DNA from: Ylistrum balloti
Lineage: Eukaryota
Length of the DNA: 64,000 nucleotides
Assembly: GCF_031769215.1 (NCBI RefSeq)
Contig: NW_026781968.1
Coordinates: 620,001-684,000, forward strand
Direction of reading: 5' to 3'
Shown: positions 1-64,000 of the stretch, piece by piece
Layout: each line of letters opens with the position of its first letter
How positions within the stretch are numbered: position 1 is the first letter of the stretch
The notes under the pieces: generated by a model
What the model was told of the DNA's origin: nothing
The model's input: only the letters and a program-made list of their open reading frames with translations
The model's database searches: none
Made by a program: the position numbers and the translations under genes

Positions 1-1216
1 ATCTGTATCTTCAACATACATGTAATTACATTAATATAAATTAACCTGAAGAAAAAAATGATCAAAATAATGGTTTATAACTTGCTCAAATTTCCGCAGT
101 CAAGAGTGAAAAGCATCATGTGCTGTATGTGAAGTTTGTGTACTGCGCTACTACTGTACGTTGTGTGTGTAATTATAGATCAAGCGGTTATCAATGTAAG
201 CTTGGCGTATACTTCATATAAAACCATGTATCCTTTTGACATTTCTCAAAATTTTCATATTCTGTAGTTTAACTGATTGGATAGTTGTTATCACTTGCCC
301 TCATATTTACTTACAGTTGTTTTTTAAGTTTCATTTTGTAATATTCAGTGTCACCAATTGTAACTCTCATGATTTCATCAGGTCAGTCTGATATTGTCTA
401 TATCATGACCAGCTCAAATCATTACTTTTATTCAATTACTTTTACACAGAATTTAAAAACTAAAAGTTCAGTTTTAGGTTCTGAAATATAGTGAAAACAA
501 TGTTCAAACGTAACATAAAACATTAACTCATCACCCAACGCCAACAGATATAACTTTAGAATGGAACTGGTTGTCAGATCTGCTTACCTGATAACCCTAT
601 ACAACACCCTGTCACCCCTATTCTTAATTACCATGTCCAGGTATTATTTGACAAGAGGATGGTGACACTAAATATGATTGTATTGTGAGTGATATTTTAG
701 TATAATGACATCACATGTTCAAGGCACTGTAGTTTACTTGATTCTTTCTTACATGTTGTATACTGTGTAAACATTCAGAAAAATCTTTTTAGGAGATTGA
801 TTTGTTTTCTTTCTTTTTTTTAAATGAAATGATCAAAATTTAATTGCTCAGTAAAAGCAAGTATCAAATGCCTGAAAAAATATCACTTTTACTTAAAACA
901 GAAATAAATATCATACAGAAGATATTTAGATTAATGATAAACTAGGAGATACCATTAGGCAGTTAATCATTGGCCCTACAAAAACATAACCTTTATATTA
1001 ATGACCTGATAATACTTAGTGTTATTAATCTTCATTTATCATTAAATTGTAAAATAAAATTTTCTGTTACCCTTCACAAGTTTTCTAGGTGAATAGCATT
1101 AAACAATAATTAAGAACATATCACAATTCCACATCACAATAATCTGTTACCTAAATAATAATGACTCACTGAACTGTCTTCACAGCCATTTACACGACTT
1201 GTTCATTATGTTTCAG

Positions 1217-1270
1217 ATTTATCCTGATGGAACTTCTGTGAATGTTACCAAGGACACCAATAAGAACTAA
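1217..1270 (+). other. possible terminal coding exon of an unidentified plus-strand gene (IYPDGTSVNVTKDTNKN*)
   Basis: Good acceptor (ttatgtttcag), a 17-codon open frame to TAA and an AATAAA near 1325. No upstream exon confidently linked and no recognisable homology. Confidence 0.2.
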
Positions 1271-3332
1271 CTACATCCCAGGGCCTCACATACATGTACA
1301 TGCAAGAACCATTAATAGTGTTGGAATAAAAATGATCAATTTTCAGACACATCCAAAAACAATGAACAACAAAATAAAGCAAGAATCAGGTCTGCCACAA
1401 CTTAAGACAAAGATGCAAAATTATTCTTGTACAACAAAGGCGTAAAAAGGTGTATACTCAATCTAATTAAAATTAGATCCAGCATTTCAACAAACTTATT
1501 GCTTTCTTTTTCCTGCATAAAAATCTCCTTACCAGCATATCAGTTCAAACTCAATTAACTTCACTAGCCTTTGAATTCAAACACCATCTTTTAAAGATAG
1601 ATGGAAAGTTGTTTTGATACCTGGAGTGAAGGAGAGGCGATGTACCTCAGTTGTTGTTAAGATTTCAATGCAGGTAAGAGAAATTTATAGAAAGAAATGC
1701 AAGATTTAATTTTATTATTTAGATTGGTGCTTATTAACTGGCTGGGTACATCTGAAGGTGACAACAATTCATTCTAAAATGATAGTAAGGGTTACCTCCT
1801 CTTGTTGCTCTGCTGTAGTTGGCTTTAAAATATTTTAAATTTCTATTGAACAATGTACAAATGTATTGTTATATCTGAATATCTGAAATGTGGTTAACAA
1901 AGTCCTGAACTAAAATTGAATAATCCCAGAGTTTAGAATGTTAACTTAAGATCTTTAAAATTATGAATTTTATATACGAACTATATATAACTAAGCAACA
2001 TACATTGATTTGCAAGCATTGAAGGTCCAGCTTGATTTTTAAAATATTTATTTCCCTAAATTTTCATTTTCCTTACTTGATATCCTTTAATTATGATAAA
2101 GTTGAATTTCATGATTGTTGAAGAAGATCCTAGTTTAGTAAGAAGAAAGTCTAATAAAATATATATATATGAATTTGTTATGTATCAAATAATTTAACAT
2201 TGTGTACAGTTTATAGAAGAACTCTGTATTGCTACAATTTTATATCTAATTAAGGGATTGACAAAATTTCAAGAAATTAAATCTACATAATTTCAAGGTG
2301 TACATATCTACTGGCAAAATTTGGATGTCAAGGATCATATTCCAAAGTTAACTTTGATTCCACTAAAATCAAATAAAAAGGAAAAAAAAGTCATGCTCGG
2401 TTCATCAAAGTTTTTAAAACTTAGTGTAAAATAACTTTTATATATTTACCGGGTATATACTGGTTTCAGTGACAGAGATTCTGCTGATTTTTCTATGAAA
2501 AACATTGCCATTATATATGTACATACATTGAAACTTCAAATTTATTCAAGCTTTTCTTGCTTTGTTTATCTTATTGTCTTTATTGATCTGATTCATCTAT
2601 TTAATATCTTAATATAGTGGACAGCAAGGATCATATTGAGGCAGGGTTTCCTTGTAGTAGATGGTGGCGTTCTCATTGAACAACATATGGGATGCCTGTT
2701 ACATGCCATCCAGAGTAATAAGGGTTTCTTTCCTAAGGTTACAACACATCAGCAAAGACTATTCTGTTTCTAAGCTTCCAGAGAAGCACAAACTGCTACA
2801 AGAACCCTTTAGCAGACTGAGCTATTGCAGTCCCATTAAGTTTACAATGGGTGAGTCTATAAATATGAAGGGGTAACAGGATATTTATACCAGCTTATTG
2901 ATGATGAAATACTGCATAATAACATATATTAAAGCATACTGCCTTTAAACAATTCAGTTGCATCCATTAAAAGTTGAAATGTGAAAAAAGCCGAAATTGA
3001 ATCTTAAATGAAATTTTCTAGTCGCATTCAAAGTGTTTAAACATTCCGCATAAAATTCCTGCTTGGTAACAAAATCTTCAGCAAAAGGCAATTTCAAAGT
3101 GTAAAGATTTCAAATGGATTGATCACACATATATGTCAAATGATGATTGTGTGAATTAAATATTTTCTTCAATTAATGTAAAACCTGTTCAATTGAAGTG
3201 GTCAGTATTCATTGTAGGTCCGTAAATAGTTAGTCCTTCCTGAGATTTGAAAGTATTGTTAATTTGAAAAGAACAATGAAATGAATTTAAGAAGAAATGC
3301 TTATGTAAATGCAGTTGTAATGACATACTCAC

Positions 3333-6300
3333 AATGACTCGATTAAGGTTACGCAAGACCATTTTGTGCATGTGTGCAACCAAGCGGAACTGTTGAAATA
3401 CTATCATAAGTAATTCCAGTAGAAATCTTGGCTGGTTATTATTAGCCAGTATTTCCCCCTGTTGGCAAGAACTGAAAACAAGGGTAGATAATTAATAGAA
3501 TTCATCAAATATCATTTTCTTTTGTAAATCCACATATTTAAGTACATATGCTTCAAACAAGGAATAATTCTGCACTGCAGAAACAGTTGAGAATATGTTG
3601 ACAAGGAAGTTTTAGTTATAATGTACTTTACATTATCAACTTCCATTCAATAACGAAGTAAAGGCATTCACAACTGTTAGTAAAGAAAATAAATATTACC
3701 ATACAAATCTCTATATTTATATTATGTTTAATCAAAGTTGATACCATGACGTACACATATCTACTGATAAATAGCTAGTTTATCTACAAATATTTATGAA
3801 GATATTTGGTTTGATTGTTTAGTTGGCTTATAGCCCCAAGAACAACCAGCATCATTTTGATGTGCTGTCCCTTGTTGCAAAGCCTGGCTACTTCAATAAT
3901 AACATAAAGGTGGCCCATTTATTGCTGTCTAGAGCAATAATGGTGAAGTATCTTACACATGGACAAAACCATCACACCACAGAGTAGTCTCTTTCTCAGC
4001 TTCCTGAGAACACAAACTTCCACAGCTGGGAAATGTCTCATCCAACACATTTGATCATCAACTGATGTTACACAGGTCAATGTTCTATTAACTAGACTAT
4101 TAATTTTCCCTCATGAAGATAACACGTATACATCGGGGTGTAATTTTAAAGATAGTGGATCACACCATGATGTTTACACAGAAATCAACAAAATAGTGAT
4201 GTCTGATAAAAGAAACTTACTTTTCCACCACCTGCTGTGAGGCTCTGGCTACTATAGCAGACAACTCTGGTTGTATCCTCACCTTCAACCCCTGAAATGT
4301 CAATAAACTTTGCCTGATCAAGGGTTCACATTTAATGTAATCAAAATTCATAATCTGCATGTTTCAGCTTATTTGCAACATAAGCAATACTTAATTATTT
4401 TTCACTGAAAATACATAAAAAGTGAAATGAAACTTTTAGATCCCTGTGACAATGAAACTGAGTCAAATATCATTCATTTAGCTTAATATCAATGTTCAAC
4501 TCACTGGCCTTCATTGGAGTTAAATAACAATTAAATGCTCACAATCTCAGATACTAGGATTCATACAATGAAACATAAAACACAGACACACAGACAGCCT
4601 GTGTGATCCAAACTAGAAATATAACCCTAAGATAATACATTGAATTCACTAATATTGTCAAACTGAACACCTGTATATCTTTTGGATATCTCATTGTGAG
4701 AAGAGAAGATTAATAATACAGATTTTTCGCAAGGAACGAAATTTTAATTCTTAAGTGGTTAATAGTGCAAAACTGTTTATGACATAAAACTTACTTATAA
4801 AAGGTAAACACTGGTAGGCCTGAGAGTCCACAACAGCATCCCCAAATGTGAAAAATTACATAACTGCAGCTATATGCAGGGAATATGGCCATGTAAACCC
4901 TAATGTATCTACCCTGAACATGGTGGTATGGTATTGTGAAAAGGCATTTTCCCACATTTATTTCAACTTAACAGAACTATAAAATTAAACAAAACATATC
5001 TTACCTCAGCTCCTTCTGGAACTTTTTTCAGGACAAAGAGAGATTGAACTAAGAGAGCAATGAAGTGAGAGGGATTATCTTCTGGGTTAGAGTTCAAATC
5101 CTCTTTTATCTCCTCTCTGGTATATGTCTCTATAGCAGGGAACATATCCTGTCCTGACCCTGGAACATATTGGACGTAACAAATTGTGTCTTAATTAATT
5201 CTAAAGCATGGCTTTCAAATATATTTCCTCCAAATTACTCCTTAAAATTATGCTATAGTCACCAAGAAAAAGTTCTTTGGAGTATCCCAGTATGTATCAA
5301 ATTCAATGTTACCTAACCATCCTATGTACCATAGCAATATTAAAATAAGGCACATTCCAATAAGTTAGCAGGGCAATCATAACTTTTTCACAAACTTTCA
5401 TGTGTTCAGTGCCTACATTAATGAAAATGGAGCTAAATTAAAAGTAGAATCAAAGTCAGTGAATACAGGTATCAGTGGCCTACACATACATGTATCTAGA
5501 TTTAAAACAATGACAAAAGTGCAAAATCTGAAAAAACTGTAAATAGGTATGTAATACAGGGTTATGAGTATGTAGCACAATGGACACAAAATATCTACCA
5601 ACAAGAAAATATGTATAACACAATTCTTTTTCAAACTGTTTTTTGACAATAAACTTTACGTCGTTATGCTAGATCTATTCAGTAAAGTCACATTTAAGAT
5701 ATCATCTTACGTTTCTTACGCTCCAGTGAGGGGTAGTCCCCCTGTCGTGTGAGAGAGTCTGTGCGTCGATAGCTGGGTTTCTGGGTAGCAGGGACTGTCA
5801 CATAGATTTGTTTATTGAGTCCAGCAATCAGCACTTCATGTAGTTGCTGCAATTTAATTCATCTTCAATATAATTGTTTTTTCAGATTAAAAACTTTTTT
5901 TACTAGATACAAACAGATTTTAGTTCCCAGTTACCTGAACAGTACCACACATCTTCAATATTATAGTAGATGGGTAGTGTTTAATCTCACAAAACAAATT
6001 GGATGATATCCATAGCAAATCCCTTTTTTCTTTTGATGGAATAGTAATACTATATTCCTGATTCAATACTTAGAATTAATATATCTGTCACTGATAATAC
6101 AAAATTTTATTTGATTGACATGATGATTTATGGAGTGAAGATGGGCAATTCTCATTGGCAGAAATTTCATGTTACAGAACACTTACAGCAGCATGCAATT
6201 TGATGTTTTATCATCTTTGCAGGGTACAATTTGATGTTTAATTAAATAAATTAGGATTGATACTTTACTGAAAAGGTATTAAAAATTCATATTATCTTTG

Positions 6301-9300
6301 CGTTTCTTTATTTATGCAGCCAAACTTTCAATGCAACATTTCAGGCATAAAATAGGACATATCTGCAAATGTTAACTGGCCAAACTGATAAATGATGATT
6401 TTTTATTTTAATTAGTATGCAGAAATCAGTGCAAAAATGAACAAAAACTGTAAATACCGCCTTTCGCGTGGTCAGCTCTGACTTCAGATCTCTTAAGGCC
6501 ATCACTCCTGACAATGGGTCTTCCAATTTGTCAACTGATAAAATATAAATAAAACAGCACAACTGTTCAATCACAAGAAACAGATAATTGATAAACAGTT
6601 TTAGTTTTCAAATTTTCAAGTGATACATATACCAGGTAGGTACATTCATCTTCACCAAAGAAAATAAACAAAACGGTTACATGTTTATCAAGTATGTTGA
6701 ACATCACTTGACTGGATGCAAATGTATTTTTATATCTATGGTACAGATAAAAATACTTTGTTACATAGAAATATGGAGTTAATGTATCAGTTCTCTATAT
6801 ATGTTATCAACTTGAAGATTATGAAAGATGAGAATGGCTAACATAAAATGCAAAGCCTATATTTCAGTTCTACATTAACAGGCCAGATTTTATGAAAATT
6901 TTCATTCTATATAAACCAACTCATAAGATAGTCAAACACTCTGATGGACATCCCTGATACTCTATTCTAGAATGTACTCTTAATTATCTCCCTTTGACCA
7001 TTTCACTTGTTTGACATACACTCTAACCTACCTGCTTGAACCACCAAATTAGTGGCATGAAGATAGTGTTTTGTCAGCAAGAAGTTATCCAGTTTGGTGG
7101 GAACCTCCTTGATTTGTTCTCTGAAATAGTTACAGTGATAATGATTTCTAGTTACAAATGGATAACATTTTATATACTGATAGATTCAATACCAATTCTC
7201 CACTAATTCAATTTGCAAATAAGAAATTATTTACTTATTTACATGAAATAGCAGATACATGTGTATCAGGAAACACAAGGAAAATAATGGACTTCATCAC
7301 TACTAAACAGAACTGAAATGGTCTATTGATCAAATAGAGATTCAATATAAGATAATTCTGAAGAGCTAAAAAAAATTAATAACATTACCGAAACTAAAGA
7401 AAAGTATGTGAATTTCTTGTGCTTACATTTGATCAAGGAGGGAGACCATAGTTTTGTGTTCGACTCCTTCAATCCAAAGTCGACGAAGTTCATCCCGTTT
7501 ACAATGGAGTAATGTTTTACAGCTGCTCAAATCTTCTTTTATCTTCTTTATCTTATCACGTGACTCTGTAATGGTGTAAACATCTTATAAGGTATGACGA
7601 AATTGTGAAGCATTAATATTTCATATTGTAATACTAAGAGGCAACAAAGAGAGGGCCCACATCATACACTTTGATAGTTTACCAACAATGACAAAATATT
7701 CTCTTAAATGTATACACAATAAATATGAAATATTTCCCCGTCTACGGATCTCCCTCTCAGCAGTATGGTCGCAAATACTTTTTCTTATAATGAAGCATCT
7801 ATTCCTTTTTCAAAAAAGATCTTTCATAGTCATTTCAGTTTAAATACACCAAATTTCATCTGTCTTTATTACCCTTTGGCCATGAAAATCTGTCACATGG
7901 GCCACTGGACTTTTACAACTTAATTGGTTTATTCCAATAATTATTGACATACATTTTAATTAATAAAACTTACAAACAACCATTACAAATCAGACACAGT
8001 AAGTCCAAATATCCTCAATAGGTCAATGCACAAATCATGAATGTCTTACCATATATTTTCTTGCTTATGGTACTAAAGGCTTGTGTGATTCTTGTTAGGT
8101 CTTCATAATTCTCTGGAATGGAAAACAAATTGAAAAATATGCAACAGAACACCACAGAAAATTTTCTTTATCATGATATTTTAGATAATTTTGTAATAAT
8201 AATGATAATAATAATAATAATAACAAATTCTTTTATCTCAACAGTAAAGCATATTTAGACTTGCGTCTAGTTTACAATATGGCCCTGTAAAACACATATT
8301 TACATCAGCATATTACGGATGAATACAAAACATTAACATGTTGACATGGCAATACATGATAGACAAAATATATTAAATAAGATACTTCAGTAAGTATGGA
8401 TAAGAACAGTTCATCATTTGGTTGCATAAAAAAAAAATCAAATTAAGTATCAAAAGTTTTCTGTGCATAATAGATATGATTTATGAAATAATTAAATACA
8501 CATTACAAAATTAATACAGTACCATCACAGATGAGCCTAGAATTGACAAATACATTTCATGAAGTTGGATTAAAATAGTTTTTCAGGTACAGTTTTTTAA
8601 AAGACAAAACTTTTGTTGCATTCCTGATCTCTTCACTAAGATTACTCCAAAGGGACATGCATGAATATTTAAAAGAATGTTTGTAAAAAGTAGTTCTGCA
8701 CTTGGGAATATATAAGTTGTTTGAACTAAGAGAACAGGTTGTCCTGCTTGAAAGTTGACTGACATAGTTAAATATATCAGTCTATTGTAATGCTATTCTC
8801 AGGAATGTTTGCAAAGAAATAAAAGTTATATGATAAATGGAATCCAACAATTCTTTCCATTTATATGAGATTTATGAAGCTCATCACCAAAGGCTTGGAA
8901 AATGAAAAATTCTGAAACTTGTTTCATCAATCTGATATTAATGGAAATTCATTATTAGATATACAGATTTCAATAATAAGGAATATAAAGTTTGTGGATG
9001 CTTTTACAATTACCTGTCACCAGCTCTCCAAGACACTTGTCACTTTGTCTAAAAGCTTTCTCAATTCTTGCTTTCTCCTTTTCTCTTTGTTCAAAGTCGG
9101 CACTGGTTGAAAGTGTACGAACTATCATCATCAGGAAATCAGACTGAAACAAAGGTATATTAAGTATCTTAGTATATTGCAAACAATATATGAAGGGAAA
9201 CATTTATAGTTTCATAATACTGTTACAATAAAGTTTACTATTAAGGAGACCTTAAATAAAATCCACAGTAAATGGAAAGCAGTACAGAGTTTTTCTTAAT

Positions 9301-10314
9301 ATTTTTGTTCATTAAATTATATAGCTACTGTAAAGAATTTTGTCAAAACTTTAAAAAATAAATCCCTATTAAAATTGTTTAGGCACTGTTTGGCTTCATA
9401 TTTTTCAGAAAGTTTTGTAATAGTTGGAGATTACTATTCAGACAGTCTCAACTTTGTGTCTATAAATCAAAACTAGCTCTGCATTAAGTAAGATTTCCTC
9501 AGTGTCAACACAGATGTTCATGTTGTGGAGTCAGGTATTCAGAATCAGATTTTTCATTCAAAGGTGTAGTTTCAGTTTAAATAAGTGATACTCCAGCATT
9601 TTTTTAGTTGGTAAAAATTACTTTCATAAATTAGCAAATAGAGGAAATCTACTGTTTTTTGAAAGGTTAGTTATGTACTTTATGAGCAAAAAGGTTCATA
9701 AACACAGCAATACTATTTAACTAGAACTTCTTCGCTAAAGCGTTGCAAAGAGATATAGGCAATTCCTTATCAACGTATTATACATCCTTGTATAAAATTA
9801 CTAAACATCAACAAACATCGGCTTGAAAAGGTTGGGCACAACCCTACATATGAGTAACAGTCATGTAGTTGAGGGATAGTTATCGCTTTGAGTAGTCAAT
9901 TTGTTACCCTAATACATGGTCAGATACACATTAAGTTCGTTTAAACATTTGAAACAAAAAATTGTACCATATTTTTTTTATATAGCCTATTGGGCGCTTT
10001 CTGTAATTTGCACTACCACAGAAAGACTGTCTCTTGTAAATTCAAAGTTTTCATAAATATATATGTTTAAGATTCATTTCGATCGGCAGATTGTACAGCA
10101 TCTGTTACTATGCAGTCGTATAGTGCCAGGAATACATGGGCCCCGGGGGACTGACCACAGAAATATCTTGGAATAGGTGTATGTGAATCAGTGTATGTCA
10201 TGCACTTCTAAAATCTAGATGTGCAACAAAATATATAAACATAGAAAACCAATTTACCGTTTCTCTTCCTTTAGAGGAAGGGGAAGGATAAATTTCCCCT
10301 CCATCTGAAGCCAT
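3333..10314 (-). CDS. EXOC4: exocyst complex component 4 (Sec8), 5' part; gene continues beyond the left edge of the window
   Basis: Ten GT-AG exons join in frame: 10314-10258, 9143-9014, 8112-8050, 7565-7427, 7120-7032, 6534-6458, 5846-5711, 5159-5005, 4291-4221, 3471-3333 (1056 nt, 352 codons). Translation includes [72 protein letters not shown] and [10 protein letters not shown], collinear with remembered human EXOC4 ([75 protein letters not shown]). Confidence 0.96.
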
Positions 10315-10606
10315 CTTGTAAAGTAAACCTGTTTTTTTTCTACTTCTCGATGTTTTCTTGCAAACCAACCCACTTCCGCTTATCACTAATTTATCTTCCA
10401 ACATGAAGAGTTCCGATCAGTAAAGCGATAAATTACAGGCATAGAAATATCATTTAACTAAATCGTCGAGTGAATTAAATTGAATACTGACTAAAGACAA
10501 TATCATGTTACACAATATGATACACTTATAATGATAATGTAAAAGTGAATGTATATACAATGATACATATGTTATCGACTATTTTGCACCGTTTGCATGG
10601 TTCGAG
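10315..10606. promoter_or_regulatory. putative bidirectional promoter between EXOC4 and the iRhom-like gene
   Basis: The EXOC4 ATG (10314, minus) and a plus-strand first-exon candidate ending at a strong donor (TTAG|gtgag, 10643) lie about 300 bp apart, head to head. Local CpG content looks higher than in the flanks. Confidence 0.55.
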
Positions 10607-11529
10607 ATGGAAAATTGTCGTCTGCTTCAGAGCAAGGCCTTAGGTGAGATTTAACGGAGGGTAATACTTTTGATGTTAGCCCTATATATTGTACATTAAG
10701 TATATATATTTTTCATACGAGAAACATATTAATATTTTTATGCTAAATTTAAAAAAACATTAAGGGGCATTTTCTTAGCTGCGGGCACGCCGGTAGGTAC
10801 ACAGTACGTCGCATTAATTATTTATTTCAATTCAACAGAACGGATGATTCGTTTGATTGATATATATGTTAATATGCATGACTGAAAATATATTGTATTT
10901 GTTTCAAAGGATTCACCACAACTATAACAAAAACGGAAATTTTATTTGTTTTATCGCGGAATTGGAATTTTATTTTAAGTCCTAGTTTTTATGTTTTATT
11001 TATTTTAATTATTGTTTGGCTTAATTGTATCTAAATTTAAATCTGAATAAAAAGATGTTATATATATATATATATATATTGACTTGAGTGTCCTTTGCAC
11101 AACAAAACAACCCTAGATGGTTGACATGATTGGCCTAAAATGAAAATTACCAAATTTTTCAAATGTAGCCTATACTTGATCATCCTTATCATTAGCAATG
11201 TATTTTTAACTGTATAAGTGTCTTTGATTATGTTTTAAAGCATTGATACTTAAAGAGCTATGTAGACATTTTGTTTTGTATATATACTGCTTTGTTGTTA
11301 GAATAACTTCATTGTTGACTCGGTTTCTAGGTAAGTATTTATTATAAGACATCCAAAAACAAAAGATTTCTTGTTGAAAGAGAAAGGAATCTAGAGAATT
11401 TCTAAAAGTGTTTCTAAACTTTGTAACAATTTTTGCACTTCTTGACATTCCCATATTATATGGATAACTGTTTCAGGTTCAGAGTGCACATTGAGGGGAG
11501 ATAACTGTTCTAATCTCAAACAAAAATGA
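10607..11529 (+). other. candidate 5' leader exons of the iRhom-like gene carrying a spliced uORF (10607-10643 and 11477-11529)
   Basis: ATG at 10607, donor at 10643, acceptor tgtttcag at 11476. The joined frame reads MENCRLLQSKALGSECTLRGDNCSNLKQK* with the stop at the last three bases before gttagt. Confidence 0.4.
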
Positions 11530-12159
11530 GTTAGTAGTTATTATGTGGTGAACAACTCTGTATTGGAACCACTGAAGTTTTATTTCAGTGGTGACAAGAA
11601 ATGGCATTTTGCAATATTTCCCCCAGGTTTATTTGTCAATGTCCTCAAATAGCATATTCCATTTTTTGGTTCCTGATGAAATGAGATTAGACTTTATTAA
11701 TGTTTCATAGAAAAATTAAGGACCATTTCTGTCCTTAAAAAAAGGTTTTAAGTTATTAGGAATGTAAGGATAACATAATGTAGATCTAGGAAATTGTATG
11801 TTATGTGAAGAAATACATTTTTTTACTGAGGAAAGAAGATTCTGGTATTATAAAAAGGCATTAACATAAAACTGCTTTGACATTTGTGATAAATCCAAAT
11901 TGTTCAAATAAATCAGTAATACTCCCATGATCACCAAACCTGCTTAAAGGTTATACAAGCTAGAATATTGACACATATATGTTCTCAATTCAATATTTTA
12001 CCTTATATAACTAGTATAAACTAGGATAACCTGAATTGTCAAAATTTGTATTTCAGTTTCAATATTTCACTTGTAAATTAATGTATCAGCCACTGGACCT
12101 TGTTAATGAATATTGAGCAATGCTAATGTAACAGAGGTCATATATATTTTCAATGTCTC

Positions 12160-12480
12160 CGTTAGGATTTGATTCGGGACCTTTAGCTGCTAGTCTGACG
12201 CTTAACCCATCAAGCTACAGCGATTTCTGTAGCCAAGCAGTATATTGTGGCTGGTATTTTACATACTCCCCAGCCAGGAAACTACCGGTACCTGTCCTCG
12301 AGATTCAAGTTTCCAGGTGTTACAACAATGCTTGTCGATGTAACTCTAAATATCACTCCAGATTTCCTACATGGGCCCTAATGTAGCATGGATCCTTATT
12401 TATTTCATTGTCTCTGCTAGAATTTCTACCCCAAAACCTCTGGCTACTAGTCTGACCATCAACCGATGGAGTTAAAGAAA
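12160..12480 (-). mobile_element. tRNA-derived SINE-like fragments (two degenerate heads about 250 bp apart)
   Basis: The minus strand reads TAGCTTGATGGGTTAAGCGTCAGACTAGCAGCTAAAGGTCCCGAATCAAATCC (degenerate A and B boxes) at about 12225-12165. A more eroded copy (GGTCAGACTAGTAGCCAGAGG) lies at about 12470-12420. Confidence 0.45.
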
Positions 12481-15112
12481 AGTTCTTTCTAGTGGAACTG
12501 TCTAAACCAAGGTTACACTAAAAGGTTTCCATTAAGCTGAAAGCTGCCTTTACAAAACATAAAATACATTCATAAATATCTATTTATGATAATTCCAAAA
12601 CAATTTCAGATTCTCATTTTCACCTACAATTTACTGTTAAATGGACTTTGTTGATTAACTGAGTCATGCTTAAGTTTTCTGTTTAGCTTCAGTGTAGATG
12701 TAGAGCTTTATTTCAAAGTGTTTAAGCAGCTATAACCAAACCTGGATTATGAAACATTTTATAGGAAATAGGCCTATTAACATTCCTTCCACATGTAAAA
12801 TATCAACATTTAGGTGTGTTTATTACCTTATTATGCTGTCTACTGTCTACAGCTCACTGGCTATCTACTTGCTACTTTTGACTGCAAAAAGGATTTAAAG
12901 ATGTTTGGAAATTTTGAAAGAAAAACGGTGACCGACTTCAGTGGTTTAGAATACTTGCGATGGAAAAGTATCTTACATTGTAATTTCCAATGATCTAGAT
13001 ATATCTCATTGTATACTGTAGTAAACAATGGACAACAAGAATATGGAAGCAGTATGCAATATAACAATGGTTTTGTTGTAAACTTTGGCAGGACTCTGTC
13101 ATATAAATATTGGATTCCATAAATCTTACTGGCGAGGATTTGAATGCTTGAAATAACACCTGTGTATCTGGAATTATTTCTATATATTGCATTTAAACAT
13201 TTTTCATGCAATAGTGAGTAAGCAGCAGGTAGTGAGTGAAAAGTAGTTTGGTATTTGTTAGTTTTGAGCCGAAATGAATCAAATGACATTGAAAAAGACC
13301 ATTTTCATCCAAGTATCCCTTTCAAGTGCCATACAGTTGAAATTAGTTGAAATACATGTAAGTATTGTAGCTTCAAAGGTTACGATGAGTTCACCTTGAT
13401 GCACTTATGTGTAAGTATCAGATACACTTTGTAGGTTACAAGTCAAATAAAGGTTCTTTTAATTCAAAGACCAACAAAATCTGAAATGGTTACAATTAAT
13501 TGCATTAAAGACTTCCAATTGATGGAATAAAGTGTTTAAAATCATCACAACCCACTTTGAACATCGTTCATCAAAAATAACAAAATCATCAAGTTTTTAC
13601 ATTATCTTTTAAGACCATGGTAATGGTCTTTATTTCACTGGAAAGCTGAAGGGAAACATAGAGTTTGATTTTGGAGGTCAGACTTAAATATAGAGATCAA
13701 GTATGCACATCTACAGTTTATAATGAAATCGCTATTTATGATAAATCTTATACACATTGAGATGCTGAATTACTTTTCCTGATACGGTCATAAATCGGTA
13801 ACATACCAGTTATTTCAGCAATTAATTAGAGAAAGCATTATTTATCAATACATACATACAATGTGACAAACTGCACATAGCCTTTGCTAAAGTGTTTATG
13901 ACAATGGGTCACTTAGTCATTGAGATAATGTTTAAAGATTTTTACACACTTGACACATGTGGTCATGAAAATTGTGCCAGATACATGTACTCATAAGTTG
14001 TGTATATCATGAAGGTTGTTTTCCCAAAAAGAAGTTTGGAACTAGAACTGATCAAAGTACAGGACTTCAGCATCAAAGAGACAAGATCCTTAATGTTAAA
14101 TGCTTTAACAACCATAGTTTCATAAGAGAAATGCTAGAACAAAATTTTAAGGCTGAAGTAGAAAGGGATTCAAGTATCACTGGGACCAATTTGGAGGTAC
14201 AATGGAATCACATTGTGATGGATTCATTGAATAATTGGCAAAGTCTCATCCATTGTAGCAAGTCATGTTTATCTTGAAAGTCAAATAATTTTTGGAAAAG
14301 GCATGATAGTATACGTTTTAAGCCGTGTAATTACCCCGTAGCAATCTAGGTATCAATAAATTTGCACATTGAACACTGATGCTTAGATTAAACAGAAAAT
14401 ATGAAGATACCATTACTTATGTGTGAGAAACGAGTGGCATAAGAATTGAGGTAAACTTATTATTTCTATTATTTATAGAAATTCAATGACATTCAAAGTG
14501 ACTTTAAACTTCTGAGATAGGTTTAATGACAAACAGAGTAATTTTAAGGCATAAATAATCTAAAACTTACAGTAATTTTTGTTGCAAAACTCATGTTTTG
14601 CTAATATAATCAAACATCAATGCTTGTGCGATTGCTGTCTCAGGCACAGCCCCTTTCTACAGTAATTTTTGTTGTAGGACTTTTCAATATCGCAATCCTC
14701 AGTAATCAGCAATAGGTTAAAAACTAATTCTTAGAGGTTTTGTGGGAATCATTATTTATTTATTTATTTTCATTTATTTAGAGTATAACTGAATTACAAT
14801 TTTCTAAAATGTTTTGATAATAATTTGACACAGTTTGAAATGGTTGATCAAATATGATTAGTGTAACAAAGCTGCTGCTGGAAGTAATCATGTGATATTA
14901 CATGTAATGTTGAAATTAGTGTCCATCATGTACAAAATTACATTGAGATTGTATATATTATTTCAGATTCTTTTCCATAAAAAGAACTATCTTCATGCTT
15001 CATCAAAGGCAAAGTTTACAAGTTCCCAAAGAAGAATCAGACGACGATAATCAGGCTGATTCATTTTACTGAATTGACTTTAAGTGATCAACACATCCGA
15101 AAGTTTTGTGGA

Positions 15113-18100
15113 ATGGAACATTTTCCTCAGGATCATGATCAGGCCAAAGATGCTTTAGATCAGGTAACATCTTTGTTTTGGTTTTGTTGCCATTAACTTG
15201 TTTGATTGTTGTATAAATAAAGAATAGTTGTAACATTAGATCAATATTAGATATAAAATTGTAACTTTACATCAATATTAGATATAAAATTGTAACTTTA
15301 CATCAATATTAGATATAAAATTGTAATAGTACATCAACATGTGAGATAAAATTGTAACATTACATCAATATTTCAGATAAAATTGTAATGTTATATCAAT
15401 ATCAGATATAAAATTGTATTTTATCTTTATATGTATGCATTCTTTGTTTTATATGTTTTGAAAAATGCATGTTTGTAAGTCAAAAGTGCATAAAGAACAT
15501 ATTTTTTACATTTGTACTTCTTAATACCTACTTTTGTAACAAACTGACACAAGTATGTAGCAATGACAGTGTTATTATTTATCTCATTAATAACTGACCA
15601 TTTTACTTCAATCTATAGACTAAACAGTGTTAATAACAAACCTATAGACTAAACAGTGTTAATAACAAACCTATAGACTAAACAGTGTTAATAACAAACC
15701 TATAGACTAAACAGTGTTAATAACAAACATAGACTAAACAGGGTTAATAACAAACATATAGACTAGACAGGGTTAATAACAAACCTATAGACTAAACAAG
15801 GGTAATAACAAACCTATAGACTAAACAGGGTTGATAACAAATCTATAGACTAAACAGGGTTAATAACAAACCTATAGACTTAACAGGGTTGATAACAAAT
15901 CTATATACTAAACAAGGGTAATAACAAACCTATAGACTAAACAGGGTTGATAACAAATCTATAGACTAAACAGTCTTAATAACAAACCTATAGACTAAAC
16001 AGGGTTAATAACAAACCTATAGATTAAACAGTGTTAATAACAAACCTATAGACTAAACAGTGTTAATAACAAACCTATATATTAAACAGTGTTAATAACA
16101 AACCTATATATTAAACAGTCTTAATAACAAACCTATAGACTAAACAGTGTTAATAACAAACCTATAGACTAAACAGTGTTAATAACAAACCTATATATTA
16201 AACAGTGTTAATAACAAATCTATAGACTAAACAAGGGTAATAACAAACCTATAGACTAAACAGGGTTGATAACAAATCTATAGACTAAACAGTCTTAATA
16301 ACAAACCTATAGACTAAACAGGGTTAATAACAAACCTATAGATTAAACAGTGTTGATAACAAACCTATAGACTAAACAAGGGTAATAACAAACCTATAGA
16401 CTAAACAGGATTGATAACAAATCTATAGACTAAACAGGGTTAATAACAAACCTATAGACTAAACAGGGTTAATAACAAATCTATAGACTAAACAGTGTTA
16501 ATAACAAACCTATAGACTAAACAGGGTTAATAACAAACCTATAGACTTAACAGGGTTGATAACAAACCTATATACTAAACAGTGTTAATAACAAACCTAT
16601 AGACTAAACAGGGTTGATAACAAATCTATAGACTAAACAGGGTTAATAACAAATCCATAGACTAAACAGTGTTAATAACAAACCTATAGACTAAACAGTG
16701 TTAATAACAAACATAGACTAGATAGGGTTAATAACAAACATATAGACTAGACAGGGTTAATAACAAACCTATAGACTAAACAGTGTTAATAACAAACATA
16801 GACTAGATAGGGTTAATAACAAACCTATAGACTAGACAGGGTTGATAACAAATCTATAGACTAAACAAGGGTAATAACAAACCTATAGACTAAACAGGGT
16901 TGATAACAAATCTATAGACTAAACAGTCTTAATAACAAACCTATAGACTAAACAGGGTTAATAACAAACCTATAGACTAAACAGGGTTGATAACAAACCT
17001 ATAGACTAAACAAGGGTAATAACAAACCTATAGACTAAACAGGATTGATAACAAATCTATAGACTAAACAGGGTTAAGAACAAGTCTATAGACTTAACAG
17101 GGTTGATAACAAACCTATATACTAAACAGTGTTAATAACAAACCTATAGACTAGACAGGGTTAATAACAAACATATAGACTAAACAGTGTTAATAACAAA
17201 CCTATATACTAAACAGTGTTAATAACAAACCTATAGACTAAACAGGGTTGATAACAAATCTATAGACTAAACAGTCTTAATAACAAACCTATAGACTAAA
17301 CAGGGTTAATAACAAACCTATAGACTAAACAGGGTTGATAACAAATCTATAGACTAAACAGGGTTAATAACAAGCCTATAGACTTAAAAGGGTTGATAAC
17401 AAACCTATATACTAAACAGTGTTAATAACAAACCTATAGACTAGACAGGGTTAATAACAAACATATAGACTAAACAGTTTAAATAACAAACATAGACTAT
17501 ATAGGGTTAATAACAAACCTATAGACTAGACAGGGTTGATAACAAATCTATAGACTAAACAGGGTTAATAACAAATCTATAGACTAAACAGTGTTAATAA
17601 CAAACCTATAGATTAAACAGTGTTAATAACAAACATATAGACTAAACAAGGGTAATAACAAACCTATAGACTAAACAGTGTTAATAACAAACCTATAGAC
17701 TAAACAGGATTGATAACAAATCTATAGACTAAACAGTGTTCATAACAAACCTATAGATTAAACAGTGTTAATAACAAACCTATATATTAAACAGGGTTAA
17801 TAACTGATGTAACAATGATCTTCCATTTACAACCAGAAAAATACACATATATGTATAACTTCACGCAATCATTTGTATTCCCAATTACAATAAATGGAAC
17901 ATTTTAAATCCTTTTTTTGACTGATGTTTTTTTACAGTTAGCTGCCCGAGCATGAAAAATGAGAGCTACAATACCAAAAGCATATTCATGTTTTTGTACC
18001 ATCAATTCAAAAAAATTAAAACTAGATCATTTTTACCAAGAATAATTTGTATAATATAGAGAAAGGCTGTCCCACACACACACCTATGCTGTTTCTCTTT

Positions 18101-21100
18101 CCAAACTACAGATATGTTGGTCAGTTTTGTGAAAATTGTACCATGATAAATAGCTGTCATACAATCATGAAAATAAGAAATCATACTTAAATGAAAATGT
18201 TGACTTAATTTGGTATTAATTAATTCAGCTTCCAAGAGTAGCTTCTCTAGGTAGTTAATCATTGCCCATTTGAATTTGAAAGAAAATACAAAGTACAGAG
18301 TTTCACCCTTTTCTTTGTTGTACCATCTTACACTTGAAAAGAAATGGTATAATCCTCTCTTTCCATGATTTCCATGTGGCATTATGCATAGAATACCTTT
18401 ATTGATAATTTAAAGTCATCAAAATGAACAAAAAAAGAGAAAAATTATGTTAATGGGTAATTTTTCAATATATTAAATTTGAAGACATAATTTGTGTTGT
18501 AAGAACATCAATGCATCATTAATTAATCAAGTCAAATATAAGGAATCAAACATTCTGGCAAGTTATATTTAATAATTCCAATTAATTCAAAATAATCAAT
18601 ATCCATTTTTCAGTTCTCATGAACAGTCGACAAGTGATTCGTCAAATATATTTACAGTGTTCATTTTATTTGCAGCAATATAAAAACAGTAGTTTAATAA
18701 CAAGCATATTCCATAGCAGAGTACAGCAACCTGAAGATAGATTGATAGACTGTTTACAAGGTGCATTACACCACATCATATCACAAGAATCAGAAGAATA
18801 TAGCAATGTGAAGGGCATACTTGAAAGTGATGATGAAGAAGTTGTTAATTTGAAGAACTTATCAGGTGGAAGTAAAGTTGATCCTTCACTTAATAAAGCC
18901 ACAAATAAAAACCTTACAGGCAACAACAACGTAGAGAAACATCCTCAAGATGATCACATCGAAATTGTAGCGGCTGGAACATGTCGTCTTCAACAAGGAG
19001 TACCCATTCCAGTTGTAATGGATGTTATACTTTCTATAAATAATTCTGCCAATAGAAATGTGTTTCAAGATTCTCCTTGTGAAGCCCACCATGAAAAAGC
19101 TACAGATTTAGATAAGCCAGTATTTATATCACACAAATCTGGAAAGCATGACTTCATAAAGAGAGTTAATAATCGTTCTAAAATTAAAGGTTTTGACATA
19201 ATACATGAAGATTATGAAAAAGCTGAATCAGCCGATCATGTCAAAAGCACACCCAAGGCACTGAGTGATAACAATGGAGACAAAGACCTCAGTAAAGTTA
19301 GAAATGATGCAAGTTATTCTGTCAATACAAACTATTCTGCTAATGGACATGGTAGCTCATCTAACCAAGAAGAAACAAACTTGAAACACAGTGGGAAACA
19401 GGAAGTAACTGATGTAAAATGTGTTGACCTACCTGGAAGCGACACTGATGACAATGGAGTGGATTCTCAAAAGGTTGTTACTAAAGGTATTGTAAAGGAT
19501 GAAGATACTTCTGTCAAATACCAGTTGCAAGAAGAGAGTGACATCATTGGAATAAAGCTGAACACAGATGCTGAGAATCAGTCAAAGAATAAAAGAACTG
19601 ACAGTGATGAAACTTCTGGAAATATCAGTGGACTTTTTGTGCACCCCAGGAAAGACAATGAAGGTGCAGATGAAGTTGAAAAGACCATTTCAATTAATGA
19701 CTCTAAAACACAAGAAAAGAAAATTGAAGCAAATAGGAGTGATCTAGGGATTAGAGATCTGGAGGAGGAAATGAGTAATCAGGAACACAAAATTACAAAA
19801 CTTCCCAGAGTTTCTTTCAAAAATGTTGAAGTTGATGAAGATTCAAATACAGAGGATGAACATAATGTGAGGAGTGATTGTCATGGTGTGAAAGAAAACA
19901 TACTTTTTGCTGAAGATTCTACAAGTGAGGTGAATCATTAACTATTTGCAGTAAATAATACCCTCATTTTATCTTTTTTATCAGACTTTTTAGCAGACTT
20001 CTACAATGAAAATTGTTAGCCAATCATATTGGAATTTTGAAGGGAAATAGTAATCCATCTATATACCAGTTTGTATTGATAAGGAAAGCAATTGAACTTT
20101 TTATCCTTATTTTATTTATAATTACAATTTTATTTTTGAATGACTTTCAATCAAGTATGAGGATGTATTGATTTTGTGTTTCAATATAACATATGTTCAA
20201 TCCCTGTCTTTGTTATCATGTCGGAACTAATTCATAACATTGTTAAGTGAAAGGATAACTCTGTCAATAAAACAGTGTTTTAAGCATTCAATCAGTCTTG
20301 ATGTCAAACAAATAATGATTACTCGTAAATCATGCAATGGTCAAGTACGAGAAAGAAGGTTTTGTTATAGGGCACCAGTGCCTTGTGACTAGTAGCTATT
20401 TCAGTTCAAATAAAATTGGTTAAACTTTAATGTGTATAATATTTAAATGTTAATGATTTTTAGCAGTTTTTATAGCAAGGGTTTTGGTAATTATCAAGGA
20501 CTCATAATTCGCATTTTATTGAACACAATTTATGCTGCACAAGAGTCCATGTCAAAAAAAATCTGGACCAAAACAAATATCTGAAGGAAATATTAAAATT
20601 TGTACAGCAAAAATATTGATTATTTACAATCAAAATTGTTGTATCAGGTTAGCTAAATCAAAATAAAGAATATTTATATATTTCCAGGAGTCTGTGGAAA
20701 AGTTGTCACTGCAGGACTTAGCTTTTGGAATGGATGGCTACAAACATTTCAAATTGTATGCAGAGGTAATATTGATTTGCACAGCTGGTAAATGTTTGTA
20801 TGTATAAAAACCATGTAATTTTCATTTGGTTCCATAAAAGGTTTTACTGCAGTTTTGATTGCATTGTTTATATATTTGATTAACAACAATTATTGTATTA
20901 GCTTGAATTCTTTCCAAACCAAAACAACTATATACTTCAAAATCAAGTTTGCTATGTCCTGTAAAATTTCAGATTGATAAGAATATACGGGTGAATGAAC
21001 TACAGGATGCCAAGGAAGCATTGAAGATGAATTATAATTGGAGAGCTCAACAAATTGATGAAATTATATGTGTTGCTACAGGTGAAATGAAATCAGTAGA

Positions 21101-24100
21101 ATGCAAAGTGTTTATACATTATGTCTCCCAACAAATCTGACAAAGTTTACAAATTTCCATTTGATCGCATATTTACAGATCTTATTTAAGTCTCACCTCA
21201 GTCATACTTCTTTTAACATTCTGTTTCAATATAAAATCACTGAAATTATTCTCCTTGTCTATCATTGGATTTAAATCATATTGGGTCATAATTACAGCTA
21301 CAGAATTTTAATATAATGATTAGTACTTTTAGCTTGTCTGGTGAATCTTGACTGATTTAAAAAAAATATCAAAACAAATATTCATGATGTCTACAACTGT
21401 CATAGATAATTGTCAAGAACAACATAAAATACCAACAGGTTAACATAATCATAATCCAAACTTTAAATCAATAAAACTAGTTCAAAATTTAAACAAAAGA
21501 AAGATTTACATGAAAATATCGGCAAAAAATCTCAAAGGATGTTAAGACCAGGTATTCTGGAAGAGTAAGCATCTTCTGCATCAACGACGATACACACAAA
21601 AGCTATGAATTGATTTTTTCCTGGTTTATGTCATTGTCTGTTGATAATAATGTTTGTATGATTTATCCATTTAAAATAAAGCTAGGAATAAGGCTAATCG
21701 ACATCTATTTCTGATTCACATTGATCAAGACGTGGATGCATCCTGGATTTTTGTTATTTTGATATATCTAAGACTTTATTATGGTATTTTGTAGAATACT
21801 ACAAGAATCCAAAGAACAGCAAGGCAGTGTCTGAGTGGCATGAACTTAAGAAAACTGTTTCAGTGGAGAAGAGAAGTACAGTCAAGAGTAACACAGACAT
21901 TAAGTTTCATCTGGCATCCCTCCATGAACACAGGACAATTTTTACATATATCCTTATTGCAGTTAGTAATGTTTTGCTTTACACACACTTTATATGTGTT
22001 TGGTCACTTATTTGGGATGTGAGAAATGCAGCAAGACAAGGGTAGGTGGATCTTTAGACTCTCATTATAACTGCTATATTATATCATATTACAGTATGTC
22101 ACTTGCAAGATGAAGATTTCTACCAGCTTATCTTATCATCATATATATCAAATATTCTGTTCCTTTGTGCAATACTAGACCAGTTTGATGCTTGTTAGAT
22201 TGCCTGTTGATTCAGCTGTTGTATACCTTATTCTTGAGAATGTGACATTTCTTATTCAGATTGACCAACATTTATATGGTGGGTGTCCTCGATGAAACAG
22301 AAGATGCTAACTCTTGGATTTTAGTTTCTCTGTAGATTTTGGGAAAATATATCACTTTTTCACTAACTCTGAATGATAGAGCAGTAATATTCTTGATACA
22401 TCATTGTAATTGGGATAATTGATTAAATCTTCTTTTGTTTGCCACCTAGATATTGAATTTCTCACTTTGTGCATCTCATGTTTTTATATTATTTATTCAG
22501 TCAAGTACAACCTGATTGTCACATCCTGTGATTGGCTATCAAAATATATGAAAACAAGAGAATGTTCAAATCAATATAGGACAGAAAAATGTACCATTCT
22601 TTTCCTTTGACTTGCACAGATGCAACTGGTGTCAGTGATTGTGACATGCATACTTGGCAAGCTGACATACATAGGGTTAGAACCAAAGTTGGAGCTAATG
22701 ACGGGAGTAAAGACATTTATGGGCACAGAGATGGTCCACAAATGGATTCCACCAAATGTGTGGATTGGGCCCTCTGAGAAATATCTAATCAGTAAGATAC
22801 CATACCACTCTGAATATGATAACTTCTGACTTCTGTTTCCAGTCGTAGTTAAAATTTTTTGAAAACAATTTAAATCCAAAATATCCTTAATCCCTCTGAT
22901 GATAAATCATTTGCAAGATTTTTCAGTTTAAAAATGTTCAGCTGAGTTTTCTCAAATGGTTGTTACTTTGTTTGTTTGTAAATATTAAGAATATATCTGA
23001 TTATTGAACACCATGCAATTTAGTGAGTCACTATTTCTGTTTTATTTTTTTTAACTCATACATGTACAGGTTATTGACTTTAAAGATAAAAAGGAGTAAT
23101 ACTGCATTGATAATGGAGAAACTAAAAAAAAAAAAAAAAAACAATATGTGTTTCTATGTACCCAGACATATTTTAGTTTCTGTGTTGAAATTGTTCTTGC
23201 TTTTATTTCTATGGTTGGAAAAAATTTACATGCAATGCATATTTGAACATGTATAGGTATTGGAGCTCTGTACGCCCCTTGCATGAGAGAAGACTATGGT
23301 ATCCAGATAGATCTGAGTAAAAAAGGCTATAAGAAAACCAGCATACTTGGCTGTTGTGAGGTGGCCAGCAGAAATGTGGCAGGAACTACAACTCAGTCAG
23401 AGTGTGTAAACATCACTAACGGTATGTAAACCTAAATTTATGGAAATAACTTGGTTTTGCAATCGTTAAAAGACTTGAAATTGTTACCTTTTGGGGTATT
23501 GTATATATCTATCTCGACATCAGATTATGATCCCATTTATAGCTGGACAGATACTCAGACTACTTTTCCAAACACAAAATCAACTTTTATGATTAATTAC
23601 ATAACTTGATTATTAGATTATAATATTTAAATTGAACATGTTGTTCATCTGTTAAACATTTTTTGAATAATTTGAATGGTATCCTGATAGGGAAGGAGAA
23701 ACATGGTCGTAATATTTTGTTAATGTACATATCTGGCAGCACAGTGAACCAAAAATATTTTCTCTTACTAAAGTTAAATGATACTGATAAGGTGTTCTGT
23801 TTTATATTCTCAAGATCTGTTACATGTATCTTCTTTTGAATAACTGTGTTACCCCTCTATGTTGTACTATCCTTATGTTATACAAAAGACCAGCAACAAC
23901 TGTTCTCAAGTACAAATGTTGAGTATTAACACAAGTTACAACAATGATAACATGTATGGCCTGAGTATCGAGCTTAACAAGTTACTCCTTCCATGGCCAC
24001 ACCAGGACTGACTCTATTTGCTGTGATCTTACAGTTTATCCTAAAGTAATTACAATCTAATTCTGATAGGGAAAGTGTCTTCTACTGATCTACAATTAAA

Positions 24101-26822
24101 CCGTGAACAGTTAATGCCTCAAAGGTGGAGAGCATGTCCAGCCAATGTTTCACGGCATGATTCTGACACTAAGGTGACCGCAATTAAACTATCTGTCTGA
24201 TAAGCCAGCCGGTCACATTTAACACAAATTATGTTCTACACTTGAGTGACAAATTTCACTATTAACAAATGGGATACATTTCTTTAGAGATTCAATGCAC
24301 GTCAGGTAATCTATGTCACAAGGCCTTCAAATACCTATGTTTATTACATTTCAATTCAAAATTTTATCAATGTTGCCTTATCTAAAATTAAGATTCAGAA
24401 AATAGTCAAATATTTTCATATCAATAAATGATCTCTTATATACATTGATTAAATTGTGGATTAAGAGTGCCTTCAAACTCTTCGAAAAGAAATTTCCCTA
24501 GGAAATTGATGATTTTACAGTATAAGAGTATTCACTGTTTCAGGAGTAGGAGAGTGGAGAGAAGGTGTTGTGTGTAGTGAGCGTCCATCAGGACAGAACT
24601 CCGTTGGTCATGTATTGAAACCTTGCTGTACAGGACTCCAAGGAGAGTGTCAGCTGTTGTCACACAAACATTGCCAGTTTCTGGAGGGAAGCTTTCATGT
24701 CAATGGGCATGAGCATTGCAGCCAAGTATAAAAACAGTTGTTGAATCAAACTTTCATGCACAAGAAATTATGTCTAGACATTGTTTGTTTTGTTGATTTC
24801 TTGATTGCTTAATTTGAATGTTGATACGTAAAGGTTTGTGTCAAATGGATATTAAAGAATTAACAGTATCCTTAGTCTGTACACAAAAAACAATCTTAGA
24901 CTTCTTGAAATAAATTACGTCAAAATAAAAAAAGAAGGGAAAATGATATATGTGGATCTGCCAGAAGGGAAATAACACCTTTTGATACAAATTTCAAACC
25001 ACACAGTTTCCTATTGCTGACTCTCTGTTCATTTTTTCCTCATTAATTTCTGGTTGGTCTTGTCAATATCTAGGTGGATTTGTCCTGATACTATATCCAG
25101 GATATGACATGTCATTAAGAATTAGCATGACCTTTAATTGACTCCATTGACTGTATAACACATTTGGGTAATGTTGAATATTTTAAGCTGGAGAGAAAAC
25201 ACTGAACAAACAAAGTATTATGGTTCTCTCTTTACTATTTGATCACTACAATAACTGCTGAAATTCATTTAAAATTTGTACTAAAATCATGTGAAACCAT
25301 TAACATCTTGTCAAAAACTAGAAATTAATATTTCTAATGTAAACTTTTGTTTATTGGTATATTTTTTAACATAGGATCCCATTGTTTTGCTTCCTGTATG
25401 TTCAAGGTAAATTGTTTGAGCTCAGTGTGTGGGATGGGAGGATTTGAGCCTGACCACACACACCCATGGCTTCCAAGAGACCCTATCCAGTGGTGGAGAT
25501 TGCCTCTGTCTTTAGTCTATCACCATGGGCTGATTCATGCCATCCTTGTAAGCCTTGCTCAGATTCTTCTATTTAGGAAGATCGAACAGACACTTGGCTG
25601 GCTTCGACTCATCATTGTATATCTTATGACGGGTTTAGGTGGGCTGCTGGTGAGTTAAATTGTATAATGGTCAGAACATTTAAGTAAGCATTATCTGTTG
25701 ACTAAAATTTGGTTTTACCACTAGCCAGATAATAATATTGAATAAATATTTTTATCAGGGACTTCCTGAATAGATAGAACTGACCACAGTGGACTTTAGC
25801 TGTAGTTTATCTAATCATCTGTGTAAACTTTCATGAGAAGGTCAGATTCCTTACCTTAATCTGAATTGTCTCTATATATTGATACCAGGTCACTGCTTTA
25901 ATTGTGGTGTGGTTTAGAACAACGGTTGTTGGTATATTTATCTATTTCATAAACGAACATTGGTGATAATATCAATATCTCCGGACATTTAGGGCAGATG
26001 ATTAGACAAGTGTTATGCATCTTACAGAAATCCACTGTCCTCAATTACTAATATATTCAATGCATCATTTATTAATAAAATACCTCAATCATTAATGATA
26101 TATGCTTAATCTACTGTAAGTTTTAAAGTAAGGTTTTGTATCCAGAAACACAACAAATGGTACAACAATAATCAGAATATGTCCTTAATCTGCTGTAAGT
26201 TGTAAGGTTTTGTATCCAGAAACACAACAATTGTAACAATAATACTTACAATACATCCGTGGATGTATTTTTATTTTACTTCCTTGTAAATCTTCCTTTA
26301 CTGAAATTTAAATGAAAATTTTATGAAATGTCAACTACAAAATGAAGTTTTGAATTTGCCAGTTCTGTCTTCCTGTTTCAGACTGCTGCTATATTCAGTC
26401 CCTATATGCCACATGTAGGTGGTACATCGACTGTGTTTGGGATGGCTGGGTTAATCACTGCAGAACTTGTACACTACTGGCACCTTGTCCAAAAACCTGC
26501 TGTGGAGCTGACAAAGATTTTTTTACTTTTAGTCATCTTCCTTATGTGTGGCACTCTCCCATACATTGACAATTACAGCATTGTGTCTGGATTCCTCTTA
26601 GGTTTCTTCTGCTCTGTCTTCTTTCTTCCTTTCATGTCCTTCAGACAGCAACAGAAACATTGCCGAATCCTCCTCCTTTGTCTTGGTGGACCCGTCATAT
26701 TTCTGGTGTATTTTGTTCTGTTTTATGTTTTCTATAGAGTACAAACATTAGAAGAATGCTCAGGATGTAAACTGTTTAACTGTGTGCCATACACAAAAGC
26801 AATGTGTGATAACTTATTGTGA
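15113..26822 (+). CDS. divergent inactive rhomboid (iRhom/RHBDF-like pseudoprotease), about 950 aa
   Basis: In-frame exons: 14967-15163 (first in-frame ATG 15113), 18676-19929, 20688-20765, 20973-21081, 21795-21961, 22620-22791, 23257-23421, 24544-24725, 25407-25649, 26382-26822; all phases are compatible. iRhom-like motifs: HRTIFTYIL (cf. HRPYFTYWL), NVWIGPS..LISIGALYAPCMR (cf. NFWVGPS..LIHLGAKFSPCIR), GCC, PCCTGLQGECQLLSHKHCQFLEGSFH (cf. [26 protein letters not shown]), SQVNCLSSVCG, WRL, GTLPYIDN, LPFMSF, CVPYTKAMC. The exact start codon is uncertain. Confidence 0.9.
15228..15425. repeat. 31-bp tandem repeat, about 6 copies
   Basis: Unit ATCAATATTAGATATAAAATTGTAACTTTAC, period 31 (15241 and 15272), decaying to the right. 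Confidence 0.9.
15609..17804. repeat. 29-bp intronic minisatellite, about 75 copies
   Basis: Consensus AATAACAAACCTATAGACTAAACAG(T/G)GTT repeated head to tail, with recurring point variants and a few 27-bp units. Confidence 0.98.
21540..21600 (-). mobile_element. Nin-domain-type SINE fragment (reverse copy)
   Basis: AGGTATTCTGGAAGAGTAAGCATCTTCTGCATC is the reverse complement of the GATGCTTACTCTTCC..GCACCT core I recall from molluscan Nin-domain SINEs, and it is complementary to the copy at about 22290. Confidence 0.5.
22170..22400 (+). mobile_element. Nin-domain-type SINE copy
   Basis: Contains GGGTGTCCTCGATGAAACAGAAGATGCTAACTCTTGG. The upstream segment TTGCCTGTTG..TTGTATACCTT..GAATGTGACATT..GATTGACCAA recurs at about 54797-54870. 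Confidence 0.55.
26107..26245. repeat. short intronic tandem duplication (2 copies, period about 79 bp)
   Basis: TAATCT(A/G)CTGTAAGTT..GTAAGGTTTTGTATCCAGAAACACAACAA..ACAATAAT occurs twice. Confidence 0.8.
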
Positions 26823-29800
26823 TGAATAATTCTTAAGGACATAATAATATGTGTTTGTGACAGATTTAAAAAAATTATTTTAGATGTAGTATTGGCGTTG
26901 AAAGCTGTTTTCCTGAAAGAGCCAAGAATTTTTGCACCCCATAACCAGGATTGTTAGAGTCCTTGATGTATGCTCCAAACTTTAACAGACGTAAGATCAA
27001 AAGAGAAAGTTTACATACACTGTTTATGATTTTATGATGTATGTGATATGTACAAGATTTCAGTCTATTTATTTTCTTTCAACTTGTTTCAATATTTTGT
27101 TTTCTTTACAAATAATAGCATAATACAGCAAAATTGTGTTAAAAAGGGTAACATGCACATATTAAGTAAAAGGGTGTAAAAAATATTTACGCTAAAAGAT
27201 GAGAACGTTTTATTTAAATTAATCTACTTTAGGCTTTTCTATTCACACACAGTTGCAACTATTAATCTTTGTCACTAAACTTTGAACTGTATTTTGACAA
27301 AATGTTCGTTGAACAAGTGTTACAGAATTCGCAATAACTACCTTTCTTTAGGTTACATTGTTCATTCCAGTTGATGTTTGAATTGTGATGGAGTTGATAT
27401 ATAATTATAGTAATTATTAAAAAATGGGAATCATCAGGAAAAAAGTGTTGTTTTATGTTTTCATTACACTGTCCAATCTATTATGACGTCACGATAAAGC
27501 AAGCCAATCAGAATCAATCTAATACCTGGCAGTTATATACAATATATATATATTTGTGTAGTGTATGTGATAAAATGCAGTGATGTTGAATAATAAGATA
27601 GCGATAATGCTGCAGGATAAGATAAGACAATGGCATATGGAAAGTGGGACTTCACTTATGATGCTGATTTAAAAGGGGTGGAAAACATGTCAATTTTAAC
27701 TCATTTACGTATTCTTGATTGAAGTGTCATTCACTTTATAAATAAACATTTTCCCTAAATTATCTCGTGATCATGTTATCAGCAGTAAAAGTTATCGTTA
27801 AGCGAACAAACGATTCTATCGGTCATAGATAGGTGATGTATAAAGATATAGAATCTTTATAGTATACATATATACCCACCATTATGTAATTTTGGGAACT
27901 CCAAATTATTGTAAATATTACACATCTGGTAATTTATATTATTGATTTTACTATAGCTTCAAACCTTTTTCTTTGCCAAAATACGAGGGTATATTCTGTC
28001 CGATTTGGACATGGTTATGACACTATTTCCAGGGAAAATTCGGTATTTTATGATATATCGTTTATATCTTTAAATATATATTCTTATTTATAAAACATGA
28101 GGTAGCCATAAAATCCTGATTAACATTAGTTATCAGACAAACATACCGTATTCTTGTCTTAAAGGTCAATATACGGTATTAATGACACCTCTTCTGTTAT
28201 TTTATGACACAAATACGTTACATGTAAATTGAAAACCATTGCTTTGTGACTAGCCCTGATGTCCTATTTTTTTCACCCATAGTAACACGTGATATGATTT
28301 TCTTCTTTGTACTTTTTTGTCTGTCTAGTGCATCTTCTATGTCTTCACAAACAAACTTCTCAACAAAAACATCTTTCTATGAAAATAAAACTCGTAATGC
28401 TTCGTTGAGTGAATATTGGGTAATTTTTTTCAGATTTTATCGTTTTAACCCATGAAAAAGACTCCATAATAACATGCTATCATATATCTACACGAGTGTA
28501 TATCTTGGTTCATCAATTCTTGGAAAACATATTCAATGGCGTAAAAACACGGTTTCTTCGGTTTGGCAGCGAATCTTGTACTGGAAACAAAGTGGAAATG
28601 TTAAAAACGTTCGAATAGATGACACATTTTTGAGAAGTAATTGTAAATTTATTATTATTATTACATTCTTAACGGCCCGTCGACACATAAAAGGTCATTA
28701 GGGCCATCATACTGTAAAACACACAGCGATCCAAAAGGAAATAACATTAAACAAATCAAAAGGTAAAAGACAAATGTTAAAAATCTTAAATGGGTATGTT
28801 AATACAAAATATTAAAATAGTACATCATAGTCCATTATATAGACCAACATCTTTCAGGTAATGTAGAATTTCACAAATCTCAACAGTTTCAAAAAGGGAT
28901 TTTTAGGCATGTAATGTTGCGATAAAAACATTCTCGAGAAGACAGAAGGTCATTGCAGTCCAATAAAAAATGTCTAACGGTGAATGGCTCATTACATCCT
29001 ATGCACTAAGGATTATCTCCGCCTTTCAACATATATGAATGTGTAGGGTATGTATGACCCATCCGAAGACGGCAAGGACAACTTCGTCTCGGTGGTTGTC
29101 TATAGCCTGAAGACCATTCACCGATAACAGGTTTAACGGAGTGCAATTTGTTATTTGTATAGGTATTCCAATCCTCCTGCCACTGAGCTTTTAAAATTTG
29201 TTTAATTACTCAAAAAAATTACAATGATGTGACTTATAAAACAATATGGAGTACTTTATGTTGAAGTCCATATATTACATTCCAAAGGCTACCATGAACG
29301 CTCGTCGTATTGATAATACTTACACTGTATATAAGTTACGTATAAAGAAACACTCATATGATCCAAATTCCAATCGATTTCAAAGCTTTTCAAAAATATA
29401 TTATGCATGCAGCAAATTAGATGGCCTTATCAATGACCAATTACCAAGCTCATGTTTCCAAAACATCATACCATTTCTTCTTAACCTGATAATTTTCGTA
29501 TCTGAAAATACACATTTCAGGCCATGGACATTTCAGTAAAAATTGACGGTCTTTTCATTTCATTTTAGTTGGTAGAACAACTGTTAATGAGCTAGTGATA
29601 AACTGGTAAAGAAAGGTCCTCGCAATACGATGGATATTATAGTAGATTGTACAAAGGACAAGTGAATAACACCTTTCAAAAAATTAGTGTTAGATACAGT
29701 AGAGCCAAGCAATGAATTAAACTGTATCACACAACTGTTTCGTCCTTCTAGGACTCGTCAATGATGCAAAGGGCCTGATTTTGAATCCTAGAAGGCGACT

Positions 29801-31399
29801 AAGGAAACTCCAAAGTGATCTAAAGAAAGTCAAAATCTAGACATGGAGGTGCAGCAGCCCCATAACGAAATAAATTTCGTAAATTTTCTATATCAGATAA
29901 TTTTAAGACAACGTCAAGTACATGTGTATGAATTAAAACGTGGCATGCAGTTTACGGCAAAGCTCAGGAACTTAAAGAAAAGAAGATCAAGAAACTGTTT
30001 CAAAGTGTGGTTTTTTTTTCAAATAAGAGAAGAGTGACTGATTATCAAATTAAGTACGTTAATTTTTAACTTGTCGGCAGGTGTTTGATTATTACAGCAA
30101 TTACTCACTCTTTCATAATGTATATCGATTATATTGTAAATAAAATCTGCTTTCTTTTTATATTTTCAACGTTTATGATGTGTGTTATTTCACTTTTACA
30201 AATCGAAATTCGTCGACTAATGATAAAACAGATAGATGTATTGTTATATGAGACATCCGGCCTTTCGTCCTAAAGATGATGCATCGAGTTAAGATGTATC
30301 GATAATTAAGTCGAAAGGAAGGAGTGTCATTCAAATAACGTAACGTTGACTAGAAACGAAACTAGATCCGGATATGACTTTTTCTTGATTGTCGTTTTCA
30401 TTGTTTATTTGTAATAAACTGAAAGACTAGTTTCTTATGTGTTGTCATTGCTACCAATCAAGTTCAACATTTAAAAAAAATCTTTGAAATTGATAAAGAA
30501 CAAATATTGATAATGTAATCTTTGCCCTGTTCACATAAAGATAGATAATAGGTTGTCAATTTAAACCCTAAGGTGTCCTTGTCCCTTTTAAGTGGTTCCT
30601 TACATGCCTTTGCATAAAGTATACGTATAAATGACACTGTACTACGAAGTGTTACTAACACTATGTAAACGATAATAATTATATATATAACTATACATAT
30701 TCACTGAAAAAGAACAATTTTGATTAAAAAAAAAACCATCAGATACTACACAAGTCATCGCTGCCGATGGTTAGGAACAAAACGACCATTTTTCTCGACC
30801 AATCATTTAAACATTTTGTTTTATCTCATAATCTCATTCATCAACTAAAGCAATTTGCTATAGAAGCATTGCTATAAGTAGTGATTCAAGAATTTACTTT
30901 GTAATTTCATACTTTTTAAAGTTATTGTAGCCATTGTGAATAATACAAACAATTTATATTTAGGAGTCATCAGAAACTTGCCAAATGCTGCAATTCACAC
31001 AAATCACTTCTTACAGCTTCAGATTCAACATCATTCTAAACCAAAATACTTCCGGTATATGTAGGCGTTGGCTGTCCTATGTGCAGACCTCTCGATCAAT
31101 GTAGTGTCGGCGTATAAGAGATTTGCAAATACTCCCACTTATTGTAAGACTTCGAATAAGTAACTTGTTTCGGCTCATCTTAAGATAGTGTATAGTAAGT
31201 ACTCCCACTTGACACCCCCTCGTCAAGTGAGAATCTCCAATCTTCCATTCATGAATTAATCTCTCTTTGTTATCTCTGATTCGACAATGGCCTGGACCAC
31301 TTATACATTGCTCCCTCCTCACCTCGTACACAGAGCATCATGCGTCCTGTTCTAAATATAGCTCAGGCAGTAGAGCTGAATCTGTGTCGTCACATCGTT

Positions 31400-31653
31400 G
31401 GGGAAACCCTGATACATATTTCGACGTGACTAAGGCTGCTGACATCCGAAAACCAGAACCACATCGGTAATGATGCTATATATACTAATACTGTTCAGGT
31501 CGTTTTTGATTGGTCTTTCTCAAACAGAAGCATAACCAACTCTTTAGAAGAGTTTCCAAACGTTTTGTATGTATTCTAGGGTTTCTGCAAGACAAGATTT
31601 TCATGAAACAGAGAATCGAAAATAATCGGTTTCCAAAGTTACTGGTATATAAA
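31400..31653 (+). promoter_or_regulatory. putative promoter of helical cytokine gene 1
   Basis: TATATAAA at 31646-31653, about 90 bp before the ATG, and a kappaB-like GGGGAAACCC at 31400-31409. Motif match only. Confidence 0.45.
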
Positions 31654-31741
31654 CCTAACAAAATGGCAAACCAAAGCAATACGCTTCGAAGATCGTCCAA
31701 GCAAGATCCATTTCAGCAACTAATTGCAACTAATATACAAT

Positions 31742-33767
31742 ATGAAGCAAGGTAAGATATCATTTAAAAGTAACATGTGTATATTAACATATGTAGATAT
31801 ACTGGATACAAATACCACTTGATATCAAGCGAACAACTATATGAAAACTGGATTGTACGTAAACATTAATATTTATTTGAACATTTAATAATGCTAAGCA
31901 AATAAAACACTCACATTTTCTACAAAGAGTTAGTGGATATAGTACAGTGTATAATTATGACGAAACAATACCCTAGTATTACTTCATTTTTTGTTACATG
32001 ATATTATCAATGTTCTCTCTTTTTTATTCTCCGCTGCATTTTATGGACTATCTGCCATTTTGCAAATTTCCTATCTGATTTTTGGAGAAGTTGTAACTGT
32101 TTTTAACATAATCGTCAAAGCTCGCTTCGTAATAAATATATTGTCTTTGAAATTGACTACATAACCCATCAGCTATTTTTTCCTATTTTCTGTTACAGTA
32201 AGTGCTCTCAGTTATTTACTCGTCATTGTCTCCTTCCTGGTCTGTCTTCTCTCGCTCGTAGTGGAGACAGCACCTACCCCTGGATACACGGGGGTATGGA
32301 GAAATCCTTGCGAAGACACCACACCTTCTTTTGAACCCTACAATACAACAAACCAAGAGAAATCAATGGTTTTAAGCGATATCAATACCAATCTCAATGA
32401 AGCAGAAAACATAGCAACCGACATTAAGAATGAATATGTAAGTTTAGTTATACCTGTACGTTGTAGATGTAACATAGTATTTCTCGCTTTAATCTGAGAC
32501 AAATTCATACAAGCTATCAATATGTTTCGGCGATACTTAATTTGTGGATCATTGGTCATCCTTTATAGTAAAGACATCACATAGTAATCTTCCAGAGTCA
32601 TCTGTAATATTCTACAGTGTATATACTTGCTATGGTATGTTATATATGACTTGCTATTTCACAGTATGAAACAAGGCTAATGACTATGTGAAAAATATAA
32701 TCTTGAACGTTTAACATATTGATCTACATAATACAGTACATTTTATAATATCTTGGGTACTTATGGATATAACATTCGGTTTCAGAGATTGCATCGTGTT
32801 GCAAGTCAAGTATCTAACGAGACATGTGTGTCCAACTTTGAGGATAATCTAGACAATATATACTTACACGTTCCCGGATTTCCGGATCTAAGCACGTATT
32901 TCGTTGGTTCCGACGCCATCGCTATCTGCGCAAATGTAAGTGTTCTTCTTCTATTACCAATGCTATGTTTACCAATAGGTTTGATTTGAACACAGTATCT
33001 TTCTATATGTAGAAATCAAACACCATCAGAATATCATAAAGATTTTTTGTTATTGTGATGTGTTTGCTTTTTTAAAAAATTCCATTTCGTGGAAGTATGC
33101 ATGTCGGTTTAACATGAAAAATAAATTATGTACCCTAACCAAGAAATTTCATTTTTGTTTTTATCAATGCTCATACATTTCTTCATTAATCGTATTTAAA
33201 GGGATTCGGTTTTAATCTTCAAAAGTAGTTTTCGATATGTTTCGCTAATATGGCGGCTTTGAGTTAAGGTAAATAAGGCATTTTCCCATGAATCATGCTT
33301 CCATTATTAGATGTGTTCGACTACCATGCTTGCTTTTTAAATCCTAGTCCATTGTTGTTTGGAAGTTAAATTTGTGAACAAATTACAGCAGTGAATAAAC
33401 TATATTATATAATTATATATTGTTGTTACAGATTTCTGCGGCATTGCTACATGATTACAAAAACCTGGTTCGTGTTATGATTTACCTAGAAGAAACCATC
33501 CAGGAAGAACATGATGAAAGCTATGAACAACAGTTGAAGAATCTACATGATGCGATCAAGGGGGTCATGTGTAAATTTCACGTGCTTGAGCAGCCCTGCG
33601 GCCTGGAAGAGCAAGGTCTAAATGTTACCGACATTATCAAACAATACAAAGTATCCCGTCAAAATGAGCGTGATTACCTGTTGATTAGAGATACAATCAT
33701 ACTTATGCGTGGCCTTCATAAAAGGTACAATACATGTAATGCATTGTATAGTAAAACCTCCGGATAA
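31742..33767 (+). CDS. secreted long-chain four-helix cytokine-like protein 1 (IL-6/LIF/Unpaired-like), 244 aa
   Basis: Exons 31742-31751, 32199-32437, 32786-32935, 33432-33767 (phases 1,0,0) with strong splice sites. Signal peptide MKQVSALSYLLVIVSFLVCLLSLVVETA; WRNPC motif; four amphipathic segments (SMVLSDINTNLNEAENIATDIKNEY; AALLHDYKNLVRVMIYLEETIQEE; YEQQLKNLHDAIKGVMCKF; ERDYLLIRDTIILMRGLHKRY). The gene model is solid; the family call is inference. Confidence 0.8.
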
Positions 33768-35348
33768 TTCTAGTCATCACACATTTGTCTCCTAGTTTGA
33801 AACACAAAGCATAAATTGACGTTACCTTGTTTGTATCATTTAGAATGCCAGAACTTTGTTTAAAGTGTTCATTGTATGAATGATGCCAAGTTTTGTATAG
33901 AAATGAATAGCAGTAAGACTGTCAGCTGTTCGCATAAGTCACAATTATCAGTTCAGGAAGTACCACTATACCTTGAAACATGTATGCTATTGTAATGATC
34001 AAGTTACACATCAGTATTTGTGACTGCTGTTTCTGTTTTTTTGTTTTGTTTTTTGTTTTTTATTTGTTAAATATTGTATATATATATATATATATTTGTG
34101 TACTTTACCTGTTTGGACAACTAATATACAAGATATTTGCTTGTTTCCCATAAAAAGTTTCTTCATAATAACCGTTATCAGTATTACTACATACAATGAC
34201 GTGCGCTGTTGGCTAGGATATCATGCTTCATTACTTGGAACGAAAATATTTTGATATTATATATATGTGTGTACGTGAGTGTATTACATATACATAACAT
34301 GTATGTAAGTGGAACAACGTCACAGTATTGACTGTCTTAAGGTTATGGACCATTTGTTCATAGAAAATGTACGATTATATTAATCAATGATGGTTTTTAA
34401 TTTGTTTGTATTTTTATAATGGACATTATTGTTATGTTGGTAATATTTTTCTATTATGATCGTATAATATTGCAAGTTTGTTTTTATTTCAATAAGTGTA
34501 TATGTATTTTTATATCCCTTTTTACTGATTGGTTATATTGACTTCTCAATACGATTGTAAATGAAACTTAGCTTGATTTTTGAAAGAGGTTTTTATGTTT
34601 ATATAAATAAAGCAATTTATTACCAGTTTCTCTCTCGATTATATTTTCCTGGTATGTACTTTTATTCCCGATGTTAATAAATCATCGGATTAAGCAGTCA
34701 ATAGAACCCCACTGCAATAACAACAAATCGATATGTTTATCGTTGTTACGTAAATGAGTGCATGGACGATCCATTACATGTTTTGCACGTGGCGCAACTG
34801 TCGCACGTGCGACAGACAGACAGTCGACAGTGGTGACACATACATGTGTCTGTGTTCGCCTAGCGTTCGATAACTGAATTTGTAAATATCCAAGCTTGCC
34901 AGCCTAACAAATGTGATATTTTCAGTGTGCTAGCTTCAGCGTCCTCTTGCCAGTGAGTCAGTGAGTACAGAATTTGATGAGACAATACGTACAAAAATGA
35001 AATGCCAAAAACCAGTTGTCCTTAACCGAGGTTGTTTTCTGTCAAGATTTTCACTTGGTTTTCCACAATTTAGCCAATAGAATTCTACGCGTGGAAGTTG
35101 CTGCTATTCCACATCAAGCTCGATTCCAAGATAAACATTTTATCCCTTCCAAGTCTTGCATTTCTATTCAAGTATTTTCAAAGATATCCTTATTTCACTC
35201 AATATGTGCAACAAGAGGTCATATATATTCTATTTAGATTTAGATACGTAGTGAACCGCGTGAACGGATGTATTTACTTTGAAGATGATTCTAGGCATGG
35301 CCTCGAGTATAATGATAAATATTATGTAAGAATGAAGATTATTCCATA

Positions 35349-36201
35349 CAGTACCAACTAAAAAAGTCAACGATTTGTATCTGGTAAGTGATTTAGAAGG
35401 AAATTAAGGGATTTGGAAGAGAACTCGGTAATCTGAGATCGAAATGGACTAATTGTTGGAGCTGGCTAGTCAATACCGGCTATGTCCCCCATTCGCTCTA
35501 TCCATAGCCCTGATCCTCCTTGGCATGGAGTTCTTGAGTGAGTTTATCATCCTCATTGGGATGTTTGGACCATTCTTCCAAGAGGACTGCTCTCAGTTGG
35601 GCCAGAGTATCAGGGGGAGACTGGCGCCGTCGAACCTGTGCATGTGCCGCCACCCAAGCCAAACGACACTGCTGACGAGCAGCGGTAAGGGACAGACCTA
35701 CAAACAGGTGACATGCCCGCAGACCAACTTCCCGCAATCGTGTCCTTACAGTTTGTGCATGGTCTGTCAACAACCCGCCCAGTTTCCCTTATACGTCTAT
35801 AGTGCAAATATGGACACCGAAATGTCTGACAACCTGTATTTGCCTTTGACCTTGCATAATTATCGCAGTGGCCTGACCCCTCAAAAACGTCCGTCAGCCG
35901 TGCCATTGTTTAATGTTATCAGAAATTAATCAAAATATCGGAAAATGACGTGTCTCTATGAGGTCTACCTAATGGCATGGTAAGCACTGTAACTCAGTGT
36001 CACAACATTATTGTGCAAGAGATTTTCCCGTTTCGAGCTTTCCCCGGAAGACATCGACACGCAATATAATAATGCAAAATTCAACACAGGACCGCGTGAA
36101 CTGTAATCTAGATAGTTCTTTAACCGATTTTCATTGTTTTTGAATACCGCGCTCACAAGATATTGCAAACAATGTTACACTGCATTTCTTTATCCCTCGA
36201 G
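35349..36201 (-). mobile_element. non-autonomous Tc1/mariner element with an internally deleted, frameshifted transposase
   Basis: The minus strand gives MARLTD..AIIMQGQRQIQVVRHFGVHICTI (HTH), RETGRVVDRP, AQTVRTRLREVGLRA..RLAWVAAH, then jumps directly to RRRQSPPDTLAQLRAVLLEEW..SMPRRIRAMDRANGGHSRY* (stop at 35470-35472). TA dinucleotides flank the inferred ends; the terminal inverted repeats match poorly, so the boundaries are approximate. Confidence 0.88.
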
Positions 36202-36479
36202 TATATATATTTTTACACATTTGGTGCCCTCGTTGTTAAACATACTATTCAATTTGGTATTTTTGGTGTGAAATTAAGCTTGGTGATTAAGCAATATATC
36301 TTTCTATATGGAGTAGGCAGATTCTCCTGAACTTACGACCGTGAACAAGCCAACTTTCTGATTGACATTCGATGAAAATAGTGGAATACGAATGAAAGAG
36401 TTCTACAGATAGGTAAACTTCCTAACTTTCTAATTAACCTTTGGATCTAGATCTACTTCTCAATGTCGATTTGGTAATC

Positions 36480-37250
36480 AGAACTTGAACTAGGGAACTT
36501 ATAATTCCATATTTTTGTTACTGCTCAGTACAAATACAACGAAATAATTAAAAAAGTTGTTTAAAACAAATCCCGTATAGTTTCGACCCTGCTTCTTAGC
36601 AATGGGCGTCATATATACACAAGCTTCATGTCATCTGTCCAAAGCGTAAGTTTTTGACGAGTACTTTAAATGATGAGCTTGCTGGTGAAAAATTACGAAT
36701 ATTTTGATGAATTTATTGATATAAAATCGAGGCCACTTTGAATGTAAAGCTACGGAAATTTTGACGAGTTTCTTTGTAGGGATACTGAGCTTTCGACGAG
36801 ATTGTTCTTCTGAAGGCAACCATTCTGAGCCTGTTAAGTCTTTGTGGTGCTGCTCTATCATCTTGTGTTATAGGTACGTATTATTCCCCTCCATGTTATT
36901 TCCTTAAAATTCTATTTGGTTCTATTTTTCCCATTTCAGTTTGATACACATATTTTATCCCGTGGATTATCACCAGGGCTGGTGGCTATAATTCATACAC
37001 CTAGATCACAATAGCCCCACATTAGAACTTATGGTTTAAACAGATTCGCCAAAGAAGTTCTCTTCTACACATACTGTCCCATACTTCAATCCTATCTAGT
37101 GATCTTCAGCTAATCTTCTTTGTTAGAGTAATGACAAGTTTTACGGTTGTCTCCCTTTCAATACTTTACTATATAGATATATTGTTACCATGTCTCTTAC
37201 AAACGTATATAAAGAAATATTTTGTCAAACCCATTTGCTAGGGGCGCAGT
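36480..37250 (-). mobile_element. eroded CR1/L2-like LINE 3' remnant
   Basis: Minus-strand frames give DLGV near 37010 and EEQSRRKLSIPT near 36800, resembling the EKDLGV and EERLRKLNLPT motifs of CR1/L2 ORF2 C-termini in the right order. There are many stops, and the boundaries are approximate. Confidence 0.4.
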
Positions 37251-37820
37251 TTAACTTTACTTCAATTGTTCTATTACTTGTGAATATCTTGCCGCCGATT
37301 TAAAACAAAATGTCGTTAGAGATTGGATCCCATCAGGATGATTACGTTGAGGGATTAGTAACGAATTTCAGGTTTTGAAACTTTCTATTGCCCATTCTTT
37401 GTGTTCTGAGTGTCTAGTAGCTAGCCGGACCAATTCCTAGTAAAGAGTTTGAGTTATAAATGATAAACAATTTATATTCGTTTGAGAGAATCGAATAAGA
37501 ACATAGATATATTTATCGTTGTTACGTAAACGTTTTACATGTAGACATTCGACAGTGGTGACCTGAACAGGTGTCGGTTTTCGCCTCGATTAGACAGGAC
37601 TTCCCACCTACCCACCCTAATCTATGTAATCAAATGAACGTTGCTTCGTTTTGTTCGTCTTTCAGTAACCATTCAATCCAGATGTGGGATGTTCTGAGTA
37701 CACGGTTGCCTACAGATACCTTTGTGAGGGAAAAATAATTTCAGTGGATCTTGCCCGAGACGAGAATTTTGTAATGTTATGCCAATTTTATTGTATATTT
37801 ACTCATTTGAATTGTGCGAG

Positions 37821-38200
37821 TCCTAGTAGGTAGGCGGACGAACTTGTCTGTGTGCCTAGTAGCTAGGCGGACGAACTCGTCTGCGTGCCTAGTAGCTAGG
37901 CGGACGAACTCGTCTGCGTGCCTAGTAGCTAGGCGAACAAGATCGTCTGTGTGCCAAGTAGCTAAGCGGACAAGCTCGTCCGTGTGCCTAGTAGCTAGGC
38001 GGACGAACTTGACTGTGTGCCAGTAACTAGGCGGACGAACATGTCTTTGTGCCTAGTAGCTAGGCGGACACACATGTCTTTGTGCCTAGTAGCTAGGCGG
38101 ACGCACTCGTCTTTGTGCCTAGTAGCTTGGCGGACGAACTTGTCTGTGTGCCTAGTAGCTAGGCGGACAAACTCGTCTGTGTGCCTAGTAGGTAGGCGGA
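37821..38200. repeat. 33-bp GC-richer tandem array (11 full units plus a partial) with two internal hairpins per unit
   Basis: Consensus GCCTAGTAGCTAGGCGGACGAACTCGTCTGTGT; units start at 37821, 37854, 37887, 37920, 37953, 37986, 38019 (32 bp), 38051, 38084, 38117, 38150, 38183. Confidence 0.97.
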
Positions 38201-39362
38201 GAAAGTCCAAGTAATGTGTATGATTTATAAATGATGGAGAATTTCTGTTCCTTTGAGAGAATCTCGTAACCATCAAATATTATTATGCAAATGAAGTTAA
38301 TGGAAATGTTATAAAGATGAAAACGATTCCATGTACTTTTAATTATCATTTCAGTCCGTATACTGATCTTTCCATCGGTAAATCATTCTTTCATTTAATT
38401 AGGGGAGAGTGTCTGTTAATGTCAAGTAATGCCAGGTAACCGGAAAAGCAAAAACAATAAGTGATACGAATGTTGGTCGAGCCGATTTAATGATCAAATT
38501 GTTGATGCTGCCGATTAATGATAAAATGTGATGCCAATGTTGTCCGCATTAGTTAGTGTTACAAGTGATATCGTATGAAAATAACAGTCATATATACCTA
38601 GTGCATTAGACTAGGCTTTATGAGTTGGTAATCATTTATCTCTAAAACGCCAACTGATTTATGTTATATGGCGAAAGACAAGTTACAGGACTTGTACTGA
38701 CATTCCGTCTTATGTTGTAAAAACAAGTATTAATCGCTATCCCAGTTATCATTAACCCCTCGACGTATGCGAAAAGCGTTGTCCTCTTGATGTGAAAGGT
38801 GTGAAAAGGAGAATGAATTTAGGTTTTAATAAATGAAAATAAAAGAATAAAAGAAGGTTGTATTTTTTCATGTAGGAAGATTTTTTCCCGATTCAGCATA
38901 ACGATTTATTTCAATATGTGTTATACTTGGATGGAAGTTAACAAAGGTATTTGTGACCATACATATTCGCCCTTTCGACATAACATAGAGCTCATATGCT
39001 ACAGTCGAGCTGTATGATTTACTGACATTTCAGGTGTAAAAAGCTGACAAACTATTTTCTGACAACGAGGAAAATAATTTGAAGTTGCGGACGGGAACGC
39101 CTCACAATAATTAATATTTACTGTACAGTATTGATATATCTATTCAAATTAATCAGTCCGATTTCCTATTTTTCTTCTTTCTGTTAAGTATGAGGTAACA
39201 TATTTTAAAATAATAATAATAAACTGGAAAACAATGCGGTATCTGATGTGTAATCTGAATGCCATTAACCTTTCGATTATAAAATTTGGTTTTATTGTTT
39301 CGAGAAGTATAAGCTTGAGCCACACATACACTCCAATGGGCTTGTGTAGGGTAAGGGGGTAG

Positions 39363-39405
39363 TGTGTGTGCGTACATATGCGTGCACGCGCGCGCGTGTG
39401 TGTGT
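39363..39405. repeat. alternating purine-pyrimidine tract (TG/CG)
   Basis: GTGTGTGTGCGTACATATGCGTGCACGCGCGCGCGTGTGTGTGT. Confidence 0.85.
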
Positions 39406-42400
39406 ATTCCATACATTGCACTGTGTCGTTAGAATAATTTTGCATCTGTCAAAATTTTTTTCTCCTTCATCACTCCCTTACAAAAATATAATAAAGAATT
39501 TGACAGTTTCATGTTGTTAAGCCACTGATATGCACTTAATAATCATCAAAAGTGCAATATGTTTCAAGGAATATCGGCTTAATTTCATTTGGAAAATGTC
39601 TACATCTGTATGTCATTCATTACGATTGTTGTTTGCCTATTTTATCCTTTACGTTGTCATCCATTCCTGAAAAAAATGTAACTTTTACTGCCAAGTTAGT
39701 CTTAAAATTAACTCTGACTTTAAAAGAGTAAAACAGATTTACAATAAATATTTCGAATTTTTATTGGAAATCAAAATTTTGAGATTGACGTTTTGAGTAC
39801 TTTCCTTTCGACAAAATTAAACAATTGATGAAAAGAATTATAAAAGTTTCCAGAGTTGGACTTAGTCGTGTAAAAACGTTCTTCCTTGTTTCAGAAAAAG
39901 TGATTTGTCAGGAGAGACAACTACATTTCTTTAGAATAATGAAAGAACTTTCACATAAATGAACGTAAAGTAGACCAATAACTTTCACCTGTCATGAAAA
40001 GTCATCAATTTAAAAAAAAACTCCTAAACTTTCAAAATGGACGAAATGAAAAACTGTATCTTTGTCAAATTTTGACAAATGTTTGTCCTACAAATTCGTG
40101 CCCATGTGAAAATAGAAATATGCGGAAAGTTCATACCACACGCACAATAGGTGAAGATCCTTGTTGTCATTCTACACCCAGCAGTCAGGCTGAACGGATG
40201 GTAAAGGTAAGCTTAATCATGATACAGTTTGACAAGTTATATCAATTACGTTATTATATAGTAATGTTCACGGGGCGATTGTTATTACTACAATATAGAA
40301 AAGGTATAATATGTCCCGTTTCGTTCTATAAATTTGTTCTACTGATTTCTTGTAAGTTGCTTGACGTTAAAACAAAAAGGAGTCAAAGCATTCTGAAAAA
40401 AAAAGAGTTGAAAATGTTACAATAAAACGCTTTGATGAACGTTCTGAGACTTTTTCAGCATTAAATGATTTCTGAGGGCACGATACGACGGCTATTTCAA
40501 TTTCAGTTAGGATAGAATTTAACTTGCTTTGCATATGTACAGAAAGACATACTTGTCATTTATAGTGTAGTTCTATCTTATAATGCCGATTATTATCGAT
40601 TATCCTAAATTAACAAGTAACTTATATTTATGTACTTTCAAATATTGTCAACATATACATAACACCGAGATATGACAGAAATTATATATAAACATAAGAC
40701 TTTCTTTCTGATAGAAGTTATTCATATTTCGGGTTTGAAAATTAAGCTTTAGAAACTCAATGTACATAAGTGTTCTAAAACATATAATTCATACTAATTA
40801 CCTAATATATAATATCTAATAATAATAGAACGTCTAGCTTATTTGTAGATGTTCTATATAAGTTAATAAGTACCAATATATATTTATACACAAATAAGAA
40901 TAGTTTTTAAACCTCATTTTCTAACTGTGATTAACACACAGAAGAATTTGTGATGTGTTGTTGTGTTGTGTTTAAGCAAGACACTCGTCTCGATTTGTAA
41001 ATTTTACTTCATCGATGTTTTCCATGAATAATTTATATATATTTATATTTGTTTACACATACATTTGACAGAAAACATTTTCCAAACGTAAAATACAAAT
41101 AATGGAGAAGGTTATTAAATTTTGTTTATCTTCTTGTCTCGACACTAAATAACGGTGAGTACACAGAAAGAAAATCGAAGTTTTGCTACTTTTTTCTTGA
41201 CAATGCCTACATTTGTTTATTTTATGGTTTAGACATTTACGTCGATAAATTATTTATCAAAAATCTCTTTTCTCGTTCCCCGTATTGTTTTAGAACAAAC
41301 GTCTTGTAAATTCAAACTCGATACGTCTACACTATTTTACACTAAACAGTTTCTAAACTCAAAGATGCACTGTGAACTTAAAAAAAAATAATTAAAGAAA
41401 AGGTAGAATCTAAAGTAAGCTATATAGATGGTATGGAAGCAGCTTTCATCCTTTATTCCAACTGTAGAAATGCATAGAAAATTCTGGTATAATCCACTTA
41501 CATGGGTGATGCATTGACTAAAAGCTACACAATTGCATCTAAAGTGTTAACTTTGATAAGTACTTCTAATAAGTGCATCTAAATGGAGACCATTATCTTT
41601 GAACTTAGGCCAGATAAATGTCAAGCGGATCTTTTATTTATCTATATAAAGAATAAGTAGACACAGATATATTAAATACTTTTGTATGTAAAGTTAGTTT
41701 GAATTTCAGCCTATAAAAACGCCAAATAATAAATTCTATAATATCTGAAATTATATGGAAATATCACAGGAAGATGCCACTGTCTGAGGAACTCGAAAGA
41801 GCATTAAGGTCTCTGCTTTGATTTACAAAGCGACAGAAGGATACCGCCTGGCGCCAATGAAACATTTGAAAAATATTTTTGTTTCAATCATATTTGATTA
41901 CTTTTCTATAGTTTGTTATTTGCCTTAGTTTGATAGAATGTGAGATTAGATTAAGATTCTGCTGGCATGCCGGTATTTTCCTAGTTATTTGTCCCGAACA
42001 CGGAACGCTATATCTTCTCTTTTCTTTTTTATCGCAAAGATTAGTACTTGTCAACTTCTGATTAACGTACGGCTGAAAATATTGATAAGTTGATTTTCAA
42101 ATATGTTGTGACCGGTTTAAGCGTAAAGTTAGTGTTTCAGGGAAATGGTATTACTAAGTGATAGCACTTTAAAATGACCCTTCAGCAGTCCGACAAGATA
42201 TTTCCTGAACATCGTCACACATACTTTAATGATACTGTCATATTCTTTCGCGGTAATATTCACTCATGAAATAAAAGGAAGTATATATGACATCCTATAT
42301 GCCGCATCATTAAATTCTGTTTTATCATCTGAAAATGCCACCATCTTGCAAATCTTGATGTCGCTATTTCCCCTGAATAGGTCGAATATTAACAAGACGT

Positions 42401-42576
42401 TTTGCTTTTGGTCAACTTCAATATACCTATGCAGAATAAAAAAAAATATTACAACTCGATAATGAATGTTGACAGCAATATACATAGATTTTAAATGGCA
42501 AAGAAGTCATCAATGCGATGCTTAAGATTTTTTATCATTTCAGAGATAACCCCTTGTTCGTGCATTGGATGTATCA

Positions 42577-44224
42577 ATGAAGATGTCAAACAGCGGGTTC
42601 CTTTATGTTTCTATCGCTGTGGCTCTGGTGTCAACGTTTTCCACGGGATGTTTCGGAGGTAATGCATTTAGATATTTCTTACTGGCGTTGATCGCTTTAC
42701 CGTTTGTTACTGTATTTGCATCCGCACAGATACAAAATAGTCGTAATTGGACATCAAAATGTCCGTTTCATACAAAGTACTGTCACTGATAAAAAAATTT
42801 TTCCTGCAAATATAATGGATTTGTCGAAACTTTTCTTACCAGGTAGATTTTGACTGTTTACAAATTTGTAAATCTACTGAAGTAAAAATTTCAGAAAACA
42901 TGGATTAAGGCCCAATGATAAAATTTAGACCACAGGGAGTTTTTCAGAAATATGCAAATATATCAAGGATTAACAATCTACAAACTTACTCCAATAACAC
43001 CATGATATATCTAATATATTTTGGGTTTGAATATTTTTTATTTCGCGAAAAACGTACGAGTTATTTATTTCTGAATTCTTTTTTAACTGTCATTTTAGGT
43101 ATTATTAGCAGAAGTGCTTTGTCGGATTCCTTCAACGGGTTCACCCCAAACGGTCTCCATAGCAACATGACCAACGATCCCGTATTGTTATGGATACCGG
43201 GATTCATATTTCCACACAGCAATGGCGATAACGAGATGAATACGATGAAGGAAATGCAGATGGCATTGCTGTCCGAATTTGACATGGAAGGTCTGGGCCC
43301 TTTGATCCTTGGGTGAGTAAAACTGAGTAAATTAAGGAAGCAATGTTAGTTTATAGTAAATAGCATTACGATACCGTAATAAGTGGAGACAATTAAGTTT
43401 AGTTTAATATAAATGTTATTTATGTCTTCAAATCACAGACTTGTTATTTCATATACATATCGACTGGATATCGAAGAAATTTCTTTAATTGCATCGATGA
43501 AATGATTAGTCTATTTGCAAGCAATTTGAACTGTAGCGAAACAATTACACGATACGTTTAATTGTTTTTTAAGTAATAAAAGTAAATATTATTTAGTCAC
43601 ATCTTTATAATCTATGATTACAAAAATTGGTATTTTTTAATTGAGAGTTATGTCTATTTGAATAATGGTAATGGTCTCTGCCTCTTAGATAGATTTATTT
43701 TTTTTACCAGATCACAACTCCATGGAGATGGAGCCACAAAGGAAACTCTTCAACTCAACAGTCCATCTTTCCACGGCAAAACGATTACGTCCACAAATAA
43801 AGCAAACAAGAAAGTCAGTCAACCTAAACAGTCATCACGCGTCGACAAAAAGAAGAAAACAAACAAAAATGGAAGCAAGACTTTAACGAACAAAGGCAAC
43901 ACTGTATCAAGTGAAGCTGCGAAACCAAAACGACGCACCAAAAGTCACCCCACAACGTCTAGAAAGGACAGTAAGAAGAGAACCAGAAGACCACACACTA
44001 ACAAACACAAACAACGGTCAAAAAAGGTTTCTAAACAAGACAAGACAAAAAAGAGAGGTCGATCGAAGCCAAAATCATCGAAGGTTAAGATGCAGAGGAA
44101 AGTTCAACACAGTTCATTATCAGACAAGAAGATTTTCCCATCTGGGGAGATGATGAAAAATCTGCGCTATCAGCCACGTGTATCTGCAGAGGAGATGGAA
44201 GAATTTTTCAGAAGTGTATTTTGA
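42577..44224 (+). CDS. orphan secreted protein A with Lys/Arg/Ser-rich tail, 269 aa
   Basis: Exons 42577-42658, 43099-43312 (214 nt), 43711-44224; phases 1,2. Signal peptide MKMSNSGFLYVSIAVALVSTFSTGCFG; middle exon with NMTNDPVLLWIPGFI..MKEMQMALLSEFDMEGLG; last exon about 35 K plus 14 R in 170 aa (hand count). Paralogous to the gene at 51913. Confidence 0.85.
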
Positions 44225-46820
44225 TGTTTCAAGTCACGAGAAGCTTTAATGCCAACGTACGGTCTGCTTTCGAATTTAACTTCGAGAATAAAATAATTTG
44301 TGTAGACATGCATAAAAGTATCATAGTTATATTTAATCTGTAATTACTACATTGATGCCTCATCCTACAATACATAATAGGATTGCTCACAACACCCATG
44401 TTCTTGTCTTGAATGCATATGAAGACCGAAGTCTAAGCGGTTGAAAGTGTCTGTATATTATTTACCTCATTTTCAGTTATGGTAGGTTAGGTAGACTGGA
44501 TAATGAAGGAATAAGTTGTTTTTCATCACTAATCTAGTTTCCGAAGCAAACATTTTCTGTTTTGCTTTTTGAGAGTTTTGAATATGTAAATCCTTTTACC
44601 AAAGTATGTTTTAGTATTATTATACGGAAACTTTAGTACATCTGATGGGTAAGTTAACATAGCAAAATTTGATGCTTAAGACCCTTTAACGATGATGACT
44701 ATACCGGATACAAAAATACTTCACACGTCTACAATATATCATCCTTTGATGTTACATCTAATTGATTATTACAAAATACCCGGACATCGCTAGGAGTATA
44801 TAGAATGTAATAGAATGTCAATAAATTGTTTGTAAATGATGGAAATAGAGAGAAGAAAAATGGTGTTTTATAAACCGAAATAATACTGTTTAGAGCTTGT
44901 ATGTATCAACATAGCATATAAAGATTGTTCATCATGAAAAAAAAAACAAAAACAAAAACCGACAAGATAATAAAAACACTTTCAAACTGAAATAAATTAA
45001 AAACAGGCAAAAGGAACGATTTATACAGGTATGCACTTGTACAAGGAGAATAATACCATTTTTTATACAAGGGTGCGAGTCTTCTTCTTCAATGACTAAA
45101 AATTCCATGCAAATTCTGGTCAATCCAAGTAAGAAATGCCACTTTGGTCGAAATGTAAGCTATTGGATAAATTCAGGCTCGTAAAAAAAGAAAGAATACG
45201 TCAACCAACAGACGAGTACAGTTTATTGTAACAGAAACTCGATCAATTTTATGTTTTCCTCCTCTGAAATATTTTTCTCTTTTGATTTAGACTTATCAAT
45301 TGAAAGCACAAGAAGCAGAAATAATGGAGAATTTTGATTAACATAGATGCTAAGACGTAATATATTCATTGACATTATGATACAAACAAATCTTGTCTTT
45401 CCTATTTACACATTTATTGATCAGCATAAATGCTAAGGTGTAAGGTGTTCCTTGAAATTATGATTAAAATAATCCTTGTCCTTCCTGTTTACATAATGGT
45501 GGAATCTGAGGGAAGGGGAATAACTCGTCGTGTTTTAATTCAACATGTATCCATTACACATTATATGTGTTATTCGTCTTAAATGTCGGCTGACAAAGTG
45601 AAAGTTTAGGATACTTTTTATAAGGTTAAGTGATGATACCGATGTATGTGAAAATCAATACTTATCAAACTTATCTTCAAAGAATGAGATAAAAATGTTT
45701 TAATTTCCTTCTTTAAATGATATACGCATAATACGACAAGTTACAGGATATATGCTAATGAAAGAAAGGCCCGTATATCCAACCAACACCTACATTCTGT
45801 AATATATTGTTCAGAATTCTTTTTGGACACCAGTTACAAACATATACTAAAAGAAATGTTCCGACTTAAATAACGTATCATGCAAACACGCTGCTTTATC
45901 ATCATATTTCATTTAATTCCACGAGACATTTTAATCACACACGTTACTTAAAACGCCTTGCTGATTTCCCACAACCATGTTGTTATAAAAAGTGTTGTCT
46001 GCTTGAATAGCTGTTTATGGAAAACTAAAAAGGAAATAACAACCATTTCTAAATAAGAGATACTGTATTAGTATTCAGCTTTGCTGTTGACATAAGCAAT
46101 TAGACATATCTCGGATCGTGTTATACAGACAAAAGAATTTCCTGAGCATCCATTGTTAGTGACTTAGTGTCTGGATTAAAATATACGAAACCCTGACAAG
46201 TGAAACCTCAAAGTCTAACAGCAAGAGAGTCAAAATAAACACTTAAAAGACAGAAGTTTAAGAGGTATATTTGTTAAATAATCTTTTACTGTTACGGACA
46301 TGTCGTTAGATTGGGACGTCATACATAAAGGGGAAAACTGACGTGTTACCAACTTGAAATGGATATTCAAAATAATTTAAAATATCACTTTTATGGTAAA
46401 TCTTGGTGGAAAACTGTCTCAACAGGCAACTTTGTAAGTTGAAATCGAGTTAATTGGCTGATACAGAGAAGTAAGATTTAAAATTCTTAATTTCATAAGT
46501 ACTCCACATCATGAAGCGGCATAATTTGTTCGAAAATGTATGCAATACTGGAATTTAAGATTGATAAATATATATACATAAAACTTTTCAGTGGAACATT
46601 TGTTCCTGCGGAGAGGATTGTTTGTCCTGTCTACGACTACACAACGGACATATTTCTGTATCAGCGAAATTGACATATGACACAAATTTAATCAAAATTA
46701 CTTCAATTAAAAAGTCACCTAGCAAAGATGTTATCATCATTCATTAAAAAAAGTCTAATAAGTTATTGTTATGTAATAGTATTTGAGCCCATGGGTTTGT
46801 TTTGCCGACATATGACAATA

Positions 46821-47979
46821 TCATTTTAGGAAATAACTTATGAACTTTTCAAAATATACAACAGAGTATTTTACGACATATGCCTCAGAAGACACGTATC
46901 TCTCTAGAATTATGGTAGAGCGTCCTGTTCCATTTTCACTGTATTCATGAAACAAGAAAAGTGCATCTTGTTTGTATGCACAACAAAATGCATCAGCTAA
47001 AACACAATTGTAGAAATAATCCATGCTAAATATTTATTCCTTTCCAAAACAAATAATCAACAGAATAGAAAAACACAATACTCAGAAAATGAAAACTTTC
47101 GCACCATCAAAGTGTCATAATCACATATTACAGTGCTATACAGCTGTTCCATCAGTTACAGTATTTGTAAAACAAATAAAAATTACAATAATACATTGCT
47201 GCATCAAAGAAATATCAAATATAGATAATTGACATTAGTGTTAATATCCCTGAACAGGAATAGCTTTTCTAATTTTTCTTTTGAAAAATAGTAAATAACA
47301 TTTTTGATGACGTTTATAAAAGGAATTATTGCAGATATCTTTCATATTTTACTTTTCAAACACAATAGAACAAATAGGCTATACCATAAGTCATTCACAT
47401 ACCACTCTAGTCATGTTTTCAATACATTACGACCGTCAATGCTTCCCTTCTCTCTATTTGGTGTTGGTATTACGTGATTAATAACTATACTGTTACTCTC
47501 ATCAACTGAATGTTCTGCTCTCTTTCTCTCTTTCTACAACAATACGTAATGTCACTCTAAAATCACCGTAACTATTCTGAGTGGTTGGATAAATATATAA
47601 TACATACCAAAAAATGGTGTATGACTTTTCGGTCTATTGCTTGCTGGAGAAGTTGAACTTTGACAGCAAGATTGCTTCACTCAGTCGCGCATATTACTTA
47701 TTTTCTTATTTCTAAAATCATTAGTGTTGTATAATAATTTACAGTATGTCATTACAGGAAATTTATTAACGCCCCAGTTGATATCGTAATCATACTGCGG
47801 TAGAAACAAGTCACTGAAACTCGTTATATACGGTATTTCTTTCACTCTCGGTTTTTTTAAAGTAACAAAACACACGACCTTGTCAGCGAGTGCTTTTGTA
47901 ACTTTGAAAAGACAAGTAACTGTAATGAGAGAAAAGTCACGTAAAAGAACTACTCGTTGCGTAATCTTTATAGCCAAAA
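46821..47979 (-). other. two phase-compatible open exon candidates of an unidentified gene or pseudogene
   Basis: 47979-47743 (strong acceptor tttttgtaatttttctaacag, donor T|gtaaat) joins 46996-46821 in frame to a stop. No start exon was found and I recognise no homology. Confidence 0.3.
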
Positions 47980-50900
47980 CTGTTAGAAAAATTACAAAAA
48001 ATGAGAGAAATTATTCCCATGGAAGCTACTAGCGGTTATCAGTATAAAGCAGAAAAGGGCAAATAACATCACAGGAGATTCAATACTGAGCAATGGTGTA
48101 TTTTACATAAACTGTTTTATGCTTGTGTGTTTTTTGTTTTTGTTTTTTTGTTTTTTGTTTTTTGTTTTTTTGTTTGTTTTTTTGTGAACTTCCTTATCTA
48201 GTCAAACAGCATGAATCCTAAAAAGAACACACCAATAACCCATCAATACGTGAAATCCGTATAGATGTATATGGACAACGATAGTTTGTTTCATATCATA
48301 CCATTCTAGCTTCGTTTCATTCACACTTTATTATTTATTATACTTGTAAAGTCACAACTAGGGCATATCCATTGGGTCGTTGACTGTCATTCTTCGTTTT
48401 ATCACAAAGGTAGATTTGTGACAAAAAAGAGTCATACATTCACTTGAACTAACAAAAATGATTTGAGAAAGTCGTTACACTTAATTTCTGGATTTTGCAA
48501 AACAAACAAAAAAAAACGTGCTCAGATAATCATTTTAAAATTCTGTCCGTGTACGACATAAATAACAAAGAAAATAACACTGAATTATGATCGAACATTC
48601 ATGTAATTTATTTCCAATTCTGGTGGGTATTACCTATGGATATGGTAAATGGTTTGTTATTTAAAGACAAGGCAAGATGGACTTTGTAAGGTCTATGAGT
48701 TTTGTTTTGATGAGCTTTGTGGTAAAGTGGACCTCTTATGGAAACAAAATCAGATATTTCTCAATGCAATCACTATGAAGACCGTAAAACGTCCTCATAC
48801 TTTTAACTGCATGTTTTGAAACCCTTGCAGGAAAATCGTGATAGTGTCATTAATAACAGTAAAACGATAGCCAAGACCATTGCATTGGTGTGATTCAATG
48901 AGGCATTTGCAAGATACTCTTCTCGACAGATAAGGCGCGTGCAAATTGGTTGGAAAAACTAACACTGACAATATAGGTCTTTCATATTTTTCTAATTTTC
49001 TATTGCAGTTGATACAGAAAATGACATTATGCAAATAAAATCATTGTATAATTTGAAATAAAAAAGAATCATTTTGCTTCACTGACGACAGTTTTGGAAT
49101 GATTTAAAACTGTTCTTATGAAAAGTTCGTGTTTTTCAAATTTGAAAATAATCCCTTTTGATATTTAACACACACACACACATATTCAAGTTAGATGACT
49201 ATGTTTGTTATCTATTGTTTTTCTAACAACCAAAAATTGATTTACGAAGAGTCAAATAATTTCCGATGACAGTCCACAGTAATCTTTAGGTTTGTTTCGA
49301 TGTATAAAAGGGAAGTAACTGGTGTGTAAACACATAGCTCGTGATAATAAGATAATTGCAAAAACATATGAGATCCGCCATATTTTGGTCCAACAGTAAT
49401 TTTCAAAAACGTTACACTTTTACTTTCAAATTTAATTTGGTCAAAACGGTGTTTGATGGATTCCTGGTCATGCATCCACAATGTCAGGTAAAGTAAGGCA
49501 CTTTACTAATGAAAAATGGCACATGTCTCCAACATCTACATACGCACGTACGCTCGTCTTCTATATATAAATACATGTAGGAACCATATGAACATTCGCA
49601 GTTGTGATTCTAAAGCGCAGGAAATAAAGGTAAGCATGAGTGTTATATATGTCTGTTTGTTTACCACAGCTGTATTCGTTATTCGTTACAAAGCTAATTT
49701 TATTAACGTTAAATGTTATTGTAATAAACACTTCTTTTTAAAATCGTATCTTCCTATGAAATTTATTTTGAAAATAATATGTAACCTAATATATACAATT
49801 TGCTTCTTTATTCATAGACATGTATCACATTGAGATGTACATTGCTGCTTTGTTTGCGTGCAACAAATGTCTATTAACGTTACTATTCTTTTTTGTGCTA
49901 TGCTTTATGATAGGTAGCCCTTCATTAAGTCATAATAGGATGTACCCTTCCAATGAAAACATCATGTAATTAATGCTTTATCGGAAAAAACAACAGTAAC
50001 AAAATAGCTATAAAAGAGAGTGTATATATATATATATATTTACATTTGCGCTGCCACCAACTATATGAAACATACAAAATACTACTTTCAAAGGGTTTTT
50101 ACAGCTAAACATTTTATGTGCCGTTTGGTATAGATTTTTTGTGTGAGTAGTGACTCGGGCTACCTTTTTGAGAAGACCCCTTCAACTGCCACTTCACATC
50201 ACCTAAAAATGATTTAAGAATTAAATTATGCAAGACAAAAATATTTTTAAAAATGCAACAAATAAAACGAACATAAAAATAAAGAAACAGTATTGTGTGT
50301 ATATTGCATAAGAAGAACAACATATCATCACTTCTATTGTCATCTTGAACACCGATCATGAAGGAATCCGAGTAGAAATACAGCACCTCCGGAATCCCTC
50401 AACTATGTAAAATGTTGAAATATTGGGTGAGGATGAAAAACTTCAGATGATGATATACTGTTAAATGATATGTTCTTAGATGAAGCTTTCACTTCGGATC
50501 ATGGTTGATAAACACACACACACAGATTCAACCGCCTCCAGTCGGCTGGCGGAGTGGCATCACTGCACAGTGTCAACTGTGACACTAGGCAGTAGGAACG
50601 ATATTGGTAATCGGGGTTTAATTTAACGTTTTAATTGTGTATATGTTTATCTTTCATTGTTCCTAATAGGAATATACAGAATATTTTATAGAAACAATTC
50701 AAAATTTTCTCACGCAGAATATATTTCTTATTTCTGTTGTTTTGACAATCACCGAGTGAAAGTTGTTCTTTCTGTACCGTTTTTCCCTTGGAGAGAATTG
50801 TTTCGGTGCACCGTAATATTTAACAATTAAAACGGAAAGGCAGAAAAATAATTCGTAAGAAGCATAATCATTTGAATTGAAAGTCAGTTTTTTTAACTTC

Positions 50901-51912
50901 CATGGCTCTAACAAGCTTCCTGTCGTATGGATGTGACCGCTGGTTTTTTTTATAGCTCTATGAAAGTTAAAAAACGACTTTCAATCAATATACATATCAC
51001 ATAATCAGCTTGTGATCTAATGAGTTCCCCTATGTAATGTTTTTGTGTTTATGTCACTAGTGTGTCACTTCTAGGACTCGTTTAATAAATTCTCGTATGA
51101 AAAGAAAACCCCTTTGATATTTATATAATTTATGAATAAGCAATATATACAACAATTTAATTAACAATAAAAATGTTCATAATTGAGGATTGAGAATATA
51201 CATTGATGAAACAGAAGGCAAGTAAACTTTTGAAATAATTATCTACCAAACATGGTTACGGTCAAGCATTTTACGATAAACCGCATAGTCATTTTATGTC
51301 TCGTACACACGTTCAAATGACGTTTTTATAGATGACCTCTAACCAATATGAGCCACAGCGACAGTTTGATTAGGGATAGCTGTCAAACGATGCTTTAGTG
51401 ATTTGCGTGGGTGATGACAATGCTACATATATAACAAGCTGCACTTGAACGTCTAAATCAGTGTAGTAAATCGTGAAATGTGTGATACTTTTGGATTTAT
51501 AACGAAAATGGGTGTTTATATGTATATTTCAAACAACTGACAATGGAATCCTCTTCATGCTAGAGTGGATTTGGTTTCTTCATCTGATATCATATAGAAC
51601 AAGAACGCACAGACACATTGAAAAGAATTGCTATTTCAACAACGTAACAAAATTAACTAATCCTTGAAGTCAAATGCATGGGGAATAATAACTCGAATAT
51701 ATATGCAGAAATATCAAGAATTAAACAGACAGATTTGAAAAACATTACAAATCAAATGTCTGCACAAAGTCTTCCTTTAAGAAATTGAAAACTGAAAACT
51801 TTCAGTTGCCAGGATCCTTATCTGGACAATAACGGCTACTACTGTAAAACAAGGAAGAATATTATCCTTTCAGAAATAGCCTTCAAGTTGCGGTTTGGAA
51901 CTATCTGGAAAG

Positions 51913-53454
51913 ATGTCTGTCTTCTTGTTCTGTGCTGTATGCACTGTTGCAGTCGTATCGTCATTTCCAATGGAAGGTTTTGCAGGTAAGTCTGTTTTTG
52001 TATGTTTTGATGTTTATTGTCAACATTGGACGGTTTTCTTTTAAGAATAAACATAATATGATGTTTTGAAAGAAAGAAAAACTTGTATTTACTTTATAAC
52101 ATAAGAATAAGAGTCATCTTTAATGTTTATCATATAATGTTATATATTCTGATGGCTGCTAGTGGTTTTTTTTTAAAGACATATCTAAATCTGTTATATT
52201 TATTAGAACTGCTTGGAAGGAGGTGGCATATGTAGCCATTAAATAAAACCAAAACTTATGTCTATTAAGTGAGATATCGGTTTTGGCTAACCTGTTGCAC
52301 AGATAATTTACCGAAGCACACGGATAAATAGTAATCAAGTTTGAGGTAACATGTAAAACAAAGGAGAGAGAAATCCTTTCTTTGACACCAAAACTTTGAT
52401 GCTGTTTTGCATTTGGTTTAGTTTTTTATTTTATTTTATCTACCCATGCTTCGTATTTTACATTATTTTTGCCAAGGTTTCCTTGTATGCTTTGTTTAAA
52501 GGGATGTGAAGGAATACGTGACTCTAACGTTTATTTTTTTTACTGAAAGTACAAGTTTTGTCGTTTTAGTACAAAATACTGTGGGCCCCCCAACGAACTT
52601 CTTCAGTAAGTTCATTCCGAAAAGTGCCGTAGCCAACATGACTAGTAACCCAATGCTGCAGTGGATACCTGACTTTATATCACAAACCGTCAATGCTGCC
52701 AGGGAGAGGAAGATGATGAAACAAATGCGACAGTCTATGATGACTGATGTTGACATGGGCGGTCTCGGAGGAATGATGGCCCAGTGAGTACACCAACAGT
52801 TTTTAATATATAACGAAACCAACAGGGACAGCTTTCCACCAAGCTGCATAATAAGCATAACAATTTCACTCTTTCTACAATATTCCTGCTTTCCTATGGC
52901 GGTTACATGTCATTTGGTATTCAAGTTCAGCTACCCAAATATCACGATTTGCCTGCAAGAGGCCAGTGGTCATTATTGGGGAGTTTTATAGAACATGACA
53001 TCACACATTTATAATGAACAAGATTAACATTGCGTGGGTTGGCGTTGATGCAGAAGACGCTTATGCGTTCAGCACACCTAATTAAACATATTTTTTCATG
53101 AGCATTCGATGAAATCGGTATTTGCCTTGTTGTATTGGTATAGCCTGGTTAATCTTGCTGTAAATGACATTTGTTCTAAAAGAAAGAGTGAGGTATATAG
53201 TAACATATTTAATAAAATTCTAAAAGTAAAACGATTTTGTAACCTTTCTATTGTTTTATAATCTCCTTATATAAAGTTTATTTAAAAGAACATAGACATC
53301 ACATAATACTGGTGTTATTTACAGGAGTCCTGGAGGATCGATGGGTCTGTCTCTATCCAATACTGGTGCTCAAGGCTTCGCCATGGCGGCTGACAATCCA
53401 ATGGGAGAGTTGTTCGCAGGAGGTTATGGCGCGATGGCAGATGGAATGATATAG
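51913..53454 (+). CDS. orphan secreted Met/Gly-rich protein B, 138 aa
   Basis: Exons 51913-51985, 52570-52783 (214 nt), 53325-53454; phases 1,2. Signal peptide MSVFLFCAVCTVAVVSSFPMEGFA; NMTSNPMLQWIPDFI..MMKQMRQSMMTDVDMGGLG; tail SPGGSMGLSLSNTGAQGFAMAADNPMGELFAGGYGAMADGMI*; 17 Met by hand count. Confidence 0.85.
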
Positions 53455-54739
53455 ACAATATAGGTTATTTCAATACCTCACCTTCTTCATATACAAATGT
53501 TCCTATCCTTGTGGAGTGATCGTTACAGTGCGAGTGAGCATTTAAAATGCCCCAGATCGGTGTATCATAATAAACAAATGATAAAAGTACATAAATACAT
53601 TTTAAGTATACAGCATAACTTATAAAATATACCTGACTACGTATATTACAAATGTGTATAGAGAAAATCTGTCCAAGTTTGTGGTATCTCCCCATGTAAT
53701 TGACCTTGATACTATTCAAAAGTATGATTATAATTGTCAGAAACATATCATTTAGAAAAAATAAAAACACAAAGGTCCAAAACGTTAAGAAATGATTACA
53801 TGCTTTTCACCAAAACAACTGAAACACTGAATTGATTTCCATATCTAGACAAAATAATGTATTCATATTGGCACACGTTCAGTTGTAAAGCAAACTCTTG
53901 GAATTAGAAAAGATGTGAAGAATGACTACGAACGATCAGATCTATTTCTCCGAGCGGTTATGACAATGTAGAACAACCTGATGTATTGTTATCTTACACC
54001 TTCCTTTCTGTGTTACTGGAGCAACTGTTACAGAATTCAATACCTTTGATGAGAAAATTTTGAGATATTATAACGTGTTGCTGATGTGTATCTATCCTGG
54101 ACTCTGACAAGTATGTCTAGTCACTTGTAGTGCTGTAATTCGTTATTCAATAATGTGTTCGGTGATGCTACTGTTTCACCAAACTGATTATCATTTAATA
54201 AACCATTATGTAGTTTATAAAATGATACGGAATATCAATAAAATATAATCGATAGTTGCTTTGTTGTTATTTATGTTAGCATGACTATAGTACCGGGTAG
54301 CTGGCAAAATTCACGTCAAAGCTTTTGCGATTTTCTTTCCAAACGATCAAATAATATGTGTCGAATTAAAGTACTGTAAAATGAAATCTAATACACATGT
54401 CTCATTATTTTACGAATCTTTTGCAATCACATTATTGTAACGCAGAATAGCTCATATATATATATTCAAACTCAGAACTCAGAAGTCAGATGTTCAGGAA
54501 AGATGTCTATTCTGAAAACCCGTGACACTTGGCGTGGTGCTTTCTGTTTTGTCCTAACAGAATGGCAATGTCATTAAAGTATGTTTTAAAGTGCGTTTTA
54601 TAACGATAACCTTTTGTTTCAAGGGCAAGCGGCTTTTTCACAAGACACATAAAGAACCATACATTTCGTGACAGGAATATCTCATCCTGACGGTAAAATC
54701 TTTAAAAACGTACATACTTTAATTACCTTAATTGAAATG

Positions 54740-54990
54740 ACTGATTAATCTTACGGTATGGTTTGTTAGCTTGTGGGCGTGTTTAATATTCGTTAGTTTG
54801 CCTGTTGGCTCCGTTGTTGTATACCTTGTTCTCATTTAAGAATGTGACATTACTTACTTGGATTGACCAAGGGTTACATAGCAAGTGTCACCTGGTCTGA
54901 CTCTCCCTGTACTTTTTTCAGGAGTCTCCGTGTAAATCTCTCTTTGGTTCATATTATCTTCAAATGTTGAAATTTTCTACATGTTTTTAT
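54740..54990 (+). mobile_element. SINE-like copy of the same family as 22170-22400
   Basis: About 90 bp of clear similarity to 22190-22275 (TTGCCTGTTG, TTGTATACCTT, GAATGTGACATT, GATTGACCAA, GTGTC). Confidence 0.55.
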
Positions 54991-57027
54991 ATCATTTGTG
55001 TAAGGATGTATAACGTTATTCAACTGTGACATTATATGTCAACAAAAAATTATGAAGCAACAGGACTCATTTAGAGAACTATTAAGTGGATTAGCTTAAT
55101 TAGTTAAAATGTTCCACATATCGCTAAGTTTGGACATAAGGAAATATTTTACGAAACAGCTCACAATTTTATGAAGTTTTGTTTTCAGTGTATCTGTTTT
55201 CCACAATAACAGCTTTCACAATATTAAGACTGTGATCCCCATGTTAAAAACCAGTTATATCTTTTATTCGTAAAACCAGGAGTGCTCCCGTGAAATGAAG
55301 GAGAACTTGAAACAACACAGTTAACCTTTACTGAAAATGTGTGTTATTCCACACGTCTGTGTGGATATTAATAGCGCTTCCCTGTAACAGCTTGTTTCTT
55401 GTTCAAGGTTTAACATTTACGCGGAAAAAATGTAATTGTTATTACTTTGTTGGTATAAGTGGGAGATGAGAACATCATATAACCACAAACACCGTGTCTG
55501 TAAGGTCAGAGCTGTAGTGACACTAACCCCATACCACTTGTCATAATTCATCCACTAACGTCAAGGCGTTGTACTAGCTTTAATCATCTTCTTTAAAACA
55601 GATGGTTTCGCTGTCGACGAATACCTAAAATAACACTAAGACTGTGTGTTTCTAAAGTAAATAGGTATTGTGTTTTTATCGTTCTGACAAGCCTAGATAT
55701 GAAGACTTTTCGATTATATCCTTGATTATTGTTTTATCATTTGGACCTCTTTGTCACACTGTACCATCTTATATATAGAAGAACAGCACCACTGATCCAA
55801 GTCGTTATACATATTTCAATGATGTTTTTTTTTCGTTGCCACAAATATTCTTACCTGATTTGTCACTTTTAATTATTTAGACCAACATATTCGTGGTTTG
55901 TGTCTGAATATTAACGCGATCATAGTGACAGACTAAAATGACCCATTTCCCATCTACAAAACAGCCATAACGTTACTCTTGGCTTCCTTTCACTGATTCC
56001 TACAGTGATTTACCTGCAAATGTGACAAAAACCTGTGGTGACAAATATAGGATTGTAACTGAAGTGACATTACCCTTTAACCGTGTCTAATTATTGCACC
56101 TTAAGGGGTAGAACTTTGATATTTGGCACGTGCGTTAGTTTTAACAAGAACTTTCTGGTGGTACAAACATGACATTTGTAATGAGGTAAAAGAAAATTAT
56201 TACCACAATGAAGACATAAGTGTTTCACAAAGTGTGCATGCAATTATCACATGCCTTCCAGAATAAAATTTCAATATCCCACTTCAGAATTTTGTTGCAG
56301 CCGTGGACATATTGTCTTATAAATACATCTTGTTTTAAAATCTAGAACAGCTATATGCGCCTTGTTTCAAACTGAAACAAGAAAGGCTTCCTTCTGTCTC
56401 CTTCCTTCTCCTCACCATCGCCAAGTATAAATAATGATGTATAAGTGTAGTTCTGGCGCAGAATCTCATAGTATAATACTCCTTCAGAAGAAAAGTGGAA
56501 ATCATATTTGCAGAGATCGAGTTGCTAATAGATATAAAATTTCACAATTAATCAATCTTTTCATGTTAAAGTTTGATATCATGTAGATAAAACAAAAGTA
56601 CGCAAGTGTCCAAATGATCCTAGACTGAAATACCTCCATCATAGAAGTACTACATTTCACTCATTTTCTAAGTGTTTTCAATCGTTACCGCGAAGGTGCA
56701 GAAATGTTCGACACTTAAGTGTAGTAAATGTCCAAATATTGTTGAATGCTATTCAGTGTGGTAATCGCACATTTGCACAATTAAACATTTCTTCGTTCTA
56801 TTTGCAGTGGTTCATATAGTCACAACGCCAAATCTGTTGATATCTATTTCATTTGATCTGATTGGTTTCTCTCCTTTTGACTAATAGTACTTTATTTTTA
56901 TAATTTCTAGAACATTTTCTTCAGGTTGGTAATGTCAGTAGAATAAAAATTCTTGCAACACAATCAGTAGAAGATTAGAGTGTGACGTTTCGATGTCTAT
57001 TCATAAAAAAACGACCGGAGTGGAACA

Positions 57028-57192
57028 TACTAGCACTGACGTACGTAGTGTACGAGATGTTAATGAATCGACCAAATGCACTATAATCCTATGTACACTA
57101 AGGTCGAAAATAGTGTGACGGACTTATTGTACGTAGGATTATAGTAAGTCGATTCCTTACCATCCCATGCACTATGTACGTTAGTGCTAGTA
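57028..57192. mobile_element. 161-bp foldback MITE flanked by TA
   Basis: TA|CTAGCACTGACGTACGTAGTG.. and ..CACTATGTACGTTAGTGCTAG|TA. The arms of about 75 bp are reverse complementary along their length (GAATCGAC, ACTATAATCCTA, GTACA blocks) around a loop of about 12 nt. Confidence 0.8.
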
Positions 57193-59227
57193 CGCCCAAC
57201 ACTGATCATTTGTCTGATGAAGGTGACCGCGTAGCCATCGACATGTCACACTTTAATCTCCTACTGGTTGTCTTATAAAGACTTCTGTTTTACTTTTGAC
57301 TTCAGTGATGGGTGCCAGTCCAAGGGTATAACGTTAAATTTACCCCAGCTTTAAATATGTTAGAGATAAAAAGTCATTATTCTTATTGTCAGTTAACTTG
57401 TGCTTAGTGTTATATCATACAACTGTGCACTGATAATTGACATCTCAGTGTAATCGCGCTATGAAAGAGCCTTTGGGTGGTTCTATCATTACTAGACGCC
57501 GTTTTTATATGACTCATAGAAAACTCCAACAAAACTGAAACGTACTTACAACAAATACATCATTATGTTTATAAGCATTTTATTCATATATAAAAAAATC
57601 AAAAAGATATCAACGGAAAACGTATGTACATGGTATGGCAAGTATGTGGTTTATGATAAACATTTTAAGACAGATGTGACAGAATTTTTTTATCTGTCAA
57701 TTATGAATTCCATAAAAAATTGATACAAAAAACAAACGAATCTTGAAATGTAATAAAACATCATATTGGCGGAACTGATATATTTTTACATTTCGCGGAG
57801 AACTTATTTATTTTTACATATCGCGGAGATTCGAAAGATAATAAAATCATCGAATTCTTTAATCGCATAGGTATATGTAGCATTGATTGTCACATTCCAT
57901 ATTTACATTCATCGTTTTTCTGCTGTTTCTACTCTCAATTGTACGTTCATAAGATAGAATAAGATTTACCATCCTCGATCATTGAAGGTACAAGCGAAAT
58001 AATTTAATTAGTACCAGGAAAAAAACCTGACCAATCACAAGCTGATACGCTCCTTTTGAAGATTCTCACCAGAGAATCGCTAAATTGAAAAATGATTTTT
58101 GTATCATAAATCTGACATAAAATGGAAACTACTGTACGATCCTACATGTAAGTTATAACTATCTGGCGCGTTAAATCTTCACGTAATATATATTACAACT
58201 TTGATGTTAAGTCGTCCCGTCATTGCAAGGTAAAATGCGTTAAAGTGAAAATGGTTGCCAATAAATGGGAAAGAATTTACACTAACATACACATATTTAC
58301 AACAATGGAGATTTATTTATTTATTTTTTTTTCTTATCCATCGTTTGTCTTTGGCTTGAATAGGTGAACTAGATATTAACGTATGTGGGTCACAGCATAT
58401 GGTCAGTTACTTGAAAATGCAACATTGTATGTAATATGTAGGTAATGAGTAATTTCTCAAATGCAAGACAAAATGTCCATTGTGGTGATTAAAACACAAC
58501 CTGAGCATTAAAAATAAAGACGATGCAATAAATATAAATAGGATTAAATCGATTTCATGTGCAAAAGCATCATTAAAATCTAACATTGAAAAAATTGACA
58601 CTGTACAAAATATAGTGTATGACGGGTGATGAAATAAATATTCAAAATGTAAATAAAATTAATAAAAAAAAGTCTCTTTATATTTAAGTAGAATTAATTG
58701 ACTTAGATATGTTGATCTCGGTAAAGTAATGGGACTGATAATTTAAAGGGACTTGTGGGTATTAACATCAATTTAAACAATTATAATTATATCATCTAGT
58801 AAATAATATAAATAATAGAAAAATAAGTAAAAAGTGAAATATCAGCACCAGCAGAAATCGCCATAGCATTGCGACTTCTAAATACATTATACACTATAGA
58901 CTTAAAGAACGGATACCTAACAGGAAGTTGTTGACGGTTGGATTACGTGTGCCAAGCCTGGAGAGAAACATGTAAACATTTACGTGTAGATATATGTGTA
59001 CATATCCGTGTAACATTATATATTTATCCCAATCCTACAGTATTGACAGATCCGGCTATCATACTGTTAATGTATATATATTGTTCTCAGTTGTACTGCA
59101 GAAGCTAATAACCAGTGTAGAAAATACTTAAATCTATTAGGAACAAGAAAATTGGAGTATTTATCAATGTCTGTAGAACATCCTCGCTCCCTATGTGCAG
59201 ATAGGTCAAGTTATACCGTTGGCTTCC

Positions 59228-61369
59228 TTATCGAACCTGGAGTCGCATAACTTTTGTAAAGTCAAGTATATAGCTGAGAGCTGCTTCCGTTTCGAACATT
59301 TGTAGCATTATGTTATACATAGTTCCGAGTACATAGAATACTCGGTATTTCGAATAAAATCGGACCTTTTCGGGGTTCATCCTTTCTGGTGTCTGCTGAC
59401 TAATCTTTGCACCGTAGTACATTTTTGCCTGTAAATAAACCAAAGGAAACATGTAATTAAAATAATTAATATCGCTGTTTGATTTAATTACCCTTATTTG
59501 TCTTATCACTGATGAAAATTTATTTAAAACATTCACCAGAGTGAAAGTATCGGTCAAACTCTGTGATCTCTGTATTTCTTTTATAATCAAAAATATGTTA
59601 TTTCTATACTGATTTCATCATATACAGCAATGTAAAAGTCACGGCCCTACTGTAAAGCATCTCTTTACCACCAACATGGAGTGTCTATACATACATGCAG
59701 TTACTCCTCAAGATAATAATTCTATTACTTTAAGTAAGCTTATATTTAACATTTTAAATAACAGTTTATTTTCTTGAATATCTTTGTTTAAAAAAATTAA
59801 TAAATAAAAACAAGAATGAACACACAATCGAAACCCCAAATTAAATGATTGCTTTGATAGAAGACATACAACATTTGATAGAATTCCACTGTATACAGTA
59901 TAGATACGCTAATCGTTGTCGAGAGTTTACCTAGTATATCATAATACCGCTAGATGTCCAGACCAATCTAGTACAGTTAAATATATACTCTGTATTTCGA
60001 CTGGTGTTAATTCATTTGTGTTCATCCTGTTATAGACCCACCTCCTTTTCCAGTCCAAGGATGAGCTCGTCCAACTGGGGAACAATGACGCCATTCAAGG
60101 AACAATACAGGGAGGACCCCAAAGTGCAGTCGACGTCACAGACGGCCTCGCTTCCACAAATATGTCGTTTTTCAATAGCTAGAAGGTCAGTCAGGTTTCC
60201 CCAATGGTAACGAAGTACTTGGATGACGTCAATAAGCAATTTCTATAACATTAAATGAACATCGTATGTGTGTATATATAGCGAGAGACAGACATAAGTT
60301 AGCAGGAACTCCCATGTCAACTCAACCGTAAAAAACAAACAAGAAATATTTGTAGACTTGTCACAGTTATCAATATGTACTAAATATATATTATACTTAA
60401 ATATTTCTTTAAAGAATACATTAATGATAAACATGAGTATGGACTCATAATTGATTATAACAAAATTCACAAAGAAATAAATCATTTTTAATTCAGTGAT
60501 ATACTGATGTCCGATTCATGCTTCTTGCTTATACTATACTTCTGATTAGGAAACTAATACGTGATGGAATATCTGAAATGTATTTTCTTCGTTGTAATTT
60601 TTATGCATTTTGACACAATGGTTAGAAAAAGATAAAATTATTCAAAATACCTTGTTAAACCTTTTCTGCTTCTTGATCATCATGACTTCGTTTGATGGTG
60701 ACCGGATGAAATCTCGTACATTCCAGTTATTAACAAGATTAAACGAGAAGTCTAAGCAATCGTCTGGTATCACGTCATTATTATCTTTACACTGAAAAAC
60801 ATAAATAATACGTGAGTGTTAAAGTTGTATAAAATGTTGAAATAAGTAAATAACTGAAGGAAAATTCTATGATACTCCTTCAAATTCATTCGTTATTTGT
60901 AATTCTCAAAAGTTAGAATTAAAATGCTACTTACATGATTTAATACAAGACGTTCCAGAGAATTTCCAAGAAATTTCACTAGAGGTATTGCCGTTTTGGA
61001 TACACTTTTCCAGAATCGGAAATGCAAGGATGCCGACCCTCCCAACCTAAGGGAGGACAATTGAGACCTTCCATCCGTGTAAGAATTTTCTGATGACACC
61101 ATATCTGAATTTAACGCCGTATTAGTGTATGACTTGGGTGATGGAATGGACAATCTCTGATCTGTATCAACTTCTGTGTTTGGTTGGATTTCCATAACGG
61201 ACAACTGTGAAATTCTGTCTGTATTCTCATCTCGTGTGCTTGCGGTTGTCTCGGAGAAATTTGGTGGAAAATTGTACTTGTCTTCTGTATTCTTCTTTAT
61301 AATTGGTATCGAGAATCCTGATGCTACCAGAAGCAACTCAACAACCAACTCGATTATCAAAATATTCAT
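59228..61369 (-). CDS. secreted long-chain four-helix cytokine-like protein 2 (LIF/CNTF/CLCF1-like motifs), 325 aa
   Basis: Exons 61369-60935 (acceptor at 61375), 60791-60651, 60242-60042, 59428-59228, all phase 0 and all open. Signal peptide MNILIIELVVELLLVASGFS; Ser/Thr-rich pro-segment; helix-like segments FWKSVSKTAIPLVKFLGNSLERLVLNH, KLLIDVIQVLRYHWGNLTDLLAIEK, VIVPQLDELILGLEKEAKMYY, RFYSKYRVFYVLGTMYNIMLQMF (FxxK motif). The gene model is solid; the family call is inference. Confidence 0.8.
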
Positions 61370-61449
61370 TGGCTTCTGAAAGGAGAATTTTATTGAAAGG
61401 TGGAAAAAATAATAAAATTGTTCAATCTGTAATGCATCACAAAGTACAT

Positions 61450-61480
<31 letters not shown>

Positions 61481-61605
61481 AAAAAAGAAAGGGAGAAAAA
61501 AGGAAAAAGAAAGGAAAAAAGAATGATGTAGAAGTAAAGAAAGAATGGAAGGAAAAATAAAAAAGAAAGAAAAGGGGAAAAAGGGAAGGAAAAAGAAAGA
61601 AAGCA
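61450..61605. repeat. polypurine (GAAA)n-type low-complexity tract in intron 1 of cytokine-like gene 2
   Basis: About 150 bp almost entirely A/G on the plus strand, including a run of GAAA units. Confidence 0.9.
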
Positions 61606-61863
61606 TTTCATTTAATTGTTCGCTGTAGCCTAACGTATAGCTGGCATTGTGGTTGAAATCTCATGAAGATCCGGAGGCTAATAAATATTAACACTAAGGA
61701 TGCAAATAGGTGCTATAAGTTCACTTTAGTTAGGATACATATCATTGATTAGATAAAATCAATATATAAACTTATAAATTAAAAAAGAAACATCTAGATC
61801 GATTATTCCGGTAATTATTAATCGAGATCATAAACGGTATTGATTGTACGTTTAAATACTTAC

Positions 61864-62075
61864 GTTTGCGTTACACTTTTGTGCTCTTCACTTGTTCAAC
61901 TTCTGAAGTATCGGACCGGGGAGAAAATGATAACCAAAAATCCGCCGACACAAAGTTTTTATACTTAAAGTTCAAAGATTAAGATTCGCGTGTCCGTCAT
62001 TTCCGCCGATAACCACAACTTCCCGTTGTTTAACGGTTGGCCAATCAGAACTCGATCTCTTGAATGAAAGTTTCC
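61864..62075 (-). promoter_or_regulatory. putative non-coding first exon and promoter of cytokine-like gene 2
   Basis: Strong donor AAAC|gtaagt at 61864; minus-strand TATAAAA at 61963-61957; CCAAT at 62041-62045; weak kappaB-like GGAAACTTTC at 62075-62066. Confidence 0.5.
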
Positions 62076-64000
62076 TTCCATCCCTGCCACACCAATGATT
62101 AGATAATTATGTTGCTTTTTTTATCTTTTCATTGTCTGTGTTAAACACTTCAATGCATACAGTAAACTATTACTCAAAAAGTAAGGGTACATATCAGTCG
62201 GCTTATACAATATTATTTTTATATGTGATGCAGTTTATGTAATTTTAAAATTAAGCACGCATTCCTGATTTCGCATACCTGCTGTTCTTACACAGGTGAA
62301 CATAACTTACATATTATAATCAGATTTCTTATGGAAACTAAACAACTATGTATAAAGTTAAACGGATCTGTTCTATATAGCTTTATAACAGTGATGTATG
62401 TTCAAAGAATATTAGAATATCAACATGGAAATTTGAACTGGATAAATTAGTAAAAACAAAAAAACACTGAAAGGAATAAATCCTAAGCCAGGCCGAATGA
62501 CGTAATGACTGATAGCGTGTATTGCTACACAGTCAATACACATCGGCTATTTATACGCTGTGTTCGTGATAACTTTTTACCCCTTTATCACAAAAACAGT
62601 AAACACATATTGGTATATTAAATGTACAAGGTGGATTTATGTTTATCACCGTCTTCCTAAGTGACCGACTGTATAACTGCTGATGTCATTCCGCTTCTTA
62701 ATGGGGCTACAACACAGCTCACATCATTTATAGCATTGTAAGGAGCAGATTAGTATGTCACAGTGTCGAAGTGGTGTCCCATATTTAAAAAAAACCCAGT
62801 TTTATCTGCCAAGTTTCGAAAATGACTTTTTTCTAGGGTGACTTACACGTGGTTGATAATCAATGGTGATTATGCTATATGATTTCTGATGAATTTTAAA
62901 TGGCGGCCAGTAAGGGTTTAAAGGGACATCTCACCACTCTATTTTATGTCGAGAACGCGAAAATACGATGTCGAGTTCGAGACCATGACACGCGACCGGA
63001 AGACAAGAGTTGCTTACACGTCATTGTGTTTAAACTCCAGTCCCGTTTCACTCCTTACTCAATCAAAAACAGTATGAACAAAGCAAGTCCATTAAGTGCA
63101 TAATGCTGATGTGCATTCATTTCCGAAAAAGAGAGATTTAAACATCTATGAATGCGATTTCAATTCAACACCCAGCTTGAAATTTAAAAAATTCAATAAG
63201 ACATTTAACGATATAACTTTTCTACACAATAACTGAAAATAAAGTTTTGTATTTCAATTTCAAAGTCCTGCCATTTTAAGTTTCACTGTACTTTTGTGAG
63301 GACTTTGTTTAAATTGTAAACGCTTTTAACACTCGATAAATCTGATGATGGTATTCATCATTAATACTTGAAATAACCATGTAAACCTGTACCTAAAAAT
63401 TAAATCACCGAAATCTGGTATCCTAAAACGTCACTGATGGTGTGGTTTACAGAGTCACAGCACTACCTCACCATCACGGATGACTTGTGTCGCTGATTAC
63501 GTACACCGTTGGTAAATCAGTCTTTATTTATGGATGAGCGCTTATGTGTGTTCTCTGACGAGGATTTAGTGATCTTAAAAAGAGAGATTAAAATTACCGT
63601 TTCTCTAAAATGAAGGCACTGTTAGCTTCAAAGACGGATCAAAATTATTTCATATAAACATTTTTCAAACTGAATGTTTTCCTATAGTGATACGTGTTTC
63701 GTTGGTTAACCCCTATAGAACATAAATCGGGGATGTCTTTTTCTTTTCTAGTGTTACTTTTCTATTTGATAAGAAAGACACCCATATCTTTATTTCGTGG
63801 TACTGTAAGGTAGAGTAACCATGCTTTTGTACGGGGCTCTAAATAAACATATAATATACATACCGGAATCCTTTATGTTCCCTTAATTATAACACAGCGA
63901 GTAACATAAATCAGCTTATCTGATCGGATGCAGCCGTCCTTTCAGCATCGTTACTTTTGAAGATACTTGAACTATTTTTGTGAGTAATTTAAGAATTTCC

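Follow-up and report, generated by a model that had tools for sequence, protein, structure and literature searches.

A secreted scallop protein with a predicted long-chain helical-cytokine fold: a candidate ligand for mollusc JAK-STAT signalling

The gene LOC132544064 of Ylistrum balloti encodes a protein whose predicted structure has the long-chain class I helical-cytokine fold and most resembles in shape the gp130 group (IL-6/IL-11/CLCF1/IL-27p28/CNTF/LIF). The best explanation of the evidence as a whole, which we hold with a little better than even confidence, is that the product is a secreted long-chain helical cytokine acting through a class I receptor and JAK/STAT. The core of the first-pass annotation, which had read the locus as a helical cytokine from its letters, is borne out at the level of predicted fold; several of the likenesses that it drew to particular families are not.

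LOC132544064 comprises four coding exons on the + strand at positions 31742-33767 of the window (the whole stretch of 64,000 nucleotides that we analysed), and every intron is GT-AG. The spliced product of 244 residues agrees at every residue with the RefSeq entry “uncharacterized protein LOC132544064 [Ylistrum balloti]”; the locus is therefore already annotated, yet nameless. The coding part of exon 1 (31742..31751) amounts to 10 bases, the ATG and seven more, which cover codons 1 to 3 (M-K-Q) and one base of codon 4; the phase-1 intron that follows and the two phase-0 introns after it (phases 1,0,0) agree with the tiny first exon and the intron series first proposed. In exon 2 (32199..32437) the signal peptide continues to about 32269 and is followed by an N-terminal extension that includes the WRNPC motif (32297-32311) and by most of helix A (from 32351). 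Exon 3 (32786..32935), which holds Cys97 and Cys131 and the sequons N94 and N133, had been described as a 50-codon exon confined to the A-B loop: it is exactly 50 codons long and the conserved loop lies inside it, but it also takes in two helical turns on either side, from the end of helix A and the start of helix B. Exon 4 (33432..33767) completes helix B (to 33506) and supplies helices C (33516-33587) and D (33660-33761); between these two it encodes the C-D loop, in which a mini-helix and the conserved sequon N197 lie, and it ends in the stop codon TAA (33765-33767). On the same strand, a pattern scan places a candidate TATA box, TATATAA (31646..31652), about 90 bp 5′ of the ATG, which fits a short 5′ UTR; the first AATAAA 3′ of the stop, a candidate poly(A) signal (34606..34611), gives a putative 3′ UTR of about 0.85 kb, and a second AATAAA lies at 34676. 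AU-rich elements are not enriched in this putative 3′ UTR (2 ATTTA observed vs. 5.7 expected).

In size and in gene layout, the scallop protein resembles the vertebrate IL-6/gp130-family cytokines in part: both are secreted proteins of about 20-25 kDa, and in the genes of both a very short first coding exon ends in a phase-1 intron and the later introns are in phase 0. Judged by the exon map and the AlphaFold2 model, one phase-0 intron falls close to where helix A ends and the other, intron 3, at the kink with which helix B begins; phase-0 introns between core helices are the layout of long-chain cytokine genes according to Betts et al. 2001, as cited in PMC12327624. The scallop gene differs from the IL-6/gp130 family in having three coding introns, the canonical one between helices C and D being absent. 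The IL-6-family layout named in the first-pass annotation thus stands only as a compatible one: intron phases of 1,0,0 are compatible with helical cytokines, not specific to them, and are common among secreted proteins generally.

That the locus is a mis-predicted model or a decaying pseudogene, and hence no functional gene, strikes us as highly improbable. The only sequencing run that we found with the locus is a DNA assembly, collinear through the introns, and the circumstance that it is DNA and not RNA gives such a reading some room; but a second DNA data set also has an uninterrupted ORF, the splice sites are canonical and the same in three species, the NCBI annotation pipeline arrived independently at the identical gene model, and six cysteines and one sequon are kept across two subfamilies of relatives. 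Among the scallop orthologues pN (0.25-0.29) is well under pS (0.63-0.78), with a pairwise dN/dS of about 0.2. LOC132544064 is an intact gene under selective constraint.

HMMER searches found relatives of the protein only in Pectinidae, namely three orthologues, whose exon borders are identical to those of LOC132544064, and a second subfamily. The orthologues of Pecten maximus (58% identity) and Argopecten irradians (55%) share these borders; the tiny phase-1 first coding exon is also present in Pecten, and its Argopecten version has 22 bases. In both Ylistrum and Argopecten the gene closely follows a rhomboid/iRhom gene on its downstream side. The A-B loop is 60-69% identical among orthologues, conserved to the same degree as the helices. 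Members of the second subfamily, found in Mizuhopecten and Argopecten, have the same six cysteines and a W-R-x-P-C motif, which their exons carry in the in-frame upstream part. As judged by these comparisons, purifying selection acts on the family across scallops, the family is, within the reach of sequence searches, confined to scallops, and it evolves fast, in the manner of cytokines. The window itself holds no paralogue of LOC132544064 detectable by tblastn. Another gene in the window, 25 kb away at 59228-61369 on the - strand, likewise has four exons and a secreted product; it differs from LOC132544064 in its 145-codon first exon and in having all introns in phase 0, and we rejected kinship between the two (no match by tblastn or hmmsearch; hhalign probability 0.06%).

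The signal peptide proposed at first is confirmed by the composition of the first 27 residues, a short charged start and then a hydrophobic run some 22 residues long. By the -3/-1 rule and the alignment of the orthologues, cleavage would fall near the T27/A28 junction, and the mature protein would have about 217 residues and six conserved cysteines, probably joined in three disulfides; the protein is probably also N-glycosylated.

The AlphaFold2 model of the protein (pTM 0.80, pLDDT 77) has long loops between helices A and B and between C and D, and a short turn between B and C; the helices span residues 55-91 (A), 127-158 (B), 162-185 (C) and 210-243 (D) in full-length numbering. The long A-B and C-D loops foreseen in the first-pass annotation appear in the model at about 35 and 24 residues, with short extra helices in each. 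IL-6 itself has an up-up-down-down topology with long loops, and its C-D loop contains a short helix (PMC7378365); the model shares all three features with the IL-6/gp130 family. What it does not share is a 27-residue N-terminal extension of its own, which carries W-R-x-P-C, and six cysteines in a set peculiar to the scallop family. A paralogue with 39% identity was likewise modelled as a long-chain four-helix bundle, at the same pTM of 0.80. The amphipathic character claimed for all four helices is partly supported: the hydrophobic moment exceeds that of shuffled sequences for B (p 0.014) and C (p 0.029), but not for A and D, and since it is significant for B and C alone it is a weak metric for long supercoiled helices.

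We compared the model exhaustively with 48,161 solved chains. The best match is IL-11 (Z 16.2, rmsd 2.4 Å over 157 residues), followed by CLCF1 (15.5), IL-27p28 (15.1), IL-6 (13.8), placental lactogen (13.8) and CNTF (13.7), and, at lower Z, by IL-23p19 (13.1), LIF (12.7), OSM (12.5), GH (11.7) and leptin (10.8); the first 29 matches are all helical cytokines, and the first unrelated protein stands at Z 7.4. For the paralogue model the top matches are IL-11 (Z 17.8), IL-6 (16.8) and CLCF1 (16.2). In both searches the first 27 to 29 matches are cytokines, and Dps, ferritin and designed bundles stay at Z 8 or less. Foldseek ranks the same cytokine and hormone families at the top of the PDB with probabilities of 0.9-1.0 and with weak E-values (best 0.05). 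A long-chain up-up-down-down bundle with cytokines as best structural matches had been named beforehand as the outcome on which the cytokine reading would stand or fall, and it is what the predicted models gave.

Language-model features point the same way. In the ESM Atlas, the protein lies at 0.95 to clusters bearing Pfam Hormone_1, IL6 and LIF_OSM, the tool's threshold for a lead being 0.9, and exon 4 alone leads to clusters of cardiotrophin-2, CNTF, IL-11, LIF and leptin. Also at 0.95 is a mollusc cluster of 114 members (about 229 residues; 11% with a Pfam IL6 match), which is also the top structural neighbour of the Atlas's own single-sequence model of the scallop protein (pTM 0.72; TM 0.66/0.70 over 183 residues). 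This cluster probably represents a broader mollusc family that shares the fold; its homology is not demonstrable, since no HMMER search from the scallop family retrieved it. A shape search of the Atlas with the AlphaFold2 model was uninformative (TM below 0.4).

Does the fold identify a cytokine in particular? Prolactin, GH and placental lactogen (Hormone_1) as well as leptin share the long-chain fold with the scallop protein, and an endocrine or growth/metabolic hormone of this type, working through a class I receptor in development, reproduction or metabolism, is a rather unlikely alternative. These hormones are among the strong structural matches (Z 10.8-15.2), and Hormone_1 is carried by the top language-model clusters. 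The GH gene, moreover, has the same layout: a 10-base first coding exon, a phase-1 intron and then phase-0 introns. The hormones differ from the scallop protein in cysteine pattern and have no sequence match to it, and they score slightly below the gp130-family cytokines (IL-11, IL-6, CLCF1, IL-27p28), which take the highest Z and the lowest rmsd in both models. Z gaps of 1-2 are near ties, however, and fold alone therefore cannot separate a hormone from a cytokine role.

There is a second alternative: the protein could be a scallop-specific secreted helical protein with a binding or carrier, reproductive or extracellular-matrix role, its cytokine-like model being due to convergence or to a bias of prediction towards a well-learnt fold. 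This, too, we judge improbable, albeit not negligibly so. The comparison tool itself cautions that mostly helical models may reach Z of about 14 without proven kinship; the alignment supplied to AlphaFold2 was shallow (7 sequences), two of the five models are poor (pLDDT 51-55), and neither the N-terminus nor the A-B loop is well defined. The restriction of the family to Pectinidae, the lack of detectable sequence homology to any family, and a second haplotype, in which five nonsynonymous differences against one synonymous are compatible with relaxed or diversifying selection, can be read in the same sense. Against this, the matches are specific to the crossover-loop topology of cytokines, whereas ordinary up-down bundles stay at the low Z noted above; two sequences with a mere 39% identity agree on the fold; the single-sequence model and the language-model features concur with it, AlphaFold2 and the language model being not fully independent of each other; and purifying selection holds across scallops.

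At the sequence level, the protein stands apart from every cytokine family that we searched. Searched against Pfam by hmmscan with E up to 10, neither the exon pieces nor any of the six family members matched a cytokine family or anything else relevant; IL6, LIF_OSM, CNTF, IL11, GCSF, Hormone_1 and Leptin all lacked a profile match. A profile of the scallop family, run against all PDB sequences, likewise retrieved no cytokine, and gave one chance match (vaccinia A27, E 0.39). The IL-6/gp130-family matches (Z 12.5-17.8, rmsd 2.4-3.9 Å, 140-172 residues) show 7-14% identity in the superpositions. The segment QLKNLHDAIKGVM falls inside predicted helix C, which the first-pass annotation had aligned by eye with LIF; that alignment found no backing, as superposition identity is only 10-13% and no sequence method ties the protein to LIF. 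The LIFR-binding cytokines (the LIF/OSM/CNTF subgroup) are marked by an FxxK motif at site III, the N-terminal end of helix D. F-x-x-K occurs nowhere in the LOC132544064 protein when its sequence is read through; helix D begins Q-N-E-R-D-Y-L-L-I-R-D, and the invariant Tyr215 lies near the position equivalent to FxxK, a putative correspondence.

The likeness to Unpaired ligands fared little better. The arthropod Unpaired proteins (Upd1-3; PF15972), ligands of Domeless, are secreted helical JAK/STAT ligands of invertebrates with no sequence similarity to vertebrate cytokines, and they are much longer than the scallop protein (about 410-585 residues in the neighbouring clusters). PF15972, which was in the scanned Pfam library, gave no match with E up to 10. 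When ten vertebrate cytokine families are excluded, arthropod Unpaired clusters are the only named neighbours by language-model features (0.88-0.81); the nearest of them, at 0.88 (187/256 features), fall below the lead threshold. As for the two motifs that had suggested this kinship, RD-x4-RD is present as RDYLLIRD (residues 213-220; 33669..33692, + strand) at the N-terminal end of helix D, with R213, D214, Y215 and D220 invariant in all seven family sequences, but the Asn of W-x-N-P-C is not conserved: it is Tyr in the paralogue subfamily, and the family-wide motif is W-R-x-P-C. Sharing of these motifs with Unpaired was not borne out.

By analogy with known class I cytokines, the released protein would bind a Domeless/gp130/IL-6R-type receptor at its cytokine-binding homology region, and the bound ligand would bring receptor chains together, upon which JAK and STAT would be activated. 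The parts of the ligand that touch the receptor may be the conserved A-B loop and, where helix D starts, the invariant RDY...D patch; RDYLLIRD is a candidate receptor epitope.

Molluscs possess IL-6R-like receptors, JAK and STAT, and no IL-6-type ligand is known there (PMC13203501); the same survey, of 2026, reports none from any animals other than vertebrates, and the only invertebrate activators that it mentions are insect Unpaired and a shrimp lectin (PMC13203501). Our own search of the literature found no described helical cytokine from a scallop or other mollusc. An annotated but unnamed secreted protein with a predicted fold of IL-6/IL-11/LIF type is therefore a testable candidate ligand of the mollusc JAK-STAT receptor. 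A further step, which we regard as doubtful, is that the lophotrochozoan receptor of Domeless/gp130/IL-6R type has its native ligand in the scallop family, perhaps along with the 114-member mollusc cluster, and that this ligand is a true, sequence-eroded descendant of a bilaterian ancestor of the IL-6 family and Unpaired; since the family is found only in Pectinidae, such descent, as opposed to convergence, is unproven.

In conclusion, the scallop candidate makes the question of what activates JAK-STAT signalling in lophotrochozoans directly addressable by experiment. As scallops are aquaculture species, an immune or growth cytokine would be of practical interest. If the protein is indeed the native ligand, it would supply the “missing ligand” of JAK-STAT signalling in molluscs, and it would bear on whether helical cytokines arose before the protostome-deuterostome split.

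LOC132544064 (window positions 31742–33767, + strand) is a real gene as modeled, because the product that we spliced from the sequence at 31200–34400 is 100% identical to the 244-aa RefSeq “uncharacterized protein LOC132544064” of Ylistrum balloti (P0006), which was built independently by NCBI's pipeline and carries neither name nor function in the annotation. The window belongs to contig JAUZWB010001244.1 of the saucer scallop assembly GCA_031769215.1. The open frame of 735 bases is joined from exons at 31742–31751 (the ATG plus seven bases), 32199–32437, 32786–32935 (exactly 50 codons) and 33432–33767 (including the TAA stop), all on the + strand; the introns are all GT...AG with a pyrimidine tract before the AG, their phases are 1, 0 and 0, and the region studied contains no N runs. 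A TATATAA pattern precedes the ATG by ~90 bp, and the first AATAAA follows the stop at ~0.84 kb. The 3′ UTR region holds a T-rich/(TA)n simple repeat (34023–34106), at which the contigs of X1, a second DNA data set holding this locus, break.

Our AlphaFold2 model, computed from the mature protein and a 7-sequence family alignment (mean pLDDT 77, pTM 0.80), predicts four long helices (full-length numbering): A (55–91), B (127–158), C (162–185) and D (210–243). Helices A and B are connected by a loop of ~35 residues with two short helices, B and C by a turn of three residues, and C and D by a loop of ~24 residues with one short helix. This predicted order of elements, with two long crossover loops and a tight B–C turn, is the one that class I and II cytokines need for their up-up-down-down topology (PMC7378365). 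The first-pass annotation, which had proposed a helical cytokine here from sequence alone, read the anatomy correctly; its assignment of exon 3 to the A–B loop alone needs adjustment, as the loop does lie inside this exon but the adjoining helix ends lie there too. The 1, 0, 0 phases, taken as an IL-6 family layout, fit helical cytokines without being diagnostic of them, and the C–D intron is missing; PMC12327624, citing Betts et al. 2001, treats phase-0 introns between helices as a family trait.

The first-pass reading staked itself on a long-chain four-helix bundle with best structural matches outside unrelated families, and the outcome favors it: the predicted fold is such a bundle, and cytokines rank first. 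The top Foldseek matches in the PDB were placental lactogen, prolactin, CLCF1, IL-27, IL-6, GH, CNTF, G-CSF and OSM (weak E-values of 0.05–1; probabilities 0.9–1.0; TM by target 0.5–0.7). In an exhaustive VIA-align comparison with 48,161 solved chains, the model matched IL-11 (Z 16.2, rmsd 2.4 Å over 157 residues), CLCF1 (15.5), IL-27p28 (15.1), IL-6 and placental lactogen (13.8 each), CNTF (13.7), IL-23p19 (13.1), LIF (12.7), OSM (12.5), viral IL-6 (12.3), GH (11.7) and leptin (10.8), scores to be read with the tool's own warning that helical models may reach ~14 without proven kinship. Helical cytokines filled rows 1–29, and the highest-ranking unrelated protein came in at Z 7.4. A semi-independent repeat with the Argopecten paralogue (39% identical; pTM 0.80) gave IL-11 (Z 17.8), IL-6 (16.8), CLCF1 (16.2), placental lactogen (15.2), CNTF (14.7) and LIF (14.4); ordinary bundles did not exceed Z 8. 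For these predicted structures, what matters is how cleanly cytokines stand apart from every other helical bundle, together with coverage of the full length in sequence order. Alternatively, a protein of this fold might act like a hormone such as prolactin, GH or leptin; the fold scores do not tell this role from that of an immune cytokine.

Sequence methods, by comparison, are blind for this protein: neither the exon pieces nor any family member matched a Pfam family with E allowed up to 10, and the family profile found only a chance match among all PDB sequences. The earlier by-eye alignment of helix C with LIF is backed by no statistic, with structural alignments giving 7–14% identity, and neither is the proposed resemblance to Unpaired motifs, as PF15972 gave no match. 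With exon 4 as the query, HMMER run in full over 1.84 billion representative proteins yielded only three relatives; the full protein and the family profile, used in word-indexed searches, brought in two further ones. Every relative found is from a scallop. Pecten maximus (247 aa, 58% identity) and Argopecten irradians (254 aa, 55%) have orthologues, Mizuhopecten yessoensis and A. irradians have a second subfamily (~40%), and two fragments come from raw-read assemblies. Alternatively, the product might be a secreted helical protein peculiar to scallops, with a cytokine-like model that arises from convergence or method bias. This restriction to Pectinidae, the shallow alignment, the poor quality of two of the five AlphaFold2 models and the lack of any sequence link leave room for that reading; the gap in structural scores points instead toward the cytokine fold.

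ESM Atlas results, which are leads rather than proof and not wholly independent of AlphaFold, all point in the same direction. By language-model features, exon 4 alone resembled cardiotrophin-2-like, CNTF, IL-11, LIF/OSM, IL-6/G-CSF, IL-27a and leptin clusters (best 0.91), and clusters with Hormone_1, IL6 and LIF_OSM matched the full protein at 0.95, a level that, by the Atlas's own figure, shuffled proteins reach about once in 100. When ten vertebrate cytokine families were excluded as a specificity control, the only named neighbors were three arthropod Unpaired (PF15972) clusters (0.88, 0.83 and 0.81). The structure closest to the Atlas's own single-sequence model (pTM 0.72) was a 114-member, mostly molluscan cluster (TM 0.66/0.70 over 183 residues) of unnamed, ~229-aa hypothetical proteins, 11% of them with a Pfam IL6 match. 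High ranks also went to two clusters of hypothetical proteins from arthropods. Across protostomes, families resembling helical cytokines that have escaped recognition may be widespread.

The orthologues match the exon borders and splice signals of the Ylistrum gene exactly, and pN of 0.25–0.29 vs. pS of 0.63–0.78 between species gives dN/dS ~0.2, with synonymous sites near saturation; because of this selection signal and the conservation, it is unlikely that the gene is non-functional. An iRhom-like Rhomboid-domain gene (953 aa, ~21742–26822, + strand) ends ~4.9 kb upstream, and the same order and strand, within a few kb, recur at the A. irradians locus (L003); the linkage is therefore conserved across scallop genera and supports orthology of the Ylistrum and Argopecten genes, and we saw no sign of a functional meaning in it. 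Both annotated proteins of the second subfamily (Argopecten P0007 and Mizuhopecten XP_021348594.1, P0003) begin inside helix A. These models look N-terminally truncated, because the same exon runs on upstream in frame into a hydrophobic signal stretch, W-R-Y-P-C and a proline-rich linker (~9850–10000 in their loci, L004 and L005), behind a phase-1 AG acceptor; one layout is common to the whole family. The N-terminal W-x-N-P-C motif proposed earlier is conserved as W-R-x-P-C.

Both subfamilies keep six cysteines (41, 97, 131, 180, 189 and 235) together with one N-glycosylation sequon (N197). Between orthologues, the signal peptide, helix A and helix C vary most (46–58% identity), and identity is higher in the N-terminal extension (67–74%), the A–B loop (60–69%), helix B (69%) and helix D (59–65%). 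Invariant polar residues cluster at the end of helix A (Y83, R84, R87), in helix B (S135, D141, Y142, T155, E158) and in the opening turns of helix D (R213, D214, Y215, D220). X1, the sole sequencing run found to contain the locus, is DNA, collinear through the introns, and differs from the window by 14 substitutions and a single-base intronic insertion (33270). Of these substitutions, six fall in coding sequence and five change the amino acid (V4E, E42G, T67A, L185I, G227A); the frame is intact. SNPs are denser in the exons (6 in 735 bases) than in the non-coding sequence around them (8 in ~1900 bases), which, on small numbers, hints at relaxed or diversifying selection inside the species, despite dN/dS ~0.2 between genera.

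Farther along the window, we rebuilt a four-exon gene for a 325-aa secreted protein on the − strand (61369–60935, 60791–60651, 60242–60042, 59428–59228), all introns being phase 0; the family gave no hmmsearch match to it (hhalign probability 0.06%). A long (GAAA)n-like purine tract (61450–61600) lies just upstream of its start.

By analogy with other proteins of its fold class, we propose that the protein would be secreted, fold as a disulfide-stabilized bundle and bind a class I cytokine receptor at its cytokine-binding module, and that the receptor chains so assembled would trigger JAK and STAT. Among gp130-family cytokines, one receptor site is built from the beginning of helix D together with the last part of the A–B loop; by inference, the RDY…D patch at the start of helix D is a candidate receptor epitope. 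The FxxK motif of LIF is absent from the scallop protein. IL-6R-like receptors, JAK and STAT are reported in molluscs, but an IL-6-type ligand is not known (PMC13203501), and our literature search turned up no published description of a helical cytokine from a mollusc. On the predicted structures, the scallop proteins probably form a lineage-restricted, sequence-orphan family with a long-chain helical-cytokine fold. The interest of this family hinges on experiments but is real.

Follow-up and report, generated by a model that had tools for sequence, protein, structure and literature searches.

Genes for two predicted helical cytokine-like proteins enclose a pair of secreted paralogues in the scallop Ylistrum balloti

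Introduction

Do the two outer genes of a four-gene cluster in Ylistrum balloti encode class I cytokines, and do the four genes form a signalling unit together with a neighbouring iRhom-like gene? Both had been proposed in an initial annotation of this locus. To our knowledge, no ligand of the mollusc JAK-STAT pathway has been described. IL6R-like, JAK and STAT genes have been reported in Mollusca, while ligands of the IL-6 family have been reported only from vertebrates (PMC13203501).

A cluster of four conserved genes for secreted proteins

The window analysed is the whole stretch of 64,000 nt from Y. balloti contig NW_026781968.1 (positions 620,001-684,000, assembly GCF_031769215.1), and all coordinates given here are positions in this window. 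Four spliced genes, g1 to g4, each with a signal peptide and all with canonical GT-AG introns, lie in the interval 31742-61369. The interval runs from start codon to start codon, from the g1 ATG at 31742 (plus strand) to that of g4 at 61369 (minus strand). The N-terminus of all four proteins is hydrophobic (Kyte-Doolittle mean of 2.4-3.4 over 12 residues), from which secretion was called with a hydropathy heuristic; the hydropathy scan revealed no membrane-type segment after this first one. The interval contains four genuine scallop genes that are conserved and encode secreted proteins; four genes for signal-peptide proteins had been claimed for the region between 31 and 62 kb. The statement that these proteins belong to no recognisable family also held: Pfam returned no family for any exon of g1 to g4 or for any of the full-length proteins, and relatives were found by sequence in scallops only. 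Purifying selection acts on g1, g3 and g4 (dN/dS 0.11-0.27). Microsynteny, which had been suggested as a check, is present among scallops: Pecten retains the order g1-g2-g3-g4, and g3 and g4 stay together in four scallop genera. Besides the four genes, the interval yielded one coding-like feature, the remnant of a Tc1/mariner transposase at about 35.5 kb.

The inner genes are paralogues

The plus-strand gene g2 (exons 42577-42658, 43099-43312 and 43711-44224) encodes a secreted protein of 269 aa, and g3 (exons 51913-51985, 52570-52783 and 53325-53454, also plus strand) one of 138 aa. That the inner two genes are secreted paralogues was borne out by blastp (E 9e-16) and by identical intron phases; moreover, exon 2 is 214 nt long in both. 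The g2 protein consists of a 70-aa core in common with g3, followed by a very basic tail rich in Lys, Arg and Ser (pI 10.5). In g3 this core is followed by a tail rich in Met, Gly and Ala, and the mature protein has no cysteines.

Gene calls in the Y. balloti record do not include g2. Its last exon falls in the third-longest stop-free frame in the whole window. Its first exon shows 57% identity to the beginning of a Pecten gene, called with 1126 aa, in the syntenic place 9 kb beyond the g1 orthologue on the downstream side. The g3 model corresponds to LOC132544026 (P0005), which is 100% identical to g3 exon 2 and has the same length as the model (138 aa). Orthologues of g3 are present in Pecten, Argopecten and Mizuhopecten (70-76%), with dN/dS of 0.11-0.24. 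Both genes belong to a small secreted protein family with low-complexity tails, seen here in scallops only, and their place between the cytokine-like genes would most likely reflect simple linkage.

Predicted cytokine fold of the g1 product

The secreted 244-aa protein of g1 is encoded on the plus strand by four exons (31742-31751, 32199-32437, 32786-32935 and 33432-33767). The first intron is in phase 1 and interrupts the signal peptide after codon 3; the other two are in phase 0 and lie within the domain. The annotated Pecten maximus gene LOC117339900 (protein P0009) matches g1 exon by exon and is its orthologue (47-67% per exon in tblastn, 62% across the last exon). A g1-like protein from Mizuhopecten (P0011) is 41-43% identical and is encoded away from the syntenic place. 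The dN/dS of g1 is 0.15-0.19. Hydropathy reaches 3.4 in the N-terminal 12-residue window and never exceeds 1.54 in later 19-residue windows. The non-coding sequence immediately before the g1 start codon (31255..31741, plus strand) is conserved, with multi-frame matches to Pecten sequence L003 at 9484-10011, which adjoins the start of the orthologue on its upstream side. This block is a putative promoter or 5′ UTR.

The fold of g1 was read from a model of the Pecten orthologue P0009, not from the Y. balloti protein itself. The AF2 model has a pLDDT of 66 and a pTM of 0.68, with pLDDT values of 81-90 in the four helices. These long helices run up-up-down-down and are connected by long A-B and C-D loops. 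When this model was compared with 48,161 chains by VIA-align, the best 28 matches were all helical cytokines. IL-11 was aligned with Z 16.6 and an rmsd of 2.6 Å over 160 of 165 residues, followed by CLCF1 (Z 15.2), IL-27p28 (14.9), IL-6 (14.4) and CNTF (13.6), and the best non-cytokine match was a Dps protein with Z 7.9. The alignments with cytokines span 144-170 residues, the long crossover loops among them. Foldseek listed IL-6, IL-27, CNTF and LIF in its leading rows with probabilities up to 0.98, and all E-values were at least 0.13. In the Atlas, P0009 obtained a feature score of 0.95, and the Atlas's own model gave TM values of 0.58/0.77 to an IL-11 cluster; AF2 and the Atlas model are two independent predictors, which agree on P0009. 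A search with the AF2 model of P0009 against the Atlas structures found no cytokine. Altogether, the prediction that g1 encodes a long-chain four-helix-bundle cytokine of the IL-6/IL-11/CNTF kind is well supported by these models.

Gene structure and candidate fold of g4

The gene g4 is encoded on the minus strand (coding exons 61369-60935, 60791-60651, 60242-60042 and 59428-59228), and its secreted 325-aa product is identical letter for letter to Y. balloti LOC132544042 (P0001). It has three introns, all in phase 0 and none in the signal peptide, and an Argopecten transcript contig confirms splicing at the same three sites. This transcript maps onto sequence L005 in five blocks, and an acceptor AG is located just upstream of the g4 ATG, which implies a 5′ UTR exon followed by an intron that ends 6 nt before the ATG. 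Upstream of g4, a conserved non-coding block (61934..62120, minus strand) shows multi-frame matches to L001, L002 and L005; in Argopecten the transcript contig begins 36-183 bp downstream of it. This block is probably the g4 promoter.

The signal peptide of g4 is followed by a variable stretch of about 90 aa, which is probably disordered, and then by a conserved domain of about 215 aa with four predicted helices. Orthologues are 74-86% identical across residues 110-325. The domain has a dN/dS of 0.15-0.17, the N-terminal stretch one of 0.38-0.41. Hydropathy reaches 2.8 in the first 12-residue window, and later 19-residue windows never exceed 1.54. Helices are predicted at residues 111-148, 192-221, 237-264 and 278-324, with a long A-B loop. 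The structural model is of poor quality (pLDDT 38, pTM 0.31). Its best 11 VIA matches are all long-chain cytokines with 124-161 residues aligned; their Z scores of 8.1-11.5 lie below about 13, a range in which, according to the tool's own warning, such values can arise for any helical bundle. Unrelated matches span just a two-helix hairpin. The language-model feature neighbours in the Atlas belong to LIF_OSM, CT-1/CNTF, GH and IL-12a clusters (0.84-0.90), and the best ten family-bearing ones are all in cytokine families. The Atlas structure search with the Atlas's own g4 model returned membrane transporters and GTPases only (TM <0.42) and no cytokine, and the Foldseek list is mixed, with all E-values at least 0.13.

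In the LIFR-recruiting subgroup (LIF, CNTF, OSM and CT-1), site III includes a Phe and a Lys (F-x-x-K) at the start of helix D. The g4 protein contains F283-x-x-K286 within predicted helix D; the motif is F-x-x-K in Mizuhopecten and Y-x-x-K in Argopecten and is absent from g1. As a motif of two residues it is no proof. Taken together, the designation of g4 as a candidate long-chain helical cytokine is moderately supported. The earlier call of both outer genes as class I cytokines has strong support for g1 through its Pecten orthologue, where Z is 16.6 against 7.9 for the best non-cytokine, and moderate support for g4.

Relationship between g1 and g4

Sequence searches connected neither gene with known cytokines. 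The Pfam families IL6, LIF_OSM, CNTF, IL11, GCSF and Hormone_1 did not match any exon up to an E-value of 10, nor did they match the full-length proteins P0001, P0002, P0013, P0009, P0011 and P0010, and PDB profile searches found no cytokine. The outer genes face each other and share little sequence, as had been noted: the best blastp E-value between g1 and g4 is 0.16, which is no similarity, and hhalign of the two family alignments gives a probability of 0.2%. The paralogy of a tandem cytokine cluster was seen with neither method. In each gene, one phase-0 intron falls 3-4 residues short of the end of helix A, and another falls at the first residue of helix B. The old duplication that had been deduced for the pair is not demonstrable from sequence; proximity and the two shared intron positions and phases are the only hints of it.

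The neighbouring iRhom-like gene

The last two Rhomboid-domain exons of an iRhom-like gene are located at 25347..26822 (plus strand). Pfam PF01694 (Rhomboid) matches 25347-25655 and 26406-26819 with E-values of 8e-9 and 3e-6. The TM4 motif, V-G-G-T-S, has by eye a Thr at the position of the catalytic Ser, as expected for an inactive rhomboid, and the iRhom homology domain was likewise recognised only by eye. An iRhom-like gene does adjoin the locus. In Pecten, no iRhom exon was found within about 9.5 kb upstream of the g1 orthologue.

Discussion

On balance, we lean slightly towards the reading that g1 and g4 encode divergent class I long-chain helical cytokines, with g2, g3 and the iRhom gene as linked neighbours. 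Both proteins would fold like IL-6, IL-11, CNTF, LIF and growth hormone, and removal of the signal peptide would release the four-helix bundle. The bundle would most likely bring class I cytokine receptors (Domeless/gp130/IL6R-like) together and thereby activate JAK and STAT. An ancient local duplication, comparable to vertebrate cytokine clusters, would most likely explain why the two genes lie 25 kb apart, their sequence similarity having been erased since.

Alternatively, g1, g4 or both might be secreted helical bundles unrelated to cytokine receptors, their likeness to cytokines being due to convergence or to a bias of the predictors towards well-known bundles. The lack of a sequence-level link to any cytokine family in Pfam and PDB profiles would fit this, as would families that by sequence occur in scallops only and the tool's warning that helical bundles often give middling Z scores. 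We nevertheless consider it somewhat unlikely, since the cytokine matches of the g1 orthologue score far above unrelated bundles and take in the crossover loops, AF2 and the Atlas agree independently on the fold of this orthologue, and the secretion signal, protein length, paired cysteines, N-glycosylation sites and arrangement of introns are in keeping with secreted cytokines. It is also conceivable that g1 alone is a helical cytokine and that g4 is another conserved secreted helical protein whose proximity is coincidental. Against this, which appears unlikely to us, stand the best 11 VIA matches of g4, exclusively long-chain cytokines aligned over near-full length where unrelated proteins matched a hairpin, the ten best family-bearing Atlas neighbours, which are all cytokine families, and the two intron positions and phases that are equal in g1 and g4; in addition, two genes of a rare fold within 30 kb would hardly be expected by chance. 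The low-confidence g4 model, its mixed Foldseek list, the transporters and GTPases in the Atlas structure search and the lack of similarity to g1 speak for it.

The remaining proposal was that g1 to g4 and the iRhom gene make up one co-regulated secreted-signalling unit, in which cytokines or their receptors would be shed in an iRhom/ADAM17-type manner and g2 and g3 would be accessory. Adjacency (the iRhom exons end at 26822 and g1 starts at 31742) and the gene order kept in Pecten, together with the g3/g4 pair in four genera, could be taken in its favour. Scallop synteny is not evidence of a functional unit, however, because synteny within Pectinidae is expected for any neighbours. Moreover, no iRhom exon precedes the g1 orthologue in Pecten over 9.5 kb, g2 and g3 have no features of signalling proteins (no Pfam family, low-complexity tails, a cysteine-free mature g3), and the cytokine-like proteins, which are soluble by hydropathy, lack a membrane anchor from which they could be shed. 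Nothing ties the iRhom gene, g2 or g3 to the cytokine-like genes; a signalling locus in the sense of a unit is unsupported and very improbable, and the position of the iRhom gene next to g1 would most likely be simple linkage.

With g1 and g4 taken as divergent cytokines, their predicted IL-6/CNTF-type fold makes them candidate ligands of the mollusc JAK-STAT pathway. A shared cytokine fold does not show function. More tentatively, the two might be the helical-cytokine ligands of a molluscan IL6R/Domeless-like receptor-JAK-STAT pathway and the survivors of an ancient cluster, with g4 recruiting a second receptor chain through a LIF/CNTF-like site III (F-x-x-K); this is possible but doubtful. 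If true, gp130-type cytokines would predate the protostome/deuterostome split.

Comparison with known systems

The iRhom (RHBDF)-ADAM17 shedding system resembles the locus in that the neighbouring gene has Rhomboid-domain exons; it differs in that g1 to g4 are linked to that gene by adjacency alone and offer no membrane anchor for shedding. The Drosophila Unpaired proteins (Upd1-3), which are helical and secreted, are regarded as cytokine-like ligands of the gp130-like receptor Domeless upstream of JAK-STAT. They are comparable to g1 and g4 by the role proposed here and have been reported from insects only (PMC13203501). The vertebrate LIF-OSM cluster is matched by two genes for long-chain helical cytokine-like proteins that lie 25 kb apart and have intron positions in common, but g1 and g4 face each other, enclose two unrelated genes and have no sequence similarity left.

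The closest likeness is to the vertebrate gp130/IL-6 family (IL-11, IL-6, CNTF, CLCF1, IL-27p28, LIF and OSM). In structural alignments g1 and g4 are just 5-15% identical to its members and match none of its Pfam families, their cysteine patterns are their own, and g4 has about 90 extra variable residues before helix A. IL-6 genes have an intron in the signal peptide and further introns in the domain (10.64898/2026.04.02.716188). In the presence of introns in these two parts, g1 resembles them; the signal peptide of g4 is uninterrupted, and its three introns, all in phase 0, lie in the domain. At the start of helix D, where LIF and CNTF carry their site-III Phe and Lys, g4 has F-x-x-K and its Argopecten counterpart Y-x-x-K, a likeness of two residues. 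As in this family, the proteins of g1 and g4 are secreted and about 200 residues long after the signal peptide, they are predicted to form a long-chain up-up-down-down bundle with long A-B and C-D loops, and their best structural matches are gp130/IL-6-family cytokines.

Gene models for g1 to g4

Four spliced genes coding for secreted proteins, g1 to g4, are located in the window, which is DNA of the scallop Ylistrum balloti with a low G+C content (29-38%). Gene models were obtained by reading the sequence, followed by a scripted check of splice sites and frames, and all introns are canonical GT-AG introns. The outer gene g1 (31742-33767, + strand) has four exons and codes for 244 amino acids. 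The inner genes g2 (42577-44224) and g3 (51913-53454) are also encoded on the + strand and have three exons each, with products of 269 and 138 amino acids, respectively. The second outer gene, g4 (61369-59228, − strand), has four coding exons and a product of 325 amino acids. The interval given in the initial annotation runs exactly from the start codon of g1 to that of g4.

The g4 model is letter for letter identical to P0001 (uncharacterized protein LOC132544042 of Ylistrum balloti). Exon 2 of g3 shows 100% identity to P0005 (LOC132544026), which has the same length as the g3 model. For g1, each exon has its match in the annotated protein LOC117339900 (P0009) of Pecten maximus. For the spliced g1 and g2 proteins, which are without a reference, database searches were made exon by exon; the exons were joined in local scripts alone, for translation, pairwise blastp and dN/dS. 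A Logan contig of 1505 nt (run SRR18313975) maps to the Argopecten genome in five blocks and contains the spliced g4 orthologue; its splice sites coincide exactly with all three coding introns in the g4 model, and a 5′ UTR exon is added. Two further Logan contigs carrying a g1-like last exon (L008 and L009) were rejected as transcripts, as they are unspliced and look genomic. The sole RNA-search run with this stretch is presumably DNA, since it holds 75% of the words though half of the stretch is intron.

Secretion, relatives and selection

At the N-terminus of all four proteins, small residues follow a strongly hydrophobic segment, and no membrane-type segment was found further on in any of them. 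Pfam searches with every coding exon and with the full-length orthologues, up to an E value of 10, revealed nothing credible; the matches to ToxN, RR_TM4-6, RGS-like and DUF6873 are at chance level. Family-alignment profiles of g1 and of g4, compared to all PDB sequences, gave chance matches alone (E ≥ 0.36).

By sequence, relatives of g1, g3 and g4 were detected in scallops alone. Those of g4 are found in Mizuhopecten, Argopecten and Pecten (74-86% identity over residues 110-325), as are those of g3 (70-76% identity). An exhaustive phmmer search with the last exon of g1 against 1.84 billion representatives yielded three matches: Pecten (62%), a Mizuhopecten gene (43%) and an unspliced contig of no named species (44%). 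Comparison with other scallops gave dN/dS ratios of 0.15-0.19 for g1, 0.11-0.24 for g3, 0.15-0.17 for the helical domain of g4 and 0.38-0.41 for its variable N-terminal stretch; the ratios are rough, as synonymous sites are near saturation. They indicate that g1, g3 and g4 are under purifying selection. Taken together, the gene models, the hydrophobic N-termini, the Pfam result, purifying selection and the splicing in Argopecten confirm four real and conserved genes for secreted orphan proteins.

The g1 protein is predicted to have a long-chain class I cytokine fold

The protein folded with AF2 was the Pecten g1 orthologue, with a seven-row alignment in which three Y. balloti exons were included as separate rows. 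The resulting model (pLDDT 66, pTM 0.68) contains four long helices (55-87, 134-162, 168-189 and 213-245) with pLDDT values of 81-90, connected by long A-B and C-D loops. It was aligned by VIA, without a prefilter, to 48,161 PDB representatives, and the best 28 matches are all helical cytokines. The match to IL-11 has a Z value of 16.6 (rmsd 2.6 Å, 160 of 165 residues), followed by CLCF1 (15.2), IL-27p28 (14.9), IL-6 (14.4), placental lactogen (14.2), CNTF (13.6), OSM (13.4), IL-23p19 (13.1) and LIF (12.8). Among unrelated bundles, the best match is a Dps protein at Z 7.9.

Foldseek likewise placed IL-6, IL-27, CNTF, IL-11 and LIF on top (probability ≤ 0.98, E ≥ 0.13); against PDB, neither this model nor the g4 model gave a match with E ≤ 0.001. 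As independent evidence, clusters with Hormone_1, IL6 and LIF_OSM are neighbours of the g1 orthologue in the ESM Atlas at a feature score of 0.95, and one of these clusters is mainly molluscan. The Atlas's own model of the protein matches an IL-11 cluster with TM 0.58/0.77. An Atlas shape search with the AF2 model returned no cytokine (TM ≤ 0.45). A long-chain class I cytokine fold is thus well supported for g1 by structure prediction, the protein folded being the Pecten orthologue.

The Mizuhopecten gene LOC110447311 (P0011, 185 amino acids; L004, 10001-18538) is 41-43% identical to g1 and located on a different scaffold from the g3 and g4 orthologues. It is probably not the syntenic g1 orthologue (other scaffold, no g2-like exon within 10 kb, 41% identity) and probably a paralogue, which means that scallops would have genes of the g1 family at more than one locus.

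g4 is a second candidate for a helical cytokine

The AF2 model of g4, which was built from a four-sequence alignment, has low confidence (pLDDT 38, pTM 0.31). It is all-helical (111-148, 192-221, 237-264 and 278-324) with a long A-B loop. Its 11 best VIA matches, with 124-161 residues aligned, are all long-chain cytokines: CNTF and IL-11 (Z 11.5 each), CLCF1 (11.0), IL-27p28 (10.4) and IL-6 (10.1) are followed in rank by placental lactogen, leptin, OSM, LIF and EPO, all Z values being below the level that the VIA tool calls safe for helical bundles. Unrelated proteins match a two-helix hairpin only. The Foldseek result is weak (prolactin, E 0.41). The named feature neighbours of g4 in the Atlas all are class I cytokine clusters (0.84-0.90), and the Atlas structure search with g4 returned no cytokine. 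Altogether, a long-chain cytokine fold is moderately supported for g4 by these predictions. The proposal in the initial annotation that both outer genes code for class I cytokines therefore stands well for g1 and moderately for g4, where the model is poor and Z does not exceed 11.5.

At the predicted start of helix D, g4 carries the motif F283-x-x-K286, the first residue being F or Y in the orthologues. The site-III residues of LIF and CNTF are located at this position, and the motif is a lead to a possible LIF/CNTF-like site III in g4.

The annotated product of the Pecten g4 orthologue (P0004, 243 amino acids) is truncated, as the last coding exon is absent from it. The missing exon is present in the genome (L002, 17631-17849) and is 74% identical to residues 253-325 of g4.

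Several features are located upstream of g4. Directly upstream of the ATG lies a CTT/CTTT-rich microsatellite (61375-61620), which is most likely a 5′ UTR intron, because an acceptor AG is found 6 nt before the ATG; the corresponding 5′ UTR intron of the Argopecten g4 transcript is approximately 283 nt long. Translated matches in several frames (63-72%) show that a non-coding block of approximately 190 bp (61934-62120) is conserved in Mizuhopecten, Pecten and Argopecten. The block is probably the promoter, because it is located just upstream of the transcript 5′ end in Argopecten. A C-type lectin gene (L001, 1-2881; 609 amino acid product) is found approximately 7 kb upstream of g4 in Mizuhopecten.

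The inner genes g2 and g3 are paralogues

The inner genes are paralogues (blastp E 9e-16), with intron phases 1 and then 2 and an exon 2 of 214 nt in both. The proteins have a common core of 70 residues, in which a W-I-P motif and a single N-glycosylation site are found, and tails of opposite composition: that of g2 is very basic and Lys/Arg/Ser-rich (pI 10.5), that of g3 is Met/Gly/Ala-rich. Neither protein resembles known signalling proteins.

The Y. balloti record has no called gene for g2. Among the stop-free stretches of the 64-kb window (mean 14 codons), the one that holds the last g2 exon is the third longest. A gene called in Pecten at the syntenic location has a first exon that matches exon 1 of g2, and a duplicate restricted to Ylistrum was therefore rejected. 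The annotated product of this Pecten gene (L003, 21435-22391) has 1126 amino acids, four times the Y. balloti g2 model, and either has a much longer low-complexity tail or is a fused model; the remainder of the gene lies within the 9.9 kb between L003 and L002.

Two further elements were found between the four genes. One is a Tc1/mariner transposase remnant on the minus strand at 35450-35930, between g1 and g2, with a match to Pfam HTH_Tnp_Tc3_2 (E 1.4e-4). The other, segment 49457-49567 between g2 and g3, has a match in Pecten (L002, 6804-6905; 53% over 34 codons, E 8e-7) that precedes the g3 orthologue by approximately 3 kb; it may be either a small exon that was missed or a non-coding element under conservation.

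Gene order and the iRhom-like neighbour

On Pecten maximus chromosome LR736849.1, order and orientation are as in Y. balloti: the g1 orthologue is followed after 9 kb by the gene with the g2-like exon 1, then by the g3 orthologue and, in the opposite orientation, that of g4. Mizuhopecten and Argopecten likewise have g3 and g4 as a convergent pair. All of this synteny lies within a single family (Pectinidae) and would be shown by any two neighbouring genes. The iRhom-like gene is real, with Rhomboid-domain exons at 25347-25655 and 26406-26819, and its end is separated from g1 by 4.9 kb. In Pecten, no iRhom exon was detected in the 9.5 kb that precede the g1 orthologue. Microsynteny with Pecten covers g1-g2-g3-g4 and, over these 9.5 kb, does not extend to iRhom. 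A functional signalling locus that includes g2, g3 and iRhom, as conjectured in the initial annotation, is unlikely, and such a locus would matter only if co-expression were shown.

The active-site motif in TM4 of the iRhom-like protein (26406-26470) reads V-G-G-T-S-T-V-F-G; the catalytic Ser found in active rhomboids is missing, as is the Pro that iRhoms typically have. Upstream of the transmembrane exons lies the longest open frame of the window (18619-19941, + strand; 440 amino acids from the ATG, 451 codons stop-free), which codes for an acidic, Ser/Asn-rich sequence that has no Pfam match. It may be a large cytoplasmic N-terminal iRhom exon or a separate gene.

Origin of g1 and g4

The little sequence similarity noted for the outer pair was borne out: no relation is detectable between g1 and g4 (best blastp E 0.16), and hhalign of the two family alignments gave a probability of 0.2%. 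An old duplication, as had been suggested, is consequently not detectable by sequence. In both genes, a phase-0 intron interrupts helix A three to four residues short of its end (g1 Y83|R84, g4 H145|C146), and helix B has one at its first residue (g1 N133|I134, g4 K192|K193). We infer that two genes with a rare fold are improbable by chance within 30 kb. The two matching phase-0 introns, together with this rare fold being predicted twice, hint at an old common origin.

Comparison with known cytokine systems

IL6R-like receptors, JAK and STAT have been reported in Mollusca, IL-6-family ligands from vertebrates only, and Upd ligands are, among invertebrates, named for insects only (2026 survey, PMC13203501). 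In the literature searched, we found no molluscan helical cytokine described. By prediction, g1 and g4 would work like gp130-family cytokines. By sequence, neither belongs to any defined cytokine family, and the predictions would file them as new class I helical cytokines, not as IL-6, LIF or CNTF. Being conserved and under purifying selection, they are concrete candidate ligands of the molluscan pathway, and since orthologues are present in farmed scallops (Pecten, Mizuhopecten and Argopecten), the ligand question is directly testable. Such ligands escape sequence search, and methods at the level of the fold are needed to find them. The two cytokine candidates deserve experimental follow-up.

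In vertebrate IL-6 genes, one intron interrupts the signal peptide and three interrupt the domain (10.64898/2026.04.02.716188). The signal peptide of g1 likewise has an intron, of phase 1.

What the first reader, a model, noticed from the sequence alone, without database searches (positions are those of the whole stretch)
59228..61369. LIF/CNTF-like cytokine candidate with an FxxK site-III motif in an invertebrate
There are four coding exons, all phase 0, partitioned as helix A / A-B loop (47 codons; not in the supplied ORF track) / helices B-C / C-D loop plus helix D, matching IL-6 family gene structure. By eye, helix B LIDVIQVLRYHWGNLTDLLAIEK aligns without gaps to LIF [23 protein letters not shown], and helix D FYSKYRVFYVLGTM matches FQKKKLGCQLLGKY (LIF) and FLQKMDDFWLLKEL (CLCF1). 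FxxK is the LIFR-binding motif of LIF, OSM, CNTF and CT-1 (established). Unusual additions are a Ser/Thr-rich pro-segment of about 95 aa and a four-Cys B-C loop. If real, it points to a pre-vertebrate origin of site-III signalling.
Basis: partly seen in the sequence, partly recalled or inferred. Interest (0 to 1): 0.82.

Follow-up and report, generated by a model that had tools for sequence, protein, structure and literature searches.

The report
Scallop gene for cytokine-shaped secreted protein
A real four-exon scallop gene encodes a secreted protein predicted to fold like vertebrate IL-6/LIF/CNTF/prolactin-type signal proteins, so it is a testable candidate for the unknown ligand of the mollusc JAK-STAT receptor, but the claimed LIF-type 'FxxK' receptor-binding motif does not hold up.

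Summary
A minus-strand gene with four GT-AG, phase-0 exons encodes a 325-aa protein identical to NCBI's "uncharacterized protein LOC132544042" of the scallop Ylistrum balloti.

Relatives exist only in other scallops and, as two tandem paralogues, in the protobranch clam Solemya velum. The helical domain is under purifying selection (dN/dS 0.14). Two intron-less contigs from Argopecten runs support the exon joins.

No sequence method links it to any known family. An AlphaFold model of residues 108-325 (pLDDT 74, pTM 0.75) does: against 48,161 PDB representatives, the top 23 matches are all helical cytokines. IL-11, CLCF1, LIF, OSM, IL-27, IL-6 and CNTF score Z 13.7-15.5, prolactin-type hormones score alike, and the first non-cytokine scores 8.5. 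Protein-language-model neighbours fall in the same clan.

The three domain introns are conserved between scallops and Solemya. Solemya adds a phase-1 intron in the signal peptide, an IL-6-like layout rather than a LIF/CNTF-like one.

The LIF-specific claim fails. FxxK becomes YYSK in Argopecten and IYLH in Solemya, 0.8 such motifs are expected by chance, and the by-eye alignments are not significant.

The scan noted similar candidates elsewhere in this genome.

Verdict: a new bivalve family with the long-chain cytokine fold; its receptor and function are inferred only.

The parts
60935..61369 (-). Exon 1 (145 codons): start codon, hydrophobic signal peptide (about residues 1-20), Ser/Thr-rich poorly conserved extension (about 21-110), and most of helix A, beginning at the invariant HF.FWK motif
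   Evidence: ATG, GTAAGT donor, phase 0; identical to P0001; dN/dS 0.55 for residues 1-110; extension pLDDT about 23, helix A modelled
60651..60791 (-). Exon 2 (47 codons): end of helix A and the long A-B crossover loop with two short helices. It opens with Cys146 and also holds Cys157.
   Evidence: CAG acceptor, GTATTT donor, phase 0; orthologue proteins align exon by exon; same 141-nt exon in Mizuhopecten
60042..60242 (-). Exon 3 (67 codons): helix B with the invariant NLT sequon (N208, 60189-60197), the four-Cys B-C loop (60102-60158), and most of helix C
59228..59428 (-). Exon 4 (66 codons plus TAA): end of helix C, C-D crossover, short helix holding FYSK (59348-59359), and the long helix D
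   Evidence: (Y284 invariant, F283 and K286 variable)
59348..59359 (-). FYSK (residues 283-286), the proposed site-III motif
   Evidence: Read directly from the sequence. Not conserved: YYSK in P0004 and IYLH in P0005/P0011. Lies in a lower-confidence part of the model (pLDDT 62-64 for model residues 161-180).

Best explanation
This is an expressed, selectively constrained gene for a secreted protein. The protein has a signal peptide, a disordered Ser/Thr-rich N-terminal extension of about 90 residues, and a C-terminal domain of about 215 residues. That domain is predicted to adopt the long-chain class-I helical cytokine fold: four long helices in up-up-down-down order, with long A-B and C-D crossovers. 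It founds a fast-evolving, bivalve-restricted family (Pectinidae and Solemya) with six invariant cysteines. By topology these cluster at the tip where helix A ends, the B-C loop sits and helix D starts.

The most likely mode of action, which is inferred and not shown, is as an extracellular ligand. It would bridge the cytokine-binding modules of a gp130/Domeless-type class-I receptor and activate JAK-STAT, as Unpaired does in flies and IL-6/G-CSF-type cytokines do in vertebrates.

Shown here: gene model, orthologues, purifying selection, conserved intron positions, predicted fold. Inferred: secretion, disulfide pairing, receptor, signalling, and homology (rather than convergence) with vertebrate cytokines.
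For: Gene model and identity to P0001.

Intron-less 1.5-1.6 kb contigs from two runs carry the whole Argopecten-type CDS.

dN/dS is 0.14 in the domain against 0.55 in the extension.

AF2 domain model: pLDDT 73.9, pTM 0.75.

VIA-align against 48,161 PDB representatives: ranks 1-23 are all helical cytokines. Examples: IL-11 Z 15.5 with 161/165 residues aligned at rmsd 2.5; CLCF1 15.4 with 174/178; LIF 14.6 with 172/172; OSM 14.0; IL-6 13.7; CNTF 13.7. The first other fold scores Z 8.5.

Second look at Foldseek's top chains: CNTF Z 16.2 with 174/174 aligned.

Foldseek's top rows are enriched in GH, IL-6, LIF, PRL and G-CSF (probability up to 0.97, TM by target up to 0.74), though no E-value reaches 0.001.

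ESM-Atlas feature neighbours: all of the ten best hits that carry a Pfam family are in the long-chain cytokine clan, score 0.90, 194-196 of 256 shared features. The Solemya homologue gives the same clan at 0.84.

Three phase-0 introns sit at identical positions in Ylistrum, Mizuhopecten and both Solemya genes. Solemya adds a phase-1 intron in the signal peptide. [quoted passage not shown]

Molluscs are reported to have an IL6R/gp130-like receptor, JAK and STAT but no known ligand (PMC13203501).
Against: No sequence-level link to any cytokine family: Pfam gave nothing at E up to 10, and the PDB profile search found no cytokine.

The fold rests on one AF2 model built from six sequences. The other four models had mean pLDDT 56-65. 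The full-length run with four sequences gave pLDDT 38. The ESM Atlas's own model (pTM 0.59) and the atlas shape search gave no cytokine matches.

The tool notes that mostly helical models typically reach a best Z of about 14 anyway.

The family was not detected in oysters, mussels or any other mollusc among 1.84 billion representatives. That is odd for a core ligand unless it evolves very fast.

No receptor, binding or expression data exist.
Confidence: 0.6

Rival explanations
1. It is a LIF/CNTF-type cytokine in the strict sense. The FxxK at the start of helix D is a conserved site-III contact that recruits the Ig-like domain of a LIFR-like second receptor.
For: FYSK lies just before helix D, at the tip that corresponds by topology to site III. 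CNTF, CLCF1 and LIF are among the best structural matches. K286 is conserved within the three full-length scallop proteins.
Against: F becomes Y in Argopecten. Both F and K are lost in the two Solemya paralogues (IYLH). In vertebrates conservation is 98% for F and 96% for K (PMC9601804). About 0.8 FxxK per domain is expected by chance, and a second one exists at residues 190-193. The helix alignments are not above shuffles. The ends of the structural alignments place LIF F156 and CNTF F152 near model residue 179, not 176; this assumes an ungapped helix D and uses residue numbers recalled from memory. Prolactin, IL-11 and G-CSF match equally well. The gene has 4-5 exons, not the 2-3 recalled for LIF/CNTF/CLCF1. 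LIFR is reported only from cyclostomes upward (PMC13203501).
Confidence: 0.07
2. It is a class-II (interferon/IL-10-like) helical cytokine rather than class I. It would signal through class-II type receptors, with the short helix at model residues 171-179 standing in for the extra interferon helix.
For: All scallop introns are phase 0, the pattern described for interferon genes (0-0-0-0; bioRxiv 10.64898/2026.05.30.728932). Fish and mammalian type-I interferons match at Z 11.3-12.4.
Against: Class-I long-chain cytokines score 2-4 Z units higher and cover almost their whole chains. Language-model neighbours are class-I families. Solemya has a phase-1 signal-peptide intron, giving 1-0-0-0 rather than 0-0-0-0.
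Confidence: 0.08
3. It is a lineage-specific secreted helical protein with no cytokine role, for example a matrix, shell, mucus or carrier protein, or a hormone precursor of another kind. The cytokine-like model would then be an artefact of shallow-alignment prediction or a convergent bundle.
For: No sequence link to cytokines. Patchy distribution. A mucin-like Ser/Thr-rich extension. A moderate-confidence model from six sequences. ESM Atlas model matches were uninformative.
Against: The 23 best of 48,161 representative chains all have one distinctive topology, with near-full coverage. A separate language-model search points to the same clan for two divergent members. Intron positions and phases match the IL-6-type layout (PMC13081863).
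Confidence: 0.2

Closest known systems
IL-6 / IL-11 / G-CSF group of long-chain class-I helical cytokines
   Same: Predicted fold: IL-11 Z 15.5-15.7, G-CSF 15.3, IL-6 13.7-14.2. The gene layout also matches. [quoted passage not shown] The scallop lacks the first intron, as reported for lamprey IL-6.2 and skate (PMC13081863). As recalled for human IL6, the exons encode helix A / A-B loop / helices B-C / C-D loop plus helix D, with phases 1-0-0-0 and a Cys right after the helix-A intron. That recollection was not tested here.
   Different: No detectable sequence similarity. No C-x9-C...GL signature (pattern recalled; the Cys spacings here are x10, x5, x3, x7). A four-Cys B-C loop. An N-terminal extension of about 90 residues. 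A longer helix D. Receptor unknown.
LIF / OSM / CNTF / CT-1 / CLCF1 (LIFR-binding cytokines)
   Same: Equally good fold match: CNTF Z 16.2, CLCF1 15.4, LIF 14.6-15.0, OSM 14.0. The scallop protein has an F..K at the tip before helix D.
   Different: The motif is not conserved in the family. Gene structure has 4-5 exons against 2-3 (recalled). The disulfide pattern differs. No LIFR is known outside vertebrates (PMC13203501).
Prolactin / growth hormone / placental lactogen
   Same: Fold match Z 14.6-15.8 with 165-182 residues aligned. Hormone_1-bearing clusters are among the language-model neighbours.
   Different: No sequence similarity, and a different cysteine pattern. Whether the receptor is homodimeric is unknown.
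Drosophila Unpaired (Upd1-3), ligands of Domeless
   Same: Invertebrate secreted proteins regarded as IL-6/leptin-like JAK-STAT ligands, with extensions beyond the helical core (established knowledge; cited in PMC13203501). This is the likeliest functional analogue.
   Different: No sequence relation was found in any search here. No direct comparison was possible, because no Upd sequence or structure was at hand.

Membership tests
Long-chain class-I helical cytokine fold | Four long helices in up-up-down-down order with long A-B and C-D crossovers, superposable on solved members over the whole domain | tested here: met
   AF2 model pLDDT 73.9, pTM 0.75. Helices at model residues 6-41, 85-114, 129-157 and 181-217; a 43-residue A-B link and a 23-residue C-D link. 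The top 23 of 48,161 chains are all helical cytokines, Z up to 15.5, against 8.5 for the next fold. CNTF Z 16.2 with 174/174 aligned. This rests on a predicted model.
Long-chain class-I helical cytokine fold | Secreted: N-terminal signal peptide | tested here: met
   A hydrophobic N-terminus (residues about 3-20) is conserved in the orthologues. Read from the sequence; no dedicated predictor was available.
Long-chain class-I helical cytokine fold | Sequence-profile match to a curated family (Pfam IL6, LIF_OSM, CNTF, Hormone_1, GCSF, IL11) | tested here: not met
   No Pfam hit at E up to 10 for the exons or for four full-length members. No cytokine appeared in the PDB profile searches.
Long-chain class-I helical cytokine fold | Binds the cytokine-binding module of a class-I receptor and activates JAK-STAT | not testable with these tools
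   No complex modelling or receptor search was left. The literature reports an IL6R/gp130-like receptor, JAK and STAT in molluscs without a known ligand (PMC13203501).
LIFR-binding cytokines (LIF/OSM/CNTF/CT-1/CLCF1) | FxxK at the N-terminus of helix D, F and K conserved in over 95% of members | tested here: not met
   FYSK in Ylistrum and Mizuhopecten, YYSK in Argopecten, IYLH in both Solemya paralogues. The chance expectation is 0.8 per domain. Vertebrate conservation figures come from PMC9601804.
LIFR-binding cytokines (LIF/OSM/CNTF/CT-1/CLCF1) | Closer in structure to LIF/CNTF than to other long-chain cytokines | tested here: inconclusive
   CNTF 16.2, prolactin 15.8, IL-11 15.7, G-CSF 15.3, LIF 15.0. 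Differences under about 1 Z count as ties.
LIFR-binding cytokines (LIF/OSM/CNTF/CT-1/CLCF1) | Significant sequence alignment of helices B and D to LIF/CLCF1 | tested here: not met
4/23, 4/14 and 4/14 identities. The best-window score is matched by 8%, 79% and 26% of shuffled domains.
IL-6 / G-CSF-type genes | Five exons and four introns: one in the signal-peptide region, three in the helical domain, with conserved phases | tested here: met
   Both Solemya genes have a phase-1 intron in the signal peptide and then three phase-0 introns. The scallops have the same three phase-0 introns and no signal-peptide intron. The IL-6 layout is from PMC13081863 and PMC3271213. The exact IL-6 phases and helix mapping are recalled, not tested.
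IL-6 / G-CSF-type genes | IL-6/G-CSF/MGF cysteine signature (C-x9-C-x6-G-L-x2-[FY]-x3-L, recalled from PROSITE) | tested here: not met
   Cys positions are 146, 157, 221, 227, 231 and 239, giving spacings x10, x5, x3 and x7. No C-x9-C is present.
Class-II cytokines (interferon/IL-10) | 0-0-0-0 intron phases, five or more helices, and best structural matches among interferons or IL-10 | tested here: inconclusive
   Phases are all 0 in scallops but 1-0-0-0 in Solemya. Interferons score Z 11.3-12.4, below the class-I matches.

The most novel reading that the evidence does not exclude
The family would be a true homologue, not a convergent look-alike, of the vertebrate IL-6/G-CSF-type cytokines. 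It would retain the ancestral exon layout (phase-1 signal-peptide intron, then three phase-0 introns at helix A / A-B loop / B-C / D). It would also be the missing natural ligand of the molluscan gp130/Domeless-like receptor. That would place this gene type in the bilaterian ancestor.
Probability: 0.3. Interest if true: 0.8.

Novelty: new variant of a known kind. Interest (0 to 1): 0.62.

Why it matters
Molluscs are reported to have a gp130/IL6R-like receptor, JAK and STAT but no known cytokine ligand (PMC13203501). Outside vertebrates, the accepted helical ligands of this pathway are essentially the insect Unpaired proteins.

This would be a bivalve gene family with the long-chain cytokine fold and an IL-6-like intron layout. 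That gives a concrete protein to express and test on scallop receptors and haemocytes. It also gives a gene-structure argument bearing on whether class-I helical cytokines predate the protostome-deuterostome split.

It does not support a pre-vertebrate origin of LIFR-type site-III (FxxK) signalling.

Tried and rejected
1. Pfam on each exon and on four full-length members at E up to 10: nothing.

2. PDB sequence-profile searches with 3- and 6-sequence profiles: only chance hits such as BlrP1 and CTR9.

3. Full-length AF2 with four sequences: pLDDT 38, unusable.

4. ESM Atlas's own model, and the atlas shape search with my model: only MFS, ferritin and ClpB-type rows with TM by query of 0.42 or less, uninformative.

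5. Foldseek against PDB: no E-value at or below 0.001, although cytokines dominate the better rows.

6. RNA evidence for Ylistrum.

7. Paralogy with the neighbouring candidate gene at 31742-33767: hhalign probability 0.2, rejected.

8. The 1.84-billion-protein HMMER search added only Solemya. P0006 and P0007 are internally repetitive proteins and were rejected as spurious.

9. A conserved dibasic processing site for the 'pro-segment': none in scallops, though an RK lies 5 residues before the HF motif in Solemya.

10. Literature searches for a described bivalve or lophotrochozoan four-helix cytokine: none found in the held library.

11. A paper giving human IL-6 exon sizes, to verify the helix-to-exon mapping: not found. 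That mapping stays a recollection.
Full report
**The gene**

The region holds a minus-strand gene with four coding exons:
- 61369-60935 (145 codons)
- 60791-60651 (47 codons)
- 60242-60042 (67 codons)
- 59428-59228 (66 codons plus TAA)

Every junction is a canonical GT...AG, and every intron is phase 0. The spliced 325-aa product is identical to P0001, NCBI "uncharacterized protein LOC132544042 [Ylistrum balloti]", a scallop.

Orthologue proteins align to the window exon by exon. Mizuhopecten yessoensis has the same four exons, with identical sizes for exons 2-4.

**Expression and constraint**

No RNA run of this species was found.

Indirect cDNA evidence does exist. Two Logan contigs carry the complete, uninterrupted CDS of the Argopecten irradians-type orthologue (P0004 and P0010, in the same 90% cluster as XP_069139843). 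They are 1,505 and 1,634 nt long and come from runs SRR18313975 and SRR18313976. The gene spans more than 2.1 kb in the genomes, so these contigs lack the introns and are most simply assembled mRNAs.

Between Ylistrum and that orthologue, dN/dS is 0.14 over residues 111-325 and 0.55 over residues 1-110, with dS about 1.1. The helical domain is therefore constrained, and the N-terminal extension is nearly free to vary.

**Family range**

Word-based searches and an exhaustive HMMER profile search of 1.84 billion representatives found relatives only in two groups:
- Pectinidae: Ylistrum, Mizuhopecten, Argopecten, and a truncated Pecten maximus model.
- The protobranch clam Solemya velum: two tandem paralogues, P0005 and P0011, about 35% identical to the scallop protein, with E 2e-37 for P0005.

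Two further hits are internally repetitive proteins and were discarded. Nothing was found in oysters, mussels, gastropods or any other phylum.

Invariant features across the family:
- six cysteines (146, 157, 221, 227, 231, 239)
- an HF.FWK motif opening helix A
- a DF.R.PS motif in the A-B loop
- an NLT sequon in helix B
- an ETE.AL.Y motif in helix D

**Fold**

Sequence methods are blank. Pfam gave nothing at E up to 10, and PDB profile searches gave only chance hits. A full-length AlphaFold run on four sequences failed, with pLDDT 38.

The domain alone (residues 108-325), with six sequences including Solemya, gave pLDDT 73.9 and pTM 0.75. In model numbering (P0001 residue minus 107) the helices are:
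- 6-41
- 85-114
- 129-157
- 181-217

There is a 43-residue A-B link holding two short helices, a 14-residue B-C loop, and a 23-residue C-D link ending in a short helix at 171-179.

VIA-align against 48,161 PDB representatives put helical cytokines at ranks 1-23:

| Match | Z | Aligned | rmsd (Å) |
|---|---|---|---|
| IL-11 | 15.5 | 161 of 165 | 2.5 |
| CLCF1 | 15.4 | 174 of 178 | 2.8 |
| Placental lactogen | 14.6 | 166 of 183 | 3.8 |
| LIF | 14.6 | 172 of 172 | 4.2 |
| OSM | 14.0 | 164 of 169 | 3.1 |
| IL-27 p28 | 13.9 | 173 of 191 | 4.1 |
| IL-6 | 13.7 | 151 of 157 | 2.7 |
| CNTF | 13.7 | 149 of 150 | 3.1 |

Below these come GH, interferons, IL-23, leptin, IL-12, EPO and G-CSF. The first non-cytokine, a ZIP transporter, scores Z 8.5, and ferritins score about 7.

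The second look at Foldseek's candidates gave CNTF 16.2 (174/174 aligned), prolactin 15.8, IL-11 15.7, G-CSF 15.3 and LIF 15.0. Foldseek itself gave no E-value at or below 0.001, but its better rows are GH, IL-6, LIF, PRL and G-CSF.

Separately, ESM-Atlas feature neighbours of the domain fall in the same clan for all of the ten best hits that carry a Pfam family (LIF_OSM, CNTF, Hormone_1, IL6, IL11, IL12, IL27). The score is 0.90 with 194-196 of 256 shared features. The Solemya homologue gives the same clan at 0.84.

Caveats:
- The fold rests on one moderate-confidence model; the other four models had mean pLDDT 56-65.
- Helical models often reach a best Z of about 14.
- The Atlas's own model and the atlas shape search were uninformative.

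What carries the argument is that the top of the list is uniformly cytokines, coverage is near-complete, and the gap to the next fold is large. I put the long-chain cytokine fold at about 0.8.

**Gene structure**

Both Solemya genes have phase-0 introns at exactly the same alignment positions:
- ...IVAF|CGV
- ...KFKK|ALM
- ...LEKE|AKR

They also have a short first exon ending in a phase-1 intron inside the signal peptide. The layout therefore predates the split between protobranch and pteriomorph bivalves.

[quoted passage not shown] The signal-peptide intron is lost in lamprey IL-6.2 and skate (PMC13081863; five exons also in PMC3271213).

From memory, human IL6 has phases 1-0-0-0, and its exons 2-5 encode helix A / A-B loop / helices B-C / C-D loop plus D, with a Cys two residues after the helix-A intron. 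I could not verify this with the tools, so it is a lead and not a test. If it is correct, the correspondence is one-to-one and is the best argument for homology.

It points to the IL-6/G-CSF type, not to LIF, CNTF or CLCF1, whose genes (as recalled) have 2-3 exons. All-phase-0 introns are also the interferon signature (bioRxiv 10.64898/2026.05.30.728932), so a class-II affinity remains a minor rival.

**The FxxK site-III claim**

FYSK (residues 283-286) sits in the short helix just before helix D. By topology this is the tip that also carries the end of helix A, the start of the A-B loop and the B-C loop, which is the site-III region of gp130 cytokines. All six cysteines lie at that tip.

The motif nevertheless fails the test that defines it:
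- In 607 vertebrate LIF, OSM, m17 and CT-1 sequences, F is 98.4% and K 95.5% conserved (PMC9601804).
- Here F is Y in Argopecten, and the motif is IYLH in both Solemya paralogues. Only Y284 is invariant.
- Composition predicts 0.8 FxxK per domain, and a second one occurs at residues 190-193.
Their scores are reached by 8%, 79% and 26% of shuffled domains.

A crude register can be taken from the ends of the structural alignments (CNTF 183 to model 210; LIF 180 to model 203). This assumes an ungapped helix D and uses residue numbers recalled from memory. It places CNTF F152 and LIF F156 near model residue 179 (K286), about one turn after F283. The region has pLDDT 62-64, so this is inconclusive.

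LIFR itself is reported only from cyclostomes upward (PMC13203501). The LIF-specific reading is therefore not supported.

**The 'pro-segment'**

Residues about 21-110 are 28% Ser/Thr, predicted disordered, and poorly conserved. Scallops have no dibasic site between this stretch and helix A, while Solemya has an RK five residues before the HF motif. Whether the extension is cleaved or kept, for example as an O-glycosylated tether, is open.

**Mechanism**

The best-supported reading is a secreted long-chain class-I helical cytokine-like ligand. It would bridge the cytokine-binding modules of a gp130/Domeless-type receptor and activate JAK-STAT. The cysteine-stapled tip carrying the invariant Y284 is a candidate third contact.

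Only the gene, its conservation and the predicted fold are shown. Secretion, disulfide pairing, receptor and signalling are inferred. Molluscs are reported to have the receptor, JAK and STAT but no ligand (PMC13203501), and I found no paper describing a bivalve four-helix cytokine.

**Context**

The same window holds a second, unrelated candidate at 31742-33767. The scan's notes list further Unpaired/IL-6-like candidates on other pieces of this genome. These are unchecked AI notes, so this is one of several such candidates rather than a unique find.

**Verdict**

This is a new, fast-evolving bivalve family within a known fold class. It is of moderate to high interest as a testable candidate ligand.

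Noticed in passing
window 31742-33767 (+), last exon ORF 33423-33764: A second candidate helical-cytokine gene about 26 kb away on the other strand. Its last exon gives ESM-Atlas feature hits of 0.91 to cardiotrophin-2-like, CNTF and Hormone_1 clusters. It shows no profile similarity to the family studied here (hhalign probability 0.2).
   Followed up: partly
L002 (Solemya velum JBHNWI010000006.1) 10001-14846 and 20246-24846: Two tandem paralogues of the family lie about 5 kb apart. Both have a phase-1 intron in the signal peptide followed by three phase-0 introns at the scallop positions. They carry extra cysteines in the N-terminal part and one in helix D.
   Followed up: partly
window 61440-61600: A long purine-rich (GAAA)n-type low-complexity run starts about 70 bp upstream of the start codon. 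It creates a spurious 237-aa ORF that reads into exon 1. The reads tool's filter tripped inside it (61475-61512).
   Followed up: no
L003 (Mizuhopecten NEDP02005386.1) 1-2881 and 17351-18946: In Mizuhopecten the orthologue is flanked by a C-type lectin gene and a 154-aa gene without Pfam domains. Synteny with the Ylistrum window was not checked.
   Followed up: no
P0002 (Pecten maximus LOC117340007): The public 243-aa model ends in the B-C loop with an unrelated tail (ILPLLFLE). It is probably a mis-annotated or truncated gene model lacking helix C and helix D.
   Followed up: no
window 25347-26822 (+): ORFs with multi-pass membrane character lie here, in the stretch another first-stage note calls a divergent iRhom-like gene. 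I only saw them in the ORF list.
   Followed up: no
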